Assembly (NCBI GenBank): GCA_963809485.1
Contig: CAWEJX010000001.1
Coordinates: 502,091-566,090 of the forward strand
Direction of reading: 5' to 3'
Length of the DNA stretch: 64,000 bases
DNA from: an uncultured Acidobacteriota bacterium
Lineage (GTDB): Bacteria > Acidobacteriota > UBA6911
In this document: piece after piece, positions 1 to 64,000 of the stretch
Position numbering within the stretch: position 1 is the first letter of the stretch
Layout of the letters: every line of letters starts with the position of its first letter
Position numbers and translations under genes: made by a program
Notes under the pieces: model-generated
What the model saw: only the letters and a program-made list of their open reading frames with translations
The model's database searches: none
Told to the model about the DNA's origin: nothing

Positions 1-771
1 CAGGCGCACGGGGATCCCTCGCCCCTGCAGAAACCTCTTGGCTTCCATGATCGTGTGATGGCCAAAATGGAAGATGGAAGCAGCCAGCGCCGCGCTCGCT
101 TTGCCCTCGATAAAGGCGTCGGCGATATGCTGCAGGGACCCGCACCCCCCGGAAGCAATGACGGGTATCCCAACCGCATCCGCCACCCTCCGGTTCAATA
201 GATTGTCGTAGCCCGATTGAGTGCCGTCGCAATCCATGGAAGTGAGCAGGATTTCGCCGGCACCGCGTTCCGCAGCCTCCCGCGCCCAGGCCACGGCTTC
301 CAGCGGCCGCACGATTCGCCCTCCGTGCGTGGTCACTTCCCAGCGCGGCGATTCCGGGTTCCACGGCCGCGTGCGCCTCGCGTCGATGGCCACTACGATG
401 CACTGCGATCCAAAATACCGGGAAGCTTCGGCGATGAAGCCGGGATTCCCGACAGCCGAGGTATTGAGAGACACCTTGTCGGCGCCCGATCTCAGGATGC
501 TCTGGATGTCCTCGAGGGTGCGCAGACCGCCGCCCACCGTAAAAGGAATGAAGACCGCATCGGCAACGGCGCTCACCATGCGCGTGACGATGTCTCTGCG
601 GTCGGAGGACGCCGTAATATCCAGGAAAATAAGTTCGTCGGCCCCTTCTGCATCGTATCTTGCAGCCGTTTCCACCGGGTCCCCGGCATCCCTCAGGTTG
701 ACGAAGTGCGTGCCTTTGACCACGCGCCCGTCGCGCACATCCAGGCAGGGTATGATTCTTTTCGCGAGCAT
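1..771 (-). CDS. hisF: Imidazole glycerol phosphate synthase cyclase subunit HisF (stop codon just outside the window)
   Basis: Not in the ORF track. Manual translation starts [12 protein letters not shown] at 771 and ends [30 protein letters not shown] at base 1; follows hisA. Confidence 0.95.
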
Positions 772-776
772 CTCTT

Positions 777-1532
777 TTAAACCTTGGGCTCCCAGGAAAG
801 CATTTTCTTACGCAGATCGCCGAAATCAAGCTTCCTGTCGTATAGGGCCCGTCCGAGGATCACGCCCTCGATCCCGCACGTACGCCGCTCCCAGAGTTCC
901 CGGACATCCTCGATCCCGGAAACCCCGCCGCTGGCGATCACCCGCATCCCCGATTTGAGGCAGAGGTTCTCTGTTTCTTCAACATTTACCCCACGCAGCA
1001 TCCCGTCACGCGCAACATCGGTATAAATCACCCGTCGAACGCCGAGGTTTTTCATTCGCAGGGCGAGGTCCACAGCCGTTAACGCCGTCACATCGGTCCA
1101 TCCCCGCAGAGCCACTTTCCCGCTGCGCGCGTCGATTCCGACGACGATGGAGTCCGGGTGCAGCCGGACGGCTTCTTCGACGATTTCGGGATGCTCCGCC
1201 GCGACGGTCCCCAGGATAGCCCGCTCCGCTCCAAGAGCCAGGATCTCTTCAATCTGGTCCAGTGTGCGCAGCCCGCCGCCGAACTCGACCGGGATCTTCA
1301 GCGACCGGAAAATGGACTTGGCGATCTCTCGATGCGCCGTCTGCCCTGAGAAGGCTCCGTCCAGATCCACCAGATGCAGCCGCGTCGCTCCCTGTGCTTC
1401 CCAGTGAAGCGCCATCGCTATCGGGTCGTCGCTATATTCCGTCGACCGCGAGGCAATACCTTCCTGCAATCGGACGCATTTGCCTCCCTTGAGATCCACC
1501 GCGGGTATCAGTTCGAAAGCTTCTGTCATCAA
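777..1532 (-). CDS. hisA: ProFAR isomerase HisA
   Basis: [29 protein letters not shown] and TDVARDGML motifs; his operon context. Confidence 0.97.
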
Positions 1533-1631
1533 TCACTCCAGCGTGCTCCCCTCGATTCAACTCAGGACCGCGAAGCCAAAGCACAGTCATGCCGGCTCAT
1601 GCCCCGGGATCCTACGGGCAACCCACGGCTT

Positions 1632-2252
1632 TCATTGGATGGACAGGAAATTGCGGAGGAGGCGTCTCCCCGCTTCCTGGCTCTTCTCTGGATGAAACTG
1701 AGCCCCCCACGTTTTGTTCCGGCAGGCGATCGAGCAGAAACGATGGCCGTAGCTTGTCCAGCACAGAACGTCTTCCGGCCTCCCGGGCTCCACATAGTAG
1801 GAATGCACGAAATAAAAATAGCTCCCATCCGGTATGCCTTGGAGCAATGGATCGGGCCGGCCCTCCTCGATCTGGTTCCATCCCACATGGGGCACGCGCA
1901 ATCCCGGCTCTTCAAACCTGCGGACTCTGCCCGGGATCAAATCGAGCCCCTGATGGCTTCCGAATTCTTCGCTTTCCGTAAAAAGCAACTGGAGCCCCAG
2001 GCATAGCCCCAGCAGCGGCTTGCCCGCGTTCACCGCATCGCATATGGCGCGGTCCAGCCCGTGGTTCCTCAGATTAACCATAGCATCGCCGAACGCACCC
2101 ACGCCGGGCAGAATCAGCCGATCCGCACCGCGGATTGAATCCGGGTCCCGGTCGATAACGGGCAAGCCGCCCACCGCCGCCACAGCTTTTTCAACGCTGC
2201 GGAGGTTCCCCATTCCGTAGTCGATGATGACGGTTCGAGAAGCATCCACCAA
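1632..2252 (-). CDS. hisH: Imidazole glycerol phosphate synthase glutaminase subunit HisH
   Basis: IDYGMGNLRSV, LPGVGAF, GLCLGLQ and QFHPEKS motifs. Confidence 0.97.
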   Translation of the reverse strand: MVDASRTVIIDYGMGNLRSVEKAVAAVGGLPVIDRDPDSIRGADRLILPGVGAFGDAMVNLRNHGLDRAICDAVNAGKPLLGLCLGLQLLFTESEEFGSHQGLDLIPGRVRRFEEPGLRVPHVGWNQIEEGRPDPLLQGIPDGSYFYFVHSYYVEPGRPEDVLCWTSYGHRFCSIACRNKTWGAQFHPEKSQEAGRRLLRNFLSIQ

Positions 2253-2253
2253 G

Positions 2254-2844
2254 CTAAATCACCCCTTTGGTTGACGGCACGCCTTCGACCCGCGAGTCGA
2301 TGCGTGTCGCAAGGCTGAAAGCGCGCGCTGCGGCTTTGAATAAGGCCTCAAAAATATGATGGGTGTTCCGTCCATAGAGCAGCTCGATATGCAGGTTCAA
2401 CCGGCCGTGGGCCACAACCGCCCTCCAGAATTCCTCGATCAGCTCGGAATCCAGTTCGCCGACGCGCTCCCTCTGCGCCTTCACGTTGTAGACCAGAAAA
2501 GGCCGGCCCGAGAGATCCACCGCGACGCGGACCAGGGCTTCATCCATCGGGAAATACGCATGCGCGAACCGCGCCAGCCCCTTCTTGTCTCCAAGCGCCT
2601 TGTCCAGGGCCGAACCCAGGCAGATGCCTATGTCCTCGACCGAGTGGTGCGCGTCGATCCCAAGGTCTCCCTTGCAGCGGACATCAAGATCGAAGAGGCC
2701 GTGCTTGGCAAAAAGGCCGAGCATGTGGTCCAGGAACTGTACGCCTGTATGCACCTCGCTCCGCCCGTTTCCGTCAAGGCCCAGGGTGACGGCGATATCC
2801 GTCTCGTTTGTCTTCCGGTTTATGGTGGCTGTTCGTCCGTTCAT
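2254..2844 (-). CDS. hisB: Imidazoleglycerol-phosphate dehydratase
   Basis: RKTNETDI, FLDHML, DAHHSVED, NTHHIFE and PSTKG motifs. Confidence 0.97.
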   Translation of the reverse strand: MNGRTATINRKTNETDIAVTLGLDGNGRSEVHTGVQFLDHMLGLFAKHGLFDLDVRCKGDLGIDAHHSVEDIGICLGSALDKALGDKKGLARFAHAYFPMDEALVRVAVDLSGRPFLVYNVKAQRERVGELDSELIEEFWRAVVAHGRLNLHIELLYGRNTHHIFEALFKAAARAFSLATRIDSRVEGVPSTKGVI

Positions 2845-2877
2845 AGTGGTTCCCGAGCGCCTGCGCGCTTCCCATTC

Positions 2878-3951
2878 CTAGCCAAGGCTGGCGCGCAACG
2901 CGGAAAGTAATCGATCGTTTTCCTTCCGTGTGCCTACGCTGATACGCAGGCACTGCGAAAGCATCGGATAGGAAGAAACATCCCGTATCAGGATTCCCTG
3001 TCGGTACAGGTCATCGAAAAGAGCCCTGGGGGAGACCTGGACCTCGATGAGGAAAAAATTGGCTTCCGAGGAATACACCTTCAAGCCGGGGATGCGGCCG
3101 AGTTCTTCTCCGAGGCGCTTCCTTTCATCGAGGACCGCCTCGATCGCGGGGCGGAACCGTTCCGGGTTTTCCAGCGCCACCTCGGCCGCGGTCAGGCTGA
3201 ACTGGTTGACATTGTAGGGGAGCTTCGCCTTGGAAATCTGTTCGGCCAGATCCGCGTGGGCGAGGAGGTACCCCACCCTCAGCCCCGCCATTCCCATCGC
3301 CTTGGAGAAAGTCCGAGTGATTATAAGCCTCGGGTACTCTTTAAGCAGATTTAGGGCCGTGCGGCCGTGAAACTCGTAGTAGGCCTCGTCCAGAAGAACG
3401 TGGCCCGCGAACCGCTCCAGGATCCGCCGCAGGCCGTCCTGCGGCAGCACCGTTCCGGTCGGATTGTTGGGCGTGTTCACGATGAGGACTCGGGCGCCGG
3501 CTTCGCCGGATTTTGAGATGAGGGCGTCGACATTGTAGCTCATATCCGGATTGAGCGGGATGCCGACGACCTGGGCGCCCAGAACAGTCGAGATCAGGCT
3601 GTAGACCGTAAAGGTCGGATAGGGAATCGCCACTCGCGACCTCGGCCTGATCAGCACCATCAGCGAGGCCTGCAATAGCTCGTTGGATCCGTTGCCGACC
3701 AGGACTCCGTCCTTTTGCCAGCCGGCAAACTCCGCCAGACGCTGACGGAGCGAATCCGGAACAAAATCCGGGTAGCGCGACCACTGCCGTTCCTTATAGC
3801 GCCGGAAGGTTTCCTCCTTGAGGTCTTCCGGAAAATCGAAGGGATTCTCATTCTGGTTCAGCTTGATTTCCGCTTCGTGCGCCCGCAGCGTGTACGCCGG
3901 CACCTTCAGAACCTGAGATTTTACGCCATAGAGAGGGGAATTCCTTTTCAC
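2878..3951 (-). CDS. hisC: Histidinol-phosphate aminotransferase
   Basis: KLNQNENP, GNGSNE, PNNPTG, DEAY and RTFSKAMGMAGLRVG (PLP lysine). Confidence 0.95.
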   Translation of the reverse strand: MKRNSPLYGVKSQVLKVPAYTLRAHEAEIKLNQNENPFDFPEDLKEETFRRYKERQWSRYPDFVPDSLRQRLAEFAGWQKDGVLVGNGSNELLQASLMVLIRPRSRVAIPYPTFTVYSLISTVLGAQVVGIPLNPDMSYNVDALISKSGEAGARVLIVNTPNNPTGTVLPQDGLRRILERFAGHVLLDEAYYEFHGRTALNLLKEYPRLIITRTFSKAMGMAGLRVGYLLAHADLAEQISKAKLPYNVNQFSLTAAEVALENPERFRPAIEAVLDERKRLGEELGRIPGLKVYSSEANFFLIEVQVSPRALFDDLYRQGILIRDVSSYPMLSQCLRISVGTRKENDRLLSALRASLG

Positions 3952-5264
3952 GGCTGGACACCCCTGCGCGATCTGGATTTTGGGAATTTCTGCCGGATGC
4001 GCACCGATTGGGCATGCGCGTCCAGGCCTTCGGCGCGCGCCAGGGCGTCGATGGATTTCCAGGTACGGGACAGTTCCTCCTTCGTATAGCGGATGATGCC
4101 CGTCCTGCGCTGGAAATGGTAGACGCCAAGCGGCGAGTAGAAGCGTGCCGTCCCTCCGGTAGGAAGGACATGATTGCTGCCGGCGAAATAATCCCCGACC
4201 GCTTCCGGGGAATAGTCCCCGTAGAATATGGATCCGGCGTTCCGCACCTTATCCATGGCCGACACAGGCACGCTCGAAAAAATTTCCAGGTGTTCCGGAG
4301 CAATCTCATTGATCCAGTGGGCAGCTTCCAGATAGCTCTCCATAACGACAATTGCGCCGTAGTTTTCCAGAGATTTCTGCGCAATTTCCCTGCGCTGCAG
4401 CGATTTCAACTGCGCTTCCATTTCGCGCCGCACCATCATGGCGTGGGGAAGAGAATCCGTGAAGCAGATGGAGCAGGCCGCTTCGTCGTGCTCGGCCTGC
4501 GAAAGCATGTCGGCCGCAATGAAGCGAGGATTGGATTCGGCCGTGGCAAGGATGACCACTTCGCTGGGCCCGGCGATCATATCGATATCGACTTGCCCGA
4601 TAACCTCGCGTTTGGCTGCAGTCACGTAGGCATTGCCCGGGCCGACTATTTTGTCGACGCGGGGGATGGTTTCAGTGCCAAAAGCAAGAGCGGCTATGGC
4701 CTGGGCTCCTCCGGCCAGGTAAACCTCGGTCGCATTGAGTTCGCGCAAAGCTGCCGCAATAATGGGATGCTGCTGGAAGGTGCCCGGCGGCGTCACCACC
4801 ACGATGCGGCGGACACCGGCAATCTTGGCCGGAATTATATTCATTAATACGGTGGAAGGATAGGCTGCCTTACCCCCCGGCACGTACACTCCCACGCTAT
4901 CCAGGGGCAGTATCCTCTGTCCCAACACGACTCCTCGCTTGCTGTATTCCCAGGATTTCTGCACTTCCCTTGCATGATAGGCGTGGATGTTGAAGATAGC
5001 CTTTTCCAGGTCCCGCAGGAGATCCGGATCAGCTTTCTTTGCTTCCGCGCGAAGCATTTGCGGCCGGACTCGCATTTGCCCGGCTGTCATCTTGATCCTG
5101 TCAAACCGTTCTGTAAATTTCAGGAGAGCCTTGTCCCCTTCCCGGCGCACCTGAGAGATGATTTCCCGCACCGTGCCGGCTATTTCGCTGGACACAAGGA
5201 ATTTCCGGCTTTCCAGGCGGGAGAATAGTTTGGCTTTGTCTTTTTCTTGAAAAATCTGAATCAT
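3948..5264 (-). CDS. hisD: Histidinol dehydrogenase
   Basis: GVYVPGG, KIVGPGNAYV, DMIAGPSE, QAEHD, APEHLE and NHVLPT motifs. Start set at MIQIFQ (5264); the longer ORF-track start overlaps the upstream gene. Confidence 0.95.
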   Translation of the reverse strand: MIQIFQEKDKAKLFSRLESRKFLVSSEIAGTVREIISQVRREGDKALLKFTERFDRIKMTAGQMRVRPQMLRAEAKKADPDLLRDLEKAIFNIHAYHAREVQKSWEYSKRGVVLGQRILPLDSVGVYVPGGKAAYPSTVLMNIIPAKIAGVRRIVVVTPPGTFQQHPIIAAALRELNATEVYLAGGAQAIAALAFGTETIPRVDKIVGPGNAYVTAAKREVIGQVDIDMIAGPSEVVILATAESNPRFIAADMLSQAEHDEAACSICFTDSLPHAMMVRREMEAQLKSLQRREIAQKSLENYGAIVVMESYLEAAHWINEIAPEHLEIFSSVPVSAMDKVRNAGSIFYGDYSPEAVGDYFAGSNHVLPTGGTARFYSPLGVYHFQRRTGIIRYTKEELSRTWKSIDALARAEGLDAHAQSVRIRQKFPKSRSRRGVQP

Positions 5265-5377
5265 GCCTGAACCTTTATTATCGAATGACGAATCTCCAAT
5301 TTGGGCAATTTCCCGATGGCAACCTTCTTGCCACCACGGATCGATCTCCGGATCGGGATGACCACGGACATCCAGCC

Positions 5378-6718
5378 TCAATCAGTGATTGCTTCGTCGA
5401 TGCCTTTCCCGGACATCAAAGCCTCGATTTCAACGATTTCCTTCGGCACTTCGCCGGTGAGGATCTCATATCCGTTTTTTTTCACCAGAACGGTATCCTC
5501 GATGCGGATCCCGAGGTTTTTTCCCGGCATGTATACGCCGGGTTCTACCGTAATAACAACGCCCGGCTCGAAGGGTTGCGCTTCCCCTACATCATGGGTG
5601 GACATCCCTACGTAATGACTTACGCCGTGGGTCAGCAGATCGGCGTAACCGTGCCGGCCAAGCACTTCCCTCACCGCCTCGCCGAGAGAGGCAAAGGTTG
5701 CGCCGGGACGGATTCTTTGAAGCGCAGCCTTCTGAGCATCGAGGACAACCTGATAGATCCGGGCCTGTTCTTCACTGAACTTGCCCGAAACCGGGAAGGA
5801 TCGCGTGATATCAGACTGGTAATACCGGTAGTCCGCTCCGAAGTCCATGACCACGACATCGCCCTCCGCCATTTTGCGTCCGTTCTTATTGTAATGCAAA
5901 AGACACGAGTTGGGTCCTGAACCCACGATCGGGAAAAACGCCGGTCCCTGTGCGCCGCGCCACGAAAAAATAAACTGCGCCAAGGCCGCCAACTGAAATT
6001 CGTACATGCCCGGCCTGGCGGAGCGCATGGCTTCCTTCAAACCCTTCGCCCCGATGCGCCCGGCCTCCCGCAGGCGATCGACCTCCTGAGCATCCTTCAC
6101 ACGCCGCATTTCATCCAGGATCGGGGAAAGGTCCTTGATGCGGACCGAAGCGCCAAGCCTTGCCTGAAGGCTTTTTTCAAACGCTTCCTGCCGGCTGATT
6201 CGTCCGTCCCAGATGTCAGTCTGCCGTGCGGAGTCATGCTGCAGAGCCCTATCCCGGCTGGTTGCCGCCGTTTCCCCAGGCGAAAGGGGAGAGTATAAAA
6301 TGCGAAGCGTCTCCTTGCGTTTTTCCAGCTCATCTCCGAAACGCGACAATTCGAGAACTTCATCGATGCCGGTTTCCCTGCGTGCCTCCGGTCCGGCAAA
6401 GAAATCGGGACCCTCCCATCGCTCAGTATCACGGTTCCGGGGAGGCAGAAACAGGATGGATTGGTGTTTCCCCCCATCGATCAGCAGAAGAGCGTTGGGG
6501 GTTTCCACACCCGTGAGAAAATAAAAGCTGTTATCCTGCCGGAACGAGGCATAGGCGCGCGTATCAGGCGCTCCTGCCAGAACCGCCACGGATCCTTCGA
6601 TACGCTTCATCAGCGATTCGCGTCTCGCCGCAAAGAACGAATTATCGTCCGGGTAGACGTGGGCCGCCTGCAGGAACAGATACCCTATTATTATGGCCCT
6701 GAATGCGGCTCCCGGCAT
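5378..6718 (-). CDS. Xaa-Pro aminopeptidase (M24 family) with predicted signal peptide
   Basis: FRQDNSFYFLTG, MDFGA..YQSDITRS, HGVSHYVG..HDVG, EPGVY and GIRIED motifs; hydrophobic N-terminus. Confidence 0.9.
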   Translation of the reverse strand: MPGAAFRAIIIGYLFLQAAHVYPDDNSFFAARRESLMKRIEGSVAVLAGAPDTRAYASFRQDNSFYFLTGVETPNALLLIDGGKHQSILFLPPRNRDTERWEGPDFFAGPEARRETGIDEVLELSRFGDELEKRKETLRILYSPLSPGETAATSRDRALQHDSARQTDIWDGRISRQEAFEKSLQARLGASVRIKDLSPILDEMRRVKDAQEVDRLREAGRIGAKGLKEAMRSARPGMYEFQLAALAQFIFSWRGAQGPAFFPIVGSGPNSCLLHYNKNGRKMAEGDVVVMDFGADYRYYQSDITRSFPVSGKFSEEQARIYQVVLDAQKAALQRIRPGATFASLGEAVREVLGRHGYADLLTHGVSHYVGMSTHDVGEAQPFEPGVVITVEPGVYMPGKNLGIRIEDTVLVKKNGYEILTGEVPKEIVEIEALMSGKGIDEAITD

Positions 6719-6819
6719 TCCTTCTCCCTATGATCAAATTTTTAATAATAACATCAAGCCTGCAATGAATGCGCGCGAAAAGACAAAGCTGAGTCCATTC
6801 AGGACAGCCCGCGCCGCCT

Positions 6820-8010
6820 TTACTCTTTTCCCGACTTCTTTGCAGATACGAGTGTGGCGCGCGTAATGGCCCGATCGCCGAATCTTTGGGCAATGTCATC
6901 CAGCGCTGCTGCAAGTTTCCGGTCCTTGTGGGAAACCGGCTCGAACAGGGACATCTGCGTATCTTCGGTGCCGAACTCCAGGTTACTGGCATACACGCCG
7001 ATAAGCCGGACCAGGATGCCCTCGTGCAGGAGGGACTTCATTAGTTTTCGCGCAACGGGGCAAATTTTTTCCGATGTGTCCACGGATCCGTTTAGCGTAG
7101 TCCGCCGGGTGAAAGTTGAGAAGTCCGCTTCGCGAAACTTTATGGCGACAGTCCGCGCCCGGACCCCCTGAGCTCGAAGCCTTCGAGCCACCCTTTCGGA
7201 TAGATCCAGCAGCGTCCTGTCCAGCAGCGCCTGGTCGGCGGTGTCCGACTCGAATGTGATTTCATGCCCGATGGACTTGAATCCATCCTCGGGGACGACA
7301 TCGCGTTCATCGATCCCCCGTGAAAGCTGCCAGAGGTGGGATCCGACCTTCCCGAGCCGCGAGGACAATTCGCTCAATTCCATGTCCGCAAGCTGGCCGA
7401 TCCGTTCCAGTCCCATGTTTTTCAGGCCTGCTTCGGTTTTGGGCCCGACCCCCCACAACCGGCCTATGGGGAGTGGCGACAAAAACTCCCTCTCACTGCC
7501 GGGAGTCACGACAACCAGTCCATCCGGTTTTTTTAAATCGGAGGCTATTTTCGCGATAAATTTATTTCCCGCAACTCCGACGGATGCCGTCAATTGCAGT
7601 TCATCCCTAATCCTGGACTTGATTCTTTGTGCAATCTCCGGCCCTGCACCAAACAGCTTTGCGCTCCCGGTAACATCCATGAAGGCTTCATCAATGCTTA
7701 CCTGTTCCAGCATGTCTGTAAAATCAAGCAGAATGCTCATGACGCATGAGGAAGCGCGGGCGTATTTTCCCATGTCGGGCCGCACATAAATGCCCTGCGG
7801 ACACAGTTTCCAGGCCCGCGATATGGGCTGTGCGGAATGGACGCCGAACTTCCGCGCCTCATAGGAGCAGGTCGCCACGATTCCGCGACCTTTGCCTTGC
7901 CTGGGATCCGAGCCTACAATAACCGGCTTACCCCTGAGTTCGGCATGATCCCTCTGCTCCACTGCCGCATAGAAGGCATCCATGTCGACGTGCAGAATCG
8001 TCCGGCCCAC
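6820..8010 (-). CDS. dinB: DNA polymerase IV (catalytic residues intact)
   Basis: HVDMDAFYAAVE, SYEARKFG, SIDEAF and KPDG motifs; clamp-binding QMSLF near the C-terminus. Confidence 0.96.
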   Translation of the reverse strand: MGRTILHVDMDAFYAAVEQRDHAELRGKPVIVGSDPRQGKGRGIVATCSYEARKFGVHSAQPISRAWKLCPQGIYVRPDMGKYARASSCVMSILLDFTDMLEQVSIDEAFMDVTGSAKLFGAGPEIAQRIKSRIRDELQLTASVGVAGNKFIAKIASDLKKPDGLVVVTPGSEREFLSPLPIGRLWGVGPKTEAGLKNMGLERIGQLADMELSELSSRLGKVGSHLWQLSRGIDERDVVPEDGFKSIGHEITFESDTADQALLDRTLLDLSERVARRLRAQGVRARTVAIKFREADFSTFTRRTTLNGSVDTSEKICPVARKLMKSLLHEGILVRLIGVYASNLEFGTEDTQMSLFEPVSHKDRKLAAALDDIAQRFGDRAITRATLVSAKKSGKE

Positions 8011-8025
8011 CGCAGCCCCCAGACA

Positions 8026-8240
8026 GATTTACGATTTACGATTTACGATTGACGAATTAAAACATACCACGAGGACGGCCATTCTACAGGAATGGATCGA
8101 CGCTCTGAATGGATTAGGGATTGGCGGAAATAGACTCACGGTTCCGTTCCGCCCATGGAAATGAGGCACCCGGCTGATTTTGAAGACCGACCGGAAAATT
8201 CTGTTTCAAATCGTAAATCGAAAATCGTCAATCGTAAATT
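8026..8240. repeat. Inverted pair of tandem heptamer arrays, (GATTTAC)n ... (GTAAATC)n
   Basis: Left arm 8026-8058 GATTTAC x3, GATTGAC, GAATT. Right arm 8208-8240 AAATC GTAAATC GAAAATC GTCAATC GTAAATT. Confidence 0.9.
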
Positions 8241-8251
8241 TCCAGGGCTTC

Positions 8252-8288
8252 TGCTATCATCATTAGTTTTGATTGAAATCAGCTTTCA
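8252..8288 (+). promoter_or_regulatory. Candidate extended -10 promoter and Fur/DtxR-like operator upstream of feoB
   Basis: TGnTATCAT at 8252-8260; palindrome TGAAA-N5-TTTCA at 8274-8288, ending 18 nt before the feoB ATG. Confidence 0.45.
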
Positions 8289-8306
8289 GGAAGGCTCAAT
8301 TCAGGC

Positions 8307-10571
8307 ATGGCGGCGGCAATCCGTTCCGATTCGATAAAAGTGATTCTGGTGGGGAATCCCAATGTAGGCAAGTCTGTTATTTTCAGAATGTTGACGGGCA
8401 ATTACGTGCTGGTTTCCAATTTTCCCGGAACAACCGTGGAGGTATCCCGGGGCAGGATGCAGATCGGGGGAAAAAGCTATCAGATCATAGACACGCCCGG
8501 CGTGAACAGCCTTCTTCCGCAGTCGGAGGATGAACGGGTCGCATGCGAGATTCTGCTGCGCGAAAAACCGGACGTGATTGTTCAGGTCGCTGATGCCAAA
8601 AACCTGCGCCGCACGCTGCTGATCACTTCGCAGCTTGTGGAGTTTGGAATCCCGCTGGTTCTCGTCCTGAACATGATCGATGAAGCCGAGGAACGGGGTA
8701 TCGAGATCGATTCCGAAGGTTTGTCAAAGCTGTTTTCCGTACCTGTAGTGGAAACGGTAGCGATTTATTCCAGGGGAAGGAAGCAGCTGCTGAATGCGAT
8801 ACAGACCGCAGAAAGGCCCTGCAATCCGCTTCGCGACCTGCATGCCGGCGAAAAGAGCGGCCTCTCGCTGGACAGCCTGGCTGCACCTGCCCTGCTTTCG
8901 GTTGAGTGGATGGCGGAAGCGGACCGGGAGCTTGTACGAACAATCGCTGAATCCATAGGCCCTGAAGCATTCACCCGGCTGCAGGAATGGCAAACGGCTT
9001 TTCGTGCCGCAGCCCATACCAGCCCGGCACGGGAGATCGAGGAAGCCAGAAACAGGTTGCTCGACCAGCTGGTGCCCTCGTTCAAAAAAAGGAGGCAAAT
9101 CCGCTTCCTGGAAAAAAACGGGAGCCTTCAGCGCTTCTGGATGAGCCTGCTGGTTTTCGGGCTGTTCCTCTTCGCCTGGAATGAACTCGGGGGCCTTCTG
9201 CACATCCCGACGCCTTATACTGCCATACTTCAGATGGCCGGGAACCGCCTGGATGCATCCATAAGCGCGAGCTATCCGCGGGATAGCCTGATTCGCAGCT
9301 TCCTGCTGGAGAAAAATCCGCAGGGACGGCTCGAATACGGGCTCATTCCTGCAGCAATCCACTTCCTGCTTTTCATCGCTCCCATTCTCGTGCCCCTGGG
9401 CGTACTGCTTATTAGAAGCCGGAGTTTTGCCCACGAACTGGGAATCCTGACGCGGCGCGCATCAACCGGAATTCCGATACTCCTGGTCGTGCTCCTGCTG
9501 CTCTATGAATTCGTCGGCTACACCGGCGCGCAGATTTTCGTCGGCCTCCTGGAAGATGTGCTGTTCGGCCGGTATCTTATCCCATATTTGCAGACGCTGC
9601 TTTCCCCGGGATTTTTCTCGCAGCTGATCGCGGGCAGATATGGCCTTGTATCCATGGGATTGACTTACGCCCTGGGAATCGTCCTGCCGGTCGTGGGAGC
9701 TTTTTTTATAGCATTCGGACTGCTCGAGGACAGCGGTTACCTGCCGAGGCTTTCCATTCTTTCGGACCGGCTGATGAGGATTATGGGACTGAACGGAAAG
9801 GCTGTCCTGCCGATGGTTCTGGGTTTCGGATGCGGCACGATGGCCACGATGTCCACACGAATCCTCAACTCCAAACGGGAAAGGCTCATCGCCATACTGC
9901 TTCTCGCTCTGGGGATCCCCTGTTCTGCTCAGCTGGGCGTGCTTCTGGGAATCGCCTCCGGCATATCGCGGAAAGCGACGCTCATAGTCCTTGGAGTAGT
10001 GGCTTCTCAACTTTTGCTCGTCGGCTACCTCGCATCGAGGATCATCCCCGGCAAACCCGGCGAATTCATTTTCGAGATCCCGCCTATCCGGGTGCCGCAA
10101 TTCAAAAATGTCTTGCTTAAAACCTGGTACCGGATCCAATGGTACCTGAAAGAAGCCGTGCCCTTATTCCTGATTGGAACGCTTGTCCTTTTCCTGTTGG
10201 ACACCGTTCACTTCATGGAAAAGAGCCTGCTTATGTGGATACAGGCGGCGATGGAACCAGTCCTGAGCGGTCTGCTGCACCTTCCCTCTCAAGCCGCCGG
10301 GATATTTCTTCTGGGATTCCTGCGGCGCGATTACGGAGCCGCAGGGCTCTACGACCTTGCCAGAGAGGGAATGCTGAACGGGCAGCAGATCGTGGTCAGC
10401 ATGATCGTGCTTACGCTTTTCGTGCCCTGCCTGGCCAGTTTCCTCATGATCATCAAGGAGCAGGGATTGAAACGGGCGCTCGCAATTACGGGATTTATTG
10501 TCCCGTTTTCAATTATGGTGGGCGCCGTTGTCGGCTGGATTTTGAGAGCGTTTAACATACAGTTTAACTAG
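8307..10571 (+). CDS. feoB: Ferrous iron transport protein B
   Basis: GNPNVGKS, NFPGTTVE, DTPG, NMID, LEDSGYLPR, GFGC and PCSAQ motifs. Confidence 0.95.
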   Translation: MAAAIRSDSIKVILVGNPNVGKSVIFRMLTGNYVLVSNFPGTTVEVSRGRMQIGGKSYQIIDTPGVNSLLPQSEDERVACEILLREKPDVIVQVADAKNLRRTLLITSQLVEFGIPLVLVLNMIDEAEERGIEIDSEGLSKLFSVPVVETVAIYSRGRKQLLNAIQTAERPCNPLRDLHAGEKSGLSLDSLAAPALLSVEWMAEADRELVRTIAESIGPEAFTRLQEWQTAFRAAAHTSPAREIEEARNRLLDQLVPSFKKRRQIRFLEKNGSLQRFWMSLLVFGLFLFAWNELGGLLHIPTPYTAILQMAGNRLDASISASYPRDSLIRSFLLEKNPQGRLEYGLIPAAIHFLLFIAPILVPLGVLLIRSRSFAHELGILTRRASTGIPILLVVLLLLYEFVGYTGAQIFVGLLEDVLFGRYLIPYLQTLLSPGFFSQLIAGRYGLVSMGLTYALGIVLPVVGAFFIAFGLLEDSGYLPRLSILSDRLMRIMGLNGKAVLPMVLGFGCGTMATMSTRILNSKRERLIAILLLALGIPCSAQLGVLLGIASGISRKATLIVLGVVASQLLLVGYLASRIIPGKPGEFIFEIPPIRVPQFKNVLLKTWYRIQWYLKEAVPLFLIGTLVLFLLDTVHFMEKSLLMWIQAAMEPVLSGLLHLPSQAAGIFLLGFLRRDYGAAGLYDLAREGMLNGQQIVVSMIVLTLFVPCLASFLMIIKEQGLKRALAITGFIVPFSIMVGAVVGWILRAFNIQFN

Positions 10572-10579
10572 TCCGCATC

Positions 10580-11260
10580 ATGGGATCGGCCATGGAAAAC
10601 ATAATATCAGAGGAAATTGCGGAAGTGCTCGAAACCGTCTGGACCCTGCAGGAACAGGGAACGGCCACCGTGGATCAAGTGGTCCGGAATACAGCAAAGC
10701 CGGTGTCCGGGGAACTCCTCCAGACACTTGCGGCCGGAGGGCTCCTTGCCATCGACGTTTCCGGGCGTGTCCGGTTGCTGCCTGAAGCCCGTCACCAGGC
10801 GGAACGGATCATCCGCCGCCACCGCCTTGCGGAAAGGCTGATCTGCGATGTGCTTGGTTCGCATGTTGACGACAGCGAGGCTGCGGCTTGCGAATACGAG
10901 CATCTGCTGGCCGAAGGGATCACGAACTCGATCTGCACCCTGCTTGGGCACCCGCGTTACTGTCCTCACAATAAGCCTATACCTGAAGGAGACTGCTGCC
11001 GGCAGGCCAGGGACGAGTTGAAGCCGCTCGTGGTTCCCTGTAACCAGTTGCGTGTCGGCGAATCTGCGCGTGTGGCATATTTCTCGGCGCGCGATCATTC
11101 CCGGCTTCTGAAGCTCTCAGCCCTGGGCATCACACCGGGCGTGGCGCTGAAGCTCATTCAGAAGTGGCCTGCCTGTGTCGTGCAGTGCGAGGAAACCGAG
11201 ATCGCTCTGGAGCCGGAGGTGGCACAGAATATCTACGTCTGGCAGACCCCTAAAGAATGA
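10580..11260 (+). CDS. DtxR/MntR-family metal-dependent regulator with C-terminal FeoA domain
   Basis: RRHRLAERL, ACEYEH and CPHNKPIP motifs; C-terminal KLSALGITPG FeoA-like motif; directly after feoB. Confidence 0.88.
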   Translation: MGSAMENIISEEIAEVLETVWTLQEQGTATVDQVVRNTAKPVSGELLQTLAAGGLLAIDVSGRVRLLPEARHQAERIIRRHRLAERLICDVLGSHVDDSEAAACEYEHLLAEGITNSICTLLGHPRYCPHNKPIPEGDCCRQARDELKPLVVPCNQLRVGESARVAYFSARDHSRLLKLSALGITPGVALKLIQKWPACVVQCEETEIALEPEVAQNIYVWQTPKE

Positions 11261-11290
11261 TTCGGGATTCGAAACTCAAATCCCGGATCA
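11258..11290. terminator. Hairpin between convergent genes
   Basis: TGATTCGGGATT / AATCCCGGATCA inverted repeat whose ends are the two stop codons. Confidence 0.55.
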
Positions 11291-13648
11291 CAGGTCGATC
11301 TTTCGCAGCCTGAGAGCATTGCTGATTACGGAAACAGAACTGAAGGTCATAGCAGCGCTTGCAATCATCGGATTCAGCAGCAATCCCAAAACGGGATAAA
11401 GGGCACCGGCCGCGACAGGCAATCCGAGCGTATTGTACAGGAACGCGAAAAACAGATTCTGACGTATGTTTTTCATCACATTACGGCTAAGTTTCCGTGC
11501 GCGCACAACGCCGCGCAGGTCGCCTTTCAGGAGGGTGATGCCGGCGCTCTGAATCGCCACGTCCGTCCCTGTCCCCATCGCAATTCCCACATGGGCACGG
11601 GCCAGCGCAGGCGCATCGTTGATGCCGTCCCCTGCCATGGCGACGAACCTGCCCTGAGACTGCAGCTGCCCGATAATTTCCTCCTTCCGGCCCGGAGACA
11701 CTTCGGCTTCGACTGCGTCGATTTTCAGCTGCCGGGCAACGTTTTCCGCCGCGGCTATGCTGTCCCCGGTCAGCATAACCAGGCGGACGCCCTGTCTGTG
11801 CAATTCTTCGACAGCCTCTGCTGCAGACGGCTTGATTGGATCCGAAACGCCCAGAAGCCCGGCGGGGGCGTCGTCAATCCAGACAAACATGACGGCCTGG
11901 CCATTCTTTTCCAGGTCTTCCGCTTCCCCGGAAAGCCCTGCGGCGCTCGCGCCAAATTCCTCCAGCATCGCCCTGTTGCCGATTGCCATTCTGTGTCCGT
12001 CCACGACGCCTTTGATGCCCTTTCCGGCAAAAGAACGGAATTCGCCCGTTTTGGAGAGGGTCAGCCCCCGGTCTGCAGCCGCGGACAAAATCGCTGCCGC
12101 AAGGGCATGCTCGCTTCCCTGTTCAAGGCTGGCCGAGAGGCGCAGCAGTTCAGATTCCGTCCATCCTGCCGATGCCTCAATGGAAATCAGCCTGGGCTTT
12201 CCCTCGGTAAGCGTGCCTGTCTTATCGAAAACCAGGGTATCGATCTTCTCCAGCAGCTCGAGAGCTTCCGCATTTTTAATCAGCACGCCAGCTCTTGCGC
12301 CCCTTCCCGTTCCCACCATTATGGACATGGGCGTAGCCAGTCCGAGGGCGCAGGGGCATGCGATGATTAGTACGGCCACTGCGCTGACCAGACCATAAAC
12401 CCAGCGGGGTTCCGGTCCAATCCATCCCCAGATAAGGAATGTCGCCACAGACACTAAAACGACTGCCGGGACAAACCAGGAGGATACCTTGTCGGCCAGT
12501 CTCTGGATAGGCGCGCGGCTGCGTTGTGCTTCATGAACCATCTGGACAATATGGGCGAGCAGCGTATCGTTCCCCACCTTTTCGGCCACCATGATAAAGC
12601 TTCCGTTGCCGTTGACGGTTCCACCCGTCACTTTGCTTCCCCTAAGTTTTTCCACGGGAATCGGCTCGCCGGTGACCATGGATTCGTCAACGAAGCTGTC
12701 TCCATCGATGATCTTTCCATCCACGGGCACCTTTTCACCAGGACGAACGCGCAATTGGTCTCCGGGTTTTACCTGGTCGAGAGGGACGTCCCGTTCGGAT
12801 CCCCTGCCGTCAACAATCCGTGCTGTCTTCGGAGCGAGCCCCAGCAATGCCCGAATGGCGCTGCCGGTCCTGCTCCGGGCGCGAAGCTCGAGGACCTGTC
12901 CCAAGAGTACAAGAGTCGTGATAACCGCCGCGGCCTCGAAATAGACCTCCGGTTTGCCGTGGTGACCGCGAAACGATTCCGGCAGCAGTTCCGGCAGCAG
13001 CGTGACAAATACGCTGTAGACATAGGCAGTGCCGGTACCCAGCGCGATGAGAGTAAACATGTTCAGGCTGTGGTTCACTAACGACCTCCAGCCCCTTTGG
13101 AAAAAGGGCCATCCGCCCCATAGCACAACCGGGGTTGCCAGAACAAACTGGAGCCACACTCCTCCTTGAAGTTTGGCCTTGAGGAGCATCTCACCCATGG
13201 CAAGCAACAGAAGCGGGGCAGTCAGAATGAGACTAATCCGGAACCTGTTTTTCATGGCAATCAGATCCGGGTTTTCCTCATCTTCAAGGCCGACCCTTTG
13301 GGGCTCAAGCGCCATGCCGCATTTTGGACAGGAGCCCGGTGTGCTTTGCCGGACCTCCGGATCCATGGGGCAAACATAGAGTCTGCCCGCCTCCGGCCTT
13401 TCAGCTTGCGGAGACATTTCTTCCTTCGAGGGCTGGTCAGGTGACAGAAATTTTTCGGGATCCGAACGGAACTTCTCGAGGCACGATGGATTGCAGAAGT
13501 AGTAGGTCTGTCCCCGGTATTCCATTTTGCCGGCCGCTCTTTCGGGAGCGAACTGCATGCCGCAGACCGGATCCATAGCTACTGGAATCCTGTTTTCAGG
13601 TGATTTTGGAGCTGTAAGAACCGGCAGCTGAAATTTATCCTCGCCCAT
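11288..13648 (-). CDS. copA: Copper-translocating P1B-type ATPase with YHS and heavy-metal-binding N-terminal domains
   Basis: [45 protein letters not shown] and MxxSS motifs. Confidence 0.93.
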
Positions 13649-13720
13649 ATGGTGCCCCCCTGAAACAGATTATAGCAATCTTCGAATCTTGGGGAATTAG
13701 AGGCCAGTGGATTCAGCTGA

Positions 13721-14893
13721 TTAAGGCGTATGGCCGGAGGCGTAAGTGCGGCGCAGGAAATCGGCATTTTTGCCATTGGCAGCGATTTCCTGGCAAATCG
13801 TCTTCCATTCCGATGCCGGTATGGTCAGGAACTTCTTAACAATCGATGGATCGAGTTGCGCCCCCGACATTTTTTCAATTTCCCGCCCGGCACCTTCAAT
13901 GCTTAGGGCAGCCCTGGATGGACGATTGGATGTGAGGTCTTCGAAAGCGTCTGCCACGGCAAAAATCCGTGCACCCATGTTGATCGCTTCTCCCTTCAAA
14001 CCACGGGGATACCCTGTTCCGTCATAGAGCTCATGATGATGCAGCACCAGTTGTGCGGCTCCCTTCAGGAACCCGATACTGCTCAGGATTCGGTAGCCGA
14101 CTTCGGGGTGCCTGTTCATCAGGCGACGCTCCCTTTCGGTCAGCGGCCCGGGCCGACGCAGCAACGAATCGGGTATGCCGATTTTCCCAATATCGTGCAG
14201 CAGTACGCCTTTTTCTATAATCCTGATTTCCGGTTCGCTTAGGCCCATTTGCAGGGCCAGGCGCGCCGTTAAAGCCGTCACACGCAGCGAATATCCATCC
14301 GGGTCGGCATCCCGGCTGTCCAGCGCCTTGCTCAGGGCGACAAGCGTTGAATGGTAGGTCTGTTCCAGCACTCCCAAGGCATCTCTGAGTTGGTGGGTGC
14401 GATGGGCGACCTGCTCCTCCAAAGTTCGCTGATAGAGCTGGTTCTCAAGCAGCAACCTGCGTTTCTCGAGCGCGCGGGAAATGCGTATGGACATTTCGTC
14501 CAGGCTGAACGGTTTGGTAATGTAGTCGTACGCACCCTCTTTCAGGGAACTGACGGCTACTTCAATATCCATGACGGATGTGAGCAGAACCACGGCGGTA
14601 TCGGGGCAAGTTCGCATCGCCTCCTCTAAGAGCGCGCTGCCGCCTTTCGCCGCCGTCAGAAGACCTGTCAATACCAGGTCAAATTTTTGGCCGGATAGAA
14701 GCGCAAGCGCCGCCTTTGTATCGGCGCAGCATTGGCATAGATACCCCTGGCTGATGAGCTTGCGGGCCAGGATATCCCGGACAATCCCATCCTCGTCCGC
14801 AATGAGTATTCGCACCTCGGACGCGGGAGCGCCTGCAGCGGTGCTCAGCTGCCGCCCGGAGACATTGCTCGAATCCGACATGGAAACAGACAT
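13721..14893 (-). CDS. Response regulator with receiver and HD-GYP domains (degenerate)
   Basis: Receiver domain (GAYDYITKPF) plus HDIGK and HHELYDGTGYP. Confidence 0.88.
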   Translation of the reverse strand: MSVSMSDSSNVSGRQLSTAAGAPASEVRILIADEDGIVRDILARKLISQGYLCQCCADTKAALALLSGQKFDLVLTGLLTAAKGGSALLEEAMRTCPDTAVVLLTSVMDIEVAVSSLKEGAYDYITKPFSLDEMSIRISRALEKRRLLLENQLYQRTLEEQVAHRTHQLRDALGVLEQTYHSTLVALSKALDSRDADPDGYSLRVTALTARLALQMGLSEPEIRIIEKGVLLHDIGKIGIPDSLLRRPGPLTERERRLMNRHPEVGYRILSSIGFLKGAAQLVLHHHELYDGTGYPRGLKGEAINMGARIFAVADAFEDLTSNRPSRAALSIEGAGREIEKMSGAQLDPSIVKKFLTIPASEWKTICQEIAANGKNADFLRRTYASGHTP

Positions 14894-15014
14894 GAAATGT
14901 ATCCGCCGCTGTGATCCGTTTCAGCACTGTGGATGAATTGGGACGTCCACGGTCCCAGCAATCCTTATCGACAGCAGGAGTCGATAACTTTCAGAAATTG
15001 TGACAGGCCTCACA

Positions 15015-15052
15015 TAGTGGTTAGTGGTTAGCTTTTAGGGATTAGGGATTAG
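15015..15052 (+). repeat. Left heptamer arm of the four-helix-bundle cassette
   Basis: TAGTGGT TAGTGGT TAGCTTT TAGGGAT TAGGGAT TAG. Confidence 0.92.
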
Positions 15053-15104
15053 AAAAAGTGGATCAAAGAGAAGGATGATCATTAGGATAGTATGGAGCCC
15101 CAAT

Positions 15105-15467
15105 ATGTCAGCGGCAAACTATAGCGACCTCATTGCATGGCAAAAGGCATTCAGGTTGGCATTGGCACTCTATAAGTCAAAGGCAGACTTTCCTACAGAG
15201 GAAAAATATGGGATTACGTCACAGATAAGAAGGGCTTGTATTTCGGTACCATCCAATATTGCCGAAGGGCATGGGCGCAGTTCAAAGGGCGATTTCTATC
15301 ATCATCTGTCCATCGCTCAAGGATCGCTGAAAGAGATTGAGACCCAACTTCTAATCGCCAATGCACTGGGCTATTGTGGTACAAAACAGACTTCTCTGCT
15401 CATGACGATGACGGCAGAAGTAGGCCGTCTGATCAGTGGCCTACGCAAATCACTAAAACCCCATTAA
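15105..15467 (+). CDS. Four helix bundle protein (23S rRNA-IVS-like / bAvd-like family)
   Basis: YSDLIAWQKA, FPTEEKYGITSQIRRACISVPSNIAEG, AQGSLKEIETQL; GGAG RBS before ATG 15105; visibly lower GC than its neighbours. Confidence 0.93.
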   Translation: MSAANYSDLIAWQKAFRLALALYKSKADFPTEEKYGITSQIRRACISVPSNIAEGHGRSSKGDFYHHLSIAQGSLKEIETQLLIANALGYCGTKQTSLLMTMTAEVGRLISGLRKSLKPH

Positions 15468-15492
15468 CCTATTCTCTCCCAATTCATCACTC

Positions 15493-15540
15493 CTAATCCC
15501 TAATCCCTAAACCGCTAACCACTAACCGCTAACCGCTAAC
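15493..15540 (-). repeat. Right heptamer arm of the four-helix-bundle cassette
   Basis: CTAATCC x2, CTAAACCG, CTAACCA, CTAACCG x2, CTAAC; contains the stop codon of the SPL-like gene. Confidence 0.92.
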
Positions 15541-16613
15541 AACTGGTTGAGATGCGCGGCATTGCGGGGGCGCTCGCCGAAACTCCGTTCCCAGACCGCT
15601 GCGCTTTCCATGCAGAGATAGACGAAAACTTCCGGCGCCTGCTCTCGAATCCAGGATCGCATCCGCCTGTACATCTCCTCCCGTATGGGCCGGAAGTACC
15701 GGAGCTTTCCATGATGGCCCGGAACGAACTCCCCGTAAGGGATCCTGGATTTCGGGAACCGCTTTCGAACAAGCTCCCGCAGGTGCGGGGTAAAGCGGAG
15801 CGCCCCCAGGCTCACCCAGGCGATTCTGCCCGGATCGACAGCTCGAAAGATATCTCTTACGGCTTCCCTGTAGCCCGTTTCCCATTCCTCATAAAAAATG
15901 ACAGGATCGAAATGGAATCCAACTTTGTAGCCCCATTTTTGGCACTGAACCGCCGCAGCCAGACGCGTGTCAAAAGACGGGGCCCCAAGCTCCTCCGTAG
16001 AGCAGATGTGCCTGGAATTCATCGACCATGAGACTACTGTGCGGCCGCGATGGTCCAGATCCTTCAGGTTCCCGATCTGGTCGGACTTGGTTTTAAGTTC
16101 GAGAACGGCATTGGAGTGTGCTGCGAAAAGCGGCACGATTCGCTGCGAATACCGGGTGATGGAGTCCAAAGCCAGCGAATCGGTGAGTTCCCCGGTCCCG
16201 ATTCTAAGGCTGCGCTCCGGCGAACGGTCGAGTGTCGTTCGCACCTCAGTCAGCAAATCCTCGATGTTGGTGCAAACAACCATTGCATTGTTATTCAGAT
16301 AGCACTGCAGGACGCAGTAGGTACACTCCATCGGGCAGTTCCATGCATAGCTCACGATCTTATAGTTGCAGCAGATCTCGGCACCGCTCCCCTGGCAGTT
16401 TTTTAGGAAATTCCCGGCGAATCGCATGAGAATCAGGGTATCTTTAGTATGCCTTTGCAGGTCAGCCGTGCCGTCCGGGTCGGCCGATCGGCTGTCGGCA
16501 TTTTTAATGGTGTGTGTCGGGATTCCCTGCAGCCGCTCCAGGATTTCGTGAGTGGCCCGATCCTGCCAGGATTGCTCCTGAACCAGAATTTGTTTGGGAA
16601 TATAGGGCATCAT
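15522..16613 (-). CDS. Spore photoproduct lyase-family radical SAM protein
   Basis: CPMECTYC motif, GTGELTDSL, LELKTKS, VGFHFDP, GKLRYF and YLCME motifs. Confidence 0.87.
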   Translation of the reverse strand: MMPYIPKQILVQEQSWQDRATHEILERLQGIPTHTIKNADSRSADPDGTADLQRHTKDTLILMRFAGNFLKNCQGSGAEICCNYKIVSYAWNCPMECTYCVLQCYLNNNAMVVCTNIEDLLTEVRTTLDRSPERSLRIGTGELTDSLALDSITRYSQRIVPLFAAHSNAVLELKTKSDQIGNLKDLDHRGRTVVSWSMNSRHICSTEELGAPSFDTRLAAAVQCQKWGYKVGFHFDPVIFYEEWETGYREAVRDIFRAVDPGRIAWVSLGALRFTPHLRELVRKRFPKSRIPYGEFVPGHHGKLRYFRPIREEMYRRMRSWIREQAPEVFVYLCMESAAVWERSFGERPRNAAHLNQLLAVSG

Positions 16614-16619
16614 AGGCTT

Positions 16620-16660
16620 AAAGGATCAAAGGAGCAGAGGATCAAAGGATCATAGGGCTC
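16620..16660. repeat. Degenerate octamer tandem repeat (AAAGGATC)n
   Basis: AAAGGATC AAAGGAGC AGAGGATC AAAGGATC ATAGGGCTC, immediately upstream of the SPL-like start. Confidence 0.75.
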
Positions 16661-16774
16661 AGATAATTTGTTTATAATATACACCAAGCTTTGCCCTACC
16701 CTCTGCCATCAAGTCTTGTAGTCAGGCGACAATTGCCGGCAGCATCAGCAGCGCCGCACGATCTCACGGGGCAG

Positions 16775-17746
16775 TCAGCGGACGTCAAAAAGCTCCTCCA
16801 GCACCGGCATCTGCGAGGCACTTTGAAGTGCGGCCGCCAGATTGCGAAACCGGCCCGGAGTGCTTGCATTGAATTCGACGCGCAGGCCGGGTGTTTCGAA
16901 GAAAGGATCGGTGCTTATCTCGATGGCAGCGGGCAAACCCAGCGATTTCTTCTGCTCCATGAAATGCTCCGCCGCCCGCGCAAGTCTCGGATTACGCAGC
17001 CGGTAAAGCACCTCATGCAGCCTCTCCCCTTTTTGAAAGGCGGACCAGTGCGTGTCGCTCAAGGCAGCCTGAATTTCGGCATTTTTAAGCGGTCCGGTCA
17101 ACGGGACCTCTCCCATGGCTGCCAGTTCTTCCAGCAGGTTCAGGACCTTCCTTTGCATGCTGGCGCTCAGCCGTATTTTGTCCATCAGGGCAGCTACATC
17201 TGCCTGAACGGCCCAGGGCGTCCCAGCGAGATATTCCACGCTCCCCTGGGTAAGCCGCCCATCGAGGAGACACCGACGGATATCGGGATGAAGACTGTTC
17301 AGCGACATGCAGGATAGCAATACGCTTTCGCGGGGCGTCAAATCCAGGAGCGGAAGATAACGCTCCACGATCCTCTTCTCCGACAAGGCGCAAGTATGCC
17401 TCAGCTTGAGAAGCACGCGCGCCTTTTCAAGAAGATGCAGGCGCCGGTGCGAAAGGTTGTCCCATAAAGCCAGATCAAGGGCCTGGATGGGCTTGCACTC
17501 ATTTTCGCTTAGAATTCGCGCGACAGCCGTGTTACCAAGCTGCTTCAGGGCTCTGAGACGCCGGAAACCGCACACAATGACCTTTCCCGGCTCCCGGTCC
17601 AACAGGCATACAGGATTCAGCTGCCCGATTGCGCGCAGTGAATCCAAAATGGCGGCGGAATCAAGTTCTTCGCTAATCCTGAAACTTTCATCCGAGAAAT
17701 CGATCTCTTCCAGAGGAATTTCTTTAAATGTCATGATGGGAAGCAT
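16775..17746 (-). CDS. ParB/Srx N-terminal domain protein
   Basis: IPLEEID, SLRAIGQLNPV and VCGFRRLRAL (ParB box GxRR); start uncertain (17734-17788). Confidence 0.8.
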   Translation of the reverse strand: MLPIMTFKEIPLEEIDFSDESFRISEELDSAAILDSLRAIGQLNPVCLLDREPGKVIVCGFRRLRALKQLGNTAVARILSENECKPIQALDLALWDNLSHRRLHLLEKARVLLKLRHTCALSEKRIVERYLPLLDLTPRESVLLSCMSLNSLHPDIRRCLLDGRLTQGSVEYLAGTPWAVQADVAALMDKIRLSASMQRKVLNLLEELAAMGEVPLTGPLKNAEIQAALSDTHWSAFQKGERLHEVLYRLRNPRLARAAEHFMEQKKSLGLPAAIEISTDPFFETPGLRVEFNASTPGRFRNLAAALQSASQMPVLEELFDVR

Positions 17747-17888
17747 AGCGAAATGGGGACCCGATTCACAACAGTTACCTCCATTCATTTGTTGTGTTTA
17801 AAGAGTGCTTTTGATATAAAAACGCCAGCATCATGTGGCGGAGGAAAGGCCTGTGCGGCATTCCCTCTTTTAACAAGGAGATCATGAT

Positions 17889-18884
17889 ATGAGCTGCCCC
17901 TCGGTTTCTTACCTTTCGAAAACACTCCTTAGTGTTCTGTTTGGCGCGAGTCTGATGTTCACATCGAGCATCGTGCGTGCACAGGAACCCACAGAAGAGG
18001 AGTACAAGGCATTACAGGATATCCAAGCTGAAAAGGACTCCGTTAAAAAGACGGACATGATTGTTAAGTTCCTCCGGGAAAAACCCAAAAGCAGTTACCG
18101 GCCGAACATAACGGCCGAGTTCCAGAAAATCATTGTCAGTTTGCAGCAGGATAAAAAGTGGTCCCAGTTGATCGCGTTGGGCGACAAGTTTTATGATGTG
18201 GCGCCGGAGGATACCTTTACGGTCTCAGCGCTTGCGGCGGCCTATTCCCAAACCGGAAACACCAAGGGATTTGCCACATTCGGGGAGAAGGCCTATGCGG
18301 CCAAGCCCAATCCGCAACTCGCCCTGGCGATTGCAAAGGCCTACGCTCAACTGGGGAACGACGCAAAGTTCAATCAGTGGGGAGAAAAGGTCCTGGCATC
18401 CGATCCCGATAACGTTGAGATCCTTGGGGATCTGACTCGAAGGGCCCTCACTGCGCAGAACATGACGCAGGCGGTAAAATATTCACGAATGATATTGAAG
18501 TCGTTGCCCACCGCCAAGAAGCCTGAAGGCATGGATGAAGCAACCTGGAAAACCACTCAGAGCACTCTTTACGCCACGGCGTATGGCGCTCTGGGGGCCT
18601 CCGCTTACGAAAAAAAGAGCTACGCGGAAGCCATTAAAAATCTGGACAGCGGGGTCAAGTATTTCAAAAGAAACGAGATCGCGTACTATTACCTGGGCAT
18701 GTCCTATTGGCAGCAAAACAAGCTGGATGCGGCCATGTTGAATTTTGCCAAGGCCTACCTGATCAAGGGATCCACGTCCGCAGCCGCGAAGAAGTATCTG
18801 GATCAGCTCTATGCATCCAGCCACAGGGGTTCGACGGCCGGCGTGAATAAGGTAATCGAAAGAGCCCAGCAGGATCTGAAGTAG
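17889..18884 (+). CDS. Exported tetratricopeptide-repeat protein
   Basis: AAGGAG RBS, signal peptide ending VRA-Q, helical TPR-like repeats (AYYYLGMSYWQQ). Confidence 0.8.
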   Translation: MSCPSVSYLSKTLLSVLFGASLMFTSSIVRAQEPTEEEYKALQDIQAEKDSVKKTDMIVKFLREKPKSSYRPNITAEFQKIIVSLQQDKKWSQLIALGDKFYDVAPEDTFTVSALAAAYSQTGNTKGFATFGEKAYAAKPNPQLALAIAKAYAQLGNDAKFNQWGEKVLASDPDNVEILGDLTRRALTAQNMTQAVKYSRMILKSLPTAKKPEGMDEATWKTTQSTLYATAYGALGASAYEKKSYAEAIKNLDSGVKYFKRNEIAYYYLGMSYWQQNKLDAAMLNFAKAYLIKGSTSAAAKKYLDQLYASSHRGSTAGVNKVIERAQQDLK

Positions 18885-18911
18885 CCTGTCCGGGAATTAC
18901 CATCATCTTCG

Positions 18912-18960
18912 GCAACCACGACTTCGCTAAAGCCTTTTTTGCGGGGTCGTGGTTGCTTTT
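18912..18960. terminator. Probable bidirectional intrinsic terminator
   Basis: GCAACCACGAC / GTCGTGGTTGC inverted repeat followed by TTTT, between convergent genes. Confidence 0.65.
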
Positions 18961-18980
18961 GTCGTTTTAAGGGCAGATCT

Positions 18981-20327
18981 TTACAGCAGGTTGCGCTTCC
19001 GGGCTGAATACTCCAGCTCTTCCCTGAATTTCGGATGCGCGATACCGATAAGGGATTGCGCGCGTTCCCGCACCGTCTTCCCGTGCAGATAAGCTGCGCC
19101 GAACTCCGTCACCACATAATGCACGTCGCCTCTTGAAGTCACCACTCCCGCCCCTTCTTTGATGTGCGGGACTATCCGGCTGACGGTATCGTTGAGTGCC
19201 GTTGAGCGCAGAGCAATGATGGGCTTTCCCCCTTTGCTGCGCGCAGCGCCTCGCACGAAATCCACCTGTCCGCCGATCCCGCTGTAAAAGCTGTATCCGA
19301 TGGAATCCGAGCAGACCTGCCCGGTCAAATCCACCTCGATAGCCGAATTGATCGCCACCTGCTTGTCGTTGCGGCTGATAACGAAGGGATCGTTGATGTA
19401 CTGGGAGGGATGGAATTCGAAAATCGGGTTATTGTTGATGAATTCGAACAAGCGCCGCGTACCGAGAACGAATCCGATCAGGATTTTCCCGATATGCAGC
19501 GTCTTTTTTTCATTGGTGATGATTCCCGTCTCAATCAGATCGATGACGCCGTCGCTTACCATTTCAGAATGGATGCCGAGATGTTTTTTTTCAGTCAGGT
19601 AACTCAGGACGGCATCAGGAATTTCGCCGATTCCGAGCTGCAGCGTCGATCCGTCCTCGATCAGATCCGCGATGTATCGCCCGATACGCATCGCAATATC
19701 GGGCACATTCCCCATCGGGAATTCGACGAGGTCGTCCGCAACTTCGACCACAAAATGGATCTTGTTCAGATGGATGAAGGAATCTCCGAGGGCCCGCGGC
19801 ATCTTGGGATTGATCTGCGCAATCACGATGCGGGCGCATTCGGCCGCCGTCTTGGTGGTGTCCACGCCTACTCCAAAACTGCAAAACCCGTGCGCGTCCG
19901 GCGGCGAGACGTGGATAAGCGCCACATCGATCGGCAGGGCGCCGGTGCTGAAAAGCGATTCGATCTCGCTCAGGAAAATGGGGACAAAATCAGCGCGCCC
20001 CTCATTGATGGCCTCCCGGACATTCGCCCCTGAAAAAAGGGCCACATGCCTGAAACTCTCCCCCATTTCAGGAAGCACGTAATCCGCAATGCCGCGAGTC
20101 AATATATGGATCACCTTGACCTTTCGCAGTTTGTCCGCCCGGGCGACCATTGCGCGGACCAGTTGCTCGGGTTCTGCACACCCCGGGTGTATATAGACGC
20201 AATCCCCGCTGCGGATGACCTGGACGGCCTCCTCCGCAGTGCGGCGTTTGCTCACATATTTTTCCAGCCAGGTCGTGATCCGGACGGACGCATTTTTCCC
20301 TTCCATTCCCGGTATCGAGGTAGACAT
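18981..20327 (-). CDS. Acetyl-CoA hydrolase/transferase family protein (4-hydroxybutyrate CoA-transferase-like)
   Basis: TLQLGIG, GIHSEM, EVDLTGQVCSDS and SGIGGQVDF motifs. Confidence 0.9.
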   Translation of the reverse strand: MSTSIPGMEGKNASVRITTWLEKYVSKRRTAEEAVQVIRSGDCVYIHPGCAEPEQLVRAMVARADKLRKVKVIHILTRGIADYVLPEMGESFRHVALFSGANVREAINEGRADFVPIFLSEIESLFSTGALPIDVALIHVSPPDAHGFCSFGVGVDTTKTAAECARIVIAQINPKMPRALGDSFIHLNKIHFVVEVADDLVEFPMGNVPDIAMRIGRYIADLIEDGSTLQLGIGEIPDAVLSYLTEKKHLGIHSEMVSDGVIDLIETGIITNEKKTLHIGKILIGFVLGTRRLFEFINNNPIFEFHPSQYINDPFVISRNDKQVAINSAIEVDLTGQVCSDSIGYSFYSGIGGQVDFVRGAARSKGGKPIIALRSTALNDTVSRIVPHIKEGAGVVTSRGDVHYVVTEFGAAYLHGKTVRERAQSLIGIAHPKFREELEYSARKRNLL

Positions 20328-20329
20328 AG

Positions 20330-21463
20330 TCAATCCTCACTCCCGGACTGGGCCAAAAGCAGATCGAGGCTGCTGTAGTCCCATCCGAGCAGGCTTGCGA
20401 GTCCCTGGTGCGTGCAATGGCCGGAGAAAAGATACACACCTCTTCGTAGAGCCGGGTTATTCCTGCAGGAGGCGCGTTGGTTTTCCGAAATATCTTCCAC
20501 GAACGGGAGGAGGACATTGTTCAGCGCGTGCGATCCCGTGCGCGCCACGGAAGAGGGGATGTTGGGCACACAGTAGTGAGTGACGCCGTGTTTGGAAAAT
20601 ACGGGATCCGACAGCGTGGTCGGCCGGCTGGTCTCCACGCAGCCCCCCTGATCGATGGACATATCAATGATGACACTGCCGGGCCGCATTTTGCGGACCA
20701 TGGATTCGGTGACGACGTGCGGCGCTCTGCGTCCATGCACCATGACGGCGCCCAGAACAACATCGGCCGAAGTGACAAAGCGTTCTACGTCGTAGGGGGT
20801 TGCCAGAACAGTATTCACAGCCTTGTGGAGATAGGTGTCGATGAAACGAAGCCGTTTCAGGTCCTCGTCCATCACGGTCACGCTGGCGCCGTAGCCGGCA
20901 AATACCCGCGCCGCCGCAGATCCTGCCGTGCCGGCGCCCAAAATCACGACACGGGCAGCGGGAATCCCGGGCACGCCACCCAGCATGACGCCGCGGCCTC
21001 CGTGGGTCGTCTCCAGGAACCGCCCGGCGATCTGCGGAATCAGCGTGCCGGCAATTTCGCTCATCGCCTTTACGACCGGCAGGTGGTGATCCTCCTCCTC
21101 GATCAGTTCCAGTCCCACAGCGATTACGCGCTGGGCTCTCAGCGTGCTATGGGCTTCGGGATTAGCCGAGCCCAGGTGCACCGCGCTGATGATGTATTTG
21201 CTTTCGCCGATCCAATGACACTCCTGCAAAGTCGGGGGCATTACTTTTACGAGCAGGTCCGCCCGCGCAAACACCTCCTCGGCTGAGAAGGCTATCGTGG
21301 CGCCGGCTTCCCGGTAGGATTCGGTTGTGAATCCGCAACCCGTGCCCGCATCGGATTGAACGATGGCCGTGTGCCCCGCCCTGGACAGCGAGTGCGCTCC
21401 AGCCGGCGTCAGGGCAACTCGGTGCTCCTCGTTCGAGCTTTCTCTCGGTATCCCGACAATCAT
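20330..21463 (-). CDS. ald: Alanine dehydrogenase family protein
   Basis: MIVGIPRE..EHRVALTP, MSEIAG, GAGTAG, IDQGGCVET and YCVPNIP motifs; start set at 21463. Confidence 0.85.
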   Translation of the reverse strand: MIVGIPRESSNEEHRVALTPAGAHSLSRAGHTAIVQSDAGTGCGFTTESYREAGATIAFSAEEVFARADLLVKVMPPTLQECHWIGESKYIISAVHLGSANPEAHSTLRAQRVIAVGLELIEEEDHHLPVVKAMSEIAGTLIPQIAGRFLETTHGGRGVMLGGVPGIPAARVVILGAGTAGSAAARVFAGYGASVTVMDEDLKRLRFIDTYLHKAVNTVLATPYDVERFVTSADVVLGAVMVHGRRAPHVVTESMVRKMRPGSVIIDMSIDQGGCVETSRPTTLSDPVFSKHGVTHYCVPNIPSSVARTGSHALNNVLLPFVEDISENQRASCRNNPALRRGVYLFSGHCTHQGLASLLGWDYSSLDLLLAQSGSED

Positions 21464-21534
21464 TCGATGCCTCTCTTTCTGTACCGGGTGTCTCGGTGGC
21501 AAAGGAATATCATCAATGGAAGTACATTTGCCCG

Positions 21535-22596
21535 TTACAGCTCCGGTTTCGGCGTATTGCTTGTGCTTTTCGGCAGAACCGGCGGCTTGATATATTCGGC
21601 CGGGATATTGCCGGTTAGTGTCTTCAGCCACGTAACGATGGAGCCGATTTGTTTTTCACTCAGGTTTTTGCCGAGCTGGTATTCACCCATCCTCGAGACC
21701 GCCTGCTCCAATGTCTCGACCTTGCCGTTGTGGAAATAGGGTTTGGTCTCCGCGATGTTACGCAAACTTGGGACCTTAAACACCATGCGGTCGGCTTCAT
21801 TTTTCGTGACCTTCTCGCGGCCGGGATCAGCAGTGTCCGGGTAGGGCTTTGCTGCGCCGAGTTCCTGATACTGATCCCCGCCCAGGTATGCCCCCGCGTG
21901 GCAGATCTGGCATCCCGCTTCCACGAACGTGTTGAAACCGGCCTTTTCCGCATCAGTTAGCGCCTGAGCATCTCCCCGCAAAAACTGATCCCATCGGGAG
22001 GGCGTGATGAGTTTGCGCTCAAACGCCCCGATCGCCAGAGCCATGTTTTCAACGCTGACGGAGTTCCTATCTTCCGGAAAAGCCTTTTTGAATGCGTCGA
22101 CATATCCTGGCATGGATTTAAGGACGGCAACTACCTTCCTTTCCGAAGGCATGGCCATCTCGACCGGGTTCATAACGGGGCCTTTGGCCTGCTCCTCAAC
22201 ATCGCGCGCACGGCCGTCCCAGAACTGTACGAAGTGACCCGCAGCGTTATATACAGTTGGCGCGTTGCGGTCTCCTTTCTGCCCTTTGTGGCCGTCGGAA
22301 GTCGGCTGGTTGTCGACCCCATATTTGTCGAGCAAATGACAGGAATTGCATGATATGTCCTGACCTTTGGAAAGACGGGATTCGTAGTAAAGCATCCTTC
22401 CCAAAGCTATTTTCGCTTCCGTAGCCGTATTCGTGCTTGAGGGCACAGAATCAGGCAGTGGCTGAAACAGCTTCAAGCTTGCCGGATCGACAGTCACAGC
22501 AGGAGCGGTTTTGGATTTGGGTTGTGTGCCACATCCGCTGGCTGACAAGACCATAATAGCAGCAGCCATTATAGGAACCAGGCATCTCATTCTCAT
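21535..22596 (-). CDS. Di-haem cytochrome c peroxidase (MauG/CcpA family), probable lipoprotein
   Basis: CNSCH and CQICH haem motifs, RNAPTV, QFWDGRA, FKVPSLRN and PYFHNG. Confidence 0.92.
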   Translation of the reverse strand: MRMRCLVPIMAAAIMVLSASGCGTQPKSKTAPAVTVDPASLKLFQPLPDSVPSSTNTATEAKIALGRMLYYESRLSKGQDISCNSCHLLDKYGVDNQPTSDGHKGQKGDRNAPTVYNAAGHFVQFWDGRARDVEEQAKGPVMNPVEMAMPSERKVVAVLKSMPGYVDAFKKAFPEDRNSVSVENMALAIGAFERKLITPSRWDQFLRGDAQALTDAEKAGFNTFVEAGCQICHAGAYLGGDQYQELGAAKPYPDTADPGREKVTKNEADRMVFKVPSLRNIAETKPYFHNGKVETLEQAVSRMGEYQLGKNLSEKQIGSIVTWLKTLTGNIPAEYIKPPVLPKSTSNTPKPEL

Positions 22597-22718
22597 TGCG
22601 ACCTCCAGGGAAGAACAGGTTTGTGCCTCAAATTAACAACCCGAAAATACAAAAGTCAAACGATAGCCGTATTTATCGGCCTTTCCGAACTCGCAACCTC
22701 TGCATTGATATAGGACGC

Positions 22719-24842
22719 TCAATCCTTCACAAGACCCAGAGCTTGCCCAGCCGCGGCCAGAAGGGCTTCCGGGCCAACCGGCGATCCGGTTGCGCCCTTC
22801 ATCCACAAATCAGGCCCAATGCGTCCCTGGCGTGCGACACGCTCGAACTCGGGCCCGACCTTGCCCGCCTTCCTCATGTGTTCCTCCAGCTGGAACGCAA
22901 TCATGTGCCCGATCGGGTAATCGGGCAGGTACAGATATGAATCGATCATGTGCGAGTAGATGCCGAGCAGCACAACATCTTTCTTCCGGAAAACCGGGGC
23001 ATAGAACTGGTTCCAGACATCCTTGGAGATTTGCACAACGGCGTCGCGCAGCTGTCCGGGCGTAGCATCCGGATGCTCGTACATCCAGTGCCACGCGCGC
23101 ATATCTACCAGGCTGACTCCGCAGATCTCGTAAGTCGCCCAGAAGTCGTTCAAAGCTTTGAGAGCTTCCGACTGCCGGTCGGGCGGCTGCAAACCGAGCA
23201 GTTCGAGATCGCGCCCCTGGAATACAAAAGCCAGCGCCTCGGTAAAGGCCGTATTCGGAACGCCATTCAGCGTGTAGTAGTCCATGGCGTTGAGCGAAAA
23301 GGTCTGCTCGACATTATGCCCCAGCTCGTGGACCGCGATGTTGAAACCCTTATAATTCATCCCGCCTTTTTCCACCCGCGTGCGCAAATGGGCTTTGGCC
23401 TGGCGCATCGCAGCGCCCATGGCGTGCCCGGATCCGCGCGCAGGATCAACCGCGATGTTGTCGGCTGCGAATTTCGCGCGTTCCGGGGCAAAACCGAGCT
23501 TTTCCAGCAGGCGAGGAATATCCTTCTCGAAAGCCTGGGCCGTGGGATATCTTTGAGCCGTCAGCCTGTCCAATTCCGCTGCGTTGTATTTGACATTGGG
23601 CCGGAACCCATTATACCAGATGTCAAAGGGCTCGAGCGGGCGGCCCAGACGCTTCTCTATAAGCGCGCCCACTCGGGGCGCCAGCGGTGAGGCAAGAACC
23701 TGTTCGAACATTTTCCGCACGCGCTCCTCCGGCAGCTGGCGGTCCTCATTGAAGCGCCGCGCAATCAGGCTGGGCGCAGTCGGCGAATGGGGATCCGCAA
23801 GGTTGTGAGCCCGAAAAACCTCGAGCCAGCGAAGGTAGCGAGCGCCGGCCTCCGGCGCATTCGTGGCACCCCTGTCTACCGGAGCAAAATCCGAATCCTT
23901 TTCAGCAGCCGGCCGGACGTCGTTGGTTGCAGGCTGCCAGTCCAACTGGGGATTGTTAATGACAGAGGCCGGGATGGTTTGAGTTACGATGCGATCCATA
24001 ACGTCTGCAATCATACGCTGCTTGGCGAGTCCGTCCTTCAGGTCGCCGTAATCCGCCTTGATTTCATCGCGCAGGTTCCAGTGCGACAAAAGGCGCATCC
24101 CGGCGGGAAAAAGGCGGCGGCCCTGGGCATCCAGCAGGTGGTGCATCCAAATGTTGTACTCGGAAATGTACCGGCCTGCCTCGGCATCCGCCCTTGCGAT
24201 AGCCAGATTCACTTTTGCGGGAATCCGTTTCGAAAAGAACTCGGCAAGCCGCGTTTCAGCCCATTGCCGACGGCTCCATTTATCGCCGTCCGCCAGACGC
24301 TCATCCAGCGTCGTCAAGGGAAAATTCAAGAGAGCCACGAACGCCAGCTTGTTGTCAAAAAAGTCGTCGATCAGATGCGCGGAAGGATCGTATCCGCCAA
24401 AAATTTCATCGTAAGATTCAACGGGCCCCGCGTCGAGGTCCGCCTGCTGCCGGAATTCCCGGCCGATTTCCGTCATGTGACCCAAAGCCTGCTCCAGCAG
24501 CCGCTCGAATCGGCCGAACATCGTGTCCAGCGAAGCCTGATCGCCCGCAAGGCTGCCTTTGATGAACTCCTCAAAAGCCTGCCGGTTGCCATCGGAATCC
24601 CGCCAGAAGCCTGAAACCTGCTTCAAACCGCGCCGGATGCGGGATCGCTGGGGATCACCATACCGGGCGGAGAGTTCAGATTCGAGTTTGTCTGAGGCCG
24701 TTTTGATCCACGCAGGAGGGCCGGCGGGTTCAGACAGGGATTCCCTGCTCCCGGTTTGCGAATTGCTCATGCGTGACTCCTTCGAACATGACATAGCAAG
24801 AACCAATAGGAAACTAAACGCCAAAAGTTGCGCGTGTCGCAT
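22719..24842 (-). CDS. Lipoprotein with gluzincin-type HExxH motif (M2/M3-like putative metallopeptidase)
   Basis: LAMSC lipobox after GGAGG RBS; VHELGH followed by NTAFTEALA. Confidence 0.65.
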   Translation of the reverse strand: MRHAQLLAFSFLLVLAMSCSKESRMSNSQTGSRESLSEPAGPPAWIKTASDKLESELSARYGDPQRSRIRRGLKQVSGFWRDSDGNRQAFEEFIKGSLAGDQASLDTMFGRFERLLEQALGHMTEIGREFRQQADLDAGPVESYDEIFGGYDPSAHLIDDFFDNKLAFVALLNFPLTTLDERLADGDKWSRRQWAETRLAEFFSKRIPAKVNLAIARADAEAGRYISEYNIWMHHLLDAQGRRLFPAGMRLLSHWNLRDEIKADYGDLKDGLAKQRMIADVMDRIVTQTIPASVINNPQLDWQPATNDVRPAAEKDSDFAPVDRGATNAPEAGARYLRWLEVFRAHNLADPHSPTAPSLIARRFNEDRQLPEERVRKMFEQVLASPLAPRVGALIEKRLGRPLEPFDIWYNGFRPNVKYNAAELDRLTAQRYPTAQAFEKDIPRLLEKLGFAPERAKFAADNIAVDPARGSGHAMGAAMRQAKAHLRTRVEKGGMNYKGFNIAVHELGHNVEQTFSLNAMDYYTLNGVPNTAFTEALAFVFQGRDLELLGLQPPDRQSEALKALNDFWATYEICGVSLVDMRAWHWMYEHPDATPGQLRDAVVQISKDVWNQFYAPVFRKKDVVLLGIYSHMIDSYLYLPDYPIGHMIAFQLEEHMRKAGKVGPEFERVARQGRIGPDLWMKGATGSPVGPEALLAAAGQALGLVKD

Positions 24843-25009
24843 AATTCCTCCGCTCCGGGCTTTTCGGGCCTTAGGGCTTTGCGTTCCGGCCCGCCGACCT
24901 TGCATCTCCGCAATCCCAGAGCTCCCGGAACCGGGATTGCGGTTCGACCGCGTAAAGTAGCACCGCCGCGATCCATACTGCCACCGTTCCGGCGCTGACG
25001 ACCCCATCG

Positions 25010-25741
25010 CTACTTCAGATCCCGGACCCGCACTTCAATTTCCTGGTTGCTCTTAAGCAGGTTTATTAGAGCCCCGGTGTCGGTGTCGCCGTAATGATAG
25101 GGATAGAGGACTTTGGGGTTCATAGCCTTTGCGACATCGGCAACCTGGGCCGGAGTCATCGTGTAAGGCTGGTTCATGGGCAGAAAAGCTATATCGATAT
25201 TTTGAAGGGCTTTTATTTCCGGAATATTTTCGGTGTCCCCTGCGAAGAAAACTCTCTTGTCGCCCAATGTCAGGATATAGCCATTTCCGTTGCCCTTGGG
25301 GTGAAATGGTTTTTCGAGATTGTAGGCAGGCACGGCCTCTATCCGGATCCCTGCGATATTTTTATTGTCGCCGTTTTTCATGACCGATGCATTGGGAAAG
25401 CTTTTAGCCGAATTCGCATTCATGATGAGCACTGTTTGGGCTGTGCTGCCGGCCTGGATGGCTTTGGCATCCAGGTGATCGCCGTGCTCGTGCGTCACCA
25501 GGATCACGTCCGCTTTGGGAAGTGCCGCATAATCCGCATACATTGAGACCGGATCGACGTGGATCACCTTGCCGCCATACTGCAGCATGAGGGTGCCATG
25601 GCCGACAAAGGTGATCTTCAGGTCACCGCCGGAGGTTTTATAGACATCCGACTGAAACCTGTTTTGCGCGTAGGCAGACAATACAAAAACGAAAACAAAA
25701 GCGGCTGCCAGAACACATTTGACAAGCATGGTGCCGTTCAT
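25010..25741 (-). CDS. Exported MBL-fold metallo-hydrolase
   Basis: THEHGDHLD, AGDT and PYHYG motifs; signal peptide; GGAGG RBS. Confidence 0.88.
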   Translation of the reverse strand: MNGTMLVKCVLAAAFVFVFVLSAYAQNRFQSDVYKTSGGDLKITFVGHGTLMLQYGGKVIHVDPVSMYADYAALPKADVILVTHEHGDHLDAKAIQAGSTAQTVLIMNANSAKSFPNASVMKNGDNKNIAGIRIEAVPAYNLEKPFHPKGNGNGYILTLGDKRVFFAGDTENIPEIKALQNIDIAFLPMNQPYTMTPAQVADVAKAMNPKVLYPYHYGDTDTGALINLLKSNQEIEVRVRDLK

Positions 25742-26003
25742 AGAAACCTCCCGATGGTTGTTGCGCTCAGGTATAAGGCATAGTAAACCACACAACGCAG
25801 TCGATTTGTTTTATTATCTCCAATAGGTTACGCTTTTGGGAAAAGCCTTTCATGCATCTGAGGCATGTGTGTCGCGTGGAGTAGAGCCCGTTTTCTTCGG
25901 ATTTTGCAGATCGAGGTCAGAATCGTCACCGGCTTATGCCTTAAAACGGCCGATAGCAGCCCCAGGCATGTTAGTGCCAATATAAAAAAGATGTGAGGAA
26001 TCC

Positions 26004-27545
26004 ATGGCAACTTCAAAATCGGCAGGTCTGCTGAATAAGCTATCCATCAAGGAGATAAATCCTGGAGCCTGTTTTGGGCCAGGCGGATGGATCTCCGACC
26101 CCGAGGGCCGCGAAACCGTCTCCTATTGCCCTGCTACCGGCGAGCCTATCGCGAAAGTGATTCAGGCCGGTCGTGAAGCATACGAACGCATCGTTTCTCA
26201 GGCCGCAAAGGCTTCTGGTGCATGGCGCATGGTTCCCGCTCCCAAGCGCGGAGAAATTGTTCGGGACCTTGGGAATGCATTGCGGCAGCTCAAAGAGCCG
26301 CTGGGGGAGCTGGTCAGCCTGGAAATGGGCAAGATCCGGGTTGAAGGACAGGGCGAAGTCCAGGAAATGATCGATATATGCGATTTTGCAGTTGGGCTGT
26401 CCCGCCAGCTTTACGGGCTGACGATTGCCTCCGAGCGACCGGGGCACCGGATGATGGAACAATGGCATCCTTTGGGAGTCGTCGGCGTGATAACCGCTTT
26501 TAATTTTCCCGTTGCCGTATGGGCCTGGAACAGCGCCATTGCAGCGGTTTGCGGCGACCCGGTGATTTGGAAACCTGCAGGTGCAACTCCTCTCTGCGCG
26601 ATCGCCGTGCAGCATATCGCCAACCAGGTCATGGCGGATCACAATCTGAACGGAATCTTCAGCCTTCTTATCGGCCATGGAAACAGCATCGGAAATCAGA
26701 TGATCCATGATCACAATTTTCCGCTGATATCCTTTACCGGCTCCACGCGCGTCGGGCAACATGTGTCGGAAGGAGTCGCGCGCCGCTTTGGCCGAGCAAT
26801 CCTGGAACTCGGAGGCAACAATGCAGTCCTGGTGACCGAGGAAGCGAACCTGGATCTGGCGACACGCGCGATCCTGTTCGGCGCCGTTGGAACGGCCGGG
26901 CAGCGCTGTACATCCACGAGGCGTATCATCGCCCACAAAAGCGTTTCAGGGGAGCTGATACAAAGGCTGGTGCGGGCCTACAGCCAGGTGAAGATCGGAG
27001 ATCCGCTGGATCCGTCCGTTCTGATGGGCCCCTTGATCACGTCCGAGGCAGTCGACGACATGTTCCGCGCGATCGGGCAGGCAAAAGAAGACGGCGGCCG
27101 GGTGCTTTTTGGCGCGCGGCGCCGGCCTGATCTCGGCCCGCTTTTTGTGGAGCCCACAATTCTGCAAATGCCGTTACAAACGGATATCGTGAAGAAGGAG
27201 ACTTTTGCGCCAATCCTGTATATTCTCGAGTACGATAGCTTTGAAGAGGCTTTGAGACTCCACAACCAGGTGCCCCAGGGGCTCTCCAGCGCAGTCTTTA
27301 CAGGAAGCCTGCAAAAGGCCGAGGAGTTTCTCTCGCCACGCGGCTCAGACTGCGGCATCGCCAACGTCAACATCGGCACGTCCGGCGCCGAAATCGGCGG
27401 GGCTTTCGGCGGAGAAAAGGAGACCGGCGGCGGCCGCGAGTCGGGTTCCGATGCATGGAAGGCCTATATGCGCCGCCAGACAAATACCATCAACTGGTCA
27501 AACGATCTCCCCTTAGCGCAAGGAATCCGCTTCGACGATGAATAA
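26004..27545 (+). CDS. Aldehyde dehydrogenase, ALDH7/piperideine-6-carboxylate dehydrogenase type
   Basis: AFNFP, FTGST, LELGGNNA, GTAGQRCT, ETFAP and GAEIGGAFGGEKETGGGRESGSD motifs. Confidence 0.93.
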   Translation: MATSKSAGLLNKLSIKEINPGACFGPGGWISDPEGRETVSYCPATGEPIAKVIQAGREAYERIVSQAAKASGAWRMVPAPKRGEIVRDLGNALRQLKEPLGELVSLEMGKIRVEGQGEVQEMIDICDFAVGLSRQLYGLTIASERPGHRMMEQWHPLGVVGVITAFNFPVAVWAWNSAIAAVCGDPVIWKPAGATPLCAIAVQHIANQVMADHNLNGIFSLLIGHGNSIGNQMIHDHNFPLISFTGSTRVGQHVSEGVARRFGRAILELGGNNAVLVTEEANLDLATRAILFGAVGTAGQRCTSTRRIIAHKSVSGELIQRLVRAYSQVKIGDPLDPSVLMGPLITSEAVDDMFRAIGQAKEDGGRVLFGARRRPDLGPLFVEPTILQMPLQTDIVKKETFAPILYILEYDSFEEALRLHNQVPQGLSSAVFTGSLQKAEEFLSPRGSDCGIANVNIGTSGAEIGGAFGGEKETGGGRESGSDAWKAYMRRQTNTINWSNDLPLAQGIRFDDE

Positions 27546-27580
27546 CAGGATTTTGAGGGAAGGCATCATGCCTAATCCAT

Positions 27581-27974
27581 CAGTCAGGCGCCTCCGGCAA
27601 AGCCGGAGGCCTGAAGGATTGGAACCGCTCAAAGCGGTTGGAGGAGTTACGCCAATCTTGAACGCTGACTTACGCGGGCAAAAGCCGATGAGGTGCTTCC
27701 GATCCCCGCAGGGACCAGCGCTCCGCGCTGGACGGTTTTCTGCGGCGGCACTGTGGCAAACGCCCGGTTTCTCATATCCTCCATCTCCTTAGCGCACGGC
27801 GCTTGCCACAGTGCCACCGCAGAAAACCCAATCGGAAGCACCTCATCGGCTTTTGCTCGCCGACCCTCGCCGACCAGATCGGCGTTTGTCAGCGCTTTGG
27901 TCAGCGTATCTCAGCGTTTCAAAATATGGAGCCGTCAAACTCTATGAGTCCCCCGGCAGAGCCGAGGGTTTACC
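27581..27974. mobile_element. Non-autonomous IS200/IS605-type palindromic element (PATE/MITE-like), copy 1
   Basis: Terminal hairpins GCCTCCGGC-AAA-GCCGGAGGC and CCCCCGGC-AGA-GCCGAGGG-TTTACC; subterminal AACCGCT-CAA-AGCGGTT; no transposase; homologous copy at 45856-46081. Confidence 0.75.
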
Positions 27975-28027
27975 ACTAGAATCAGGAAGAGGATCACCGA
28001 ATTTTTTCCCAAGCCCGAATCTCGAGA

Positions 28028-31003
28028 CTACAAAAGGCGGGCGGAGTCCACGGTCAGGGTAACGGCGCCGAAATCTTCTTCGACCACGCCGCTCAACACA
28101 TAAGGGCGGGAGCGATTCAGCATGTGGCAAAAACGCGCATAGGTCTGCGGGAAAAAGGTCGTTTCATAAAGAGCACTGGTGTCTTCGAAGCTGATGAACT
28201 CCATCGGCTCGTCTTCACGGGTCGTGACAACCTTCCCGGTTACCCACCAGCCCACGGTCGTCACCCGCTTCCCGACATGCCTGGGCAGATCGGCGCCTCG
28301 GACATACTTCATTTTTGAAAGATGTGCAGAATAGAGCGACAACGGATGGCGGCTGATCAGGAAATCCAGGGTCTCCAGTTCATGTTCCAGGACCGTGCGA
28401 GGACTGTACTGCGGCGTCGGCGGAGGGGCGACCGACGGCACATCCTGAAATAGAGAACGCTCCACCGAAGGGCGGGATGCGCGTGTCGCATGCCAAGCCA
28501 GGGCTTGCCAGATCATCTCGGGCCGCGTCGCGCCGCCGGAAATGCTGTCCATGGCTCCGGCCTTGATCAGGATCTTGACATCCGCCGGATCCAGTTCCAC
28601 ACGGCAGAGGAAATCCTCCAGGGACGCAAAGGGCCTTCTCCTGCGTTCTTCCAGAATTGCCTGAAGGGCCGCTTCATGAAGGCCTTTCAGCTGCATCAAC
28701 CCGACCCGGATGGTTTTATCGCAGCCCCAGTACTCCTTGCGGCTCTCGTTGATGTCCGGCAGAAGCACGCGCAGCCCCATCCGGCGGGCCTCCGAAACAT
28801 AGGCGAACGGCGAGTAATAACCGCCCTGGTTGGTAAGCACCGCCGCTATGAATTCCGCCGGGTAATGCGCGCGCAAATAGCAGGACTTGTACGAAACCAG
28901 GGCATAGGAGGCCGAGTGCGGCTTGCAAAACGAGTAGCCCGAAAAACTCAGGATCATCTCCCAGATTTCGTCGATGACGCCGCGCGGCGCACCCCGGGCG
29001 GCAGCGCCGGCATAAAACATCTCCCTGTAGTCCTCGAGCTTTTTGCCTGCGCGTTTTTTCGAAAGGATCTTCCGCAGCAGGTCCGCATCTGAAGCGCCGA
29101 ACCCCGCCATGGCCATGGCAATTCGTGAAACGTCTTCCTGGTACACCATGATCCCGTACGTTTCACTCAGGACTTCGTCCAGAACAGGGTGCAGCGACCG
29201 GTAGGAGCCTCCCTTCAGCCGCCGCACATATTCGCGAATATATTTGTTGGCTGCCGGGCGTATGATCGAGCTGTGGATGACCAGATGGTCGAAATCCCCG
29301 GTCCGGCACTTCTGCTGCAGCTGCCGCATCGACGGGGACTCCACATAGAACACGCCCACCGTGTCGCCTCTGCGAATGAGGTCCTGCGTTTTGCAGTCCG
29401 TGGTGGGATCCCATTGATCGTAATCAATTTCCATGCCGCAATTTTCCCTGACTGCAGCCAGGGCATCCCGTATCACGGCCAGGGACCTGTTTCCCAAAAG
29501 ATCGATTTTTATCAGGCCGGCGTCTTCGGCCTGGTCTTTCTCCCACTGAATGATCGGGACGCCTTTGGGCGAGGGCTCCACCGGCACGTACCGGTCGATC
29601 CTGTCGGGAACAATGACAATCCCGCCGCAGTGCACAGACATGTGGCGGGGATAGCCCTCAAGTTTTGCCGCCAGGCGCACAATCTCGGGCCAGGGTTCCT
29701 TCAGTTCCATATCCTTATAGACGGGATCATGCCGGATGGAATTCTCCAGGTAGTGAATCGACCAGTACACGCCCATACGCTGCGTCACCGCCTTGATCTC
29801 CTGTTCGGGGAGGCCGTACACTTTGGCCACTTCCCTTGTGGCGGCGCGCGTGCGAAATCCCACGTGGTTGGAAATCATGGCGGCCCTGGATGCGCCGTAC
29901 TTGCGGAAAACGTAGTCGAAAACGCCGTCGCGCTCATCCCAGGGGAAATCGATGTCGATATCGGGCGGGTCCACGCGGCCTTCGTTGAGAAAGCGCTCGA
30001 AAAAAAGGTTGTGGGTGATGGGCTCGACATGCGTGATCCCGAGGCAGTACGAAACCAGGCTCGCAGCCGCCGACCCGCGGCCGCAGGTGCGCGCCGATTG
30101 ACGCACAATATCCCGCACAATCAGGAAATAAGGCGCAAAGCCTTTGTCCCGGATGATCTTCAGTTCATGTTCCAGGCGCTTCCGCACGGAGTCCGACAAC
30201 TCGCCATAGCGGCGCTCGGCGCCGCGGTAACATTCTTCTTTCAAGTACTCAAAGGGATCCGATCCGCCGACGTCCGCAGAGGGGAACACGAGCCGGCCGA
30301 TATCCAGATCCGGGGTGCACTGCTCCGCAATGCGCCGCGTGTTTTCCAGGGCTCTTTCGACATGCGGATATCGGCGCGCCATCGCATCCGCGGGTTTCAG
30401 CCAATGATCGTCACTCACCAGTTCCAACGGCGGGATGCGTGACAGACTCGTGTTCAGATCGATCGCGCGCAGCAGGCGGTGCATCGCGTAATCCGATGGA
30501 TCCGCAAAATATACGTCGTTGGTCGCCACCGGCGGAATTCCGCTCGTGCGCGAAAAATCGAGCAGCGGAGGTTCGGCGCCGGGATCGTTCAGTTCCACGT
30601 AAAGGCCTGAAGTTCCGTTCTGCCGGGCAAGAGCTTTCAATAACGGGATCTGATCGCTCAGAACAAACAGGTTGTCGCATCCTTCAATAAGAGCTTTGTT
30701 CAGGCAAAAATCCGGCTCCGTGAGGCGCCGCGATATGATCCGGCAGAGAGTCTCGTATCCTTGCCGGTTGCGCACAAGCAGAGTTGCCCGTTCCGTCTGC
30801 GTCCGCAACTCCGAACCGACGATCGGCCGCAAGCCGCGCTCTGCAGCGTACTGCAGGAACCAGATCAGGCCGTAGACGCCGTTGATATCCGTCAGGGCCA
30901 TCGCGGACATGCCGCGAGCCAGGGCCGCGTCCACCAGATCCTCGATTTTACTGGCGCCACGGCAGAACGAGTAATTCGAATGAACATGCAAATGAATAAA
31001 CAT
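28028..31003 (-). CDS. dnaE2: Error-prone DNA polymerase III alpha subunit (DnaE2/ImuC)
   Basis: HLHVHSNYS PHP domain, GRGSAA, FERFL, PPDIDIDF, KIDLLG, YSFCKPH and C-terminal OB fold; follows an imuB-like gene. Confidence 0.9.
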   Translation of the reverse strand: MFIHLHVHSNYSFCRGASKIEDLVDAALARGMSAMALTDINGVYGLIWFLQYAAERGLRPIVGSELRTQTERATLLVRNRQGYETLCRIISRRLTEPDFCLNKALIEGCDNLFVLSDQIPLLKALARQNGTSGLYVELNDPGAEPPLLDFSRTSGIPPVATNDVYFADPSDYAMHRLLRAIDLNTSLSRIPPLELVSDDHWLKPADAMARRYPHVERALENTRRIAEQCTPDLDIGRLVFPSADVGGSDPFEYLKEECYRGAERRYGELSDSVRKRLEHELKIIRDKGFAPYFLIVRDIVRQSARTCGRGSAAASLVSYCLGITHVEPITHNLFFERFLNEGRVDPPDIDIDFPWDERDGVFDYVFRKYGASRAAMISNHVGFRTRAATREVAKVYGLPEQEIKAVTQRMGVYWSIHYLENSIRHDPVYKDMELKEPWPEIVRLAAKLEGYPRHMSVHCGGIVIVPDRIDRYVPVEPSPKGVPIIQWEKDQAEDAGLIKIDLLGNRSLAVIRDALAAVRENCGMEIDYDQWDPTTDCKTQDLIRRGDTVGVFYVESPSMRQLQQKCRTGDFDHLVIHSSIIRPAANKYIREYVRRLKGGSYRSLHPVLDEVLSETYGIMVYQEDVSRIAMAMAGFGASDADLLRKILSKKRAGKKLEDYREMFYAGAAARGAPRGVIDEIWEMILSFSGYSFCKPHSASYALVSYKSCYLRAHYPAEFIAAVLTNQGGYYSPFAYVSEARRMGLRVLLPDINESRKEYWGCDKTIRVGLMQLKGLHEAALQAILEERRRRPFASLEDFLCRVELDPADVKILIKAGAMDSISGGATRPEMIWQALAWHATRASRPSVERSLFQDVPSVAPPPTPQYSPRTVLEHELETLDFLISRHPLSLYSAHLSKMKYVRGADLPRHVGKRVTTVGWWVTGKVVTTREDEPMEFISFEDTSALYETTFFPQTYARFCHMLNRSRPYVLSGVVEEDFGAVTLTVDSARLL

Positions 31004-31004
31004 A

Positions 31005-31128
31005 TAGGGATTAGGGATTAGGGATTAGAAAATTCATGTTTAAGAAAAGCTCTCTTAAAAAGGTTAACAAGCGAAGTAAATGCGCCATTATGTTCTCCCG
31101 CAACGTCCTAATCACTAACCGCTAACCA
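31005..31128. repeat. Inverted heptamer pair between imuB and dnaE2
   Basis: TAGGGAT x3 plus TAG (31005-31028); CTAATCA CTAACCG CTAACCA (31108-31128); AT-rich spacer of about 80 nt. Confidence 0.88.
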
Positions 31129-32260
31129 CTGCAGAGTCGCCGTAGCGGCGGCGCAGGGCGTCGAGGGCGAACTCCAGTTTCAGGCGGCGTTCAGGCTTGG
31201 GATCCGCGAAAAGTTCCAGTTGAACCGAGCCGGAAGAGAGATCCGTCAGCTCCAGGTGCATGCTGCGCACTCGCGTGCGCCGCTTCAGAATGGAATCCAG
31301 GACCGGCAGGGCGCGCGCATAGAGGATCGCCGACGACTGCAGCGGCGGTGCAACTTTGAGGGTACGGCCGTCCTCCGCGTAATCGGCGTACCGGATGCGC
31401 AACCCTATCCTGCCCGCGCGTTGCTTGGTATCGCGCAATTGCCTGCCTGCGTGTTCGCAAAGATCCGACAGCTCTTTTTTCAGCAATTCATAGTCGTTGC
31501 TGTCTTCGGACAGCACTTTCCCCTTTTCCAGTGCCGGCACGGAGCGCTTCGGATGCACCGGTGTGCTGTCAATTCCGAGGGCATGCTGGTAGAGCATAAA
31601 TCCAAGACGGCCGAACGCCAGGGCCAGGTGCTCCTGCCTCATCGCCGCAATATCACGGATCAGACGAATGTTGAGATCTTCGAGCTGTCCCTCGATTTGA
31701 GGGCCGACGCCGGGCAGCAGACGCACCGGCAGGGGGGACAGGAAAGAAGGCTCGTTCCCACAGGGAACATCCTGCAAACCGGAAGGTTGAGTCACATCCG
31801 AGGCGATCTTGCTCACCATTTTGTTGGAAGCAACCCCGAGCGAAGTGTCCAGATGAAGCTGTTGCCGGATTTCTTTCTGGGCCCTCCATGCGGTATCCCG
31901 CGGCGGGCCGAATAGCCGGCCGGTCCCCGTAATGTCCAGGTATGCATGCCCATAGCCCGAAGGCTCGATGATGGGCGAATAGCTGTCCAGAACCTTGAAA
32001 ATCGCGCGCGAAGCCCGAAGATAAAGCTGCTCGTTCGGCGGCAGCACGGCGATATTCCTGCAATAACGTGTGGCCTTTGAGAGAGCCATTCCCGCACGAA
32101 TGCCCGCACCCCGCGCTTCCGAAGACAACGCTGTCACGATGGAACGGGCCGCGCCAAGCGGGGCCACCACCACCGGCCGGCTACGCAGCTCAGGGTGTAG
32201 GACCCGCTCCACGGCCACAGGAAAGTCCGTAACCGTCACATATATGATCTGCCGTTCCAT
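31115..32260 (-). CDS. imuB: Catalytically inactive Y-family polymerase, ImuB-like
   Basis: DinB-like sequence but TVTDFPVAVE and GYGHAYLD replace DMDAF and SIDEA; clamp motif QLELF; upstream of dnaE2. Confidence 0.8.
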   Translation of the reverse strand: MERQIIYVTVTDFPVAVERVLHPELRSRPVVVAPLGAARSIVTALSSEARGAGIRAGMALSKATRYCRNIAVLPPNEQLYLRASRAIFKVLDSYSPIIEPSGYGHAYLDITGTGRLFGPPRDTAWRAQKEIRQQLHLDTSLGVASNKMVSKIASDVTQPSGLQDVPCGNEPSFLSPLPVRLLPGVGPQIEGQLEDLNIRLIRDIAAMRQEHLALAFGRLGFMLYQHALGIDSTPVHPKRSVPALEKGKVLSEDSNDYELLKKELSDLCEHAGRQLRDTKQRAGRIGLRIRYADYAEDGRTLKVAPPLQSSAILYARALPVLDSILKRRTRVRSMHLELTDLSSGSVQLELFADPKPERRLKLEFALDALRRRYGDSAVVSG

Positions 32261-32268
32261 ATTCCAAT

Positions 32269-32349
32269 TTACGAATGACGAATTACGAATGACGAATTGA
32301 AAAACTGGGCTGAGGTTTCAATTCGTCATTCGTAATTCGTCATTCGTAA
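32269..32349. repeat. Perfect 34-bp inverted repeat built from TTACGAA/TGACGAA heptamers, 13-nt loop
   Basis: 32269-32302 is the exact reverse complement of 32316-32349. Confidence 0.95.
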
Positions 32350-33112
32350 TTCCTTTTAGTAGTTCCAACAACATGCGCGCGTTGACGACGGCCTGGCCCC
32401 GCCAGTGATTGCCCATGAAGATGAGGACTTTTTCGCTCTCCTGTTCCAGCCGGCGAATTTCCGGGACCACTGCCGCAAGCTCAGCCCTGCTGTAAAGGTA
32501 ATCATGTTGGGCAGACCCGTCGCCTTTAACCCACCTGGACCGGTTCCGCCCCTGGAAACGTACGTAGGCCAGACCCGCAGTCGCGCAAAAAAAAGTCCTT
32601 TCTTTCAGGCCCGTTCCGCCATCCACACAGGCAAGCGCGATGCGAGCGGCGTCCAGATGTCTGGCTGCCCTTGGCGAAAGCCAATTCGTGCAGCCGAACT
32701 CCGCAATTAGCGGAATGCCTTCGAGGGAATCCCTCATCAGGCACAATCGTTCGAAGTTGTCGCGCATAAAACCGAATTCGGGAGGAAACTGCGCCAGGAC
32801 CCCGGCCAATTGACCCGAATCCTTCAATGGCCACAGGGCCGCGCAAAACCGCCTGGCCAGCTCAGGGTTATCCGGGTGCTCCTCCGAGAGCCGGTAGGGA
32901 GCACGGAAAATGAACTGAACGCTTTCCCGGGTTTGCTCGATAATCTCTTGAATAGTAATGACTTCCGGAATCCTGTAGTAGGTCAGTCCAAGCTCGCAAC
33001 AGCCGAACTGACGGCCGTAATAGCCCAGCCAGAAAGCCGGATCAAGGCTTCTGGGATAAAACACCGGCGTCCACTCACGGTACTGGAATCCGCTTGTCCC
33101 TACGAGGATCAT
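32318..33112 (-). CDS. DUF72 (YecE-like) domain protein
   Basis: MILVGTSGFQYREW..FYP, LAQFPPEF, YVRFQGRN and DYLYS motifs; start set at 33112. Confidence 0.9.
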   Translation of the reverse strand: MILVGTSGFQYREWTPVFYPRSLDPAFWLGYYGRQFGCCELGLTYYRIPEVITIQEIIEQTRESVQFIFRAPYRLSEEHPDNPELARRFCAALWPLKDSGQLAGVLAQFPPEFGFMRDNFERLCLMRDSLEGIPLIAEFGCTNWLSPRAARHLDAARIALACVDGGTGLKERTFFCATAGLAYVRFQGRNRSRWVKGDGSAQHDYLYSRAELAAVVPEIRRLEQESEKVLIFMGNHWRGQAVVNARMLLELLKGITNDELRMTN

Positions 33113-33118
33113 AAGATA

Positions 33119-33147
33119 AAAATAGGTGAAGATTTGGTGAAAATCAA
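33119..33147 (-). promoter_or_regulatory. Candidate sigma-70 promoter with direct-repeat operator for DUF72-imuB-dnaE2
   Basis: Minus strand reads TTGATT-17 nt-TATTTT-6 nt-ATG; the spacer is TTCACC-N5-TTCACC. Confidence 0.55.
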
Positions 33148-33171
33148 CAAAAAACTGAAGGTCTGAGAGAT

Positions 33172-33195
33172 GGGGGACAGTCACGAATGTCCCCC
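33172..33195. repeat. REP-like palindrome
   Basis: GGGGGACA-GTCACGAA-TGTCCCCC. Confidence 0.55.
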
Positions 33196-33322
33196 CTTAA
33201 ATAAACGCTTGATAAACCGGAATCGCTTTTCTTAAGATGTGCGCGGAACACGACCGTTCCTGCTCAACCTTCAGAGACAACAGGAAACCAGCCGCTTACC
33301 ATAAAGGCAGTACGGACAGCCC

Positions 33323-34357
33323 ATGGAACAGGAATCTCGACAGATCAATTTCGCATTCATCGGATTTGGACACGTCGGACGGGCCTTCGCCAGGCTTTTG
33401 CTCGACCGGCGGAAATGGCTTCTCAGGGAATACGGCATCGAGTGGAAAATCACCGGCATCGCAACCAGGAACCATGGGACCGCCATCGATCACGAGGGCA
33501 TGCCGGTCAAAAAGATTCTCGGCTCCTGGAAACGACACTCGAGTCTGGACCCTTACAACAACGGGCCCGCCTGCGCCTCGCAAACCGATTTCATTCGTCA
33601 GTGCGGTGCCGATGTGCTGTTCGAAATGAGCGTGCTGGACCTCAGCGGGGAGCCTGCGGCAACCTATATCCGGGAAGCGCTCGGCGCAGGCCTTCATGTG
33701 ATCACCACCAACAAAGGACCCGTGGCGACCCAATTCCGTCCTCTCACCCGGCTGGCCCGGCTTCGGGGTGTCCGGTTTCTGTATGAAGGCACGGTAATGG
33801 ACGGCGCTCCGGTATTCAATCTCCTCCGTCAGACGCTTCCGGGGACCCGCATACGGTCCCTGCGCGGCATCATCAACAGCACAACCAACTACATCATCAC
33901 CGCGATGGAGCAAGGGACCTCATTCGAAGCGGCACTCGACTATACGAGGAATCTCGGACTGACCGAGGCAAATTCCAGCCTGGATCTCGACGGCTGGGAT
34001 GCGGCAGCCAAGCTCTCAATCCTGATCCAGGCCATGATGGGCGGCAGCGTTAAACCCAAAGACATCGAGAGGAGCGGCATCTCCGAAGAAACCGGCAGGC
34101 TTGTCCGGGCCGCCGTGCGCCGCGACCGGCGGCTCAGGCTTGTGGCCAGGGCTTACCGGCAGGGGGGAAGAGTCGTCGGGAAAGTCGAGCTGCAGGAACT
34201 CGAAATTTTCGATCCGCTCGCCGCGATACGCGGCCTGGGCAATATCCTGATCCTGAACACCGATACGATGCGTGAACTCGCAATTATCGAAAATAACCCG
34301 TCGGTAGATCAGACCGCCTTCGCCCTCTTCTCCGACCTGATCTCCCTGCTCCAATAA
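33323..34357 (+). CDS. hom: Homoserine dehydrogenase (short form, no ACT domain)
   Basis: GFGHVG, HVITTNKGP, YEGTVMDGAP, GIINSTTNYI and DLDGWDAAAK motifs. Confidence 0.88.
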   Translation: MEQESRQINFAFIGFGHVGRAFARLLLDRRKWLLREYGIEWKITGIATRNHGTAIDHEGMPVKKILGSWKRHSSLDPYNNGPACASQTDFIRQCGADVLFEMSVLDLSGEPAATYIREALGAGLHVITTNKGPVATQFRPLTRLARLRGVRFLYEGTVMDGAPVFNLLRQTLPGTRIRSLRGIINSTTNYIITAMEQGTSFEAALDYTRNLGLTEANSSLDLDGWDAAAKLSILIQAMMGGSVKPKDIERSGISEETGRLVRAAVRRDRRLRLVARAYRQGGRVVGKVELQELEIFDPLAAIRGLGNILILNTDTMRELAIIENNPSVDQTAFALFSDLISLLQ

Positions 34358-34703
34358 TGAGATGTGATCGGAAAAGCGCGCCAGGTCTATTTCTCTTCAG
34401 GCAAGGTTGGCATTCGCTGGAACAGGATCGGTCTGCCCCTCGGCAACAGCGCACACTAGCCTGCTTCTCTTTCTTACAGGATTCCTGTTGCGAATTCCGA
34501 CAGTTCGTGCAAGCCCCATGTCATAAATCGCGGGTCACCGGTCGCCATGTACAACCTGTGGCCTGTGCACTGCGACCTTGAACCCACAACAGCTATGACT
34601 GTCCGCGTCGTATCTCTTCGAAATTTTGTGGTTGTGATAATGAAGGCTGTGAAATGGAAAACACGCGCAACAAAATAGAGAGCCTTCATTCAGCCGCACA
34701 ATG

Positions 34704-34731
34704 CTAACCACTAACTGCTAACCGCTAAACG
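34704..34731. repeat. Solo heptamer arm (CTAACYR)n
   Basis: CTAACCA CTAACTG CTAACCG CTAAACG, just beyond the SDR stop codon. Confidence 0.8.
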
Positions 34732-34736
34732 CTGCT

Positions 34737-35510
34737 TCACACTCCCCACCCGCCGCTGATCTGAATATTGGCCCCGTTGACATAGCGCGCCTGGTCCGAC
34801 AGCAGATAGTTCACCGCCCCGAGAGCATCTTCCGGGCTGCCAACGTAGCCGGCTGGTATGTTTTGAAATGACTGCGCCATCTCCTCTCGAGACACGCTGC
34901 CGGTTTCGAGGAAACCCGGGGAGATCGAATTCACAGTAATGCTATGGGGAGCGAGAACTTTAGCCAGGGAACGTGTCAGCACAAGTACACCGATTTTGGC
35001 GATGTAGTGGGCCGTGATGTAGGGCTGGCCCGCCTGCTGGCCGGCATTGACCATGCTGAAATTGATGATCCGCCCCCATCCCCGCCGGATCATGCCGGGA
35101 GATACGGCCCGGCATAGATAGAAAACAGGGTGAAGATTGTTGTCGAACATGTAATGCCAGCCCTTGACGCTCTCCTCCATCAGCGGGATACGGCGATAAG
35201 CGCCGACACAGTTGATGAGAGCATCGATGCGGCCGTATCGTTCCTCAACCCGGTGAACCAGGCTCTCCGCAAGTCCGTGCTCGGACACGTCCGCTTGCAC
35301 GATCAGCGCCTGGGCGCCCGCCGCGCCCAGCTCCTGCTCGAGGGATTGAGCTTCAGGTGCGCTCTTCCGATAACAGGCTGCGACAAACCATCCCCGGCGC
35401 GCTAGACTTACCGAGATTGCCCTGCCGATGCCCCTCACGCCCCCTGCCACCAGCGCTACGCGGGATCCCGCTCCGGATTCGCCAAGTATGCCGTTGTTTA
35501 TCTCTGCCAC
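34737..35510 (-). CDS. SDR family oxidoreductase (FabG-like)
   Basis: AGGVRGIG, YIAK catalytic motif and VNSISPG. Confidence 0.88.
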   Translation of the reverse strand: MAEINNGILGESGAGSRVALVAGGVRGIGRAISVSLARRGWFVAACYRKSAPEAQSLEQELGAAGAQALIVQADVSEHGLAESLVHRVEERYGRIDALINCVGAYRRIPLMEESVKGWHYMFDNNLHPVFYLCRAVSPGMIRRGWGRIINFSMVNAGQQAGQPYITAHYIAKIGVLVLTRSLAKVLAPHSITVNSISPGFLETGSVSREEMAQSFQNIPAGYVGSPEDALGAVNYLLSDQARYVNGANIQISGGWGV

Positions 35511-35513
35511 GCT

Positions 35514-37271
35514 TCATCTCCGATGCTTGTTCCTATCCAACCCGTTCTGCTTACCGGTGTAGAGATAGCGTTTGACCTTTTTGGTCGTAGTTTTCTCCAG
35601 CTCTTCATGACTCACCATGAGCTTCGTTACCCGCTTGTAGGTTGCCAGATTCTGACACCGCTCCTTCACTTCCTTCCGGATAATGCCCTCGATCCGGCTC
35701 ATCTCTGCCTCTCCTGCCGTTCCCTGCCGCTGTGCGCTGAAGTAATCCATGTTGGGAACTACAATGGCTTCTATGGCAGGATCACGTCCCGGCTCATCCG
35801 TTCCTTCACCCCAAACCAGGCATTCGGAGATGCAGGGAGACTTGAGGATTTCCGCTTCCACCTCCTCCGGGTATATCTTCTTGCCGGCCGGTGTGACAAT
35901 GACGGACTTCTTACGGCCATGAATGTAGAGGAATCCTTCATCGTCCAGATAGCCCAGATCGCCCGTATGGAGCCAGCCGTCCTCCAAAGCTTCCCGCGTT
36001 GCATCGGGATTGTTGTAATAGCCTTTCATGATATTGGGACCGCGCGCCAGAATCTCGCCGTCCTCAGCTATCCTGACCTCGACACTTGGCAGCGGCAGCC
36101 CGGCCGCGTCATCCCTGAAGGCTCCGGTCCTGTTGACGGCAATAATCGGCGCAGATTCCGTCAATCCATATCCCTGAAGGAAAATTATGCCCAACTCCCG
36201 AAAGCCCCTCGCGACCGCGGGATCGATGGCGGCACCCCCGGATATCAAAATGCGTAGGTGGCCGCCCAGCTTCTGGTGCACTTTGGCAAAGACCAACCGG
36301 CGAATATTCAGTCTCAGAGTCTTTTCCAGGAAGGCAGCCGCTGCTTTGGCCGCATTGACCTTCCACAGTCCTTTTTCCGCCATGGCGGATTCGATCTTTT
36401 TGTAAATTGCATGCCAGAGGATCGGCACTCCGAGCACAGCGGTAGAGCGAGTTTCAGCCAGGTTCTCCGCGAACCGGCGGAGGTTTTCGGCATAGGAGGT
36501 TGTCGCGCCCAGATAGATCGCCAGGAGAAATCCGTCGGTGCACTCATAGCTGTGATGGATGGGCAAAACCGATAAAAACCTGTCTTCTGTGCGGAGGTCC
36601 ACCCACCGCACGGCATCCACGAGATTGCAGGCAACGTTTGCATGGGTCAGCAGGACGCCTTTGGAGTTGCCCATCGTCCCTGACGTAAAAAGAATCGAGA
36701 GGAGATGATCCTCGGACACCGTGCGCTCGTTGAAGTCGTTCTTCCCTGAACGGATCCGCTCCTGTCCTAATCGCTTCACTTCGGAAAAGCTGAGGACTCC
36801 TGCCAGGGGGCGGATTTCGTCCATGTTCATAGCATGAGTGAGCCCGGGCAATTTCCCGCGCAAGCCCAGGATCATCTCCATATGCTTATCGTCGCCGATC
36901 AGGGCCTGGGCGCCCGAAAGGACGAGGATGTTATACACCTCGGTTGCTTTCAGGTCCCTGTCAATGGGAACGCAGACTATCCCCGTGCATGCTGCAGCCA
37001 GGTAGGACACTGCCCATTCCGGCCGGTTGTCGCCGACGATTGCCAGTTTGCTCAGGGACGGCTGCAATCCCAGGGCAGCAAATCCGCAGGCCGTGTTCTG
37101 GACTTCATCGTAAAGCTCTCGAAAGGTGATTGACTCCCAGTTCCCGGATTTCTTGTGTTGCAGCGCAATCTTGTCGCCAAATTTACGGGTGCTTTTCAGG
37201 AACATGTCCCGTATGTCGGAAATGGGCTCCGATGGATTGGCCGGATATCTACCTTTCATACCCGCAGACAT
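35514..37271 (-). CDS. Long-chain fatty acid-CoA ligase (AMP-binding)
   Basis: FTSGTMGNSKGV, QGYGLTE, LHTGDLG and GRKK motifs; start uncertain (37259 or 37271). Confidence 0.9.
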   Translation of the reverse strand: MSAGMKGRYPANPSEPISDIRDMFLKSTRKFGDKIALQHKKSGNWESITFRELYDEVQNTACGFAALGLQPSLSKLAIVGDNRPEWAVSYLAAACTGIVCVPIDRDLKATEVYNILVLSGAQALIGDDKHMEMILGLRGKLPGLTHAMNMDEIRPLAGVLSFSEVKRLGQERIRSGKNDFNERTVSEDHLLSILFTSGTMGNSKGVLLTHANVACNLVDAVRWVDLRTEDRFLSVLPIHHSYECTDGFLLAIYLGATTSYAENLRRFAENLAETRSTAVLGVPILWHAIYKKIESAMAEKGLWKVNAAKAAAAFLEKTLRLNIRRLVFAKVHQKLGGHLRILISGGAAIDPAVARGFRELGIIFLQGYGLTESAPIIAVNRTGAFRDDAAGLPLPSVEVRIAEDGEILARGPNIMKGYYNNPDATREALEDGWLHTGDLGYLDDEGFLYIHGRKKSVIVTPAGKKIYPEEVEAEILKSPCISECLVWGEGTDEPGRDPAIEAIVVPNMDYFSAQRQGTAGEAEMSRIEGIIRKEVKERCQNLATYKRVTKLMVSHEELEKTTTKKVKRYLYTGKQNGLDRNKHRR

Positions 37272-37350
37272 GCAGTTTGTTCCTCGGGCTATGTTTTCCG
37301 CCTGCAGTTCAATTCCCACGACGCGGCGGCCGGCCCCCAAGCCCCGGCTG

Positions 37351-38007
37351 TCAGTTGAAATGCGGATTCTCGGGCTTGATATGTTCGAATCTGCGAACCA
37401 GCACAAGAGTTTCGAGCTGCTGCTGAAGGACCGGTATTAGCACATCGCATCGCCGGGACGCGTCGTCCAATTCGAGCAATTCCTGTTTCTGTTCTATGGG
37501 AAGGTTCAGTGTCATGGCCACCATATTGACAAGCGATTCAAAATCCAGTTGAGGCATAAGTTCCAGCGCATGCTGTTTGACGCCGGTTGCCAGCTCCGTG
37601 AATCGGGCAAAGAGGCTTGCTAAATGATTGTGGCGCCTTATGATATCGGGTGAACGCTCATCGCAGGATACTTCCTCCATCTTCTCAACTTCCACTATGC
37701 GGTAGGGCGAATGCTGAACTTCGCGGACATAGCGTACGCGGTGGATCCCCACTACAACGATGTTGAATTTACCGTCTTCCAGCTCTTCATAGGTCTCGAT
37801 TTTCCCCAGGCAGGCCACATCATGCACCGCGGAAACGCTGCTGTAGCTCGATTCCGAACCCGTCCGCAACAGGGCGATGACGAGTTCTCCGTTCCCGGCA
37901 ATAGCCTCACGAATCATGGTTCGGTACCTCTCCTCGAAAATGTAGAGAGGCACCGGGGTTTTGGGAAACAATACCACGTTGGGCAAAGGAAAAAGTGGCA
38001 CAATCAT
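37351..38007 (-). CDS. LON peptidase substrate-binding domain protein
   Basis: PLFPLPNVVLFP..PLYIFEERYR and QELLE; no ATPase or protease domain. Confidence 0.88.
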   Translation of the reverse strand: MIVPLFPLPNVVLFPKTPVPLYIFEERYRTMIREAIAGNGELVIALLRTGSESSYSSVSAVHDVACLGKIETYEELEDGKFNIVVVGIHRVRYVREVQHSPYRIVEVEKMEEVSCDERSPDIIRRHNHLASLFARFTELATGVKQHALELMPQLDFESLVNMVAMTLNLPIEQKQELLELDDASRRCDVLIPVLQQQLETLVLVRRFEHIKPENPHFN

Positions 38008-38059
38008 TTCATTCCGATATTATTCCGGGATTTCCGATCCGTCAACGTAAACCCGGCTT

Positions 38060-38206
38060 TAGCGGTTAGGGATTAGGGATTAGGGATTAGGGATTAGGAT
38101 AATGCTGCATCGATTATAGTGGCTGCCATTCATTCAGGAGCTTGCCGTCAACCGTACCGTTCTAATCCCTAATCCCTTATCACTAATCACTTATCCCTAA
38201 TTGCTA
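38060..38206. repeat. Inverted heptamer pair, telomere-like (TAGGGAT)n ... (CTAATCC)n
   Basis: TAGCGGT plus TAGGGAT x4 (38060-38097); CTAATCC x2, CTTATCA, CTAATCA, CTTATCC, CTAATTG, CTA (38162-38206). Confidence 0.92.
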
Positions 38207-38278
38207 TCCACCACAGTTTGATACAATTGCCTGCGAAAGCCGGATTCCCGGGCTGCTTTCCATGGAGGCCATAAACAG

Positions 38279-39187
38279 GTGCGTTCGCTCCTTCTTCTTC
38301 TGGCTCGTCAGGAAGCTTTCAAAGACTTCGCACTGAAATTCAGGTTTTTCCGGAATACGGCATCCCGCTTCGTCGCAGGGGAAGTCCTCGAAGATGCCAT
38401 AAAGGCTGTCCGTCAGGCCAATTTGCAGAAACTTCTCGGCACCCTGGACCTGTTGGGCGAAAACACTCTTTCCCCGCAGGACGCAACGGAGGAATGCCGG
38501 GAAATCATTGGACTCCTCGACAAAATCAGGGCCGAATCCATCAGTTGTAATGTCTCGATCAAGCTGACTCAGCTTGGCCTTGCCCTCGATCCGGCGTTCT
38601 GTCAAAAAAATCTTATTTCGATCGCCGAACACGCGCGCGCCTGTGGCAATTTTGTCCGCGTGGATATGGAAGATAGCCCGTACACGCAAGCTACTCTGGA
38701 TCTTGTGATCCGCGCCCACGAGCAATTCGGCAACGTGGGAACCGTGATCCAATCCTATCTTTACCGCAGCGAAGAGGACACGGCAAGGCTACTCAAAAAG
38801 CGCATACGCATCCGGCTGGTGAAGGGCGCATACAAAGAACCGGAAAGCATCGCATTCCGCAGTAAAAAGGATACCGATGCAAATTTCATCAAACTGATGC
38901 AGATGCTTCTGACCAGCGGGGTCTACAACGCCATCGCCACCCACGATGAATCTATTATCCTGGCCACAAAGGAATTTGCACATTCACGAAGCATATCCAA
39001 GGAGGATTTTGAATTTCAGATGCTTTACGGGGTGCGGCGCGATCTTCAATTACAGCTCGCCCGTGAAGGTTATAACGTCCGCATCTATATCCCTTATGGC
39101 CGGAGCTGGTATCCCTATTTTATGAGGCGGCTTGCCGAACGTCCGGCCAACGTGGCGTTTATCCTCCGGAACTTGTTTAAGGATTAG
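38279..39187 (+). CDS. Monofunctional proline dehydrogenase
   Basis: RFVAGE, SIKLTQLG, VDMED, RLVKGAY, ATHD and YFMRRLAERPAN motifs. Confidence 0.93.
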   Translation: MRSLLLLLARQEAFKDFALKFRFFRNTASRFVAGEVLEDAIKAVRQANLQKLLGTLDLLGENTLSPQDATEECREIIGLLDKIRAESISCNVSIKLTQLGLALDPAFCQKNLISIAEHARACGNFVRVDMEDSPYTQATLDLVIRAHEQFGNVGTVIQSYLYRSEEDTARLLKKRIRIRLVKGAYKEPESIAFRSKKDTDANFIKLMQMLLTSGVYNAIATHDESIILATKEFAHSRSISKEDFEFQMLYGVRRDLQLQLAREGYNVRIYIPYGRSWYPYFMRRLAERPANVAFILRNLFKD

Positions 39188-39196
39188 GGGGGAGAT

Positions 39197-39622
39197 ATGG
39201 AGGAATCCGTACTTGTCTGCACACAGTGCGGCACCAAAAACCGACTGAAAATAGCCACCGCAGATCAGGTTCCCGTCTGCGGCAAATGCCGGCACGCATT
39301 GCCCTGGATCATCACCGGCACCGATATCAGCTTCCGCAGAGAGCTCGAGACATCCACACCGGTTCTGGTCGACTTCTGGGCCGAATGGTGCGCTCCATGC
39401 CGCATAACGGCGCCCGTGCTGGAGGACCTTGCCCGGGACAAAGCCGGGCAAATAAAAATCGTCAAGGTGAATGTGGACCACAATCCGGCGACGGCGGAAC
39501 AGTTCAACATCCGGAGCATTCCCACGCTGATCCTGTTTAAAAACGGCCAGGCTGTGGAAACTCTAGTCGGAGCTATGTCCAAAGATGCGCTCCTGGAGCG
39601 CCTGGGCGGTCATCTGGCCTGA
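39197..39622 (+). CDS. trxC: Thioredoxin 2 with N-terminal zinc finger
   Basis: CTQC..NR..CGKC plus WCAPC active site. Confidence 0.9.
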   Translation: MEESVLVCTQCGTKNRLKIATADQVPVCGKCRHALPWIITGTDISFRRELETSTPVLVDFWAEWCAPCRITAPVLEDLARDKAGQIKIVKVNVDHNPATAEQFNIRSIPTLILFKNGQAVETLVGAMSKDALLERLGGHLA

Positions 39623-39742
39623 TGATGCCGATTCATGCAGGGAGCGGCATGCGGCCTGCGATCCGGGCTTTGCGATGGGTCCCCGGCTCATCGCGGGAGC
39701 CATCCGGCTGCAGACCCGGCTGGATTCTTCGGCTATAAGTTC

Positions 39743-40612
39743 CTATAGTGTTTCTTCCCAGAGATCCGCTTCGTAGGCGATCCTGGCTTCTCCCTCCAGG
39801 AACACATCCTTGAATTGGATCGCTTCCGGCTGCTGGGCCGATCGCACAAGATCGAAATAAATGATCAAATCTTCACCGCTGCGCGTGCGCACCTCAACTG
39901 GGGATTGGACCCGGTTTCGCACGGCGGATATGAGCGTAGACGCAATCGCTCCGGTACCGCATGCCAGAGTTTCGCCTTCGACGCCGCGTTCGTAGGTTCG
40001 CACCAGGATGTGGCGCGCATCGTGCACATATACGAAATTTGCGTTTGTGCCTGCGGGCTGAAAGTGCGGGTCAAACCGGATCGCCCGCCCCCAGCCGTCG
40101 ACATCGGCGGATTCCAACTCCCGTGCGTTTTGCGCGAACCAGACCGCATGAGGTACGCCCGTATTGACAAAATCAAGGTCGAAGGAGCGTCCGTCCGCCT
40201 CCAGACGGATGTCCGTCCGCAGGCTGTGAGGCCGGGTCATTTGGACCTTGACCTTCGCGCCCGAAATTTCAGCCTTGATAATTCCGGCCAGCGTGCGGAA
40301 CGCCATGCTCGGCCGGGAGACAATTCCCGTGCGGTATGCGAACCGCGCCGCACAGCGGGCGCCGTTGCCGCACATCTCAGCCTCACTGGCATCGGCGTTG
40401 AAGAAACGCCATTTGAAATCGACCTCGGGATCGTTTTCAATCAGTATCATCCCGTCGGCACCCACGGAGAGCTTGTGGCGGCAAGCCTGTCGAACCAGGT
40501 CCCGGCAATTGTCCGCGTCGATAATGCCTTCCCTGTTGTCGATCAGGATGAAATCGTTGCCGGTGCCGGTCATCTTGAAAAAGTGAATTCGTTGTTCCGT
40601 CCCTCGAGTCAT
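39743..40612 (-). CDS. dapF: Diaminopimelate epimerase
   Basis: KMTGTGNDF, EMCGNGARC, TGVPH and ERGVEGETLACGTG motifs. Confidence 0.95.
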   Translation of the reverse strand: MTRGTEQRIHFFKMTGTGNDFILIDNREGIIDADNCRDLVRQACRHKLSVGADGMILIENDPEVDFKWRFFNADASEAEMCGNGARCAARFAYRTGIVSRPSMAFRTLAGIIKAEISGAKVKVQMTRPHSLRTDIRLEADGRSFDLDFVNTGVPHAVWFAQNARELESADVDGWGRAIRFDPHFQPAGTNANFVYVHDARHILVRTYERGVEGETLACGTGAIASTLISAVRNRVQSPVEVRTRSGEDLIIYFDLVRSAQQPEAIQFKDVFLEGEARIAYEADLWEETL

Positions 40613-41880
40613 AAACGGGCTGCTCCCTGAATAAAATCGGGTATGGATTCGCCGCGGATGAGATCTTCCCAGGATTCGCGTTGCCTGATGACATGAACCC
40701 GGTTCCCATCGACCAGCACTTCGGCGGCGCGCGTCCTGGCGTTGTAGTTTGAGGCCATCGAAAAACCGTAGGCGCCGGCGCTCATTACCGCCAGCGCTTC
40801 CCCCGGCTGCATCGCCGGCAGGCTGCGCTCGCGCGCCAGGAAATCCGAGGATTCGCAGATCGGGCCCACAACGTCCACGACCCGGGATTCCCGCTGCTGC
40901 CTGTGGACCGGCCGGATTTCATGATAGGCGCCGTACAGGCTGGGTCTTATCAGATCGTTCATTCCGGCATCCACGATTATGAATTCCTTGCTTTCCGTCT
41001 TCTTCGTGTAAAGGACCTGGGTCAGAAGTATGCCTGCATTTCCCACGATAACGCGTCCGGGCTCCAAGATCAGCCGACAAGGAAGGTCTCCGAGCTCCTG
41101 GACAATGGCCTGAGCGTACTCGCTGGGATGCGGCGGGGCCTCCTCATGATAGGGGATTCCCAGGCCTCCCCCCAGGTCCAGGCACTGGATGCGGATTCCA
41201 GCCTGCTCCAGGCGGCCAATAAGCACTTTCAGGCGTTTCAGCGCTTCGATGAAGGGAGCCGTTTCGGTCAATTGGCTGCCGATGTGGCAGTCAATTCCGA
41301 AAACGTCAATGTGTTTCAGTTCTGCAGCCCTTGCGTAAGCCTTTAAGGCCTGCTCTATGTCTATCCCGAACTTGTTTTTCTTGAGCCCGGTCGAAATGTA
41401 GGGGTGCGTTTTGGGATCGACATCGGGATTTACCCGAAGGGCTATCCTTGCCTTTTTGTCCAGAACGGCAGCGCGGCTGTTGATGGCTTCAAGTTCCTGG
41501 GCGGACTCGATGTTGAACATGAGGATTTCTTCGCGAAGAGCGTAGTCGATCTCAGCCTGCGTCTTTCCGACTCCGGAGTAGCAGATGCGATCCGCGGGAA
41601 TGCCTGCCTGCCGCGCTCTGTAAAGCTCTCCCCCCGACACGATATCCGCGCCGCCGCCCATTTTGGCAAATAGGCCAAGGATGGCTATGCTGGCGTTTGC
41701 TTTCACCGAATAGCAGGTCAGATGGGGCATGCCCTGGAAGGCTCCGTCGAAGACGCCGAAGTGATGCTTTAGAGTCGCGCAGCTGTAAACGTAAGATGGT
41801 GTCCCGACACTCCGGACGATGTCCTGAAGCGAAACACCTTCGCAGTGCAGTTCATCTCCCTGGTAAGCGAAATGGTGCAT
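40609..41880 (-). CDS. lysA: Diaminopimelate decarboxylase
   Basis: YSVKAN, HIGSQ, EPGR, VGPICES and GAYGFSMASNYN motifs. Confidence 0.96.
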   Translation of the reverse strand: MHHFAYQGDELHCEGVSLQDIVRSVGTPSYVYSCATLKHHFGVFDGAFQGMPHLTCYSVKANASIAILGLFAKMGGGADIVSGGELYRARQAGIPADRICYSGVGKTQAEIDYALREEILMFNIESAQELEAINSRAAVLDKKARIALRVNPDVDPKTHPYISTGLKKNKFGIDIEQALKAYARAAELKHIDVFGIDCHIGSQLTETAPFIEALKRLKVLIGRLEQAGIRIQCLDLGGGLGIPYHEEAPPHPSEYAQAIVQELGDLPCRLILEPGRVIVGNAGILLTQVLYTKKTESKEFIIVDAGMNDLIRPSLYGAYHEIRPVHRQQRESRVVDVVGPICESSDFLARERSLPAMQPGEALAVMSAGAYGFSMASNYNARTRAAEVLVDGNRVHVIRQRESWEDLIRGESIPDFIQGAARL

Positions 41881-42287
41881 GATGAATCTCTCCTTAATCT
41901 ATCCCGTACCGCAAAAACCGCCGCAGGCGTTTGCGCATAAACTTTTACTTATAGGACAATCCCAATACGCGCACAAGTAGAAACGGACAGACGAACCATT
42001 TGCCGCACACATGCGAACCCTGCGACCTATAACCTGCAACCCGCGATAATCAACACCGGATGGAGGCAGAAGAGGTTCCCTCGATGGATTGTACCAGGGC
42101 CCGATCCCAAACAACGCAAACGCCGCCGAATCCCTTGAGGCAGAGGTCCGGAAAAGCCGGCTGAGTCATTCCAGGCATTCGACAGCAGTGGTATATTGAT
42201 ATGCCAATAAAATCGGGACGTTAGGAACGAAACAATCGGGCGGTCCGGAATAATGAACAACGGCTATCACACTGACAGGAGGATTCT

Positions 42288-42815
42288 ATGGGCACCAGAG
42301 GACGAGAAATTATCGGGATGGATGTGGACGAACTGCTTAAGCTTTTGAACGGAGCGTTTGCCAGTGAGTGGCTAGCCTACTATCAGTACTGGCTTGGAGC
42401 CAAAGTGATCAAAGGCCCAATGAAAGACGCTGTGGCGGCCGAACTCACGCTCCACGCCACCGAAGAGCTGAATCACGCGGTGTTGCTGGCGACACGCATT
42501 GTACAGCTCGGAGGCACTCCGGTCACCGATCCCAGGCAATGGTTTCCCCTGAGTCCTTGTGCCTATGACGCACCGGAGGATCCTTATGTGACGGTTCTGC
42601 TCGAGCAAAATATCGCCGGCGAGCAGTGCGCCATTTCCGCCTATAAAAGTCTGATGGACGTAACCAAAGACAAGGACATGGTGACCTACAATCTCGCTCT
42701 GACCATCCTGGAGCAGGAAGTTGAGCATGAAGAGGATCTTCAGGCTCTGCAGGAGGATCTGGAACTTATGGTCGGCAGGGGAGCGGGCCCGGCTAAAGGC
42801 GGCAAAAATAGGTAA
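42288..42815 (+). CDS. Ferritin-like DPSL (DPS-like/thioferritin-type) protein
   Basis: ASEWLAYYQYW, EELNHA, paired cysteines SPCAY and GEQCAI, EVEHE; AGGAGG RBS. Confidence 0.85.
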   Translation: MGTRGREIIGMDVDELLKLLNGAFASEWLAYYQYWLGAKVIKGPMKDAVAAELTLHATEELNHAVLLATRIVQLGGTPVTDPRQWFPLSPCAYDAPEDPYVTVLLEQNIAGEQCAISAYKSLMDVTKDKDMVTYNLALTILEQEVEHEEDLQALQEDLELMVGRGAGPAKGGKNR

Positions 42816-43042
42816 AAACGCAGGCATCGGTTTGCAGGTGCGGTTCGGCTGCAACCTGAAATCATTCAGGCGGAGTTTACGGACGGGCGGATTATGCTTT
42901 CCCGCCAACTCCGCATCTCGGGGGGAAACAGGATTCTCCCAGTTTGCACCGGATTGCTCGTCCTTTCCGAGTCGCGCCCGAAACGGGCCCGAGAAATTCC
43001 CAGGCCGCTTCGGCTCTCAAAAAAGGCTGCTATTTCTTTTGA

Positions 43043-44059
43043 ATGCCATCTCCTATAATGAGTCCTATGATGGAAACCGAGGAATCCGGATCGGAAGAAA
43101 TGCTTCCGCCCGATGATGCGCATGAAAACGATGCGGCGCATGAAAACGATGCGGCGCATGAAAACACGGAGCTCGTAAAACTCGACTCCATGGAAATCAC
43201 GCGCTACGACCCGCTCCGGCGCTATTTGGCCGAAATCGGTCGTTTTGCGCCTTTGACCAGGGAAGAAGAGCATGCGCTTGCCGTTCACTACCATGCGACC
43301 GGAGACCGGGAGACCGCTTATCGCCTGGTGACATCGAACCTCAAGCTTGTGGTTAAAATTGCGATGATATATCACAAGGTCTACCGAAATCTGCTCGACC
43401 TCATCCAGGAAGGCAATCTCGGACTGATCCAGGCGGTCAAACGTTTCGATCCTCAACGGGGCACGCGCCTTCCCACCTATGCCGCATGGTGGATCAAAGC
43501 CTACATACTGAAATTCCTCCTGGACAATTCGCGAATGGTCAAGATTGGCACGACCAACGCCCGGAGGAAGATTCTGATGAACCTGAACCGGGAGAAGCGG
43601 GAACTGGAAGCTAAAGGGATCGTGCCCACATCCAAGCTGCTGGCGGAAAACCTCGGCGTCGAAGAGCAGGAGTTGCTGGAGGTGGAACAGGGCATGGCGG
43701 GTTCGGACATTTCCCTGGACGCACCGGTGGGAAGCAGCGAGACCGACACGCGGTACATCGATACTCTGCGGCTGATGGAACAGAGCGTCGATGACAAGAT
43801 CGCGCATGGGGAATTCCGCGAGCTTCTGGAAAAGAAATTCGCCGAATTTGCGGAGACCATCTCCGAACGAGAGCACGTCATCCTGACCCGGAGGCTTATC
43901 GCGGACAAGCCGGAAACGCTCCAGCAGATCGCCGATCAATATGGGATTTCGCGGGAGGCCGTGCGCGTAGCCGAGAAAAAGCTGGTCGCAAAGCTGAAGA
44001 AATACATGATCGAATCATTCGGCGACGTGCGCGGGATCGAGTTTCATCTGTCACGCTAA
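43043..44059 (+). CDS. RNA polymerase sigma factor, sigma-32/RpoH-like
   Basis: LVTSNLKLVVKIA, DLIQEGNLGL, YAAWWIKAYI, VKIGTT and ISREAVR motifs; start uncertain. Confidence 0.88.
   Translation: MPSPIMSPMMETEESGSEEMLPPDDAHENDAAHENDAAHENTELVKLDSMEITRYDPLRRYLAEIGRFAPLTREEEHALAVHYHATGDRETAYRLVTSNLKLVVKIAMIYHKVYRNLLDLIQEGNLGLIQAVKRFDPQRGTRLPTYAAWWIKAYILKFLLDNSRMVKIGTTNARRKILMNLNREKRELEAKGIVPTSKLLAENLGVEEQELLEVEQGMAGSDISLDAPVGSSETDTRYIDTLRLMEQSVDDKIAHGEFRELLEKKFAEFAETISEREHVILTRRLIADKPETLQQIADQYGISREAVRVAEKKLVAKLKKYMIESFGDVRGIEFHLSR
43118..43165 (+). repeat. In-frame 18-bp tandem repeat (about 2.7 copies) encoding AHENDA
   Basis: GCGCATGAAAACGATGCG x2 plus GCGCATGAAAAC. Confidence 0.9.
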
Positions 44060-44149
44060 GCGCCGCCACCCGGACCGATCCAACACTCGAATCCTGCCGG
44101 AAAAGCCATTCATGCACCGATCCGGCAAGGTACAAGGATTTGGATTCCG

Positions 44150-44914
44150 CTATTTCTTCGGTTCATCGGGCGATGCAGGGGGGTCGTACGTAATCGTCGC
44201 CTTGGAGCTGAACCTCTTGTAGTCGTCGTACGTAACGGTTTCTTCGACTCTGACAACCTGATCCGGGAATCTCAACCTGCTGTCGGCATGCGTCCAGACC
44301 GGAAACCAGTATTTGTCATCTATCACCTGCCGAATCGTTTCGAATTCCGGGAATTGATTATCTCTGGTCTGGGGCACCGCCTTCCCGACGGTTCGCACGA
44401 CCTGCAGATCCAGGTCGTCTACCCAGATTTTGCCCTCGAAATAAAGCCGTCCTCGTTTCATGCTTTTGGGCTTGACCGAAAAAACGTAGCAGTCCAATTC
44501 ATCGACTTTTTCCTTGCCCTGATATGTGAGGTTGTATAGGGGGAGCTCTTTGGTCGTCAGGGCAAAGGGATTGATATTGTCGATGACTTCCTTGTCTTCC
44601 TCCGTGAAGATGACGCTCCGAAGCCTGCCGCTGCGCCGGATAGGCCGTACCTCGCGGGTTCCGTCGTCATTGAAGACGACTTCCGAAACAATCGTCATCG
44701 TTTCCTTTTGCGGGACGCCATCCACGGACAGGATTCTAATGACGGCCGTCTGCGTGTAGGTGTATTGCATCCAGGCCTCATAAAACTCCGTCTCTCTCTC
44801 TGCAAACCTTTGAATGATTTGACCGGGCGTCAGTTCTTCCCTGGCGGATGTTTGCGCATAGGAAAATGAGTTCAAAAGTATCCAAATCAAACCTGAAAAA
44901 AACGCGTATCGCAC
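44150..44914 (-). CDS. Exported hypothetical protein (LolA/outer-membrane-sorting-like fold possible)
   Basis: Signal peptide, GGAGG RBS, YVFSVKPK..FEGKIWVD and YWFP motifs. Confidence 0.7.
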   Translation of the reverse strand: MRYAFFSGLIWILLNSFSYAQTSAREELTPGQIIQRFAERETEFYEAWMQYTYTQTAVIRILSVDGVPQKETMTIVSEVVFNDDGTREVRPIRRSGRLRSVIFTEEDKEVIDNINPFALTTKELPLYNLTYQGKEKVDELDCYVFSVKPKSMKRGRLYFEGKIWVDDLDLQVVRTVGKAVPQTRDNQFPEFETIRQVIDDKYWFPVWTHADSRLRFPDQVVRVEETVTYDDYKRFSSKATITYDPPASPDEPKK

Positions 44915-45091
44915 TCGTTTACCCTCCAGATTTCATGCGCCCGCAAAGCTCCTAAAATCCATCCGCGGCGGCCATCCAGCAGGCCCATTCGGAATTTTCT
45001 CACATTTCGCCTGATATTCCGAATTTTACCCGGGCTCCGCCGCGGCAAGTTTGCCGTGGCCGGGGGGCCTCATATGTTTTAAAGTACTGCT

Positions 45092-45823
45092 ATGTCTTTG
45101 CACAATGTGTCCGTCATTCTGGCAGGAGTCAAGTATCCGGGCAACATCGGGTCCGCAGCCCGTGCCATGTTCAATATGGGGCTGCGTCGCCTCGCGCTTG
45201 CCGCCCCGCAATGCAGCATCGACGAAGAATCTTACCGGCTGGCCAGGGGCGGAAGGGCTGTGCTGGATTCGGCAAAAAACCACAAATCGCTGAAAAGCGC
45301 CCTGAGGGGAATCCGCTTTCTGGCCGGCACAACCGGGAAAAGCGGCGGTTACCGCGCCCAGACCCATTCACTCCGATCGATAGTTCCGCGGATCCTCGAT
45401 CATGCGGCACGACAGCGGGTCGGCATCCTGTTCGGTCCGGAAGACACGGGATTGGTCGACGAGGATCTCAAACCCTGCCAGCTGCTGATCCGGATCCCCA
45501 CACACTACCAAGCGCACAGCATCAATCTTGCCCAGTCTGTCATGATCGTTTGCTATGAGCTTTACCTGGGAAGCCTGGTGCATGAACCGGCCCGCGTCCC
45601 GAAACTGGCCTCCGTGGAACAGGTCGACGCCATGTACGATCAAATGGAGAGGGCGCTGCTCGAGATAGGCTTTCTTCAGCCTCAGAATGCCCAGCACATG
45701 ATGTTTGCCCTGCGCCGCCTGCTTGGCAGGGCCGGTCTCGAAGCTGCGGATGTGGGAGTGCTGAGAGGCATCGCGCGCCAGATCAGCTGGTACGCCGATG
45801 CACGCCGGCCGGGTAGAGAATAA
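45092..45823 (+). CDS. trmJ: SPOUT RNA methyltransferase, TrmJ/LasT family
   Basis: PGNIGSAARAMFNMG, LFGPEDTGL and SINLAQSV motifs. Confidence 0.88.
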   Translation: MSLHNVSVILAGVKYPGNIGSAARAMFNMGLRRLALAAPQCSIDEESYRLARGGRAVLDSAKNHKSLKSALRGIRFLAGTTGKSGGYRAQTHSLRSIVPRILDHAARQRVGILFGPEDTGLVDEDLKPCQLLIRIPTHYQAHSINLAQSVMIVCYELYLGSLVHEPARVPKLASVEQVDAMYDQMERALLEIGFLQPQNAQHMMFALRRLLGRAGLEAADVGVLRGIARQISWYADARRPGRE

Positions 45824-45855
45824 ACCAGCCTGAATGTGCCGTTTGCCGCCGGAAG

Positions 45856-46081
45856 CAGTCATCTACCTCCGGAAGAGCCGGAGGCTTGATTGTTTACCGC
45901 TCAAAGCGGTTGGATGAACTACAATGCCCATAACCGCCGACATACGTTGGCAAGTGCCGATGAGACGCATCCGATGCCTTATAGATCAGCGTTCGCCGGT
46001 GTTTTGTCAGTGTATGTCGGCGTTCAATGATCCTGGAACCGTTAAACTCTGTAAGTCCCCCAGCAGAGCTGGTAGATTGCC
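45856..46081. mobile_element. Non-autonomous IS200/IS605-type palindromic element, copy 2
   Basis: Collinear with 27581-27974: CCTCCGGAAGAGCCGGAGG, ACCGCTCAAAGCGGTT, CCGTTAAACTCTGTAAGTCCCCCAGCAGAGCTGG. Confidence 0.72.
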
Positions 46082-46113
46082 AGTTTATTCGGGATGAGGC
46101 CTGATTGCCCGGG

Positions 46114-46809
46114 TTAACGTTTGAAATCGATCCTATCGGTGTTAAGCCGGAAACCGGGTTGAGAAAAAGCTTCCTTCCAGGGAACCCCGTAGGAATCGAG
46201 CAGCAGCCTGTTCGGCCCCGTGGGAGTCTGCATATTGCCTTTAAGGTCGGTGTATTGAAAAATGGACATGCGGAACCTGTTGGCTGCAGTCAATCCGCCG
46301 GCCTTTTCGTAATTATAGACACCCGAGAATGTGCCGATCCGCGGTCCGGCCTTTTCAAAAACCGGCGCTCCCTGCAGCGATTCAGCCGGCATAAATTTCA
46401 GCAGCGAGTTGGTCAGCGGCAACAGAGCCTCCATCTTCTTGACCGTAAAAACCTTTTCAAAAGGCATTGCGTGCGCAGCCATCGAAGATTCCACAGCAGC
46501 GGCTATTTCGGTGCGGGTGTATCTGCTGCTGTTGCGCAATTCCTGGATCTGCAGGGAAAGCCCTTCCCAATCCACTCTGTCACTGGCGCCGTTGAGGCAT
46601 TTGTCCACCTGCTGCCAGTGAAGCATCTTGGGCTTGCCACGAGTTTTCAGTTTACACGGAAATTGAGCAGCTGCCGATTGATAGGCCTCTGAAACCATCG
46701 CATCCACTTTTGCTTTAAAATCGGGGTCCATGTCCTGGCCCATGCCTGGAATGGCGAAGGCGAACAGGAGCCCGCAGAAAAGGGTGGGAAAAACAGGCAG
46801 CACCTTCAT
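46114..46809 (-). CDS. Exported hypothetical protein
   Basis: Long ORF with signal peptide, downstream of the HEAT-repeat gene; start uncertain. Confidence 0.65.
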   Translation of the reverse strand: MKVLPVFPTLFCGLLFAFAIPGMGQDMDPDFKAKVDAMVSEAYQSAAAQFPCKLKTRGKPKMLHWQQVDKCLNGASDRVDWEGLSLQIQELRNSSRYTRTEIAAAVESSMAAHAMPFEKVFTVKKMEALLPLTNSLLKFMPAESLQGAPVFEKAGPRIGTFSGVYNYEKAGGLTAANRFRMSIFQYTDLKGNMQTPTGPNRLLLDSYGVPWKEAFSQPGFRLNTDRIDFKR

Positions 46810-46886
46810 AGCTCTAAGGCTCATAAATTGCGGAATTCCTCCCATACGGGAACCGGCAGATACGGTCCCGGGGAACATTGCCCCTG

Positions 46887-47780
46887 TTATTTTCTGGCGT
46901 TCGCCGAAAGCCTTCGTATGGCCAATTCGGCTGCAGCGGCCACGCTGGCGTCCCTGTCGGCGCTTAGGGGCTTGAGCTGTTTAACATTGTCAGCGCTCCC
47001 GAGGAGTGCCACCGCCGTAACAGCGCTTTGACGTACTCCGGGATGCCGATCCCTCAGGCATCGCAGAATTCTCGGGAGTGCGCTGCGCGCTTCCAAGGCC
47101 ACAAGGCCCTCGATGGCCGCCACGCGAATATCCGGCGCGCGGTCTGAAGTTGCATCTTCCAGGGCTTTCACCGACGCCTCGCTTTTGTCGGCGACAAGTA
47201 TTTCGATAGCTTTTTCACGGTCCTGCACCTTCGAGCTTTCAGCCAGGGCTTTCACGGCCTGTTCGGGAGTCTCCAGAGCATCGTTCTTTTTCGTAACGAC
47301 GCCGGAGCCGAGGTAGATAATGCCAGGCTGGATAGGTTCATTGCCTCGCGGAAAAATGCGGACCATGCTGATTGGCTCCGACCCCGGCGCTCCCGGCTTG
47401 TATAGAAAAACCGTGTTGCTGCCTGCGGCAATGCGCTGGATGGCTTCAGCCATCGGAATCTGGTTCAGGCGCACGGAAACCGGCGAATTTTCCTGCGAAC
47501 GCACCTCGAAAATGATTCCCGTCCGCTCAGCCAGGTCCTGAAGTGCTGTCTGCAACGGGCAGTCAAAAATCTCCGCCGTGACTCTCTCCCCTTCGATGCG
47601 GATTTTCAATACAGCTGGAGTTTGAGCCTGTTTCTTTGCCGACGGCTGATTTCCCGCAACGGAGGGAACAACTGAAGGCCGTTGAGCCGGTGTATCGGGG
47701 CATAGAACCATCATGCCAAAAAGCACCAGACAGACTGCTTTCACCGATTTGTATCTGCTTCTTCCCTCAATCATAATCAT
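46887..47780 (-). CDS. Exported HEAT-repeat protein with secretin/TonB N0-like N-terminal domain
   Basis: PLQTALQDLAERTG motif; C-terminal DRAPDIRVAAIEGL and DRHPGVRQSAVTAV repeats. Confidence 0.75.
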   Translation of the reverse strand: MIMIEGRSRYKSVKAVCLVLFGMMVLCPDTPAQRPSVVPSVAGNQPSAKKQAQTPAVLKIRIEGERVTAEIFDCPLQTALQDLAERTGIIFEVRSQENSPVSVRLNQIPMAEAIQRIAAGSNTVFLYKPGAPGSEPISMVRIFPRGNEPIQPGIIYLGSGVVTKKNDALETPEQAVKALAESSKVQDREKAIEILVADKSEASVKALEDATSDRAPDIRVAAIEGLVALEARSALPRILRCLRDRHPGVRQSAVTAVALLGSADNVKQLKPLSADRDASVAAAAELAIRRLSANARK

Positions 47781-48103
47781 GGTTTTGCCGGGCCCGGTTC
47801 CTCGATTATTTTCATGAACTTATCGAAGCGATACATGGAAAACAGGTTGCTCAATTTGGGGTTGGGATTCGCAAGCAGGACACTGCCCCCGGCATCTTTC
47901 ATTCGCTTGAACAAGCGGATTACCTCGCCCACGCCGGAGCTGTCGACGAAAGGCACTTCTCTGAAATCTATGATTATCTCGCGAACCGGCTCCTTCAAAA
48001 TGGAATCCAGTCTCTTCTGCAGCTCCGGACAAGATTCATAGGTAACCTTTCCCCTGATGCGGACGATCCGGCGGTCATCGAGAGATTCAACTTGGATATC
48101 CAT
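47777..48103 (-). CDS. STAS domain anti-sigma factor antagonist
   Basis: IIDFREVPFVDSSGVG motif. Confidence 0.9.
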   Translation of the reverse strand: MDIQVESLDDRRIVRIRGKVTYESCPELQKRLDSILKEPVREIIIDFREVPFVDSSGVGEVIRLFKRMKDAGGSVLLANPNPKLSNLFSMYRFDKFMKIIEEPGPAKP

Positions 48104-48164
48104 GGCTCTTTAGGTCAAAATACTGTCACATTTCAACTGCCGGGGCAAGCACCTGATAGGTTCT

Positions 48165-48557
48165 ATGGTTTCCAGGTTTGTGATTCATCAGCATAAGGCC
48201 GGGAGGACGCACTTCGATCTGCGTATTCTCATAGAGGGCGTGTTCCGTTCCTGGTCCCTTCTCAGGGAACCGCCTCTCCGGCCCGAAGAGCGGCGGCTTG
48301 CAATCGAGAGGGAGAGCTTCCCGCCGGAATCCATGCGCAGGGCAAATTTAGAGGAGGAAGCCTTTGGGAGCGGACGGGTTTCGGCCTGGGATGAGGGGGA
48401 GGTCGAAGTCAACGTCCTGTCGTCGAGGCATTTGAGCCTGACCTTCCGGGGCGCAAGGATCTCCGGAAATTACGAACTGCGGCGCATGCTCTGGTATCCC
48501 GGAAACCGCTGGCTGTTGACCAGGAAGCCCCCCCAGGAGAACCGCAAATACAGATGA
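48165..48557 (+). CDS. Stand-alone LigD 3'-phosphoesterase-like domain protein
   Basis: RFVIHQH..THFDLRI..RSWS, RRLAI and GSGRVSAWDEG motifs. Confidence 0.8.
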   Translation: MVSRFVIHQHKAGRTHFDLRILIEGVFRSWSLLREPPLRPEERRLAIERESFPPESMRRANLEEEAFGSGRVSAWDEGEVEVNVLSSRHLSLTFRGARISGNYELRRMLWYPGNRWLLTRKPPQENRKYR

Positions 48558-48828
48558 GAACAACAGAAAAGGAGGCTGACGCTTCTGCAATTCCGCAACT
48601 TTGCGCCAATTGGGCCATCTTCCCGAATGGTACGGATCTTCGGGAACGATGGGTTTGGAGGGGTTGTCGCATTTGGCTTGACAGAACAGCCCCGTCCATA
48701 AGAACCTTTAGGCAAAACAGCTTGGCGAATATTGTTCTCGAAGCGTTCGTCGGGAACTTTGACGCCTTGAATAAGAATTGAAATTGGGTATGTCGTGTTC
48801 AGGACATTTTTCCCCAGGAGTAATGCAT

Positions 48829-49911
48829 ATGACCGGTAATGCTCAGCATCGGGTATCAAGACTTGTTGGCGCGGCCGTTGCCATCCTGATATTGTGTGGA
48901 GCCAGCGCATTCGCCCTTCAGGAAAAAATCTCGCCACTTTCCGACTACCAGTACAAGCGGGATTTTGCTCAATACGAGGCGATAAAGAAGGAAGCCGATG
49001 TGCAGAAACGGGCTGACCTTTTGATGGCTTTCCAGAAGGAGCATCCCATTTCGAGGATTCTTCTGTATACGGCTACGGATTACCTGGAATGTCTAAAACC
49101 GCACCTGGAAAAGAAAGACTGGGCCAAGGCCATCGCCATGGGAGAAGCGTTTCTGGCCTTGATACCGGACGACAAGACGGTTCAGGCAGCCGGGATCCCC
49201 GTGGGAGTGGAGGAATTTACCAAGGATCAGCTCCTACCCGCGCGCAAATTGATGCTGTCGTCCCTCCTGGCCGCGCATTATCAGTCCAATAACCTGCCGA
49301 AGGCGGCGGAGACTGCAGAAAAGATCTACGAAATGGCTCCGGACAAAGCCATGCTTCCCGTGCTGGCCGATATTTACCTAAAGCAGCCGAATCTGGACAA
49401 GTACCTGGAAGTAGGGCAGAAGATCCTTGCCGATCAGCCTATTGAGCAGTCCTATGCAACCGCCCTGCAAATGGCGCAGGTTTATATTCAGAAGCAGGAC
49501 ATCAAGTCCGCGACCGAGTTGCTAGCCAAGGTTATGGATGTTTACGGGGACAAGGTGCCTGCCGGAACCACCGAGGCCTCATGGAATCCTGCCCGAGCCT
49601 TCGCCTATGGAGTTATCGCAACAGGGATCTACGCGAATAAGGATTATGCGAAAGCCCAGGAACTGTACGAAAAAGTGGCCAAATTCGATCCCAAGAGAGA
49701 CGACGCCTACTACTTCATCGGCATGTGCAAATGGAACAGCAAAGACCCCGAAGGCGCTATTGAAGCCTTTGCCAAGTGCGCGGCATTGAATAAAACCTAC
49801 GCGGCAAGAGGGCAAAAATACCTTGAGGACCTGTACAAGGCGCGCCACAACGACTCCCTGGACGGACTCGATCAGGTGTTGTCCAAAGCGAAGTCGGACC
49901 TGGGAATTTAG
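48829..49911 (+). CDS. Exported tetratricopeptide-repeat protein
   Basis: AGGAG RBS, signal peptide ASAFA, TPR-like repeats (DAYYFIGMCKW). Confidence 0.8.
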   Translation: MTGNAQHRVSRLVGAAVAILILCGASAFALQEKISPLSDYQYKRDFAQYEAIKKEADVQKRADLLMAFQKEHPISRILLYTATDYLECLKPHLEKKDWAKAIAMGEAFLALIPDDKTVQAAGIPVGVEEFTKDQLLPARKLMLSSLLAAHYQSNNLPKAAETAEKIYEMAPDKAMLPVLADIYLKQPNLDKYLEVGQKILADQPIEQSYATALQMAQVYIQKQDIKSATELLAKVMDVYGDKVPAGTTEASWNPARAFAYGVIATGIYANKDYAKAQELYEKVAKFDPKRDDAYYFIGMCKWNSKDPEGAIEAFAKCAALNKTYAARGQKYLEDLYKARHNDSLDGLDQVLSKAKSDLGI

Positions 49912-50110
49912 CGAATCCCGATTACGAAAGAGGTGTCCGCGCTATGCCGGTTCCCGGTTTCTAACGATATGCTTCGAAAAGGGGCGCAGGCGGCCGGACA
50001 CCCTTTTCAAAATGCCCTGGAATAATCCAGGGGCCGAGTATAATATTTAGGTCTATTCGTTGGTTGTCCGCACTTGCACCGGCTTAGATCTCACTACAAA
50101 TAGGAGCCAT

Positions 50111-51448
50111 ATGGCCGAAAAAGAATCCCGGGCGAATAACACTCCTGCCGATAAAAAGATCTCCATCCAGGAAGCCCTGGATAAAGAAGGAGAGCAGCTT
50201 CACATCAGCGAGCTTCAAGCCCTGAATATCAAAGACCTTTCGAAGATCGCTAAAAAATACAAGATCGCCGAAGCCGGAAAGATGAGCAAGCAGGATTTGA
50301 TCTTCGCCGTGTTGCAGGCTCAGGCCGAGAAGCATGGCCTTATCTTCTCTGAAGGAGTGCTGGAAGTGCTTCCGGAAGGCTACGGCTTTCTCCGGTCGCC
50401 GGATTACAGCTATTTGCCGGGACCGGATGATATCTACATCTCGCCTTCTCAGATCCGCAAGTTTGACCTCCGAACCGGAGATATTGTTTCCGGACAGATT
50501 CGAATGCCCAACGAGGGGGAACGATACCTCGCCCTGGTAAAGGTGGATGCGGTTAACTTCGAGCCGCCGGAAGAAGCGCGCCACCGCATTTTCTACGACA
50601 ACCTGACGCCCCTTTACCCCCAGGAGCGAATCCAGCTGGAGACCGTAAGGGAAAATCTCTCGGCGCGTGTAATGGACATATTTACTCCGATCGGCAAGGG
50701 GCAACGCGGCCTGATCGTTTCCCCGCCGAGGACGGGGAAGACAATGCTGCTGCAGAATATTGCCAATTCGATCAGCGCCAACCATCCCGAGATATATTTG
50801 ATAGTTCTGCTGATCGACGAGCGCCCTGAAGAAGTGACCGACATGGAACGCTCGGTCAAGGGCGAGGTCATCAGCTCCACCTTCGACGAGCCTGCTTCAA
50901 GGCACGTCCAGGTCGCAGAGATCGTTATGGAGAAGGCCAAGCGCCTCGTGGAGCACAAGAAAGACGTGGTGATCCTGCTGGACAGCATCACCCGCCTTGC
51001 GCGCGCCTACAACACCGTGGTGCCCTCCAGCGGCAAAGTCCTGTCGGGCGGCGTGGATGCCAACGCCCTTGAAAAGCCGAAGCGCTTCTTCGGCGCGGCC
51101 CGCAAGATCGAGGAAGGAGGCAGCCTCACCATTATGGCGACCGCGCTGATCGACACCGGAAGCCGGATGGACGACGTGATTTTCGAGGAATTCAAGGGCA
51201 CCGGCAACATGGAAATCATCCTCGACCGGAAATTGGTGGACAAGCGCATTTTCCCGGCCATCGATATCAATCGTTCCGGAACTCGTAAAGAAGAGCTCCT
51301 GGTGGACAGCACCGACCTCAACAAGATCTGGATACTCCGGAAAGTGCTCAGCCCGCTTTCGATCGACGAGGCCATGGACCTGCTTCTGGACAAGCTGAGA
51401 AAATCGGAAAGCAATGGGGACTTCCTGACTTCGCTAAACAAGGGATAG
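50111..51448 (+). CDS. rho: Transcription termination factor Rho
   Basis: [42 protein letters not shown] and EEFKGTGN motifs; AGGAG RBS; TATAAT at 50039. Confidence 0.98.
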
Positions 51449-51683
51449 GTGCCTTCTCACGCTGTTATCTGCTTTTCACGGACCTGCGTGGAGTCCCAGA
51501 CGCGAGGATCCGCGTTAAACATCATCCGCTTGTTTCGGTCTTTGCTCCTATAAAAACCGTCCTTGGCACATTCCTTGGCACAATCCTGTGGGAAAGGCGG
51601 CGCAGCCTGACATCTGCCGGCATCAATGTTATATTTCATCCTTGCAGCCAAGGAAGCACATCGGGTGAGCATTGGAGGAACAA

Positions 51684-51884
51684 ATGCCGCTTTTTGAGTA
51701 TGGATGTCTGAATTGTGGCGCTGAATTCGAGCGTTTGGTTTTGAAATCTTCGGAAGAGGCACGTGCGCTCTGCCCAGCCTGCAACAGCCCCAATCTGGAA
51801 GAAAAGGTGTCCAGTTTCGCCTCGGTGTCAAAGGGCGGCTCCTCTTTAGCAGGAGCATCCGACTGCACGCCGGCCGTCGGCTGA
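51684..51884 (+). CDS. FmdB-family zinc ribbon protein (may extend to 51899 by Sec read-through)
   Basis: MPLFEYGCLNCG..CPACNS..SSFA; GGAGG RBS. Confidence 0.88.
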   Translation: MPLFEYGCLNCGAEFERLVLKSSEEARALCPACNSPNLEEKVSSFASVSKGGSSLAGASDCTPAVG

Positions 51885-51972
51885 AGCGTGAACCGCTAGC
51901 GCGGGCAGTTTGCCCGGACCTACGTAATTCACGCACGCCGCAACGATAACTATAAATCTCGAAAGGCTTTAT

Positions 51973-52377
51973 ATGGAAATCACAGTTGATTTTCCCGGAG
52001 GCTCAAGGGTGGACGCCCGGATAGGCAACTTCATAGTCCGAACGGACCAGCCCCAGGCCGCAGGCGGGGAGGATTCGGCTCCTTCCCCCTTCGAATTGTT
52101 TCTCGCTTCTCTTGCGACGTGTGCGGGATATTACGTTCTTGGATTCTGCCGGATGCGGGGAATCTCGGCAGAAGGAATCCGCGTAACTCAGCGCATAGAG
52201 CGCGATGCTGCAACCAAGATGGTTGCCAAAATCACGGTAGATATTCAGCTCCCCTCGGAATTCCCAAAGCAATATGTCCCGGCGGTTGTGCGTGCAGCTG
52301 AGTCATGTCTGGTAAAGAAACACCTTGAGAAGCCGCCGGCTTTTGAAGTGCGTGCGCTGGAAGCAAACGCGGGTTAG
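51973..52377 (+). CDS. OsmC family protein
   Basis: TDQP..GGEDSAPSPFELFLASLATC and CLVKKHL motifs. Confidence 0.9.
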   Translation: MEITVDFPGGSRVDARIGNFIVRTDQPQAAGGEDSAPSPFELFLASLATCAGYYVLGFCRMRGISAEGIRVTQRIERDAATKMVAKITVDIQLPSEFPKQYVPAVVRAAESCLVKKHLEKPPAFEVRALEANAG

Positions 52378-53432
52378 GCGGCTTTGGCCATTACCCGGGC
52401 CTCATGGTTAAGGCGCAGCAAAGTAATTCCGCTATGGCTGAGAGCGAAAAAGCCCGCTATCCAGGCCGGGGTCGTCAGGATGAAAAACAGCACCAGGGAA
52501 AAGCCTGTGGCGACGGAGCGGCTCACACCCATCAACTCCAAGCCCAGGGCCGCGAAAAATTGATAGGCGCCCAGGTTTGCCGGCGCGTTCGGGATGACGA
52601 CGCCCACGCGTATTATCAGCAGGACTAGCGCCGCGCTCCATGGAGTGAGCGGTATCCCGTAGGCAACGGCCCCAAACCAAAGCGCGAGCGCCTGCAAAAT
52701 CAGGGAAGCGAGTGTCAAGGCAAGCCCCGCAAAAAATCGGGAGGAGAATCCAATCTTGCGCATCCCGAGCGCGAGCTGGCCGATCATGCGGCCTATTCTC
52801 CGCATGCGCTCACTGCCTGAGTATTCCCTCCCTCTTGCCGAGTCCTTTTGTCTCCGGACCACAGCATAAAAAAATCCTGCAGCCAGGAGGATCACGCCGA
52901 ATCCAAAAACCTGAGCGCCTCTTTGAAAAGCCCGGGGCAAAGGGAGCGACAGAGTCGCCAGGGCTATTCCCAGGGCCAGCCAGATCCCCTCAGACATGTG
53001 CTCCACAATGATGGATGGGATAACATCGGAGAAATTCCTGGAATATCGCTTGGCAATCAGGTAAGCCCTCGCCAAATCGCCAAAGCGCATCGGAAGGACA
53101 TTATTGGTAAACAGGGCGACATAGACTCCCTGGATTGCTCTGAGTGGCTTGACCGGCGCCACCGGCTGCAGCAGGAGGCTCCAGCGGAATCCCTGGAGAA
53201 AATAATTCGCGCCATCCGCAGCAATCGCAAGCGCGACAAAACCCCAATTCAGCTGCCTGAGGCTTTCCAGCAGTTCTTCGGGGCGGGCGTTCGACAAGAC
53301 CCAGGCCAGACATGCTGCGGCGACAGCATAGCTCAGGATCAATTTCAACCGGCGGGGAGCTGCATTTTGCGAAGACCGGAGGTCCGGCACAGGTTCCGGG
53401 GCGCGCATTGACTGTTCCGGGCACCCAAACAT
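52374..53432 (-). CDS. Lysylphosphatidylglycerol synthase TM-domain (flippase-like) membrane protein
   Basis: RWSLLL, NNVLPMRFGDLAR and PNAPANLG motifs; multiple TM segments. Confidence 0.85.
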   Translation of the reverse strand: MFGCPEQSMRAPEPVPDLRSSQNAAPRRLKLILSYAVAAACLAWVLSNARPEELLESLRQLNWGFVALAIAADGANYFLQGFRWSLLLQPVAPVKPLRAIQGVYVALFTNNVLPMRFGDLARAYLIAKRYSRNFSDVIPSIIVEHMSEGIWLALGIALATLSLPLPRAFQRGAQVFGFGVILLAAGFFYAVVRRQKDSARGREYSGSERMRRIGRMIGQLALGMRKIGFSSRFFAGLALTLASLILQALALWFGAVAYGIPLTPWSAALVLLIIRVGVVIPNAPANLGAYQFFAALGLELMGVSRSVATGFSLVLFFILTTPAWIAGFFALSHSGITLLRLNHEARVMAKAA

Positions 53433-53547
53433 ACGAAATTGCCTCAGAAAAGCAGCAGGAAAGCTCTTGGACGCCGCCCGATGCAGATTAAACGAAGAAT
53501 TCGGGTGAGCGAAGTTCGAACGGGCAAACGGAACCTGGCCGTTCCGC

Positions 53548-54510
53548 TCATGCGCAGGCCAGCAGGGCTCTCTTCACCATGGCTTTGGCGATCGGGATCT
53601 TCCACTTATTTTTCTCTCCCGGAAGCACCCTGGCATCGGCCATAGCTGCAGCTCCGGCGGCATCCGCGCTGTCCGCGTCAATCTTCTTCCCGCGAATCGC
53701 CTCTTCGGCCTTTATTGCGCGATACGGCTTGTTGTAGACGGCATTCAAGCAGATTCTGGCATTGCCTTTGCCGGTTGCCGCCGCGCAGTTCACGATTGGG
53801 AAATCAATGCTTTTCCTCAGAGCAAACTTCACGAATCCGCTTTTTGTATCCGGTGCTGGAGAAGGAATCTGTATTTCGATAACAATCTCGTCTGATGCCA
53901 GCACCGTGGAACCGGGTATGGCCATGTCCCAAAATTTTTCAGCCTCAATGAGTCTCTTGCTGGTTTTTATCTTTCCGTCCAGAACGACGACGGCGGGAGC
54001 CGTATCGCTCGGGTTTACCGCCAGGCATGCTTTGACTGCACCGAATATCGAGTGATACCTGTTGTCTCCGGACATCGCATAGCAGGTCTTGCCGCCCTTC
54101 CTCAGGCAATAAAAGCGATTGTCTTCCTTTCGGAAATACCAGCAGCGTGTCATCTGACAAAGGTTACCGCCCAAGGTTCCCATCTCCCGTATGTGAGGGC
54201 TTCCAACGCTTGAAGCTGCCTGCGCCAGGGCAGTGTATCGGGATTTCACTATCGGGTTGCCGGCAATATCGTGCAGTTTCGTCAGCGCGCCTATTTTGAG
54301 CATTCCGCCTTCTTCTTTGATGTACTCCAATCCCTGAATGGTTTTCAGATTGATCAGGACGTCAGGGTAGGCTGGAAGGATTTCAAATCTCAGCGTACCC
54401 AGAAGATCCGTGCCCCCGGCGTTGATCGCTGATTTTCCCTTCTGCAGGGCAGCCACCGCCTCTTCCACCGATTTCGCATTGATATGAGCAAATTTATTCA
54501 GCGTTTTCAT
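53548..54510 (-). CDS. Xanthine dehydrogenase-family FAD subunit with [4Fe-4S] insert (PaoB-like)
   Basis: AGGTDL, IGAL, IREMGTLGGNLCQMTRCWYFR..C..KGGKTC and PSDTAPA motifs. Confidence 0.9.
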   Translation of the reverse strand: MKTLNKFAHINAKSVEEAVAALQKGKSAINAGGTDLLGTLRFEILPAYPDVLINLKTIQGLEYIKEEGGMLKIGALTKLHDIAGNPIVKSRYTALAQAASSVGSPHIREMGTLGGNLCQMTRCWYFRKEDNRFYCLRKGGKTCYAMSGDNRYHSIFGAVKACLAVNPSDTAPAVVVLDGKIKTSKRLIEAEKFWDMAIPGSTVLASDEIVIEIQIPSPAPDTKSGFVKFALRKSIDFPIVNCAAATGKGNARICLNAVYNKPYRAIKAEEAIRGKKIDADSADAAGAAAMADARVLPGEKNKWKIPIAKAMVKRALLACA

Positions 54511-54581
54511 GCCCCGTCCCCTCCTCTCCCTCACATGTGGGATTACATGTGGGAGCACTCATTGAATCACTGCAAACTCAT

Positions 54582-55253
54582 TCATTTGCCGGAGGACGCT
54601 TCCTGTACGGCCAGGATGTGCTGAGGATAAGTTCCGCAGCGGCAGATATTGCCTCCCAGCGCTTCTCGTATCTCGTTTTCCTTCGGCTTTGGATTGCGGT
54701 CCAAAAGGGCCTTGGCCGTCACAACGAATCCCGGCGTACAGTAGCCGCATTGCATGCAGTGGTTCAGCACATATGCATCAATAAGCTTGGATTTGGTCGT
54801 CGCCACGCCTTCCGCGGTCTCAATGGTCACGCCGTCGCACTCGCAGGCAAGCGTCATACAGGATAGCACCGGGCGCCCGTTTACGATTACGGTGCAGGAA
54901 CCGCAGGCGCCATAGCCGTTGCACATGTCCTTGACGGACAGGAAGCCCAGTTGTTCCCGCAGGACGTCGCGCAGCACAGCTTCCGGTTCCACCTTTATTT
55001 CGTATTTCCAGCTGTTCACTGTCAGTTTTATGCTTCGAGCGGACTCCGAGGCAGGCTGTACCGCAATGGCGTGCGAAGCGGCAAGTGCCTGACCCGCGGC
55101 TTTGCCCGGTGTCTGGGCGAGCACCCCGGATGCCCCATCGCCTCCGGTAACACCGAGAATCGCCACCGAGCCGATGGCAAAGTCCCTGCGCGATATGGGA
55201 CCCAGTCCCTCCTGGCTTTTTTCTTCCCTATCTTTTTGAGTTTTGTCCGGCAT
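54582..55253 (-). CDS. Xanthine dehydrogenase-family 2Fe-2S subunit with Tat signal (PaoA-like)
   Basis: SRRDF twin-arginine motif; CNGYGACGSC, QCGYCTPG and GNICRC. Confidence 0.9.
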   Translation of the reverse strand: MPDKTQKDREEKSQEGLGPISRRDFAIGSVAILGVTGGDGASGVLAQTPGKAAGQALAASHAIAVQPASESARSIKLTVNSWKYEIKVEPEAVLRDVLREQLGFLSVKDMCNGYGACGSCTVIVNGRPVLSCMTLACECDGVTIETAEGVATTKSKLIDAYVLNHCMQCGYCTPGFVVTAKALLDRNPKPKENEIREALGGNICRCGTYPQHILAVQEASSGK

Positions 55254-55379
55254 TAGGGCCTCCAACTGGCGCTTCAATGTGAGGATAGGCCATTGGGGCC
55301 CGTCCGCTTTTCATTTCCGCCGCATTCGGACCGCAGTGTAAATCATAGGTCTGCTAATTGGCAAGATGTTCAATCGTCA

Positions 55380-56116
55380 CTCTTAGCTGGTTTATGGGCC
55401 GACTCAACGAATTCATCGCCCGAGCCGCTAATAAAGAAGATAAAGTGAAGGGCCGATTCTGGGAAACCCGATTCAAATGTCAGGCCCTGCTCGACGAGGC
55501 TGCCATTGCTGCCTGCATGGTTTATGTGGATCTGAATCCCATCCGTGCCGGCCTGGCCCCAACTCCCGAAGAAAGCGACTTCACCAGCATTCAGGAACGG
55601 ATTCGCACCTGGCAGAACGAAACAGTCAGACAAGCCTCTCTTCCCAACGAATCGGCTCAAAATGCCCCGTCCGGATCTTTCCCAGACAACACCCAAATGC
55701 CTCAAGATAATAGGGATATTTCCGGATCTGTCCCCTGATCCAGCTTTGACGACTCCCTTAACTCTTCCTCTTCTGACGCTTCCTGGCTATGCCCCATCCA
55801 ATCGGATACCCATCGTCGCGGAATCCTTCAGATGACTGAATCCGATTACTTCAACCTGGTGGACCAATCCGGACGCCTGTTGCGGTCCGAAAAACGCGGC
55901 GCCATTAATCCTGATCTTGCGCCCATCCTGCTGCGCATCGGTGCGAATCCTCAAACCTGGACAGATACCATTTCCCGCTTCGGGCCCAGGTTCCATCTTG
56001 CAGCCGGCCTGCTTTCCAGTCTGCGCAATTTTGCCGATCAGATTGGCCGATGATGGCTGGTTGGCATATCCGCAGCTCGAACTGCCTTTGCAGCTCCGTC
56101 ATCACGGCCCGTCTGA
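55380..56116 (+). pseudogene. REP-associated tyrosine transposase (RAYT) remnant, 5'-truncated, with two in-frame TGA stops
   Basis: LSWFM..IAR.ANKED..GRFWE.RF..QALLDE..CMVYVDLNPIRAG. The same frame continues past TGA 55736 (WLCPI..DY..LVD..GR..KRGAI) and TGA 56051 (WLVGISAAR). No N-terminal HUH segment. Confidence 0.82.
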
Positions 56117-56332
56117 ACCATGCTTTTCTGCCAAATTCTCTGCACCCATCGGAAAGCCTCTTCTTAGTTTCGCAGATCTCCTCCAGCAATCCTCGATCTT
56201 CAGCTCATCGAGTACTGCCAGGCTGCCCCTATCGATTTACCGTATTCCACCGCGACTGTTTATAAAAGATGAAATCGAAAACGAACGATGAGGGGCAACC
56301 TACTCTATCTGCTCATTGCAATTATGGGGATA

Positions 56333-56452
56333 TCAAATATTGGGTCAAATATTGGGTGTCCATGTCCATTTGTCCATTTGACTATTTGACAAACATAAAC
56401 GGTGGGTGTCCACGTTTTTCCTCCCCACGCAAACAGTGGGTGTCCGCGTTTT
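56333..56452. repeat. REP-like GGGTGTCC repeat cluster
   Basis: TCAAATATTGGG x2, TGTCCAT x3, and two 22-bp copies of AAACRGTGGGTGTCCRCGTTTT (56397-56418, 56431-56452). Confidence 0.75.
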
Positions 56453-56515
56453 CAATGCCGCTGATGCCAAAAATCCTCCGTCCGACCCATTTTCTGACGT
56501 TGTGTGTTGAGAGCT

Positions 56516-56983
56516 CTATTTACGTCTACTTCGACATTTCGGAACAGTCATAACCCAACCATTGGCATGCTTGGAATCGACCACCAAAACGCAAGAATTG
56601 TGAATACGAGTTCCGTTGGGAACTGCCCACTGGAAATCTACACTATAAGATCGTTCCGCCAATAGGAGCTTCCAGGACTCTCTCTCAAAAGCTATTCCGG
56701 GTATGCCGGGAACTTGAATATGATCATGCTCTATATCTATAGAGAGCGTGACTTCCTTCGAATTGGCAACTTCGGGTGGGACCTCAAACTTGCCCTCTTG
56801 AACAGGGATTTGAATTGAATGATTATCGAAAGTGACGGTGATTTGATCAGGACTGCTCTTCTCTTGACCATCGTGCATCACCGTGAGATTTACAAAATTA
56901 GCAGGCTTCTGCTGTGCTGTTGAAGCAAGAACCAAAAACAACAGTAACCCGATGACTCTTGTTGTGCCGACAACTATCTTCAT
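56516..56983 (-). CDS. Exported hypothetical protein, putative Rhs immunity protein
   Basis: Starts 1 nt after the toxin stop; lower GC; signal peptide. Confidence 0.65.
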   Translation of the reverse strand: MKIVVGTTRVIGLLLFLVLASTAQQKPANFVNLTVMHDGQEKSSPDQITVTFDNHSIQIPVQEGKFEVPPEVANSKEVTLSIDIEHDHIQVPGIPGIAFERESWKLLLAERSYSVDFQWAVPNGTRIHNSCVLVVDSKHANGWVMTVPKCRSRRK

Positions 56984-56984
56984 C

Positions 56985-59900
56985 TTAAGGAGCCCCCCTC
57001 AAGAAATCCCTCAGCCGCATTGAACCCAAATCCCTATCCGTGTTGTAGAAGTAGACCGTTTGGCTTCCCGCTCCAACAACAATATTTATGGGAGCTGTCG
57101 CATTCCTCAAGTCTTGTCCTGATGGCGCCTGAATAAAAGAGCATGTTCCGTTAGTGCCGGATGGATGGACATGCCAATCTCCGGCTAGTGTCATGCCAAG
57201 GTTTATCAGGCCAGGATCCACTGGGAGAGTACGGTCTATTGTAGCTCCGCCGGTGCATACTCCAGGATTAGCGAGACCAGGAAGAAAAGGTACGACAACT
57301 ACGGTATTTGAGGTTGTTGTGTACCACGATCCACCCTCCTCATGGAAGCCGCCCCTAAAATCACCTGCCATTGTCGAAGGCCTATTGCTGGCGTTTACTG
57401 AACTTGAAATGGCAGTCTTCACCGGAGGCGGTACCTGCGCCGCTAGGTCTTCCGCACGAACTGGGCCTACAAATCCTGGTGATCCAAGAGGTTGTTGATT
57501 ATAACCAAGAGAGCTCAGTGCGCCGCGGATGTAATCCAAACCGGGGTCGATTCTAAAGGCCTCAAAACCGGAATCGGATATGACATATGCTCCAGAATGC
57601 TGATCTGGAAATGTTATATTGGGCAGAATATCCATCAGAAACGGTGTTGCAGTTGCATTAACCGTGATTGTAGTGGTTTGCATCGGTCCGACAAAGTCCA
57701 ACGGGTATACGGGATCTCTCCCGTCCGGATCAACGAGTTTGATCGGATCATTTCTGACATAGATGTACTTGTTAAGCATTTGGGGATCATGGACGTTGCT
57801 GGTCACAGAATCCGGCGAAGGCCAGCGCGACATTATCGAGCTGTACGACCTTGCCAGATTATAGTGCAACCCGCTCTCCGGGTCGTCCTTGTGGCCCGCA
57901 AACTGGTCGTTACCTCCCGGACTGAACGGCTGGCCATACATCGACGTCAGCCCCGAACTGATCGTGTAGCTCGCCATATCAATCACCTGGTTCAGATGAC
58001 CGCGCCGCAGATACTCCGTCGTGGTCGCGCCACCGCCCGTAACCGTCCGCCGCGCCACCGCCTGGCTGCCGTTCAGTATATAGTCCGTCCGCGCATTGTT
58101 CGATCCCGAAGGCGTCGTCTCCGTCCGGTAGTCCGCCATCAACTCATTCCCGGCTCCATATATCGAGATTATGTTCCCCGACACCGTGCCCGACGGGACC
58201 TGATACGTGTAGGTCTTCTTCACCCGCCGCCCCAGGGCATCATACCGGTAGACTCCCCAATCCGTCCCCGTGACCGATGTCATCCTCCCCGCTCCGTCCC
58301 AGGCATAGCTCCTGGCTCCTTCCGCCAGCAGGTTGCCTGTCGCATCATATGCCGTCGTTACCGCATCCTGACCGTCCGTATAGCCGCTCAATCGGTTGTT
58401 CGAGGCATTCACATCATACGTAATCTGTGAGTCCTGCCCCGGATTGCCCGGATATTGCAGCTGATTCGTCAGCATGTTGCCGAACTGATCGTAGCTGAAG
58501 CTGTTCACCTGATCCGTCACATAATTATTGTTGGCATCCTTCACCGCATGCGTCGCCGACATCAGCCGCCCCACCTTATCGTAGGCATACGTGTATTGAG
58601 CCACCGCATTGACAATCTGCTCCCGAATGCTGCTGATCTGCGAGCTGCCGTTGTAATACAGATTCCAGTAGATCGTCTTCTGCGGGCTGCTCCGCACCAT
58701 GCTATACAGATTCAGCCTCCCCACAGCGTCATACGTGTATTCCTGACGGATATTGTCCCCGAACGAGATCTTCGAAATAGCTCCATCTTGCGACTCATAG
58801 CTAGTAGCTGGCGTGCGTGATGGTTCCCGTGTTGTTCTTGATCGTCTTCGTCCGGCACATCGCATCCCTGGTGTACCGGATGTCCAGCCCCGCAGGATAC
58901 GTGATCTGCCACAGGTTGCTCTCCGAGCAGGATCCTATGTGCGCATAACTGTACCCCACCGGATACTGAATCCCATCGATGCTCGCCACCTGCTGCGTCA
59001 CACGCCCGCCCGCCTCGTAGCTCCAGCTGTACCCGATCCCGTCCGATGTCCAGGCGCTCGTCATCCGCCCCTTGCCGTTGGTGATCGTCCCGATCAGCCC
59101 CGATGTCGCTTGATCATAATAATAACTCGCCGACGGCGTCCCGTCCGAAAAACTCGTTGATCGTCCGCCGGTTCAACGCATCATAGGTCGATACAGCCAC
59201 AACCCCACGCGCATCCGTCCGGCTCAAAACATTCCCGTTATCGTCATACGTGTAGGTCGTCGTGCCCTTCTCCGGGTGCGTTTCCGCAGTCAGACGGCCC
59301 AGACTGTCATAGGTGAACGTCCTGGTCTGGTCCGGCAGGTTGCCCTGCCCGACCTGAACTATTTGAGTCAGCTTCCCCAGGACATTATAGCCGTAGGTCG
59401 TCACTATGCTCAGGTTCCCGGCCGCATCCTGCTCGTTGACCTGCGAGATGTTTCCCAATTCGTCGTAGGTGTACTTTTTCTTCTTGTTCTCTGGATTTGT
59501 CACCGTAACCGTATTCCCTACATAGAGATACGATGTAGTACCTACCGATGGCACCGCCTCCGTCAATACCCGCCCCAGCGGATCGTACGTGTAGGTGGCG
59601 TTTGTGGGCGTTCCCCCGTCACGGTACGGAAACGAGACCGAGCTTGCCTGTTGCCAGGGATTGTTGTAGCCCATCGTGGTAAGAATATCATTCCTCCGCT
59701 TCAGGGTCGTCCTGCCTGGTCTCGATCACCTCGCTGGAGGAATCCACCGTCGTATATTGCGTCCCCGAGGACGACATCTCCGTGGTCTCGAAATCGTAGT
59801 CATCATAGGAATAATTCGTTAGCCCGATGGGTGTGTTTATCTGGGTCGTCCGGCCCAACTCGTCGTACCAGTAGTATACCGTGGCGCCGTTGGCATCGAT

Positions 59901-61260
59901 GGCGGTTGCCAGGTCCCCGTTGTAGTAATTAAACCCGCTCGAATACTGCTTCCAGGTCTGCTCGCTCTGCTGCCCCAGAGCGTTCGTCGTGTAGCGCGGC
60001 AGCGCGTAGTTCGTCGAACTCGTGAACGTCCGCGTCGTCGTATTGCTTTTCGCATCCGTCTCCGACACCACGTTCCCCGTCATGTCGTACCCGGATGTCG
60101 CCGTCAGAAAACGGCTCTCCCCGATCAGTTTACGCCGCACGCTCGTCGGATTGCCCCGCACCGTTATGTTCGGAGTGTCGTAAGCAGTGTCATGGTTATA
60201 GACCGGCCCCTGATACAGCGTCAACTGGTATTCATCGTACCCATACTCCGTCCGCGCCACTTCCGTGCCGCTTCCATCCTTGACCGATACCGCGGCCGGC
60301 AGGTTCGTCATGTTCGCTGCCGTATAGGCGGAGTTGCTTTCATGCCGGTAGGTCGTCGTCGCTCGTCTGAGCACCACCGTGTTGCCGTACTTGTACTGGA
60401 CCGTCTGGCTGATATTGCCCGTGCCGTCGTTGGCATAGACCAGCTCCGTTTTGAGGCTCTGTCCGTCGTCCAGCGTCGTCGTCCTCCGCGTCGGGCGGGG
60501 ATTCACGATATAACCGGCGCTTATGTCCTGCTCCCAATCGGTCGCTTGAGTCCGGTACACCGTCGTCTGGCTCAGATTCTTGCGCTGCATGCTGGAAATC
60601 AGCCCGTCGGACCACGAACGGGCCGGGTAGACCGAATAGTTGAAATTATAGTCCGTGATACCGCGAATATCCGTTACGGCCGTCTTGGACGGATTGGATC
60701 CGTTGCCGTTGAACGTATAAGCCAGCGATGTCGTGTAATATTGCGTGCCGTCCGTGTAATCTTTCCGGCTCGTCACCACCCGTTCCTCCACGCTGGTGTA
60801 GACCGGATCCGAATACGAGCGCGTGGCAAATGCAAAATCGGCCAATGTCTTCGTGATATTCTGCCCGTCCTTTTCCACCCGGTTCGTGATGCTCTGAATC
60901 TCTCCCAGATAGTAGTAAATGTAATTCTGAACAAAATTCCGGTCCGGCAGACTGAACGTGATCGAGTTCAACCTCCACTCGCCCGTCGGGACCTGTTTGG
61001 GTACCGAAAAAGCAGGTGTCAACGATCCGGCGGCGCTGGTGTTGAACGTAATCGTGCCTCGGAAGGTGCCGTAAGAGGTTATGGTCTCCAGGCAGCCGGT
61101 GGTGGCATTGTAGGAAAACGCCGCGGCTTTGCCCAGACTGTCGAATACCTCGTTGAGCTTGCCTGTCCCCGTTACATAAGTGGCCGTAATCCGGTTTCCG
61201 TTCGTGTCTTTCATCTCGGTCATGTAGCTGGTATTACCCACGGTATTGTCTGGATATCCT
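56985..61260 (-). pseudogene. Rhs/YD-repeat polymorphic toxin, 5'-truncated and split by three frameshifts; JAB-like C-terminal domain
   Basis: YD repeats in four consecutive ORFs. Core end ESGLHYNLARSY..YVRNDPIKLVDPDG at about 57720. C-terminus has HEEGG..WHVHP..PSGQD. Confidence 0.85.
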
Positions 61261-61792
61261 GCCGGTTGAGCCTGTCTATGGTCAGGCGGGATTGCGGGAA
61301 TACGGTCGCCGCCAATAGCAGGGCCGAAAGAATGCCGCATGCTATGCGCATGGTTGTCTCCATCGATTTAGGGCATCATAAATCCGACACTGAATGCTTA
61401 AGGACTGGTTCTTAATGATCTTTTGGGAAATGCCGAACTGCCGGTCTTTCGGTGATGCGGTGGTTTTAGGGTAGTTCAAAAAAATCAAGCGAAATCTTCC
61501 AGTGGGGCTCTCTGAAATCCGATGTTCCATTTCTTCAGAGATCGCGGGAAATTCATCTCGGAGATGGGTCGCTGCATTCCGGAAAGTGTAATTGAAGTAC
61601 GATAATCAGCTTAGGTATTCAATCGAAAGCTGTGTAACAGGCGAACTGCCGAGGGAAGGTTGCGATTGTATAGGATTTTGCTGCTGCAGCTGCCGGGTGC
61701 TGGGCATTGCCTGGCTGCCGCGTACCGTTATCCCAATTCCACTTTTTCTGCCTGCCCGAATGCGATACCATTTTGGTCCGGAAAGGGTAAGC

Positions 61793-62827
61793 ATGGGTGT
61801 ACCGATTTCACAGATGTATGCCGTAGCCTCCTATGTGCTGCGGCAAAAGGCGGCAGGGAAAAAACGCTACCCGCTCGTTCTCATGCTGGAGCCCCTTTTC
61901 CGCTGCAACCTCGCCTGCGCGGGATGCGGCAAGATTCAGTACCCCGCGGAGGTTCTCAGGCGGCACCTGACACCCGAACAATGCTTCAAGGCCGCCGAGG
62001 AATGCGGAGCGCCGATGGTCAGCCTCCCGGGCGGCGAGCCACTCCTTCATCCCCGGATCGCCGAAATTGTCGAGGGCTTGATCGCCCGAAGGAAATATGT
62101 CTACCTCTGCACCAACGCTTTGATACTCGAGGAAAAACTCCATCTATTCCGCCCGAGCAGATACTTCACCATCAACGTTCACCTGGACGGGCAGAGGCAG
62201 TTTCACGACCGCTCCGTGTGCCGCGAGGGCGTGTTCGATATAGCCGTTCGCGCCATCCAGGAGGCGGTAAAGCGCGGATTCCGGGTAACCACCAACACAA
62301 CCCTGAATAGGGAATCGGTTCCGCAAAGCGTTCGCGCTTTCTTTGACGAAATGATGGCTCTCGGGGTTGAAGGGATGACGCTTTCGCCGGGATATTGCTA
62401 CGAAAAAGCTCCGGAAAAGGAGTATTTTCTTTCCCGGTCCGAAACGGAAAAGCTTTTCGCCCGCATCCTGGGCAATCGCAAAAAGAGCTGGAAGTTCAAC
62501 CAAAGCCCACTGTTTCTTCAATACCTGATGGGACTGCGCCAATATGCCTGCACCCCGTGGGGTATGCCCGCATATAACCTCTTCGGCTGGCAAAAACCCT
62601 GCTACCTGCTGCAGGACGGATATTTCGACAGCTTCTCCGCCCTGATGGAGCAGACCGATTGGGGCCAATACGGCGTGCAGTCCGGAAATCCGCGCTGCGC
62701 AGACTGCATGGTCCACAGCGGCTACGAGGCCAGCGCCGTCAACGACACCTTTGGCTCACTGAAAGGCCTCTGGGATACGGCCCGCGCGATGATGATTCGA
62801 AATTCGAAATTCGAGATTCGAAATTAG
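61793..62827 (+). CDS. hpnH: Adenosyl-hopene transferase HpnH (hopanoid radical SAM)
   Basis: YPLVLMLEPLFRCNLACAGCGKI, CTPWG, GWQKPCYL and CADCMVHSGYE motifs. Confidence 0.95.
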   Translation: MGVPISQMYAVASYVLRQKAAGKKRYPLVLMLEPLFRCNLACAGCGKIQYPAEVLRRHLTPEQCFKAAEECGAPMVSLPGGEPLLHPRIAEIVEGLIARRKYVYLCTNALILEEKLHLFRPSRYFTINVHLDGQRQFHDRSVCREGVFDIAVRAIQEAVKRGFRVTTNTTLNRESVPQSVRAFFDEMMALGVEGMTLSPGYCYEKAPEKEYFLSRSETEKLFARILGNRKKSWKFNQSPLFLQYLMGLRQYACTPWGMPAYNLFGWQKPCYLLQDGYFDSFSALMEQTDWGQYGVQSGNPRCADCMVHSGYEASAVNDTFGSLKGLWDTARAMMIRNSKFEIRN

Positions 62828-62860
62828 CGCGACAGCCTTCAATTTCGAATCTCGAATCAT
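62795..62860. repeat. Inverted heptamer pair (ATTCGAA)n overlapping the hpnH stop
   Basis: ATTCGAA x2, ATTCGAG, ATTCGAA, ATT; partner AATTTCGAATCTCGAAT at 62841-62857. Confidence 0.85.
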
Positions 62861-62897
62861 TATGATATTTGCCTGAATCCATGGTTAAATGCCGTTC

Positions 62898-64000
62898 ATG
62901 AATACCAGCGAAAACTCTAGTGAGAGCCGGGCATACCGGGCAATCAAGGAAGTGTTCCAGGGTGGGCGACCGCTGATGTTTGTCTGCTCCGCCGAAGAAG
63001 GACGGATTCGCACGCTGCTGCAGGAAGTCTCAGGACGCCTTTTCCCGAACCGTCTGCCGCTGTGGAGCTGGTCGTTGACTGCCGGCCTGCAGTCGCCGGA
63101 CGGCGCGAGCGAGAAACTCAGGCCGCAGGCAGTTCTGGATTTCATTGCTTCCCGCAACGAACCTGGGATTTTCCAGCTCAAGGATTTTCATCAATTCATG
63201 GGCGACGATCCGGCGATCAGGCGTAGATTGCGCGACCTGTATGAGCTCTGCCTGGATTCCGGGAAATTTGTGGTCATTACGTCGCCGTTGCGCGCAATCC
63301 CCGAAGAGCTGAGCCGGCAGATCGCCCTGGTAGAGCTTGCCGCTCCGGACATCGAGGAACTCATCGCATTCCTGCGACAGGAAATGCAGAGATTCTCCAG
63401 TCAAAGCGTTAAGGTGGATACCGGCGATCCCGTGCTTTTTGCCATGGCCCGCGCATTGCAGGGGCTGACCCTCGACGAATCCCGCCACGCGCTGCGGCGG
63501 GCGGTCGCCGTTTGCGGGGGTCTGGACGGGAATTCCCTCCCTCACCTGCTTGACGAAAAAAAGCTGATCGTCAACCGCACGGGGCTGATTCAATACATTG
63601 CGGAATCCACCCAAATCGAGCATGTGGGAGGGCTTGAATATCTGAAAGTCTGGCTAACTGAGCGGCGAAAGCTCTTCGTGGAACGGGACAGTCTGAGCGC
63701 CGAAATCGTTCCCAAGGGCGTGCTGGTCATGGGCGTTTCAGGTTGCGGGAAAAGCCTCTCCGTCAAAGCGATCGCTTCCTGTTTCGGCCTTCCGCTCTAT
63801 CGCATCGAAATGAGCGAGGTGTTCTCCGGGCGCCACGGGAATCCGGATGCAGCATTCGTGGAGGCGTGCCGTACCGTCGAGTCGGTCGCGCCCGCGGTGG
63901 TCTGGTTTGACGAAATCGAGATGGGGCTTACGGGACAAACCGGCGAAGGCGGCGGCACAAGCCTGGGACGCATTTTCGCCTTTTTCCTGACCTGGATGCA
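62898..64000 (+). CDS. AAA ATPase, Ycf46-like (runs off the window)
   Basis: Not in the ORF track. Manual translation gives LKDFH, ALQGLT, VGGLEYLKVWL, PKGVLVMGVSGCGKS and WFDEIE. Confidence 0.88.
   Translation, partial: MNTSENSSESRAYRAIKEVFQGGRPLMFVCSAEEGRIRTLLQEVSGRLFPNRLPLWSWSLTAGLQSPDGASEKLRPQAVLDFIASRNEPGIFQLKDFHQFMGDDPAIRRRLRDLYELCLDSGKFVVITSPLRAIPEELSRQIALVELAAPDIEELIAFLRQEMQRFSSQSVKVDTGDPVLFAMARALQGLTLDESRHALRRAVAVCGGLDGNSLPHLLDEKKLIVNRTGLIQYIAESTQIEHVGGLEYLKVWLTERRKLFVERDSLSAEIVPKGVLVMGVSGCGKSLSVKAIASCFGLPLYRIEMSEVFSGRHGNPDAAFVEACRTVESVAPAVVWFDEIEMGLTGQTGEGGGTSLGRIFAFFLTWM

Follow-up and report, generated by a model that had tools for sequence, protein, structure and literature searches.

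Dispersed intergenic inverted repeats of species-specific sequence, located near the 3' ends of genes, are familiar from the REP/BIME and MITE families, and TRAP of Bacillus is a ring oligomer in which one short repeat is read per subunit. PF05635 is a large protein family with solved structures and, to our knowledge, no known ligand. Intergenic arrays of period 7 near stop codons have been described in Xanthomonas and Nostoc (PMC4692102), Beggiatoaceae (PMC4679880) and prokaryotes at large (PMC6344855). These arrays are under-represented between divergent genes, with 70 convergent heptamer pairs in X. campestris, and G-quadruplexes or translational control have been proposed as explanations. 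Among the intergenic periodic repeats of prokaryotes, heptamers were reported to be the most abundant, with nothing that clearly points to a function (PMC6344855). The available text of these three papers names no cognate protein (i.e. zero matches for 'four helix') and describes neither unit switching nor polarity. In the 23S rRNA intervening sequence (IVS) carried by Coxiella burnetii, which encodes S23p, variable-number tandem heptamers are found upstream of the ORF, and cleavage by RNase III occurs at the first of these (PMC4990558). The pentameric Avd protein of diversity-generating retroelements binds a stem-loop of RNA whose flipped-out bases are accommodated in crevices that separate the protomers (bioRxiv 10.1101/2023.10.23.563531). 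A literature search covering mainly open-access main texts found no link between PF05635 and genome-wide heptamer hairpins. In the genome examined here (G000), the repeat word of the hairpins seems to have been rewritten genome-wide to match the word bracketing the gene of a small, putatively ring-forming protein, and concerted rewriting of this kind may explain the long-noted class of bacterial heptamer repeats.

The window (i.e. the whole 64-kb stretch of DNA analysed) contains six inverted pairs of heptamer arms and one solo arm, all located where the initial annotation had placed them. The same annotation had counted four different units; the paired arms were real and about three families were obtained on recount. 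The dinB-feoB hairpin (8026-8239) belongs to the family of a four-helix paralogue on contig C20 and consists of a left arm (8026..8059, plus strand) and a right arm (8208..8239, minus strand) with a gap of 152 nt; site and spacer are kept in G006, the nearest relative compared. Between dnaE2 and the imuB-like gene (31005-31130), a family T arm adjoining the dnaE2 start (31005..31028, plus strand) is wholly new-type in this genome and old-type in its G006 ortholog. Its partner (31107..31130, minus strand), ~78 nt away, encodes the imuB-like C-terminus and stop; this pair is imperfect, lacks an exact 10-mer match and folds weakly (z -1.6). The imuB-DUF72 hairpin (32269-32352), whose site is kept in most of the genus, has a left arm (32269..32298, plus strand), a gap of 13 nt and a right arm (32320..32352, minus strand) encoding the DUF72 C-terminus and stop; the spacer (32299..32320) is inverted in G006 (local score of 22 reversed vs 6 forward). 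The solo arm (34703..34733, minus strand), composed of old-type family T units, lies directly past the stop of an SDR gene and has no 9-mer partner between 33900 and 35600. Unit typing of the lon-proDH hairpin (38059-38201; gap of 63 nt) gave one outer old unit followed by new units in the left arm (38059..38098, plus strand), with the right arm at 38162..38201 (minus strand). A third family forms the hairpin at the hpnH 3' end (62795-62860; gap of 15 nt), in which the left arm (62795..62825, plus strand) encodes the C-terminus and stop and the right arm occupies 62841..62860 (minus strand). Four of the five window stems that were folded had z values of -4.5 to -10.9, and an Rfam search of the window and four loci returned no matches. 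Rechecking of positions confirmed that arms encode the C-termini LAVSG, VVSG, ITNDELRMTN and IRNSKFEIRN, with stop codons, of four window genes, and that arms lie close to the starts of dnaE2 (~1-2 nt), the imuB-like gene (~8 nt) and dinB (~15 nt).

As first annotated, only one of the six window spacers, that of 439 nt, contains a gene. This filled cassette (15015-15540) is located between a spore-photoproduct-lyase (SPL)-like gene and an HD-GYP gene. The enclosed gene (15105..15467, plus strand; the ORF opens at 15075) has 47% GC and encodes a protein of 120 aa with His at residue 56, which matched the TIGR02436/PF05635 profiles at 119.8 bits (cut-off 24) and 124.8 bits (cut-off 33.8). The predicted fold has four helices (pLDDT 92.8) and resembles the four-helix bundle of XCC0516 (2GSC; TM 0.92, rmsd 0.8) and Avd in its RNA complex (8UB7; TM 0.79, with 0.77-0.79 across entries 4DWL and 8UB7). 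By analogy with the five-chain entries 2GSC and 2RLD and with PMC4990558, the window protein is probably a homopentamer. The left family T arm (15015..15052, plus strand) has outer old-type (15015-15031) and inner new-type units (15035-15052), and the right arm (15492..15540, minus strand) has inner new-type (15492-15510) and outer old-type units (15510-15540); the latter encode the C-terminus and stop of the host gene, an SPL-like radical SAM protein (15522..16613, minus strand). An ORF of the S23p family and heptamers are enclosed here by a terminal stem of ~35 bp (z -4.6). All three four-helix genes of the genome lie inside arms of their own, distinct unit family, so that each paralogue's gene occupies the loop of inverted arrays of its own unit, and dozens of gene-less hairpins of a paralogue's unit occur at gene 3' ends in the same genome. 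GxxExxY (TIGR04256) was considered as a second cognate and rejected; the single gene of this type lacks heptamer arms.

A genome scan detected 284 period-7 arrays and 97 paired hairpins, mostly at gene 3' ends, bearing out the suggestion that paired inverted arrays occur genome-wide; each unit family has a single polarity. At a score of at least 12, there were 163 arrays of period 7 as compared to 4, 39, 9, 9, 11 and 26 for periods 6, 8, 9, 10, 11 and 12, respectively. Inverted neighbour pairs at most 700 nt apart numbered 58, vs 5.0 expected from random placement and 25.6 (maximum 37) when identities were permuted. Arrays of the window type are not due to chance. Half of all arrays (143/284) had no exact 12-mer partner, and a degenerate partner was present for 182/284 vs 11 by chance. 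Period 7, intergenic location, proximity to stops and frequent convergent pairs place these arrays in the STRR/Xanthomonas type, which is a descriptive class and not a mechanism.

The proposal that the four-helix protein is the likely cognate factor was supported by counts of flanking arrays, co-occurrence and unit matches. Paired inverted arrays flanked 87 of the 145 homologue loci that had long enough flanks and high enough scores, as compared to 1 of 233 shifted controls, and 55 of 75 four-helix loci in an independent metagenome set. Mean unit distance was 3.18 for paralogues within one genome and 1.81 for proteins at least 55% identical in different genomes, indicating that the unit tracks protein relatedness and not the host. 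Rows left out before counting were 14 of 87 units that have no AG anchor and one unpublished genome. Within the genus, 82 arrays were found in 713 kb of 22 genomes with a four-helix gene as compared to one array in 300 kb of seven genomes, from at least three lineages on the hpnH tree, that lack it; kin are not independent in this comparison and GC content is correlated with both traits. Two genomes (G003 and G016) have one four-helix gene each yet no arrays in 52 kb each. Gene-less arrays matched the gene-flank units of their own genome in 84 of 159 cases vs 11.7 expected (permutation P = 2e-4), and in 41 of 90 after removal of two genomes of chosen sites.

A candidate determinant of the unit is residue 56, which is His in G000 and Gln in G006 and G001. 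The base after AG was G in the units of 13/20 His56 proteins vs 8/96 Gln/Glu56 proteins, G being absent for the other 7/20 His proteins, and the association was seen in lineages from several phyla. Disjoint nearest His/Gln pairs were concordant in 13 cases, discordant in one and neither in six. Columns 76, 5 and 57 outscored column 56 and may only mark clades. Tree-based contrasts of the residue code provided three independent pairs (P = 0.25) and were underpowered. G006 has four units with G and no His among its four-helix matches examined.

Comparison with G006 did not support the view of the initial annotation that the hairpins are insertable or excisable units, as 30 of 38 sites persist in this relative and 59 of 70 G000 spacers are unique. 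At all 12 orthologous family T sites, G000 carries the new unit and G006 old units, two bases apart; the new unit occurs 75 times in G000 and in none of 137 units from 23 G006 arms. In G001 and G041, the unit is again that of the genome's own four-helix gene. Old and new units are joined in register within mixed arms. In 15 of 16 such arms (three ties, P = 5e-4; the last partial unit was excluded from this inner/outer tally) it is the new unit that occupies the loop-side end, with intermediate units further out. Marks of recombination are two spacer inversions, a ~55-nt spacer common to three G006 sites, and a four-helix gene with only 66% identity between G000 and G006, next to an SPL gene with 89%; spacers have been inverted, replaced wholesale or copied between sites. 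Arms are overwritten in concert when the unit of the cognate gene changes, and turnover affects the arms and interior, not the site.

Our main reading, with a probability of about 0.6, is a two-part system of PF05635/TIGR02436 four-helix proteins and cognate 7-nt repeat arms, combining a pentameric reader with arm-to-arm recombination. The protein would assemble into a pentameric ring, as XCC0516 and Avd do, in which each subunit reads roughly one unit of the AG-bearing RNA or ssDNA strand and residue 56 contributes to selection of the base that follows AG. The hairpins may be marked or protected by this binding. New units would then be written from the loop side through host recombination or repair acting on arms at separate sites, the gene cassette being one of the donors; in this way the cassette would maintain both itself and its targets with no need of a transposase. 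Removal of the insert from the transcript by RNase III is probably made possible by the long RNA stem, as in rRNA intervening sequences, and would hold down the cost to the host. Copying from a donor predicts that spacers are often shared, and the finding of a look-alike for only 11 of 70 G000 spacers counts against it; no writer enzyme was identified. A bolder reading, offered tentatively, is that PF05635 rings are programmable repeat readers directing polar, templated unit addition at loop-side ends. Each arm would then be a chronological record, oldest outside and newest inside, which would account for heptamer repeats across many bacterial phyla, and an rRNA IVS would be a cassette that had landed in rRNA.

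The strongest of the alternatives, although unlikely, is a regulatory network shaped by selection alone, in which the protein acts as an RNA-binding regulator of the TRAP type and each hairpin evolves on its own, through slippage and through selection that preserves binding as specificity drifts, with no copying between sites. The long retention of sites at the same junctions and the uniqueness of most spacers are consistent with this, as is the enrichment of hairpins between convergent genes (27/97 vs 18% of gaps), their rarity between divergent genes (9/97 vs 21% of gaps) and their overlap with 46 stops vs only four starts. Under selection alone, however, one and the same two-base change would have had to recur in dozens of arms over a genome divergence of ~10%, and almost every time at the end facing the loop. 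The wholesale replacement and copying of spacers also argue against it, as does the near absence of arrays from genus members that lack the protein and keep the same operons.

It is less probable still that the protein is a passenger, with a selfish IVS-like insert seeding repeats, neutral gene conversion homogenising them and physical linkage producing the association of unit and protein. Linkage alone predicts that units follow the protein clade, the residue code is not established on the tree, and families do well even where the gene is frameshifted or missing: two of the three G000 four-helix paralogues look frameshifted (possibly assembly indels) and have abundant unit families, and a search of this 95.7% complete assembly gave no cognate gene for two large families, with 61 and 51 arrays. 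Against this, a single gene copy would need to prevail over dozens of arrays older than itself, whereas under neutral conversion the unit in the majority is favoured; the link of His with G is seen across lineages of several phyla; and arrays vanish on loss of the gene.

The initial annotation had also proposed filled and empty alleles. Filled, gene-less and arm-less alleles were present at the SPL junction among relatives, but the imuB, hpnH, dinB and proDH junctions had no four-helix gene in 24, 27, 4 and 5 relatives, respectively. Gene-less sites do not appear to be deletion derivatives of filled ones, as no gene-less spacer contained a four-helix relic and weak tblastn matches were located away from arrays. 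The cassettes are transposase-free, as had been supposed, with no transposase or reverse transcriptase (RT) belonging to them. Y1 transposases and RT were considered as linked enzymes and rejected: none of four Y1 matches in the genome has the ends of a ~300-nt dispersed element in which one unit family rides, and one Y1 gene near a heptamer hairpin is bracketed by other repeats. Among the joints listed for four read runs, analysed as contigs, none skipped the filled cassette cleanly, the best runs sharing only 0.21-0.24 of words; in one read-contig skip (31004-31137), the letters in between were unknown. A classical mobile unit, in which the arms would terminate an element of MITE-like or excisable type and the gene-less hairpins would be its deleted copies, newly inserted at gene boundaries, is the least probable explanation, since the alleles at the SPL junction, the occupation of one junction by different families in different genomes and the presence/absence of the ~300-nt element between G000 and G006 are outweighed by mutually unlike spacers free of gene relics, inherited sites, old and new units joined in register, the lack of a linked transposase and, among the joints listed, that of a clean skip.

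The G000/G006 pair, with orthologous 120-aa proteins differing at residue 56 and units two bases apart, ties heptamer repeats to PF05635. If binding follows the code, these proteins would be small, programmable readers of nucleic-acid repeats. If loop-side rewriting is active, it would be an undescribed form of editing of many chromosomal sites at once, also inverting genes and rewriting protein C-termini.

Among known systems, ORF-bearing rRNA IVSs share a PF05635-family protein inside a terminal inverted-repeat stem. The G000 cassette differs in being located at an mRNA gene junction and not in an rRNA gene, with no Rfam match in the window, and in having ~97 paired and many solo gene-less relatives with genome-wide unit rewriting; the heptamers of the rRNA IVS are not described as paired arms or protein sites in the available text of PMC4990558. 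Avd shares the fold, although its profile match (25 bits vs a cut-off of 80) is below threshold, and the predicted target here is a tandem repeat. Unlike in diversity-generating retroelements, no RT, TR or VR lies near the cassette, the only RT being an 86-codon fragment on another contig. Unlike in REP/BIME and MITE families, the arms here consist of tandem heptamers, conservation does not extend to the interiors (the shared interior and ends of MITEs being absent, with most spacers unique), the sites have been inherited, and such ends are found on no RAYT or transposase gene, the Y1 genes not being flanked by arrays. TRAP is an analogy only, with an unrelated fold, few targets and no site rewriting. 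The proposed loop-side growth can be likened to that of telomeres or the leader end of CRISPR arrays, but would proceed without a dedicated transposase or RT. Taken by itself, the filled cassette is an ORF-bearing IVS variant, and the combination of a cognate code with concerted polar rewriting fits none of the families tested.

All six paired heptamer sites described in the window by the initial annotation (8026-8240, 15015-15540, 31005-31128, 32269-32349, 38060-38206 and 62795-62860) were recovered, as was the solo arm at 34704, with inter-arm gaps of 152, 439, about 78, 13, 63 and 15 nt, respectively. The arms encode the C-termini of the SPL-like, imuB, DUF72 and hpnH products, as had been claimed, the imuB in question being a Y-family gene ahead of dnaE2. 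Host genes in the window are dinB, feoB, an HD-GYP regulator, the SPL-like radical SAM gene, DUF72, lon-N, proDH and hpnH, while the gene carried by the filled cassette (i.e. 15015-15540) is a TIGR02436/PF05635 four-helix gene. A DNA-damage gene cluster (6820-8010, 15522-17788 and 28028-33184), whose order is conserved over much of the genus, comprises dinB, the ParB-like and SPL-like genes and DUF72-imuB-like-dnaE2; four of the six hairpins fall within it. A period-8 array (16609-16656) lies between the SPL-like and ParB-like genes. Downstream of dnaE2, a high-copy repeat (27545-28027) follows a gene, with a contig depth of about 3,500 as compared to about 20 nearby, and the gene convergent on hpnH (62885-63623) is split over frames, possibly by assembly indels.

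The window belongs to a 6.04-Mb assembly of 21 contigs (G000), in which period 7 predominated with 163 arrays at a score of ≥12 as compared to 4-39 for periods 6 and 8-12. At a score of ≥9 there were 322 arrays, 284 of which fell into two data-derived groups. Inverted neighbours ≤700 nt apart formed 58 pairs versus 5.0 and 25.6 in two nulls. An exact 12-mer partner was present for 141 of the 284 arrays (null 3.4) and a degenerate partner for 182 (null 11). The exact matches define 97 cassettes, whose spacers have a median length of 57 nt. Polarity by subfamily was 10:0, 26:1, 8:0, 3:0, 3:0 and 3:0. A crude gene caller placed 222 arrays in intergenic regions, 46 over a stop, four over a start and 12 inside genes. 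Convergent gaps were preferred (27 of 97 cassettes) and divergent gaps avoided (9 of 97). Further long spacers contain a presumably FKBP-like gene, a presumably small CxxC (FmdB-like) gene, both as named from translation, or non-coding repeats.

Tandem amplification of arm plus spacer was observed at three G000 loci, L038 (C7:561339-562208; 141 nt, six copies), L039 (C19:41293-41912; about 102 nt, six copies) and L040 (C1:274829-275230; 244 nt, two copies), which look CRISPR-like but have near-identical spacers; an Rfam search of these loci gave no match. A large heptamer family of about 61 arrays is concentrated on contigs C5, C7, C8 and C15, and no cognate four-helix gene was found for it in G000. 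As this family also occupies orthologous sites in the nearest relative used (G006), contamination was ruled out. A dispersed ~300-nt non-coding element (e.g. L031:1006-1292, C1:140905-141191) has REP-like palindromic ends and, at its centre, a degenerate heptamer hairpin. It produced 75 BLAST hits in G000 and about 45 among the matches listed in G006, differs in presence or absence between these genomes at some sites, and flanks none of the four Y1 transposases of G000.

The heptamer hairpins are real, genome-wide and tied to PF05635. Paired inverted arrays were found at 87 of 145 homologue loci (76 of period 7, eight of period 8 and three of period 6) as compared to one of 233 controls, and at 55 of 75 loci in a second homologue set. 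Some four-helix clades of relatives have 8-mer arms (L051, L056) or 6-mer arms (L199, L202, L204). Each of the three TIGR02436 genes of G000 lies within arms of a different unit family; both paralogues outside the window (L036, L037) carry frameshifts, caused by indels of one base in short runs and possibly due to assembly error. The sole GxxExxY gene (L174, C7:765129-765458) has an inverted non-heptamer repeat on both sides and no heptamer arms. Across the genus, 23 of 30 genomes bear the four-helix gene. In loci picked without regard to this gene, one array occurred in 300 kb of seven gene-lacking genomes versus 82 in 713 kb of 22 gene-bearing genomes (Spearman 0.69, with kin not independent and GC partly confounded, but with no arrays in 135 kb of G004 at 51% GC and G009 at 57% GC). 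The arm unit tracks the protein and not the host, and 84 of 159 gene-less arrays carried the unit flanking their own genome's gene as compared to 11.7 expected.

Rewriting of the arms is concerted and polar. At 12 of 12 orthologous sites of the family found in the filled cassette, G000 has the new unit, as at 15035-15041 of the window, and G006 the old units, as at 15015-15021 and 15510-15516 of the window. New units made up 75 of at least 141 in G000 and none of 137, in 23 arms, in G006, while two further relatives (G001 and G041) carry at these sites the unit flanking their own four-helix orthologue. The new unit occupied the loop-side end of 15 of 16 mixed G000 arms (three ties; P = 5e-4), intermediate units lying farther from the loop, and both arms of the filled cassette have new units inside and old units outside. 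Between G000 and G006, a second heptamer family has switched in part. The diagnostic change is a G for T or C right after an AG common to 73 of 87 units. Residue 56 is His in the G000 protein and Gln in those of G006 and G001; a G unit accompanied 13 of 20 His homologues versus 8 of 96 with Gln/Glu, and nearest disjoint His/Gln pairs divided 13 to 1. As a strict tree test had only three pairs (P = 0.25), these sequence comparisons are suggestive, and not proof, of a base code set by residue 56.

The initial annotation had proposed insertable or excisable cassettes with filled and empty forms. Filled, gene-less and absent states do all occur at the SPL junction, where the four-helix gene was present in two of 21 genus relatives (G006 and G001). 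Nine relatives retain the HD-GYP neighbour; as judged by eye, G018 and G005 among these show hairpins with no gene and a different unit, and about six lack arms. At this 3' junction, period-8/9 hairpins and hairpins of other heptamers occur in class-level relatives (L025 in G040, L030 in G028). No four-helix gene was found at orthologous imuB (0/24), hpnH (0/27), dinB (0/4) or proDH (0/5) junctions, at which a hairpin is often retained with a genome-specific unit. In a comparison covering 1.13 Mb, about a fifth of G006, with partly overlapping loci, a related array was retained at 30 of 38 orthologous sites, the top unit differing in 21 of the 30, and several of the other eight still have degenerate units. 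Since sites were retained, no relics of the four-helix gene were found in gene-less spacers and 59 of 70 spacers were unique, the gene-less hairpins are inherited sites and not deleted filled cassettes, and the proposed element was not borne out. The system is an inherited hairpin set, with arms rewritten to follow the cognate protein.

Marks of recombination were also observed. The spacer at 32299-32320 is inverted in G006, and a CxxC gene between arms on contig C20 runs in one direction in G000 and G020 and in the opposite direction in G006 and G001. No spacer starts of the filled-cassette family are common to G000 and G006; one ~55-nt spacer is common to three G006 sites. At the SPL site, the four-helix gene of G000 is 66% identical to that of G006 and 73% to that of G001, whereas the respective values for SPL are 89% and 71%, indicating either that the gene was replaced where a site was already occupied or that it evolved fast.

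A structure model of the window protein matched XCC0516 (TM 0.92) and Avd (TM 0.79), the latter described in a preprint as a pentamer in which RNA bases are flipped out and held between protomers (bioRxiv 10.1101/2023.10.23.563531). In the favoured model (probability of about 0.6), each subunit of the protein ring would read about one heptamer unit, and arm-to-arm recombination or repair by the host would introduce donor units from the loop side. The RNA may be processed by RNase III, by analogy with the Coxiella IVS (PMC4990558). Counted against this model were two large families for which no cognate gene was found, the two frameshifted cognate paralogues, four G-type units in G006, where no His protein was seen, two genomes (G003 and G016) that bear the gene and showed no arrays, spacers mostly not shared between sites, and the lack of any known writer enzyme. 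Regulation shaped by selection only is an unlikely explanation, and a passenger protein alongside neutral conversion is somewhat less likely again. A classical mobile element is the least probable, and no transposase or reverse transcriptase linked to the hairpins or cassettes was found.

No literature linking a PF05635/TIGR02436 protein to genome-wide hairpins was found in a search that covered the main texts of part of the literature. Heptamer arrays are reported from Beggiatoaceae (PMC4679880) and their function is termed unknown (PMC6344855), heptamers precede the S23p ORF of the Coxiella IVS (PMC4990558), and paired convergent heptamer arrays occur near stops in Xanthomonas (PMC4692102).

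Follow-up and report, generated by a model that had tools for sequence, protein, structure and literature searches.

A four-helix-bundle gene between heptamer-repeat arms: a cassette at a long-lived intergenic site, with cargo and inner repeat units that vary among close relatives

A stretch of 64,000 nucleotides from the genome of an uncultured Acidobacteriota bacterium (the window; the genome is G000 below) contains a small four-helix-bundle gene enclosed by inverted arrays of heptamer repeats. On balance, the reading we consider probable is that of a heptamer-armed cassette at a site that follows a stop codon and has persisted for long. Close relatives differ in its cargo and in its inner repeat units, and recombination between arms likely exchanges both. 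The encoded protein would be a non-catalytic helper, predicted to bind the repeats. The locus ties the family TIGR02436, which is to our knowledge very large and without an assigned function, to heptamer repeats, with population-level evidence of exchange. The excess of heptamer repeats in bacterial genomes has, as far as we know, been noted for long and not explained; the likely spread of the cassette via repeat-arm recombination, possibly during natural DNA uptake, would account for it.

Table 1. Coordinates in the window of the cassette, its neighbours and gene-less stems. The names imuA-like, imuB-like and dnaE2-like denote gene resemblance; imuB-like and dnaE2-like were read from translations, not from a family scan.
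Feature	Position	Strand	Remark
Response-regulator HD-GYP gene, host neighbour	13721..14893	-	family scan
Left arm	15015..15052	+	outer TGGTTAG units (word also in G006 here), odd junction unit, inner GGATTAG units (G000 word)
Weak match to bipartite promoter-like motif TT[CG]GCTCAA-N15-ATTAGAT, common to comEA and comM	15059..15087	+	putative function
GGAG ribosome-binding site	15094..15097	+	from sequence
Four-helix-bundle gene (TIGR02436/PF05635), 120 aa	15105..15467	+	sole intact copy among 3 in genome
Right arm	15493..15539	+	overlaps final codons and TAG stop (15522-15524) of SPL-like gene
Spore-photoproduct-lyase-like (SPL-like) radical SAM gene, host neighbour	15522..16613	-	below family cut-off
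Gene-less GATTKAC stem	8026..8239		
Gene-less stem with the word of the four-helix cassette, imuB-like/dnaE2-like junction	31005..31129		arms 31005-31028 and 31108-31129
Gene-less GAATKAC stem, imuA-imuB-like junction	32255..32352		
Gene-less GGGATTA stem	38059..38201		

The left arm consists, in order, of the units TAG TGGTTAG TGGTTAG CTTTTAG GGATTAG GGATTAG, and the reverse complement of the right arm reads CGGTTAG CGGTTAG TGGTTAG CGGTTTAG GGATTAG GGATTAG. The mirrored order of unit variants, odd middle unit included, can be read off the sequence just as the original prediction had described it. A stem of about 38 bp had been expected; both arms form one of 37 bp in RNAfold (z -6.7, equally stable shuffles 0/100), outside which the outermost unit of the right arm falls. 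Among cross-pairings in its own repeat family this arm pair ranks at 0.98. The GC content of the open reading frame is 0.466, against 0.568 and 0.559 for the neighbours, which together with the GGAG site bears out the proposed lower-GC gene of 120 residues with its own ribosome-binding site. The gene is antisense to its hosts, both neighbours being on the opposite strand. Repeats overwrite coding ends in the window: the arms at 32255-32352 and 15522-15540 encode C-terminal residues of the imuA-like and SPL-like proteins, respectively. Upstream of the HD-GYP gene, at 14964-14972 on the minus strand, lies GTCGATAAG, which we take to resemble a sigma-28 -10 box; similar boxes are present in relatives. 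The HD-GYP gene may be independent of read-through from the SPL gene.

The gene product scored 120 bits with TIGR02436 (cut-off 24) in a family scan, and 25.5 with the Avd model, below its cut-off of 80. Its predicted structure is all-helical, with four helices (pLDDT 92). The predicted monomer matches 2GSC (Xcc0516) with a TM of 0.86 and Avd with 0.74-0.79, and also matches 2RLD (BT_0352), so that the expected likeness in fold to S23p and Avd holds for the model. Solved relatives of the protein contain five chains. With a dN/dS of about 0.11 between G000 and the related genome G006, the gene is intact and under purifying selection. The protein had no match to a transposase family in the family scan. 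No reverse transcriptase partner was found in G000, where the only reverse transcriptase detected is broken and lies on another contig; neither a reverse transcriptase nor a template repeat is near the gene. The fragment, at C8:590061-590318, is group II intron-like.

The same site was compared in relatives. SPL loci numbered 25, of which 12 are comparable and were classed by eye on 330 nt. Gene and arm are present at three (G000, G006 and G001, the latter two loci stopping at contig ends), bare arms of a related word at two, a different stem at one, and six are armless. The original prediction was to be given up if other four-helix-bundle genes lacked such arms and the locus was invariant and vertically inherited; the locus is not invariant, relatives having the gene, bare arms or an armless site. 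A quick SPL tree with a weak backbone places the genomes with the gene and those with bare arms in different clades. The flanks of G000 and G006 align closely up to the arm, after which identity falls, and the four-helix gene is 65% identical as protein. The dS of this gene is 2.07, as against 0.41 for the SPL neighbour.

Both versions were also traced in sequencing runs. In run X3, an SPL-side contig (depth 14) overlaps cassette contigs of G000 type (5.5) and G006 type (8.16), which diverge within ~25 nt of the SPL stop. Run X1, with allele depths of 2.28 and 2.47 and a flank depth of 5.3, fits the same picture. These data, which are contigs from runs that are possibly not independent, place both cassette versions beside the same flank in one metagenome population. 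Two alleles at one site could also be an old balanced polymorphism. In run X2 the allele depths of ~2.6 and 4.96 (~7.6) do not sum to that of the flank (16-18). No joint across the cassette was detected in four contig sets, the other joints found having sides of at most 30 letters and lying on repeats. The junctions compared revealed neither a precise empty site nor a target duplication, and excision joints were likewise not seen. Of the proposed self-contained unit that inserts between genes, the build of gene plus arms stands as a general one and the insertion is not supported: what the comparisons document is cargo replaced and inverted at armed sites of long standing, not a cleanly inserting unit.

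The repeat words themselves differ between these genomes. On the SPL side, G006 has the outer GYGGTTA units as in G000 and lacks the inner GGGATTA units; the odd unit is therefore a junction. The same contrast of outer and inner units was observed at 31005 and at one C20 site. GGGATTAGAAAA occurs in only 2 of the 149 GGGATTAG genome-wide, namely in the four-helix cassette and at 31005, and the junction predicted to be common to these two sites is borne out. The 31005 stretch folds like its shuffles (z -0.01). The GGGATTA pattern has 33 matches in G000 and none in G006, G001, G018 and G020, whereas matches to the GYGGTTA pattern number 10 in G000 and 134 in G006. In this repeat family each genome's word matches the resident allele. 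GGATTAG is the innermost unit in 18/21 G000 arrays and the outermost in 4/21. From these positions, renewal of the arms appears to start at the loop, and the mirrored order is largely an outer-old, inner-new gradient across the whole repeat family. Mirror order as a general property was rejected: in elements that had been selected for pairing, pairing with the own arm exceeded cross-arm pairing in the GGGATTA family only (p 0.0014; four others not significant).

Armed sites outlast their contents elsewhere too. Armed genes were found in both orientations at 2/9 sites shared between genomes. An FmdB-like host gene lacks arms in G012, has a bare stem ahead of it in G015 and G018, is enclosed in G001 and G006, and is enclosed and inverted in G000. 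The imuB-dnaE2-like junction carries a stem in 6/6 genomes, with at least four words and unrelated loops, and similar stem turnover, including 8-mer, 9-mer and REP-like stems, was seen in a C8 operon. Whole stems are tandemly amplified together with flanking gene ends. The stem turnover, like the coupling of word and gene, rests on related, non-independent genomes. Tandem amplifications of whole or half stems are located at C19:41167-41912, C7:561339-562208, C1:274825-275238, C7:741027-741355 and C11:4273-4686; in the C19 unit, the final ~21 nt of the gene upstream are repeated together with its stop. At C20:557312-557638, a queD-like gene lies beside stems and has the opposite orientation in G012 and G015. 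Arm-bounded segmental duplications were considered and rejected, the C11/C7 case being a longer near-duplicate region that probably reflects strain heterogeneity or contamination.

In the mechanism we propose, the host would provide the chemistry, through recombination and template switching. The latter is known to make arms uniform and to turn spacers around (PMC8604942). Inverted arms would allow loops to be flipped and arms to copy each other, and direct arms would allow units to be amplified or deleted. New units would come in at the inner end together with new cargo. The protein is predicted to bind its own word and to favour exchange, and the gene-less stems would form a non-autonomous population. 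In this lineage only, expression may be timed to competence; incoming single-stranded DNA would then fold into the hairpin and supply donor cassettes. ComM is described as aiding heterologous integration in transformation (PMC12378983, accessible part).

The suggested timing comes from a bipartite motif, TT[CG]GC[AT]CAA-N15-[AG]TT, that emerged from a search of the upstream regions of 63 genes in relatives (log-likelihood 331, shuffled 84-97). A matrix of 16 relatives' cassettes, trained on genus loci chosen for strong sites, gave 22 genome matches in G000 (column-shuffled matrices 0, 7 and 0) and 19.5 bits at the four-helix gene. The motif is present upstream of comEA, a YifB/ComM-type ATPase, ssb, a minor-pilin gene, XPB and RecQ helicases and RAYT-like genes. 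Weaker sites are at recA, a pilin and radC, and none was found upstream of dprA, comEC, comF and lexA in G000. The names ssb, recA, radC, comF, lexA and that of the second pilin are presumed from characteristic motifs. Among relatives, the motif occurs at 21/29 comM loci (19/19 in the genus), 0/24 SPL loci and 9/580 shuffles.

For a non-circular test, the matrix was learnt solely from relatives' comEA and comM. Scores above the 99th percentile of G000 genes were then obtained for 13/35 four-helix loci of the genus, 9/31 of the other loci in the class and 1/184 outside. The G006 allele scored 17.2, and the four-helix gene of G000 was in the top 3.2% only. Outside the lineage the arm mostly extends nearly to the start codon, and matches to CRP-S, CRP and cin-box motifs numbered 0 upstream of the 184 outside loci. 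The motif showed no association with antisense orientation (8+/4- and 10+/11-). Judged by these matches, the link of motif and cassette is real for the lineage, weak for the G000 copy, and not universal. From the set of genes that carry it, we infer a competence promoter; a mark of a DNA-repair regulon is possible instead. As a by-product, this uncultured lineage gains a candidate for its competence promoter, the motif being upstream of comM in 19/19 genus genomes tested.

Several further observations concern the motif. The form TTTTT[GC]GCTCAAA-N14-ATTAGATA lies upstream of comEA, comM, ssb and the minor pilin (C6:75123, C1:229401, C1:39325, C16:134815, L345-L403), and another family has the variant TTCGCAAA...GTTATG. 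About six RAYT-like genes carry it (C8:348537, C19:107-1219, C1:77565, C6:229424, C20:1012027, C4:292253); the one scanned matched NF047646 below cut-off. Four ORFs (C20:1243400-1244302, C20:770750-771922, C6:392095-392637, C20:790613-791155) that have strong sites for the motif but match nothing in Pfam or NCBIfam are candidate new competence or repair genes. At C7:764990-765600 (L121), a GxxExxY gene lies in its own stem of ~9-10-nt repeats, and a similar gene-less stem is found upstream of dprA.

A bolder reading of the same data, which we put forward as tentative, is a transposase-free selfish element. An Avd-like pentamer, turned on along with competence in this lineage, would read its own word on incoming single-stranded DNA and bias recombination in favour of its cassette and word, at the expense of older ones at armed sites. 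If this is true, each allele would rewrite the heptamer dialect of its genome, and rRNA intervening sequences (IVS) and heptamer repeats would be parts of one system.

Period-7 arrays are frequent throughout G000: there are 231, as compared with 1-50 for periods 5, 6 and 8-11. At a looser threshold an inverted partner was found for 220 of 454 arrays (null rate 0.7%). The non-redundant inverted heptamer pairs number 104, none of them inside genes predicted by a simple gene finder. The commonest word, GAATKAC, is without a cognate gene in the assembly. Gene-less loops contained no gene remnants, and only the three gene-bearing loops exceeded controls. Among the arrays listed, none of period 7 lies between the rRNA motif matches C20:198878 and C20:203121. 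A dispersed repeat of ~400 nt, present dozens of times in both G000 and G006, is sometimes nested in heptamer loops (~27580-27985 in the window; loops C1:13828, C5:68706 and C8:491156). The outer edge of the stems lies no more than 20 nt from the stop upstream in 50/63 co-directional cases (expected 36.5), and where at least 60 nt of free space is available, stems abut the stop in 17/28 cases and the start in 3/28.

This placement would also suit an IVS acting at the mRNA level, which we consider unlikely. RNase III would cut the passenger gene from host transcripts, so that insertions are harmless or the operon mRNA is tuned, and gene-less stems would be processing or stability signals. An RNase III gene is present in G000, the 37-bp stem is in place, and outside the lineage the gene is sense to its upstream gene in 112 cases as against 58. 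In Coxiella, RNase III cleaves the stem of an IVS that has heptamer repeats (PMC4990558, available text). However, the four-helix gene of the window is antisense to both hosts, and G-U wobbles do not favour the transcribed strand (53 vs 57 and 211 vs 212). The lack of G-U bias on either strand favours action at the DNA level. If the motif is a promoter, the left arm would be missing from the gene's own mRNA. Cargo exchange and word replacement are not explained by RNase cutting.

The combination of gene and arms is general. Among the strongest 70 of ~128 matches in relatives, 56 of 66 scorable four-helix loci are armed, compared with 6/1316 control genes; the corresponding values are 59/78 for GTDB, 60/74 for metagenome and 26/32 for viral loci, with 0/150 in-locus controls. 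Nearly all armed loci have period 7, with a median arm length of 33 nt. In G000 itself, where a survey of the flanks of all four-helix paralogues had been advised, 3/3 TIGR02436 matches have paired heptamer arms, each with a different word. The viral loci are on contigs (L282-L321), and phages may be carriers of cassettes. Protein distance tracks arm word (Spearman 0.23, n=42 with one locus per site, 0/2000 permutations in a Mantel test), a result that co-descent alone could yield. At least ten matches of either of two repeat patterns were found in 22/32 genomes with the gene and 0/9 without it, all of these genomes being related to each other and incomplete. The reversed-pattern controls of these counts, and those of the word counts in G000 and its relatives, are not nulls, because they match other heptamer words or the same repeat.

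These frequencies bear on the view, which we regard as improbable, that the stems are a passive by-product. Slippage and template switching would build them at tolerant post-stop sites, and an ordinary accessory gene would ride along with no action on the repeats. The homogenised arms and inverted spacers of template switching, tandem duplications with microhomology ends, and the gathering of 8-mer, 9-mer and REP-like stems at the same junctions are consistent with such an origin. Against it, ~80% of four-helix genes are armed across phyla and the controls scarcely are. Each word keeps to one arm polarity (19:0, 15:0, 14:0, 13:0 and 8:1), the change of word is genome-wide and matches the resident allele, and the nine genomes without the gene have next to none of the repeat patterns. 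Retro-mobility, in which an Avd-like pentamer on the RNA hairpin of the cassette would bring in a reverse transcriptase of the host or of an intron, with the cDNA then recombining into armed sites, would accord with the fold match and with the binding of an RNA stem-loop by all five protomers of Avd (bioRxiv 2023.10.23.563531, accessible part), and is very unlikely given the sub-threshold Avd score, the broken sole reverse transcriptase and the absence of an RNA-strand signature.

The reading as an armed cassette exchanged by arm recombination was compared with known systems. IVP genes are also found in CPR rRNA insertions. Within rRNA, the combination of this protein family with a terminal stem and heptamers is known from the Coxiella S23p IVS (PMC4990558, available text). 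The cassette resembles it in protein family, lower GC and similar size. The IVS has terminal inverted repeats of 28 bp, compared with 37 bp here, and its 5' arm has tandem heptamers in variable number, as in the cassette (same source). Unlike the IVS, the cassette lies between protein-coding genes, antisense to its hosts, with its gene under purifying selection; ~100 gene-less stems exist alongside, and cargo is exchanged and inverted. The IVS-like character originally predicted is confined to the stem and the TIGR02436 gene in its loop, and an rRNA IVS of S23p type was rejected, the locus being outside rRNA, its ORF antisense to both hosts and its G-U pairs without strand bias.

The heptamers of Xanthomonas, Nostoc (PMC4692102) and Beggiatoaceae (PMC4679880) likewise form intergenic arrays and inverted pairs, 70 such pairs in Xcc (PMC4692102), and end beside start codons or overlap ORF ends. 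The available text of these two papers describes no cargo or exchange, and the main texts do not contain 'helix bundle' or 'S23'. The modelled protein shares the four-helix fold of Avd of diversity-generating retroelements (4DWL, 8UB7) and differs in having no reverse transcriptase or template repeat nearby and in its sub-threshold Avd score. Lineage-specific repeat dialects and a possible link to transformation recall DNA uptake sequences. These occur as inverted pairs behind genes. The cassettes differ from them in their tandem 7-mers, in several words per genome and in a predicted cytoplasmic partner protein encoded between the repeats.

In the literature covered, which excluded most subscription journals and supplements, armed four-helix cassettes outside rRNA or a link to competence were not found. 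The cargo exchange, the reading of mirror order as a time gradient, the flipping of loops and the lineage motif common to cassettes and competence genes are new. As in the RAYT-REPIN system, a rare gene lies between inverted repeats that belong to its own family, many extragenic gene-less inverted doublets are present, there are several families of gene and repeat per genome, and tandem clusters include flanking DNA (PMC3116915, accessible part). The RAYT-like genes of G000 moreover carry the same upstream motif as the cassettes. Unlike RAYT-REPIN, there is no HUH/Y1 transposase, the arms are runs of 7-mers rather than single palindromes, the loops are mutually unrelated, and the sites persist while their words turn over. 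By analogy, the cassette system would work most like RAYT/REPIN without a transposase.
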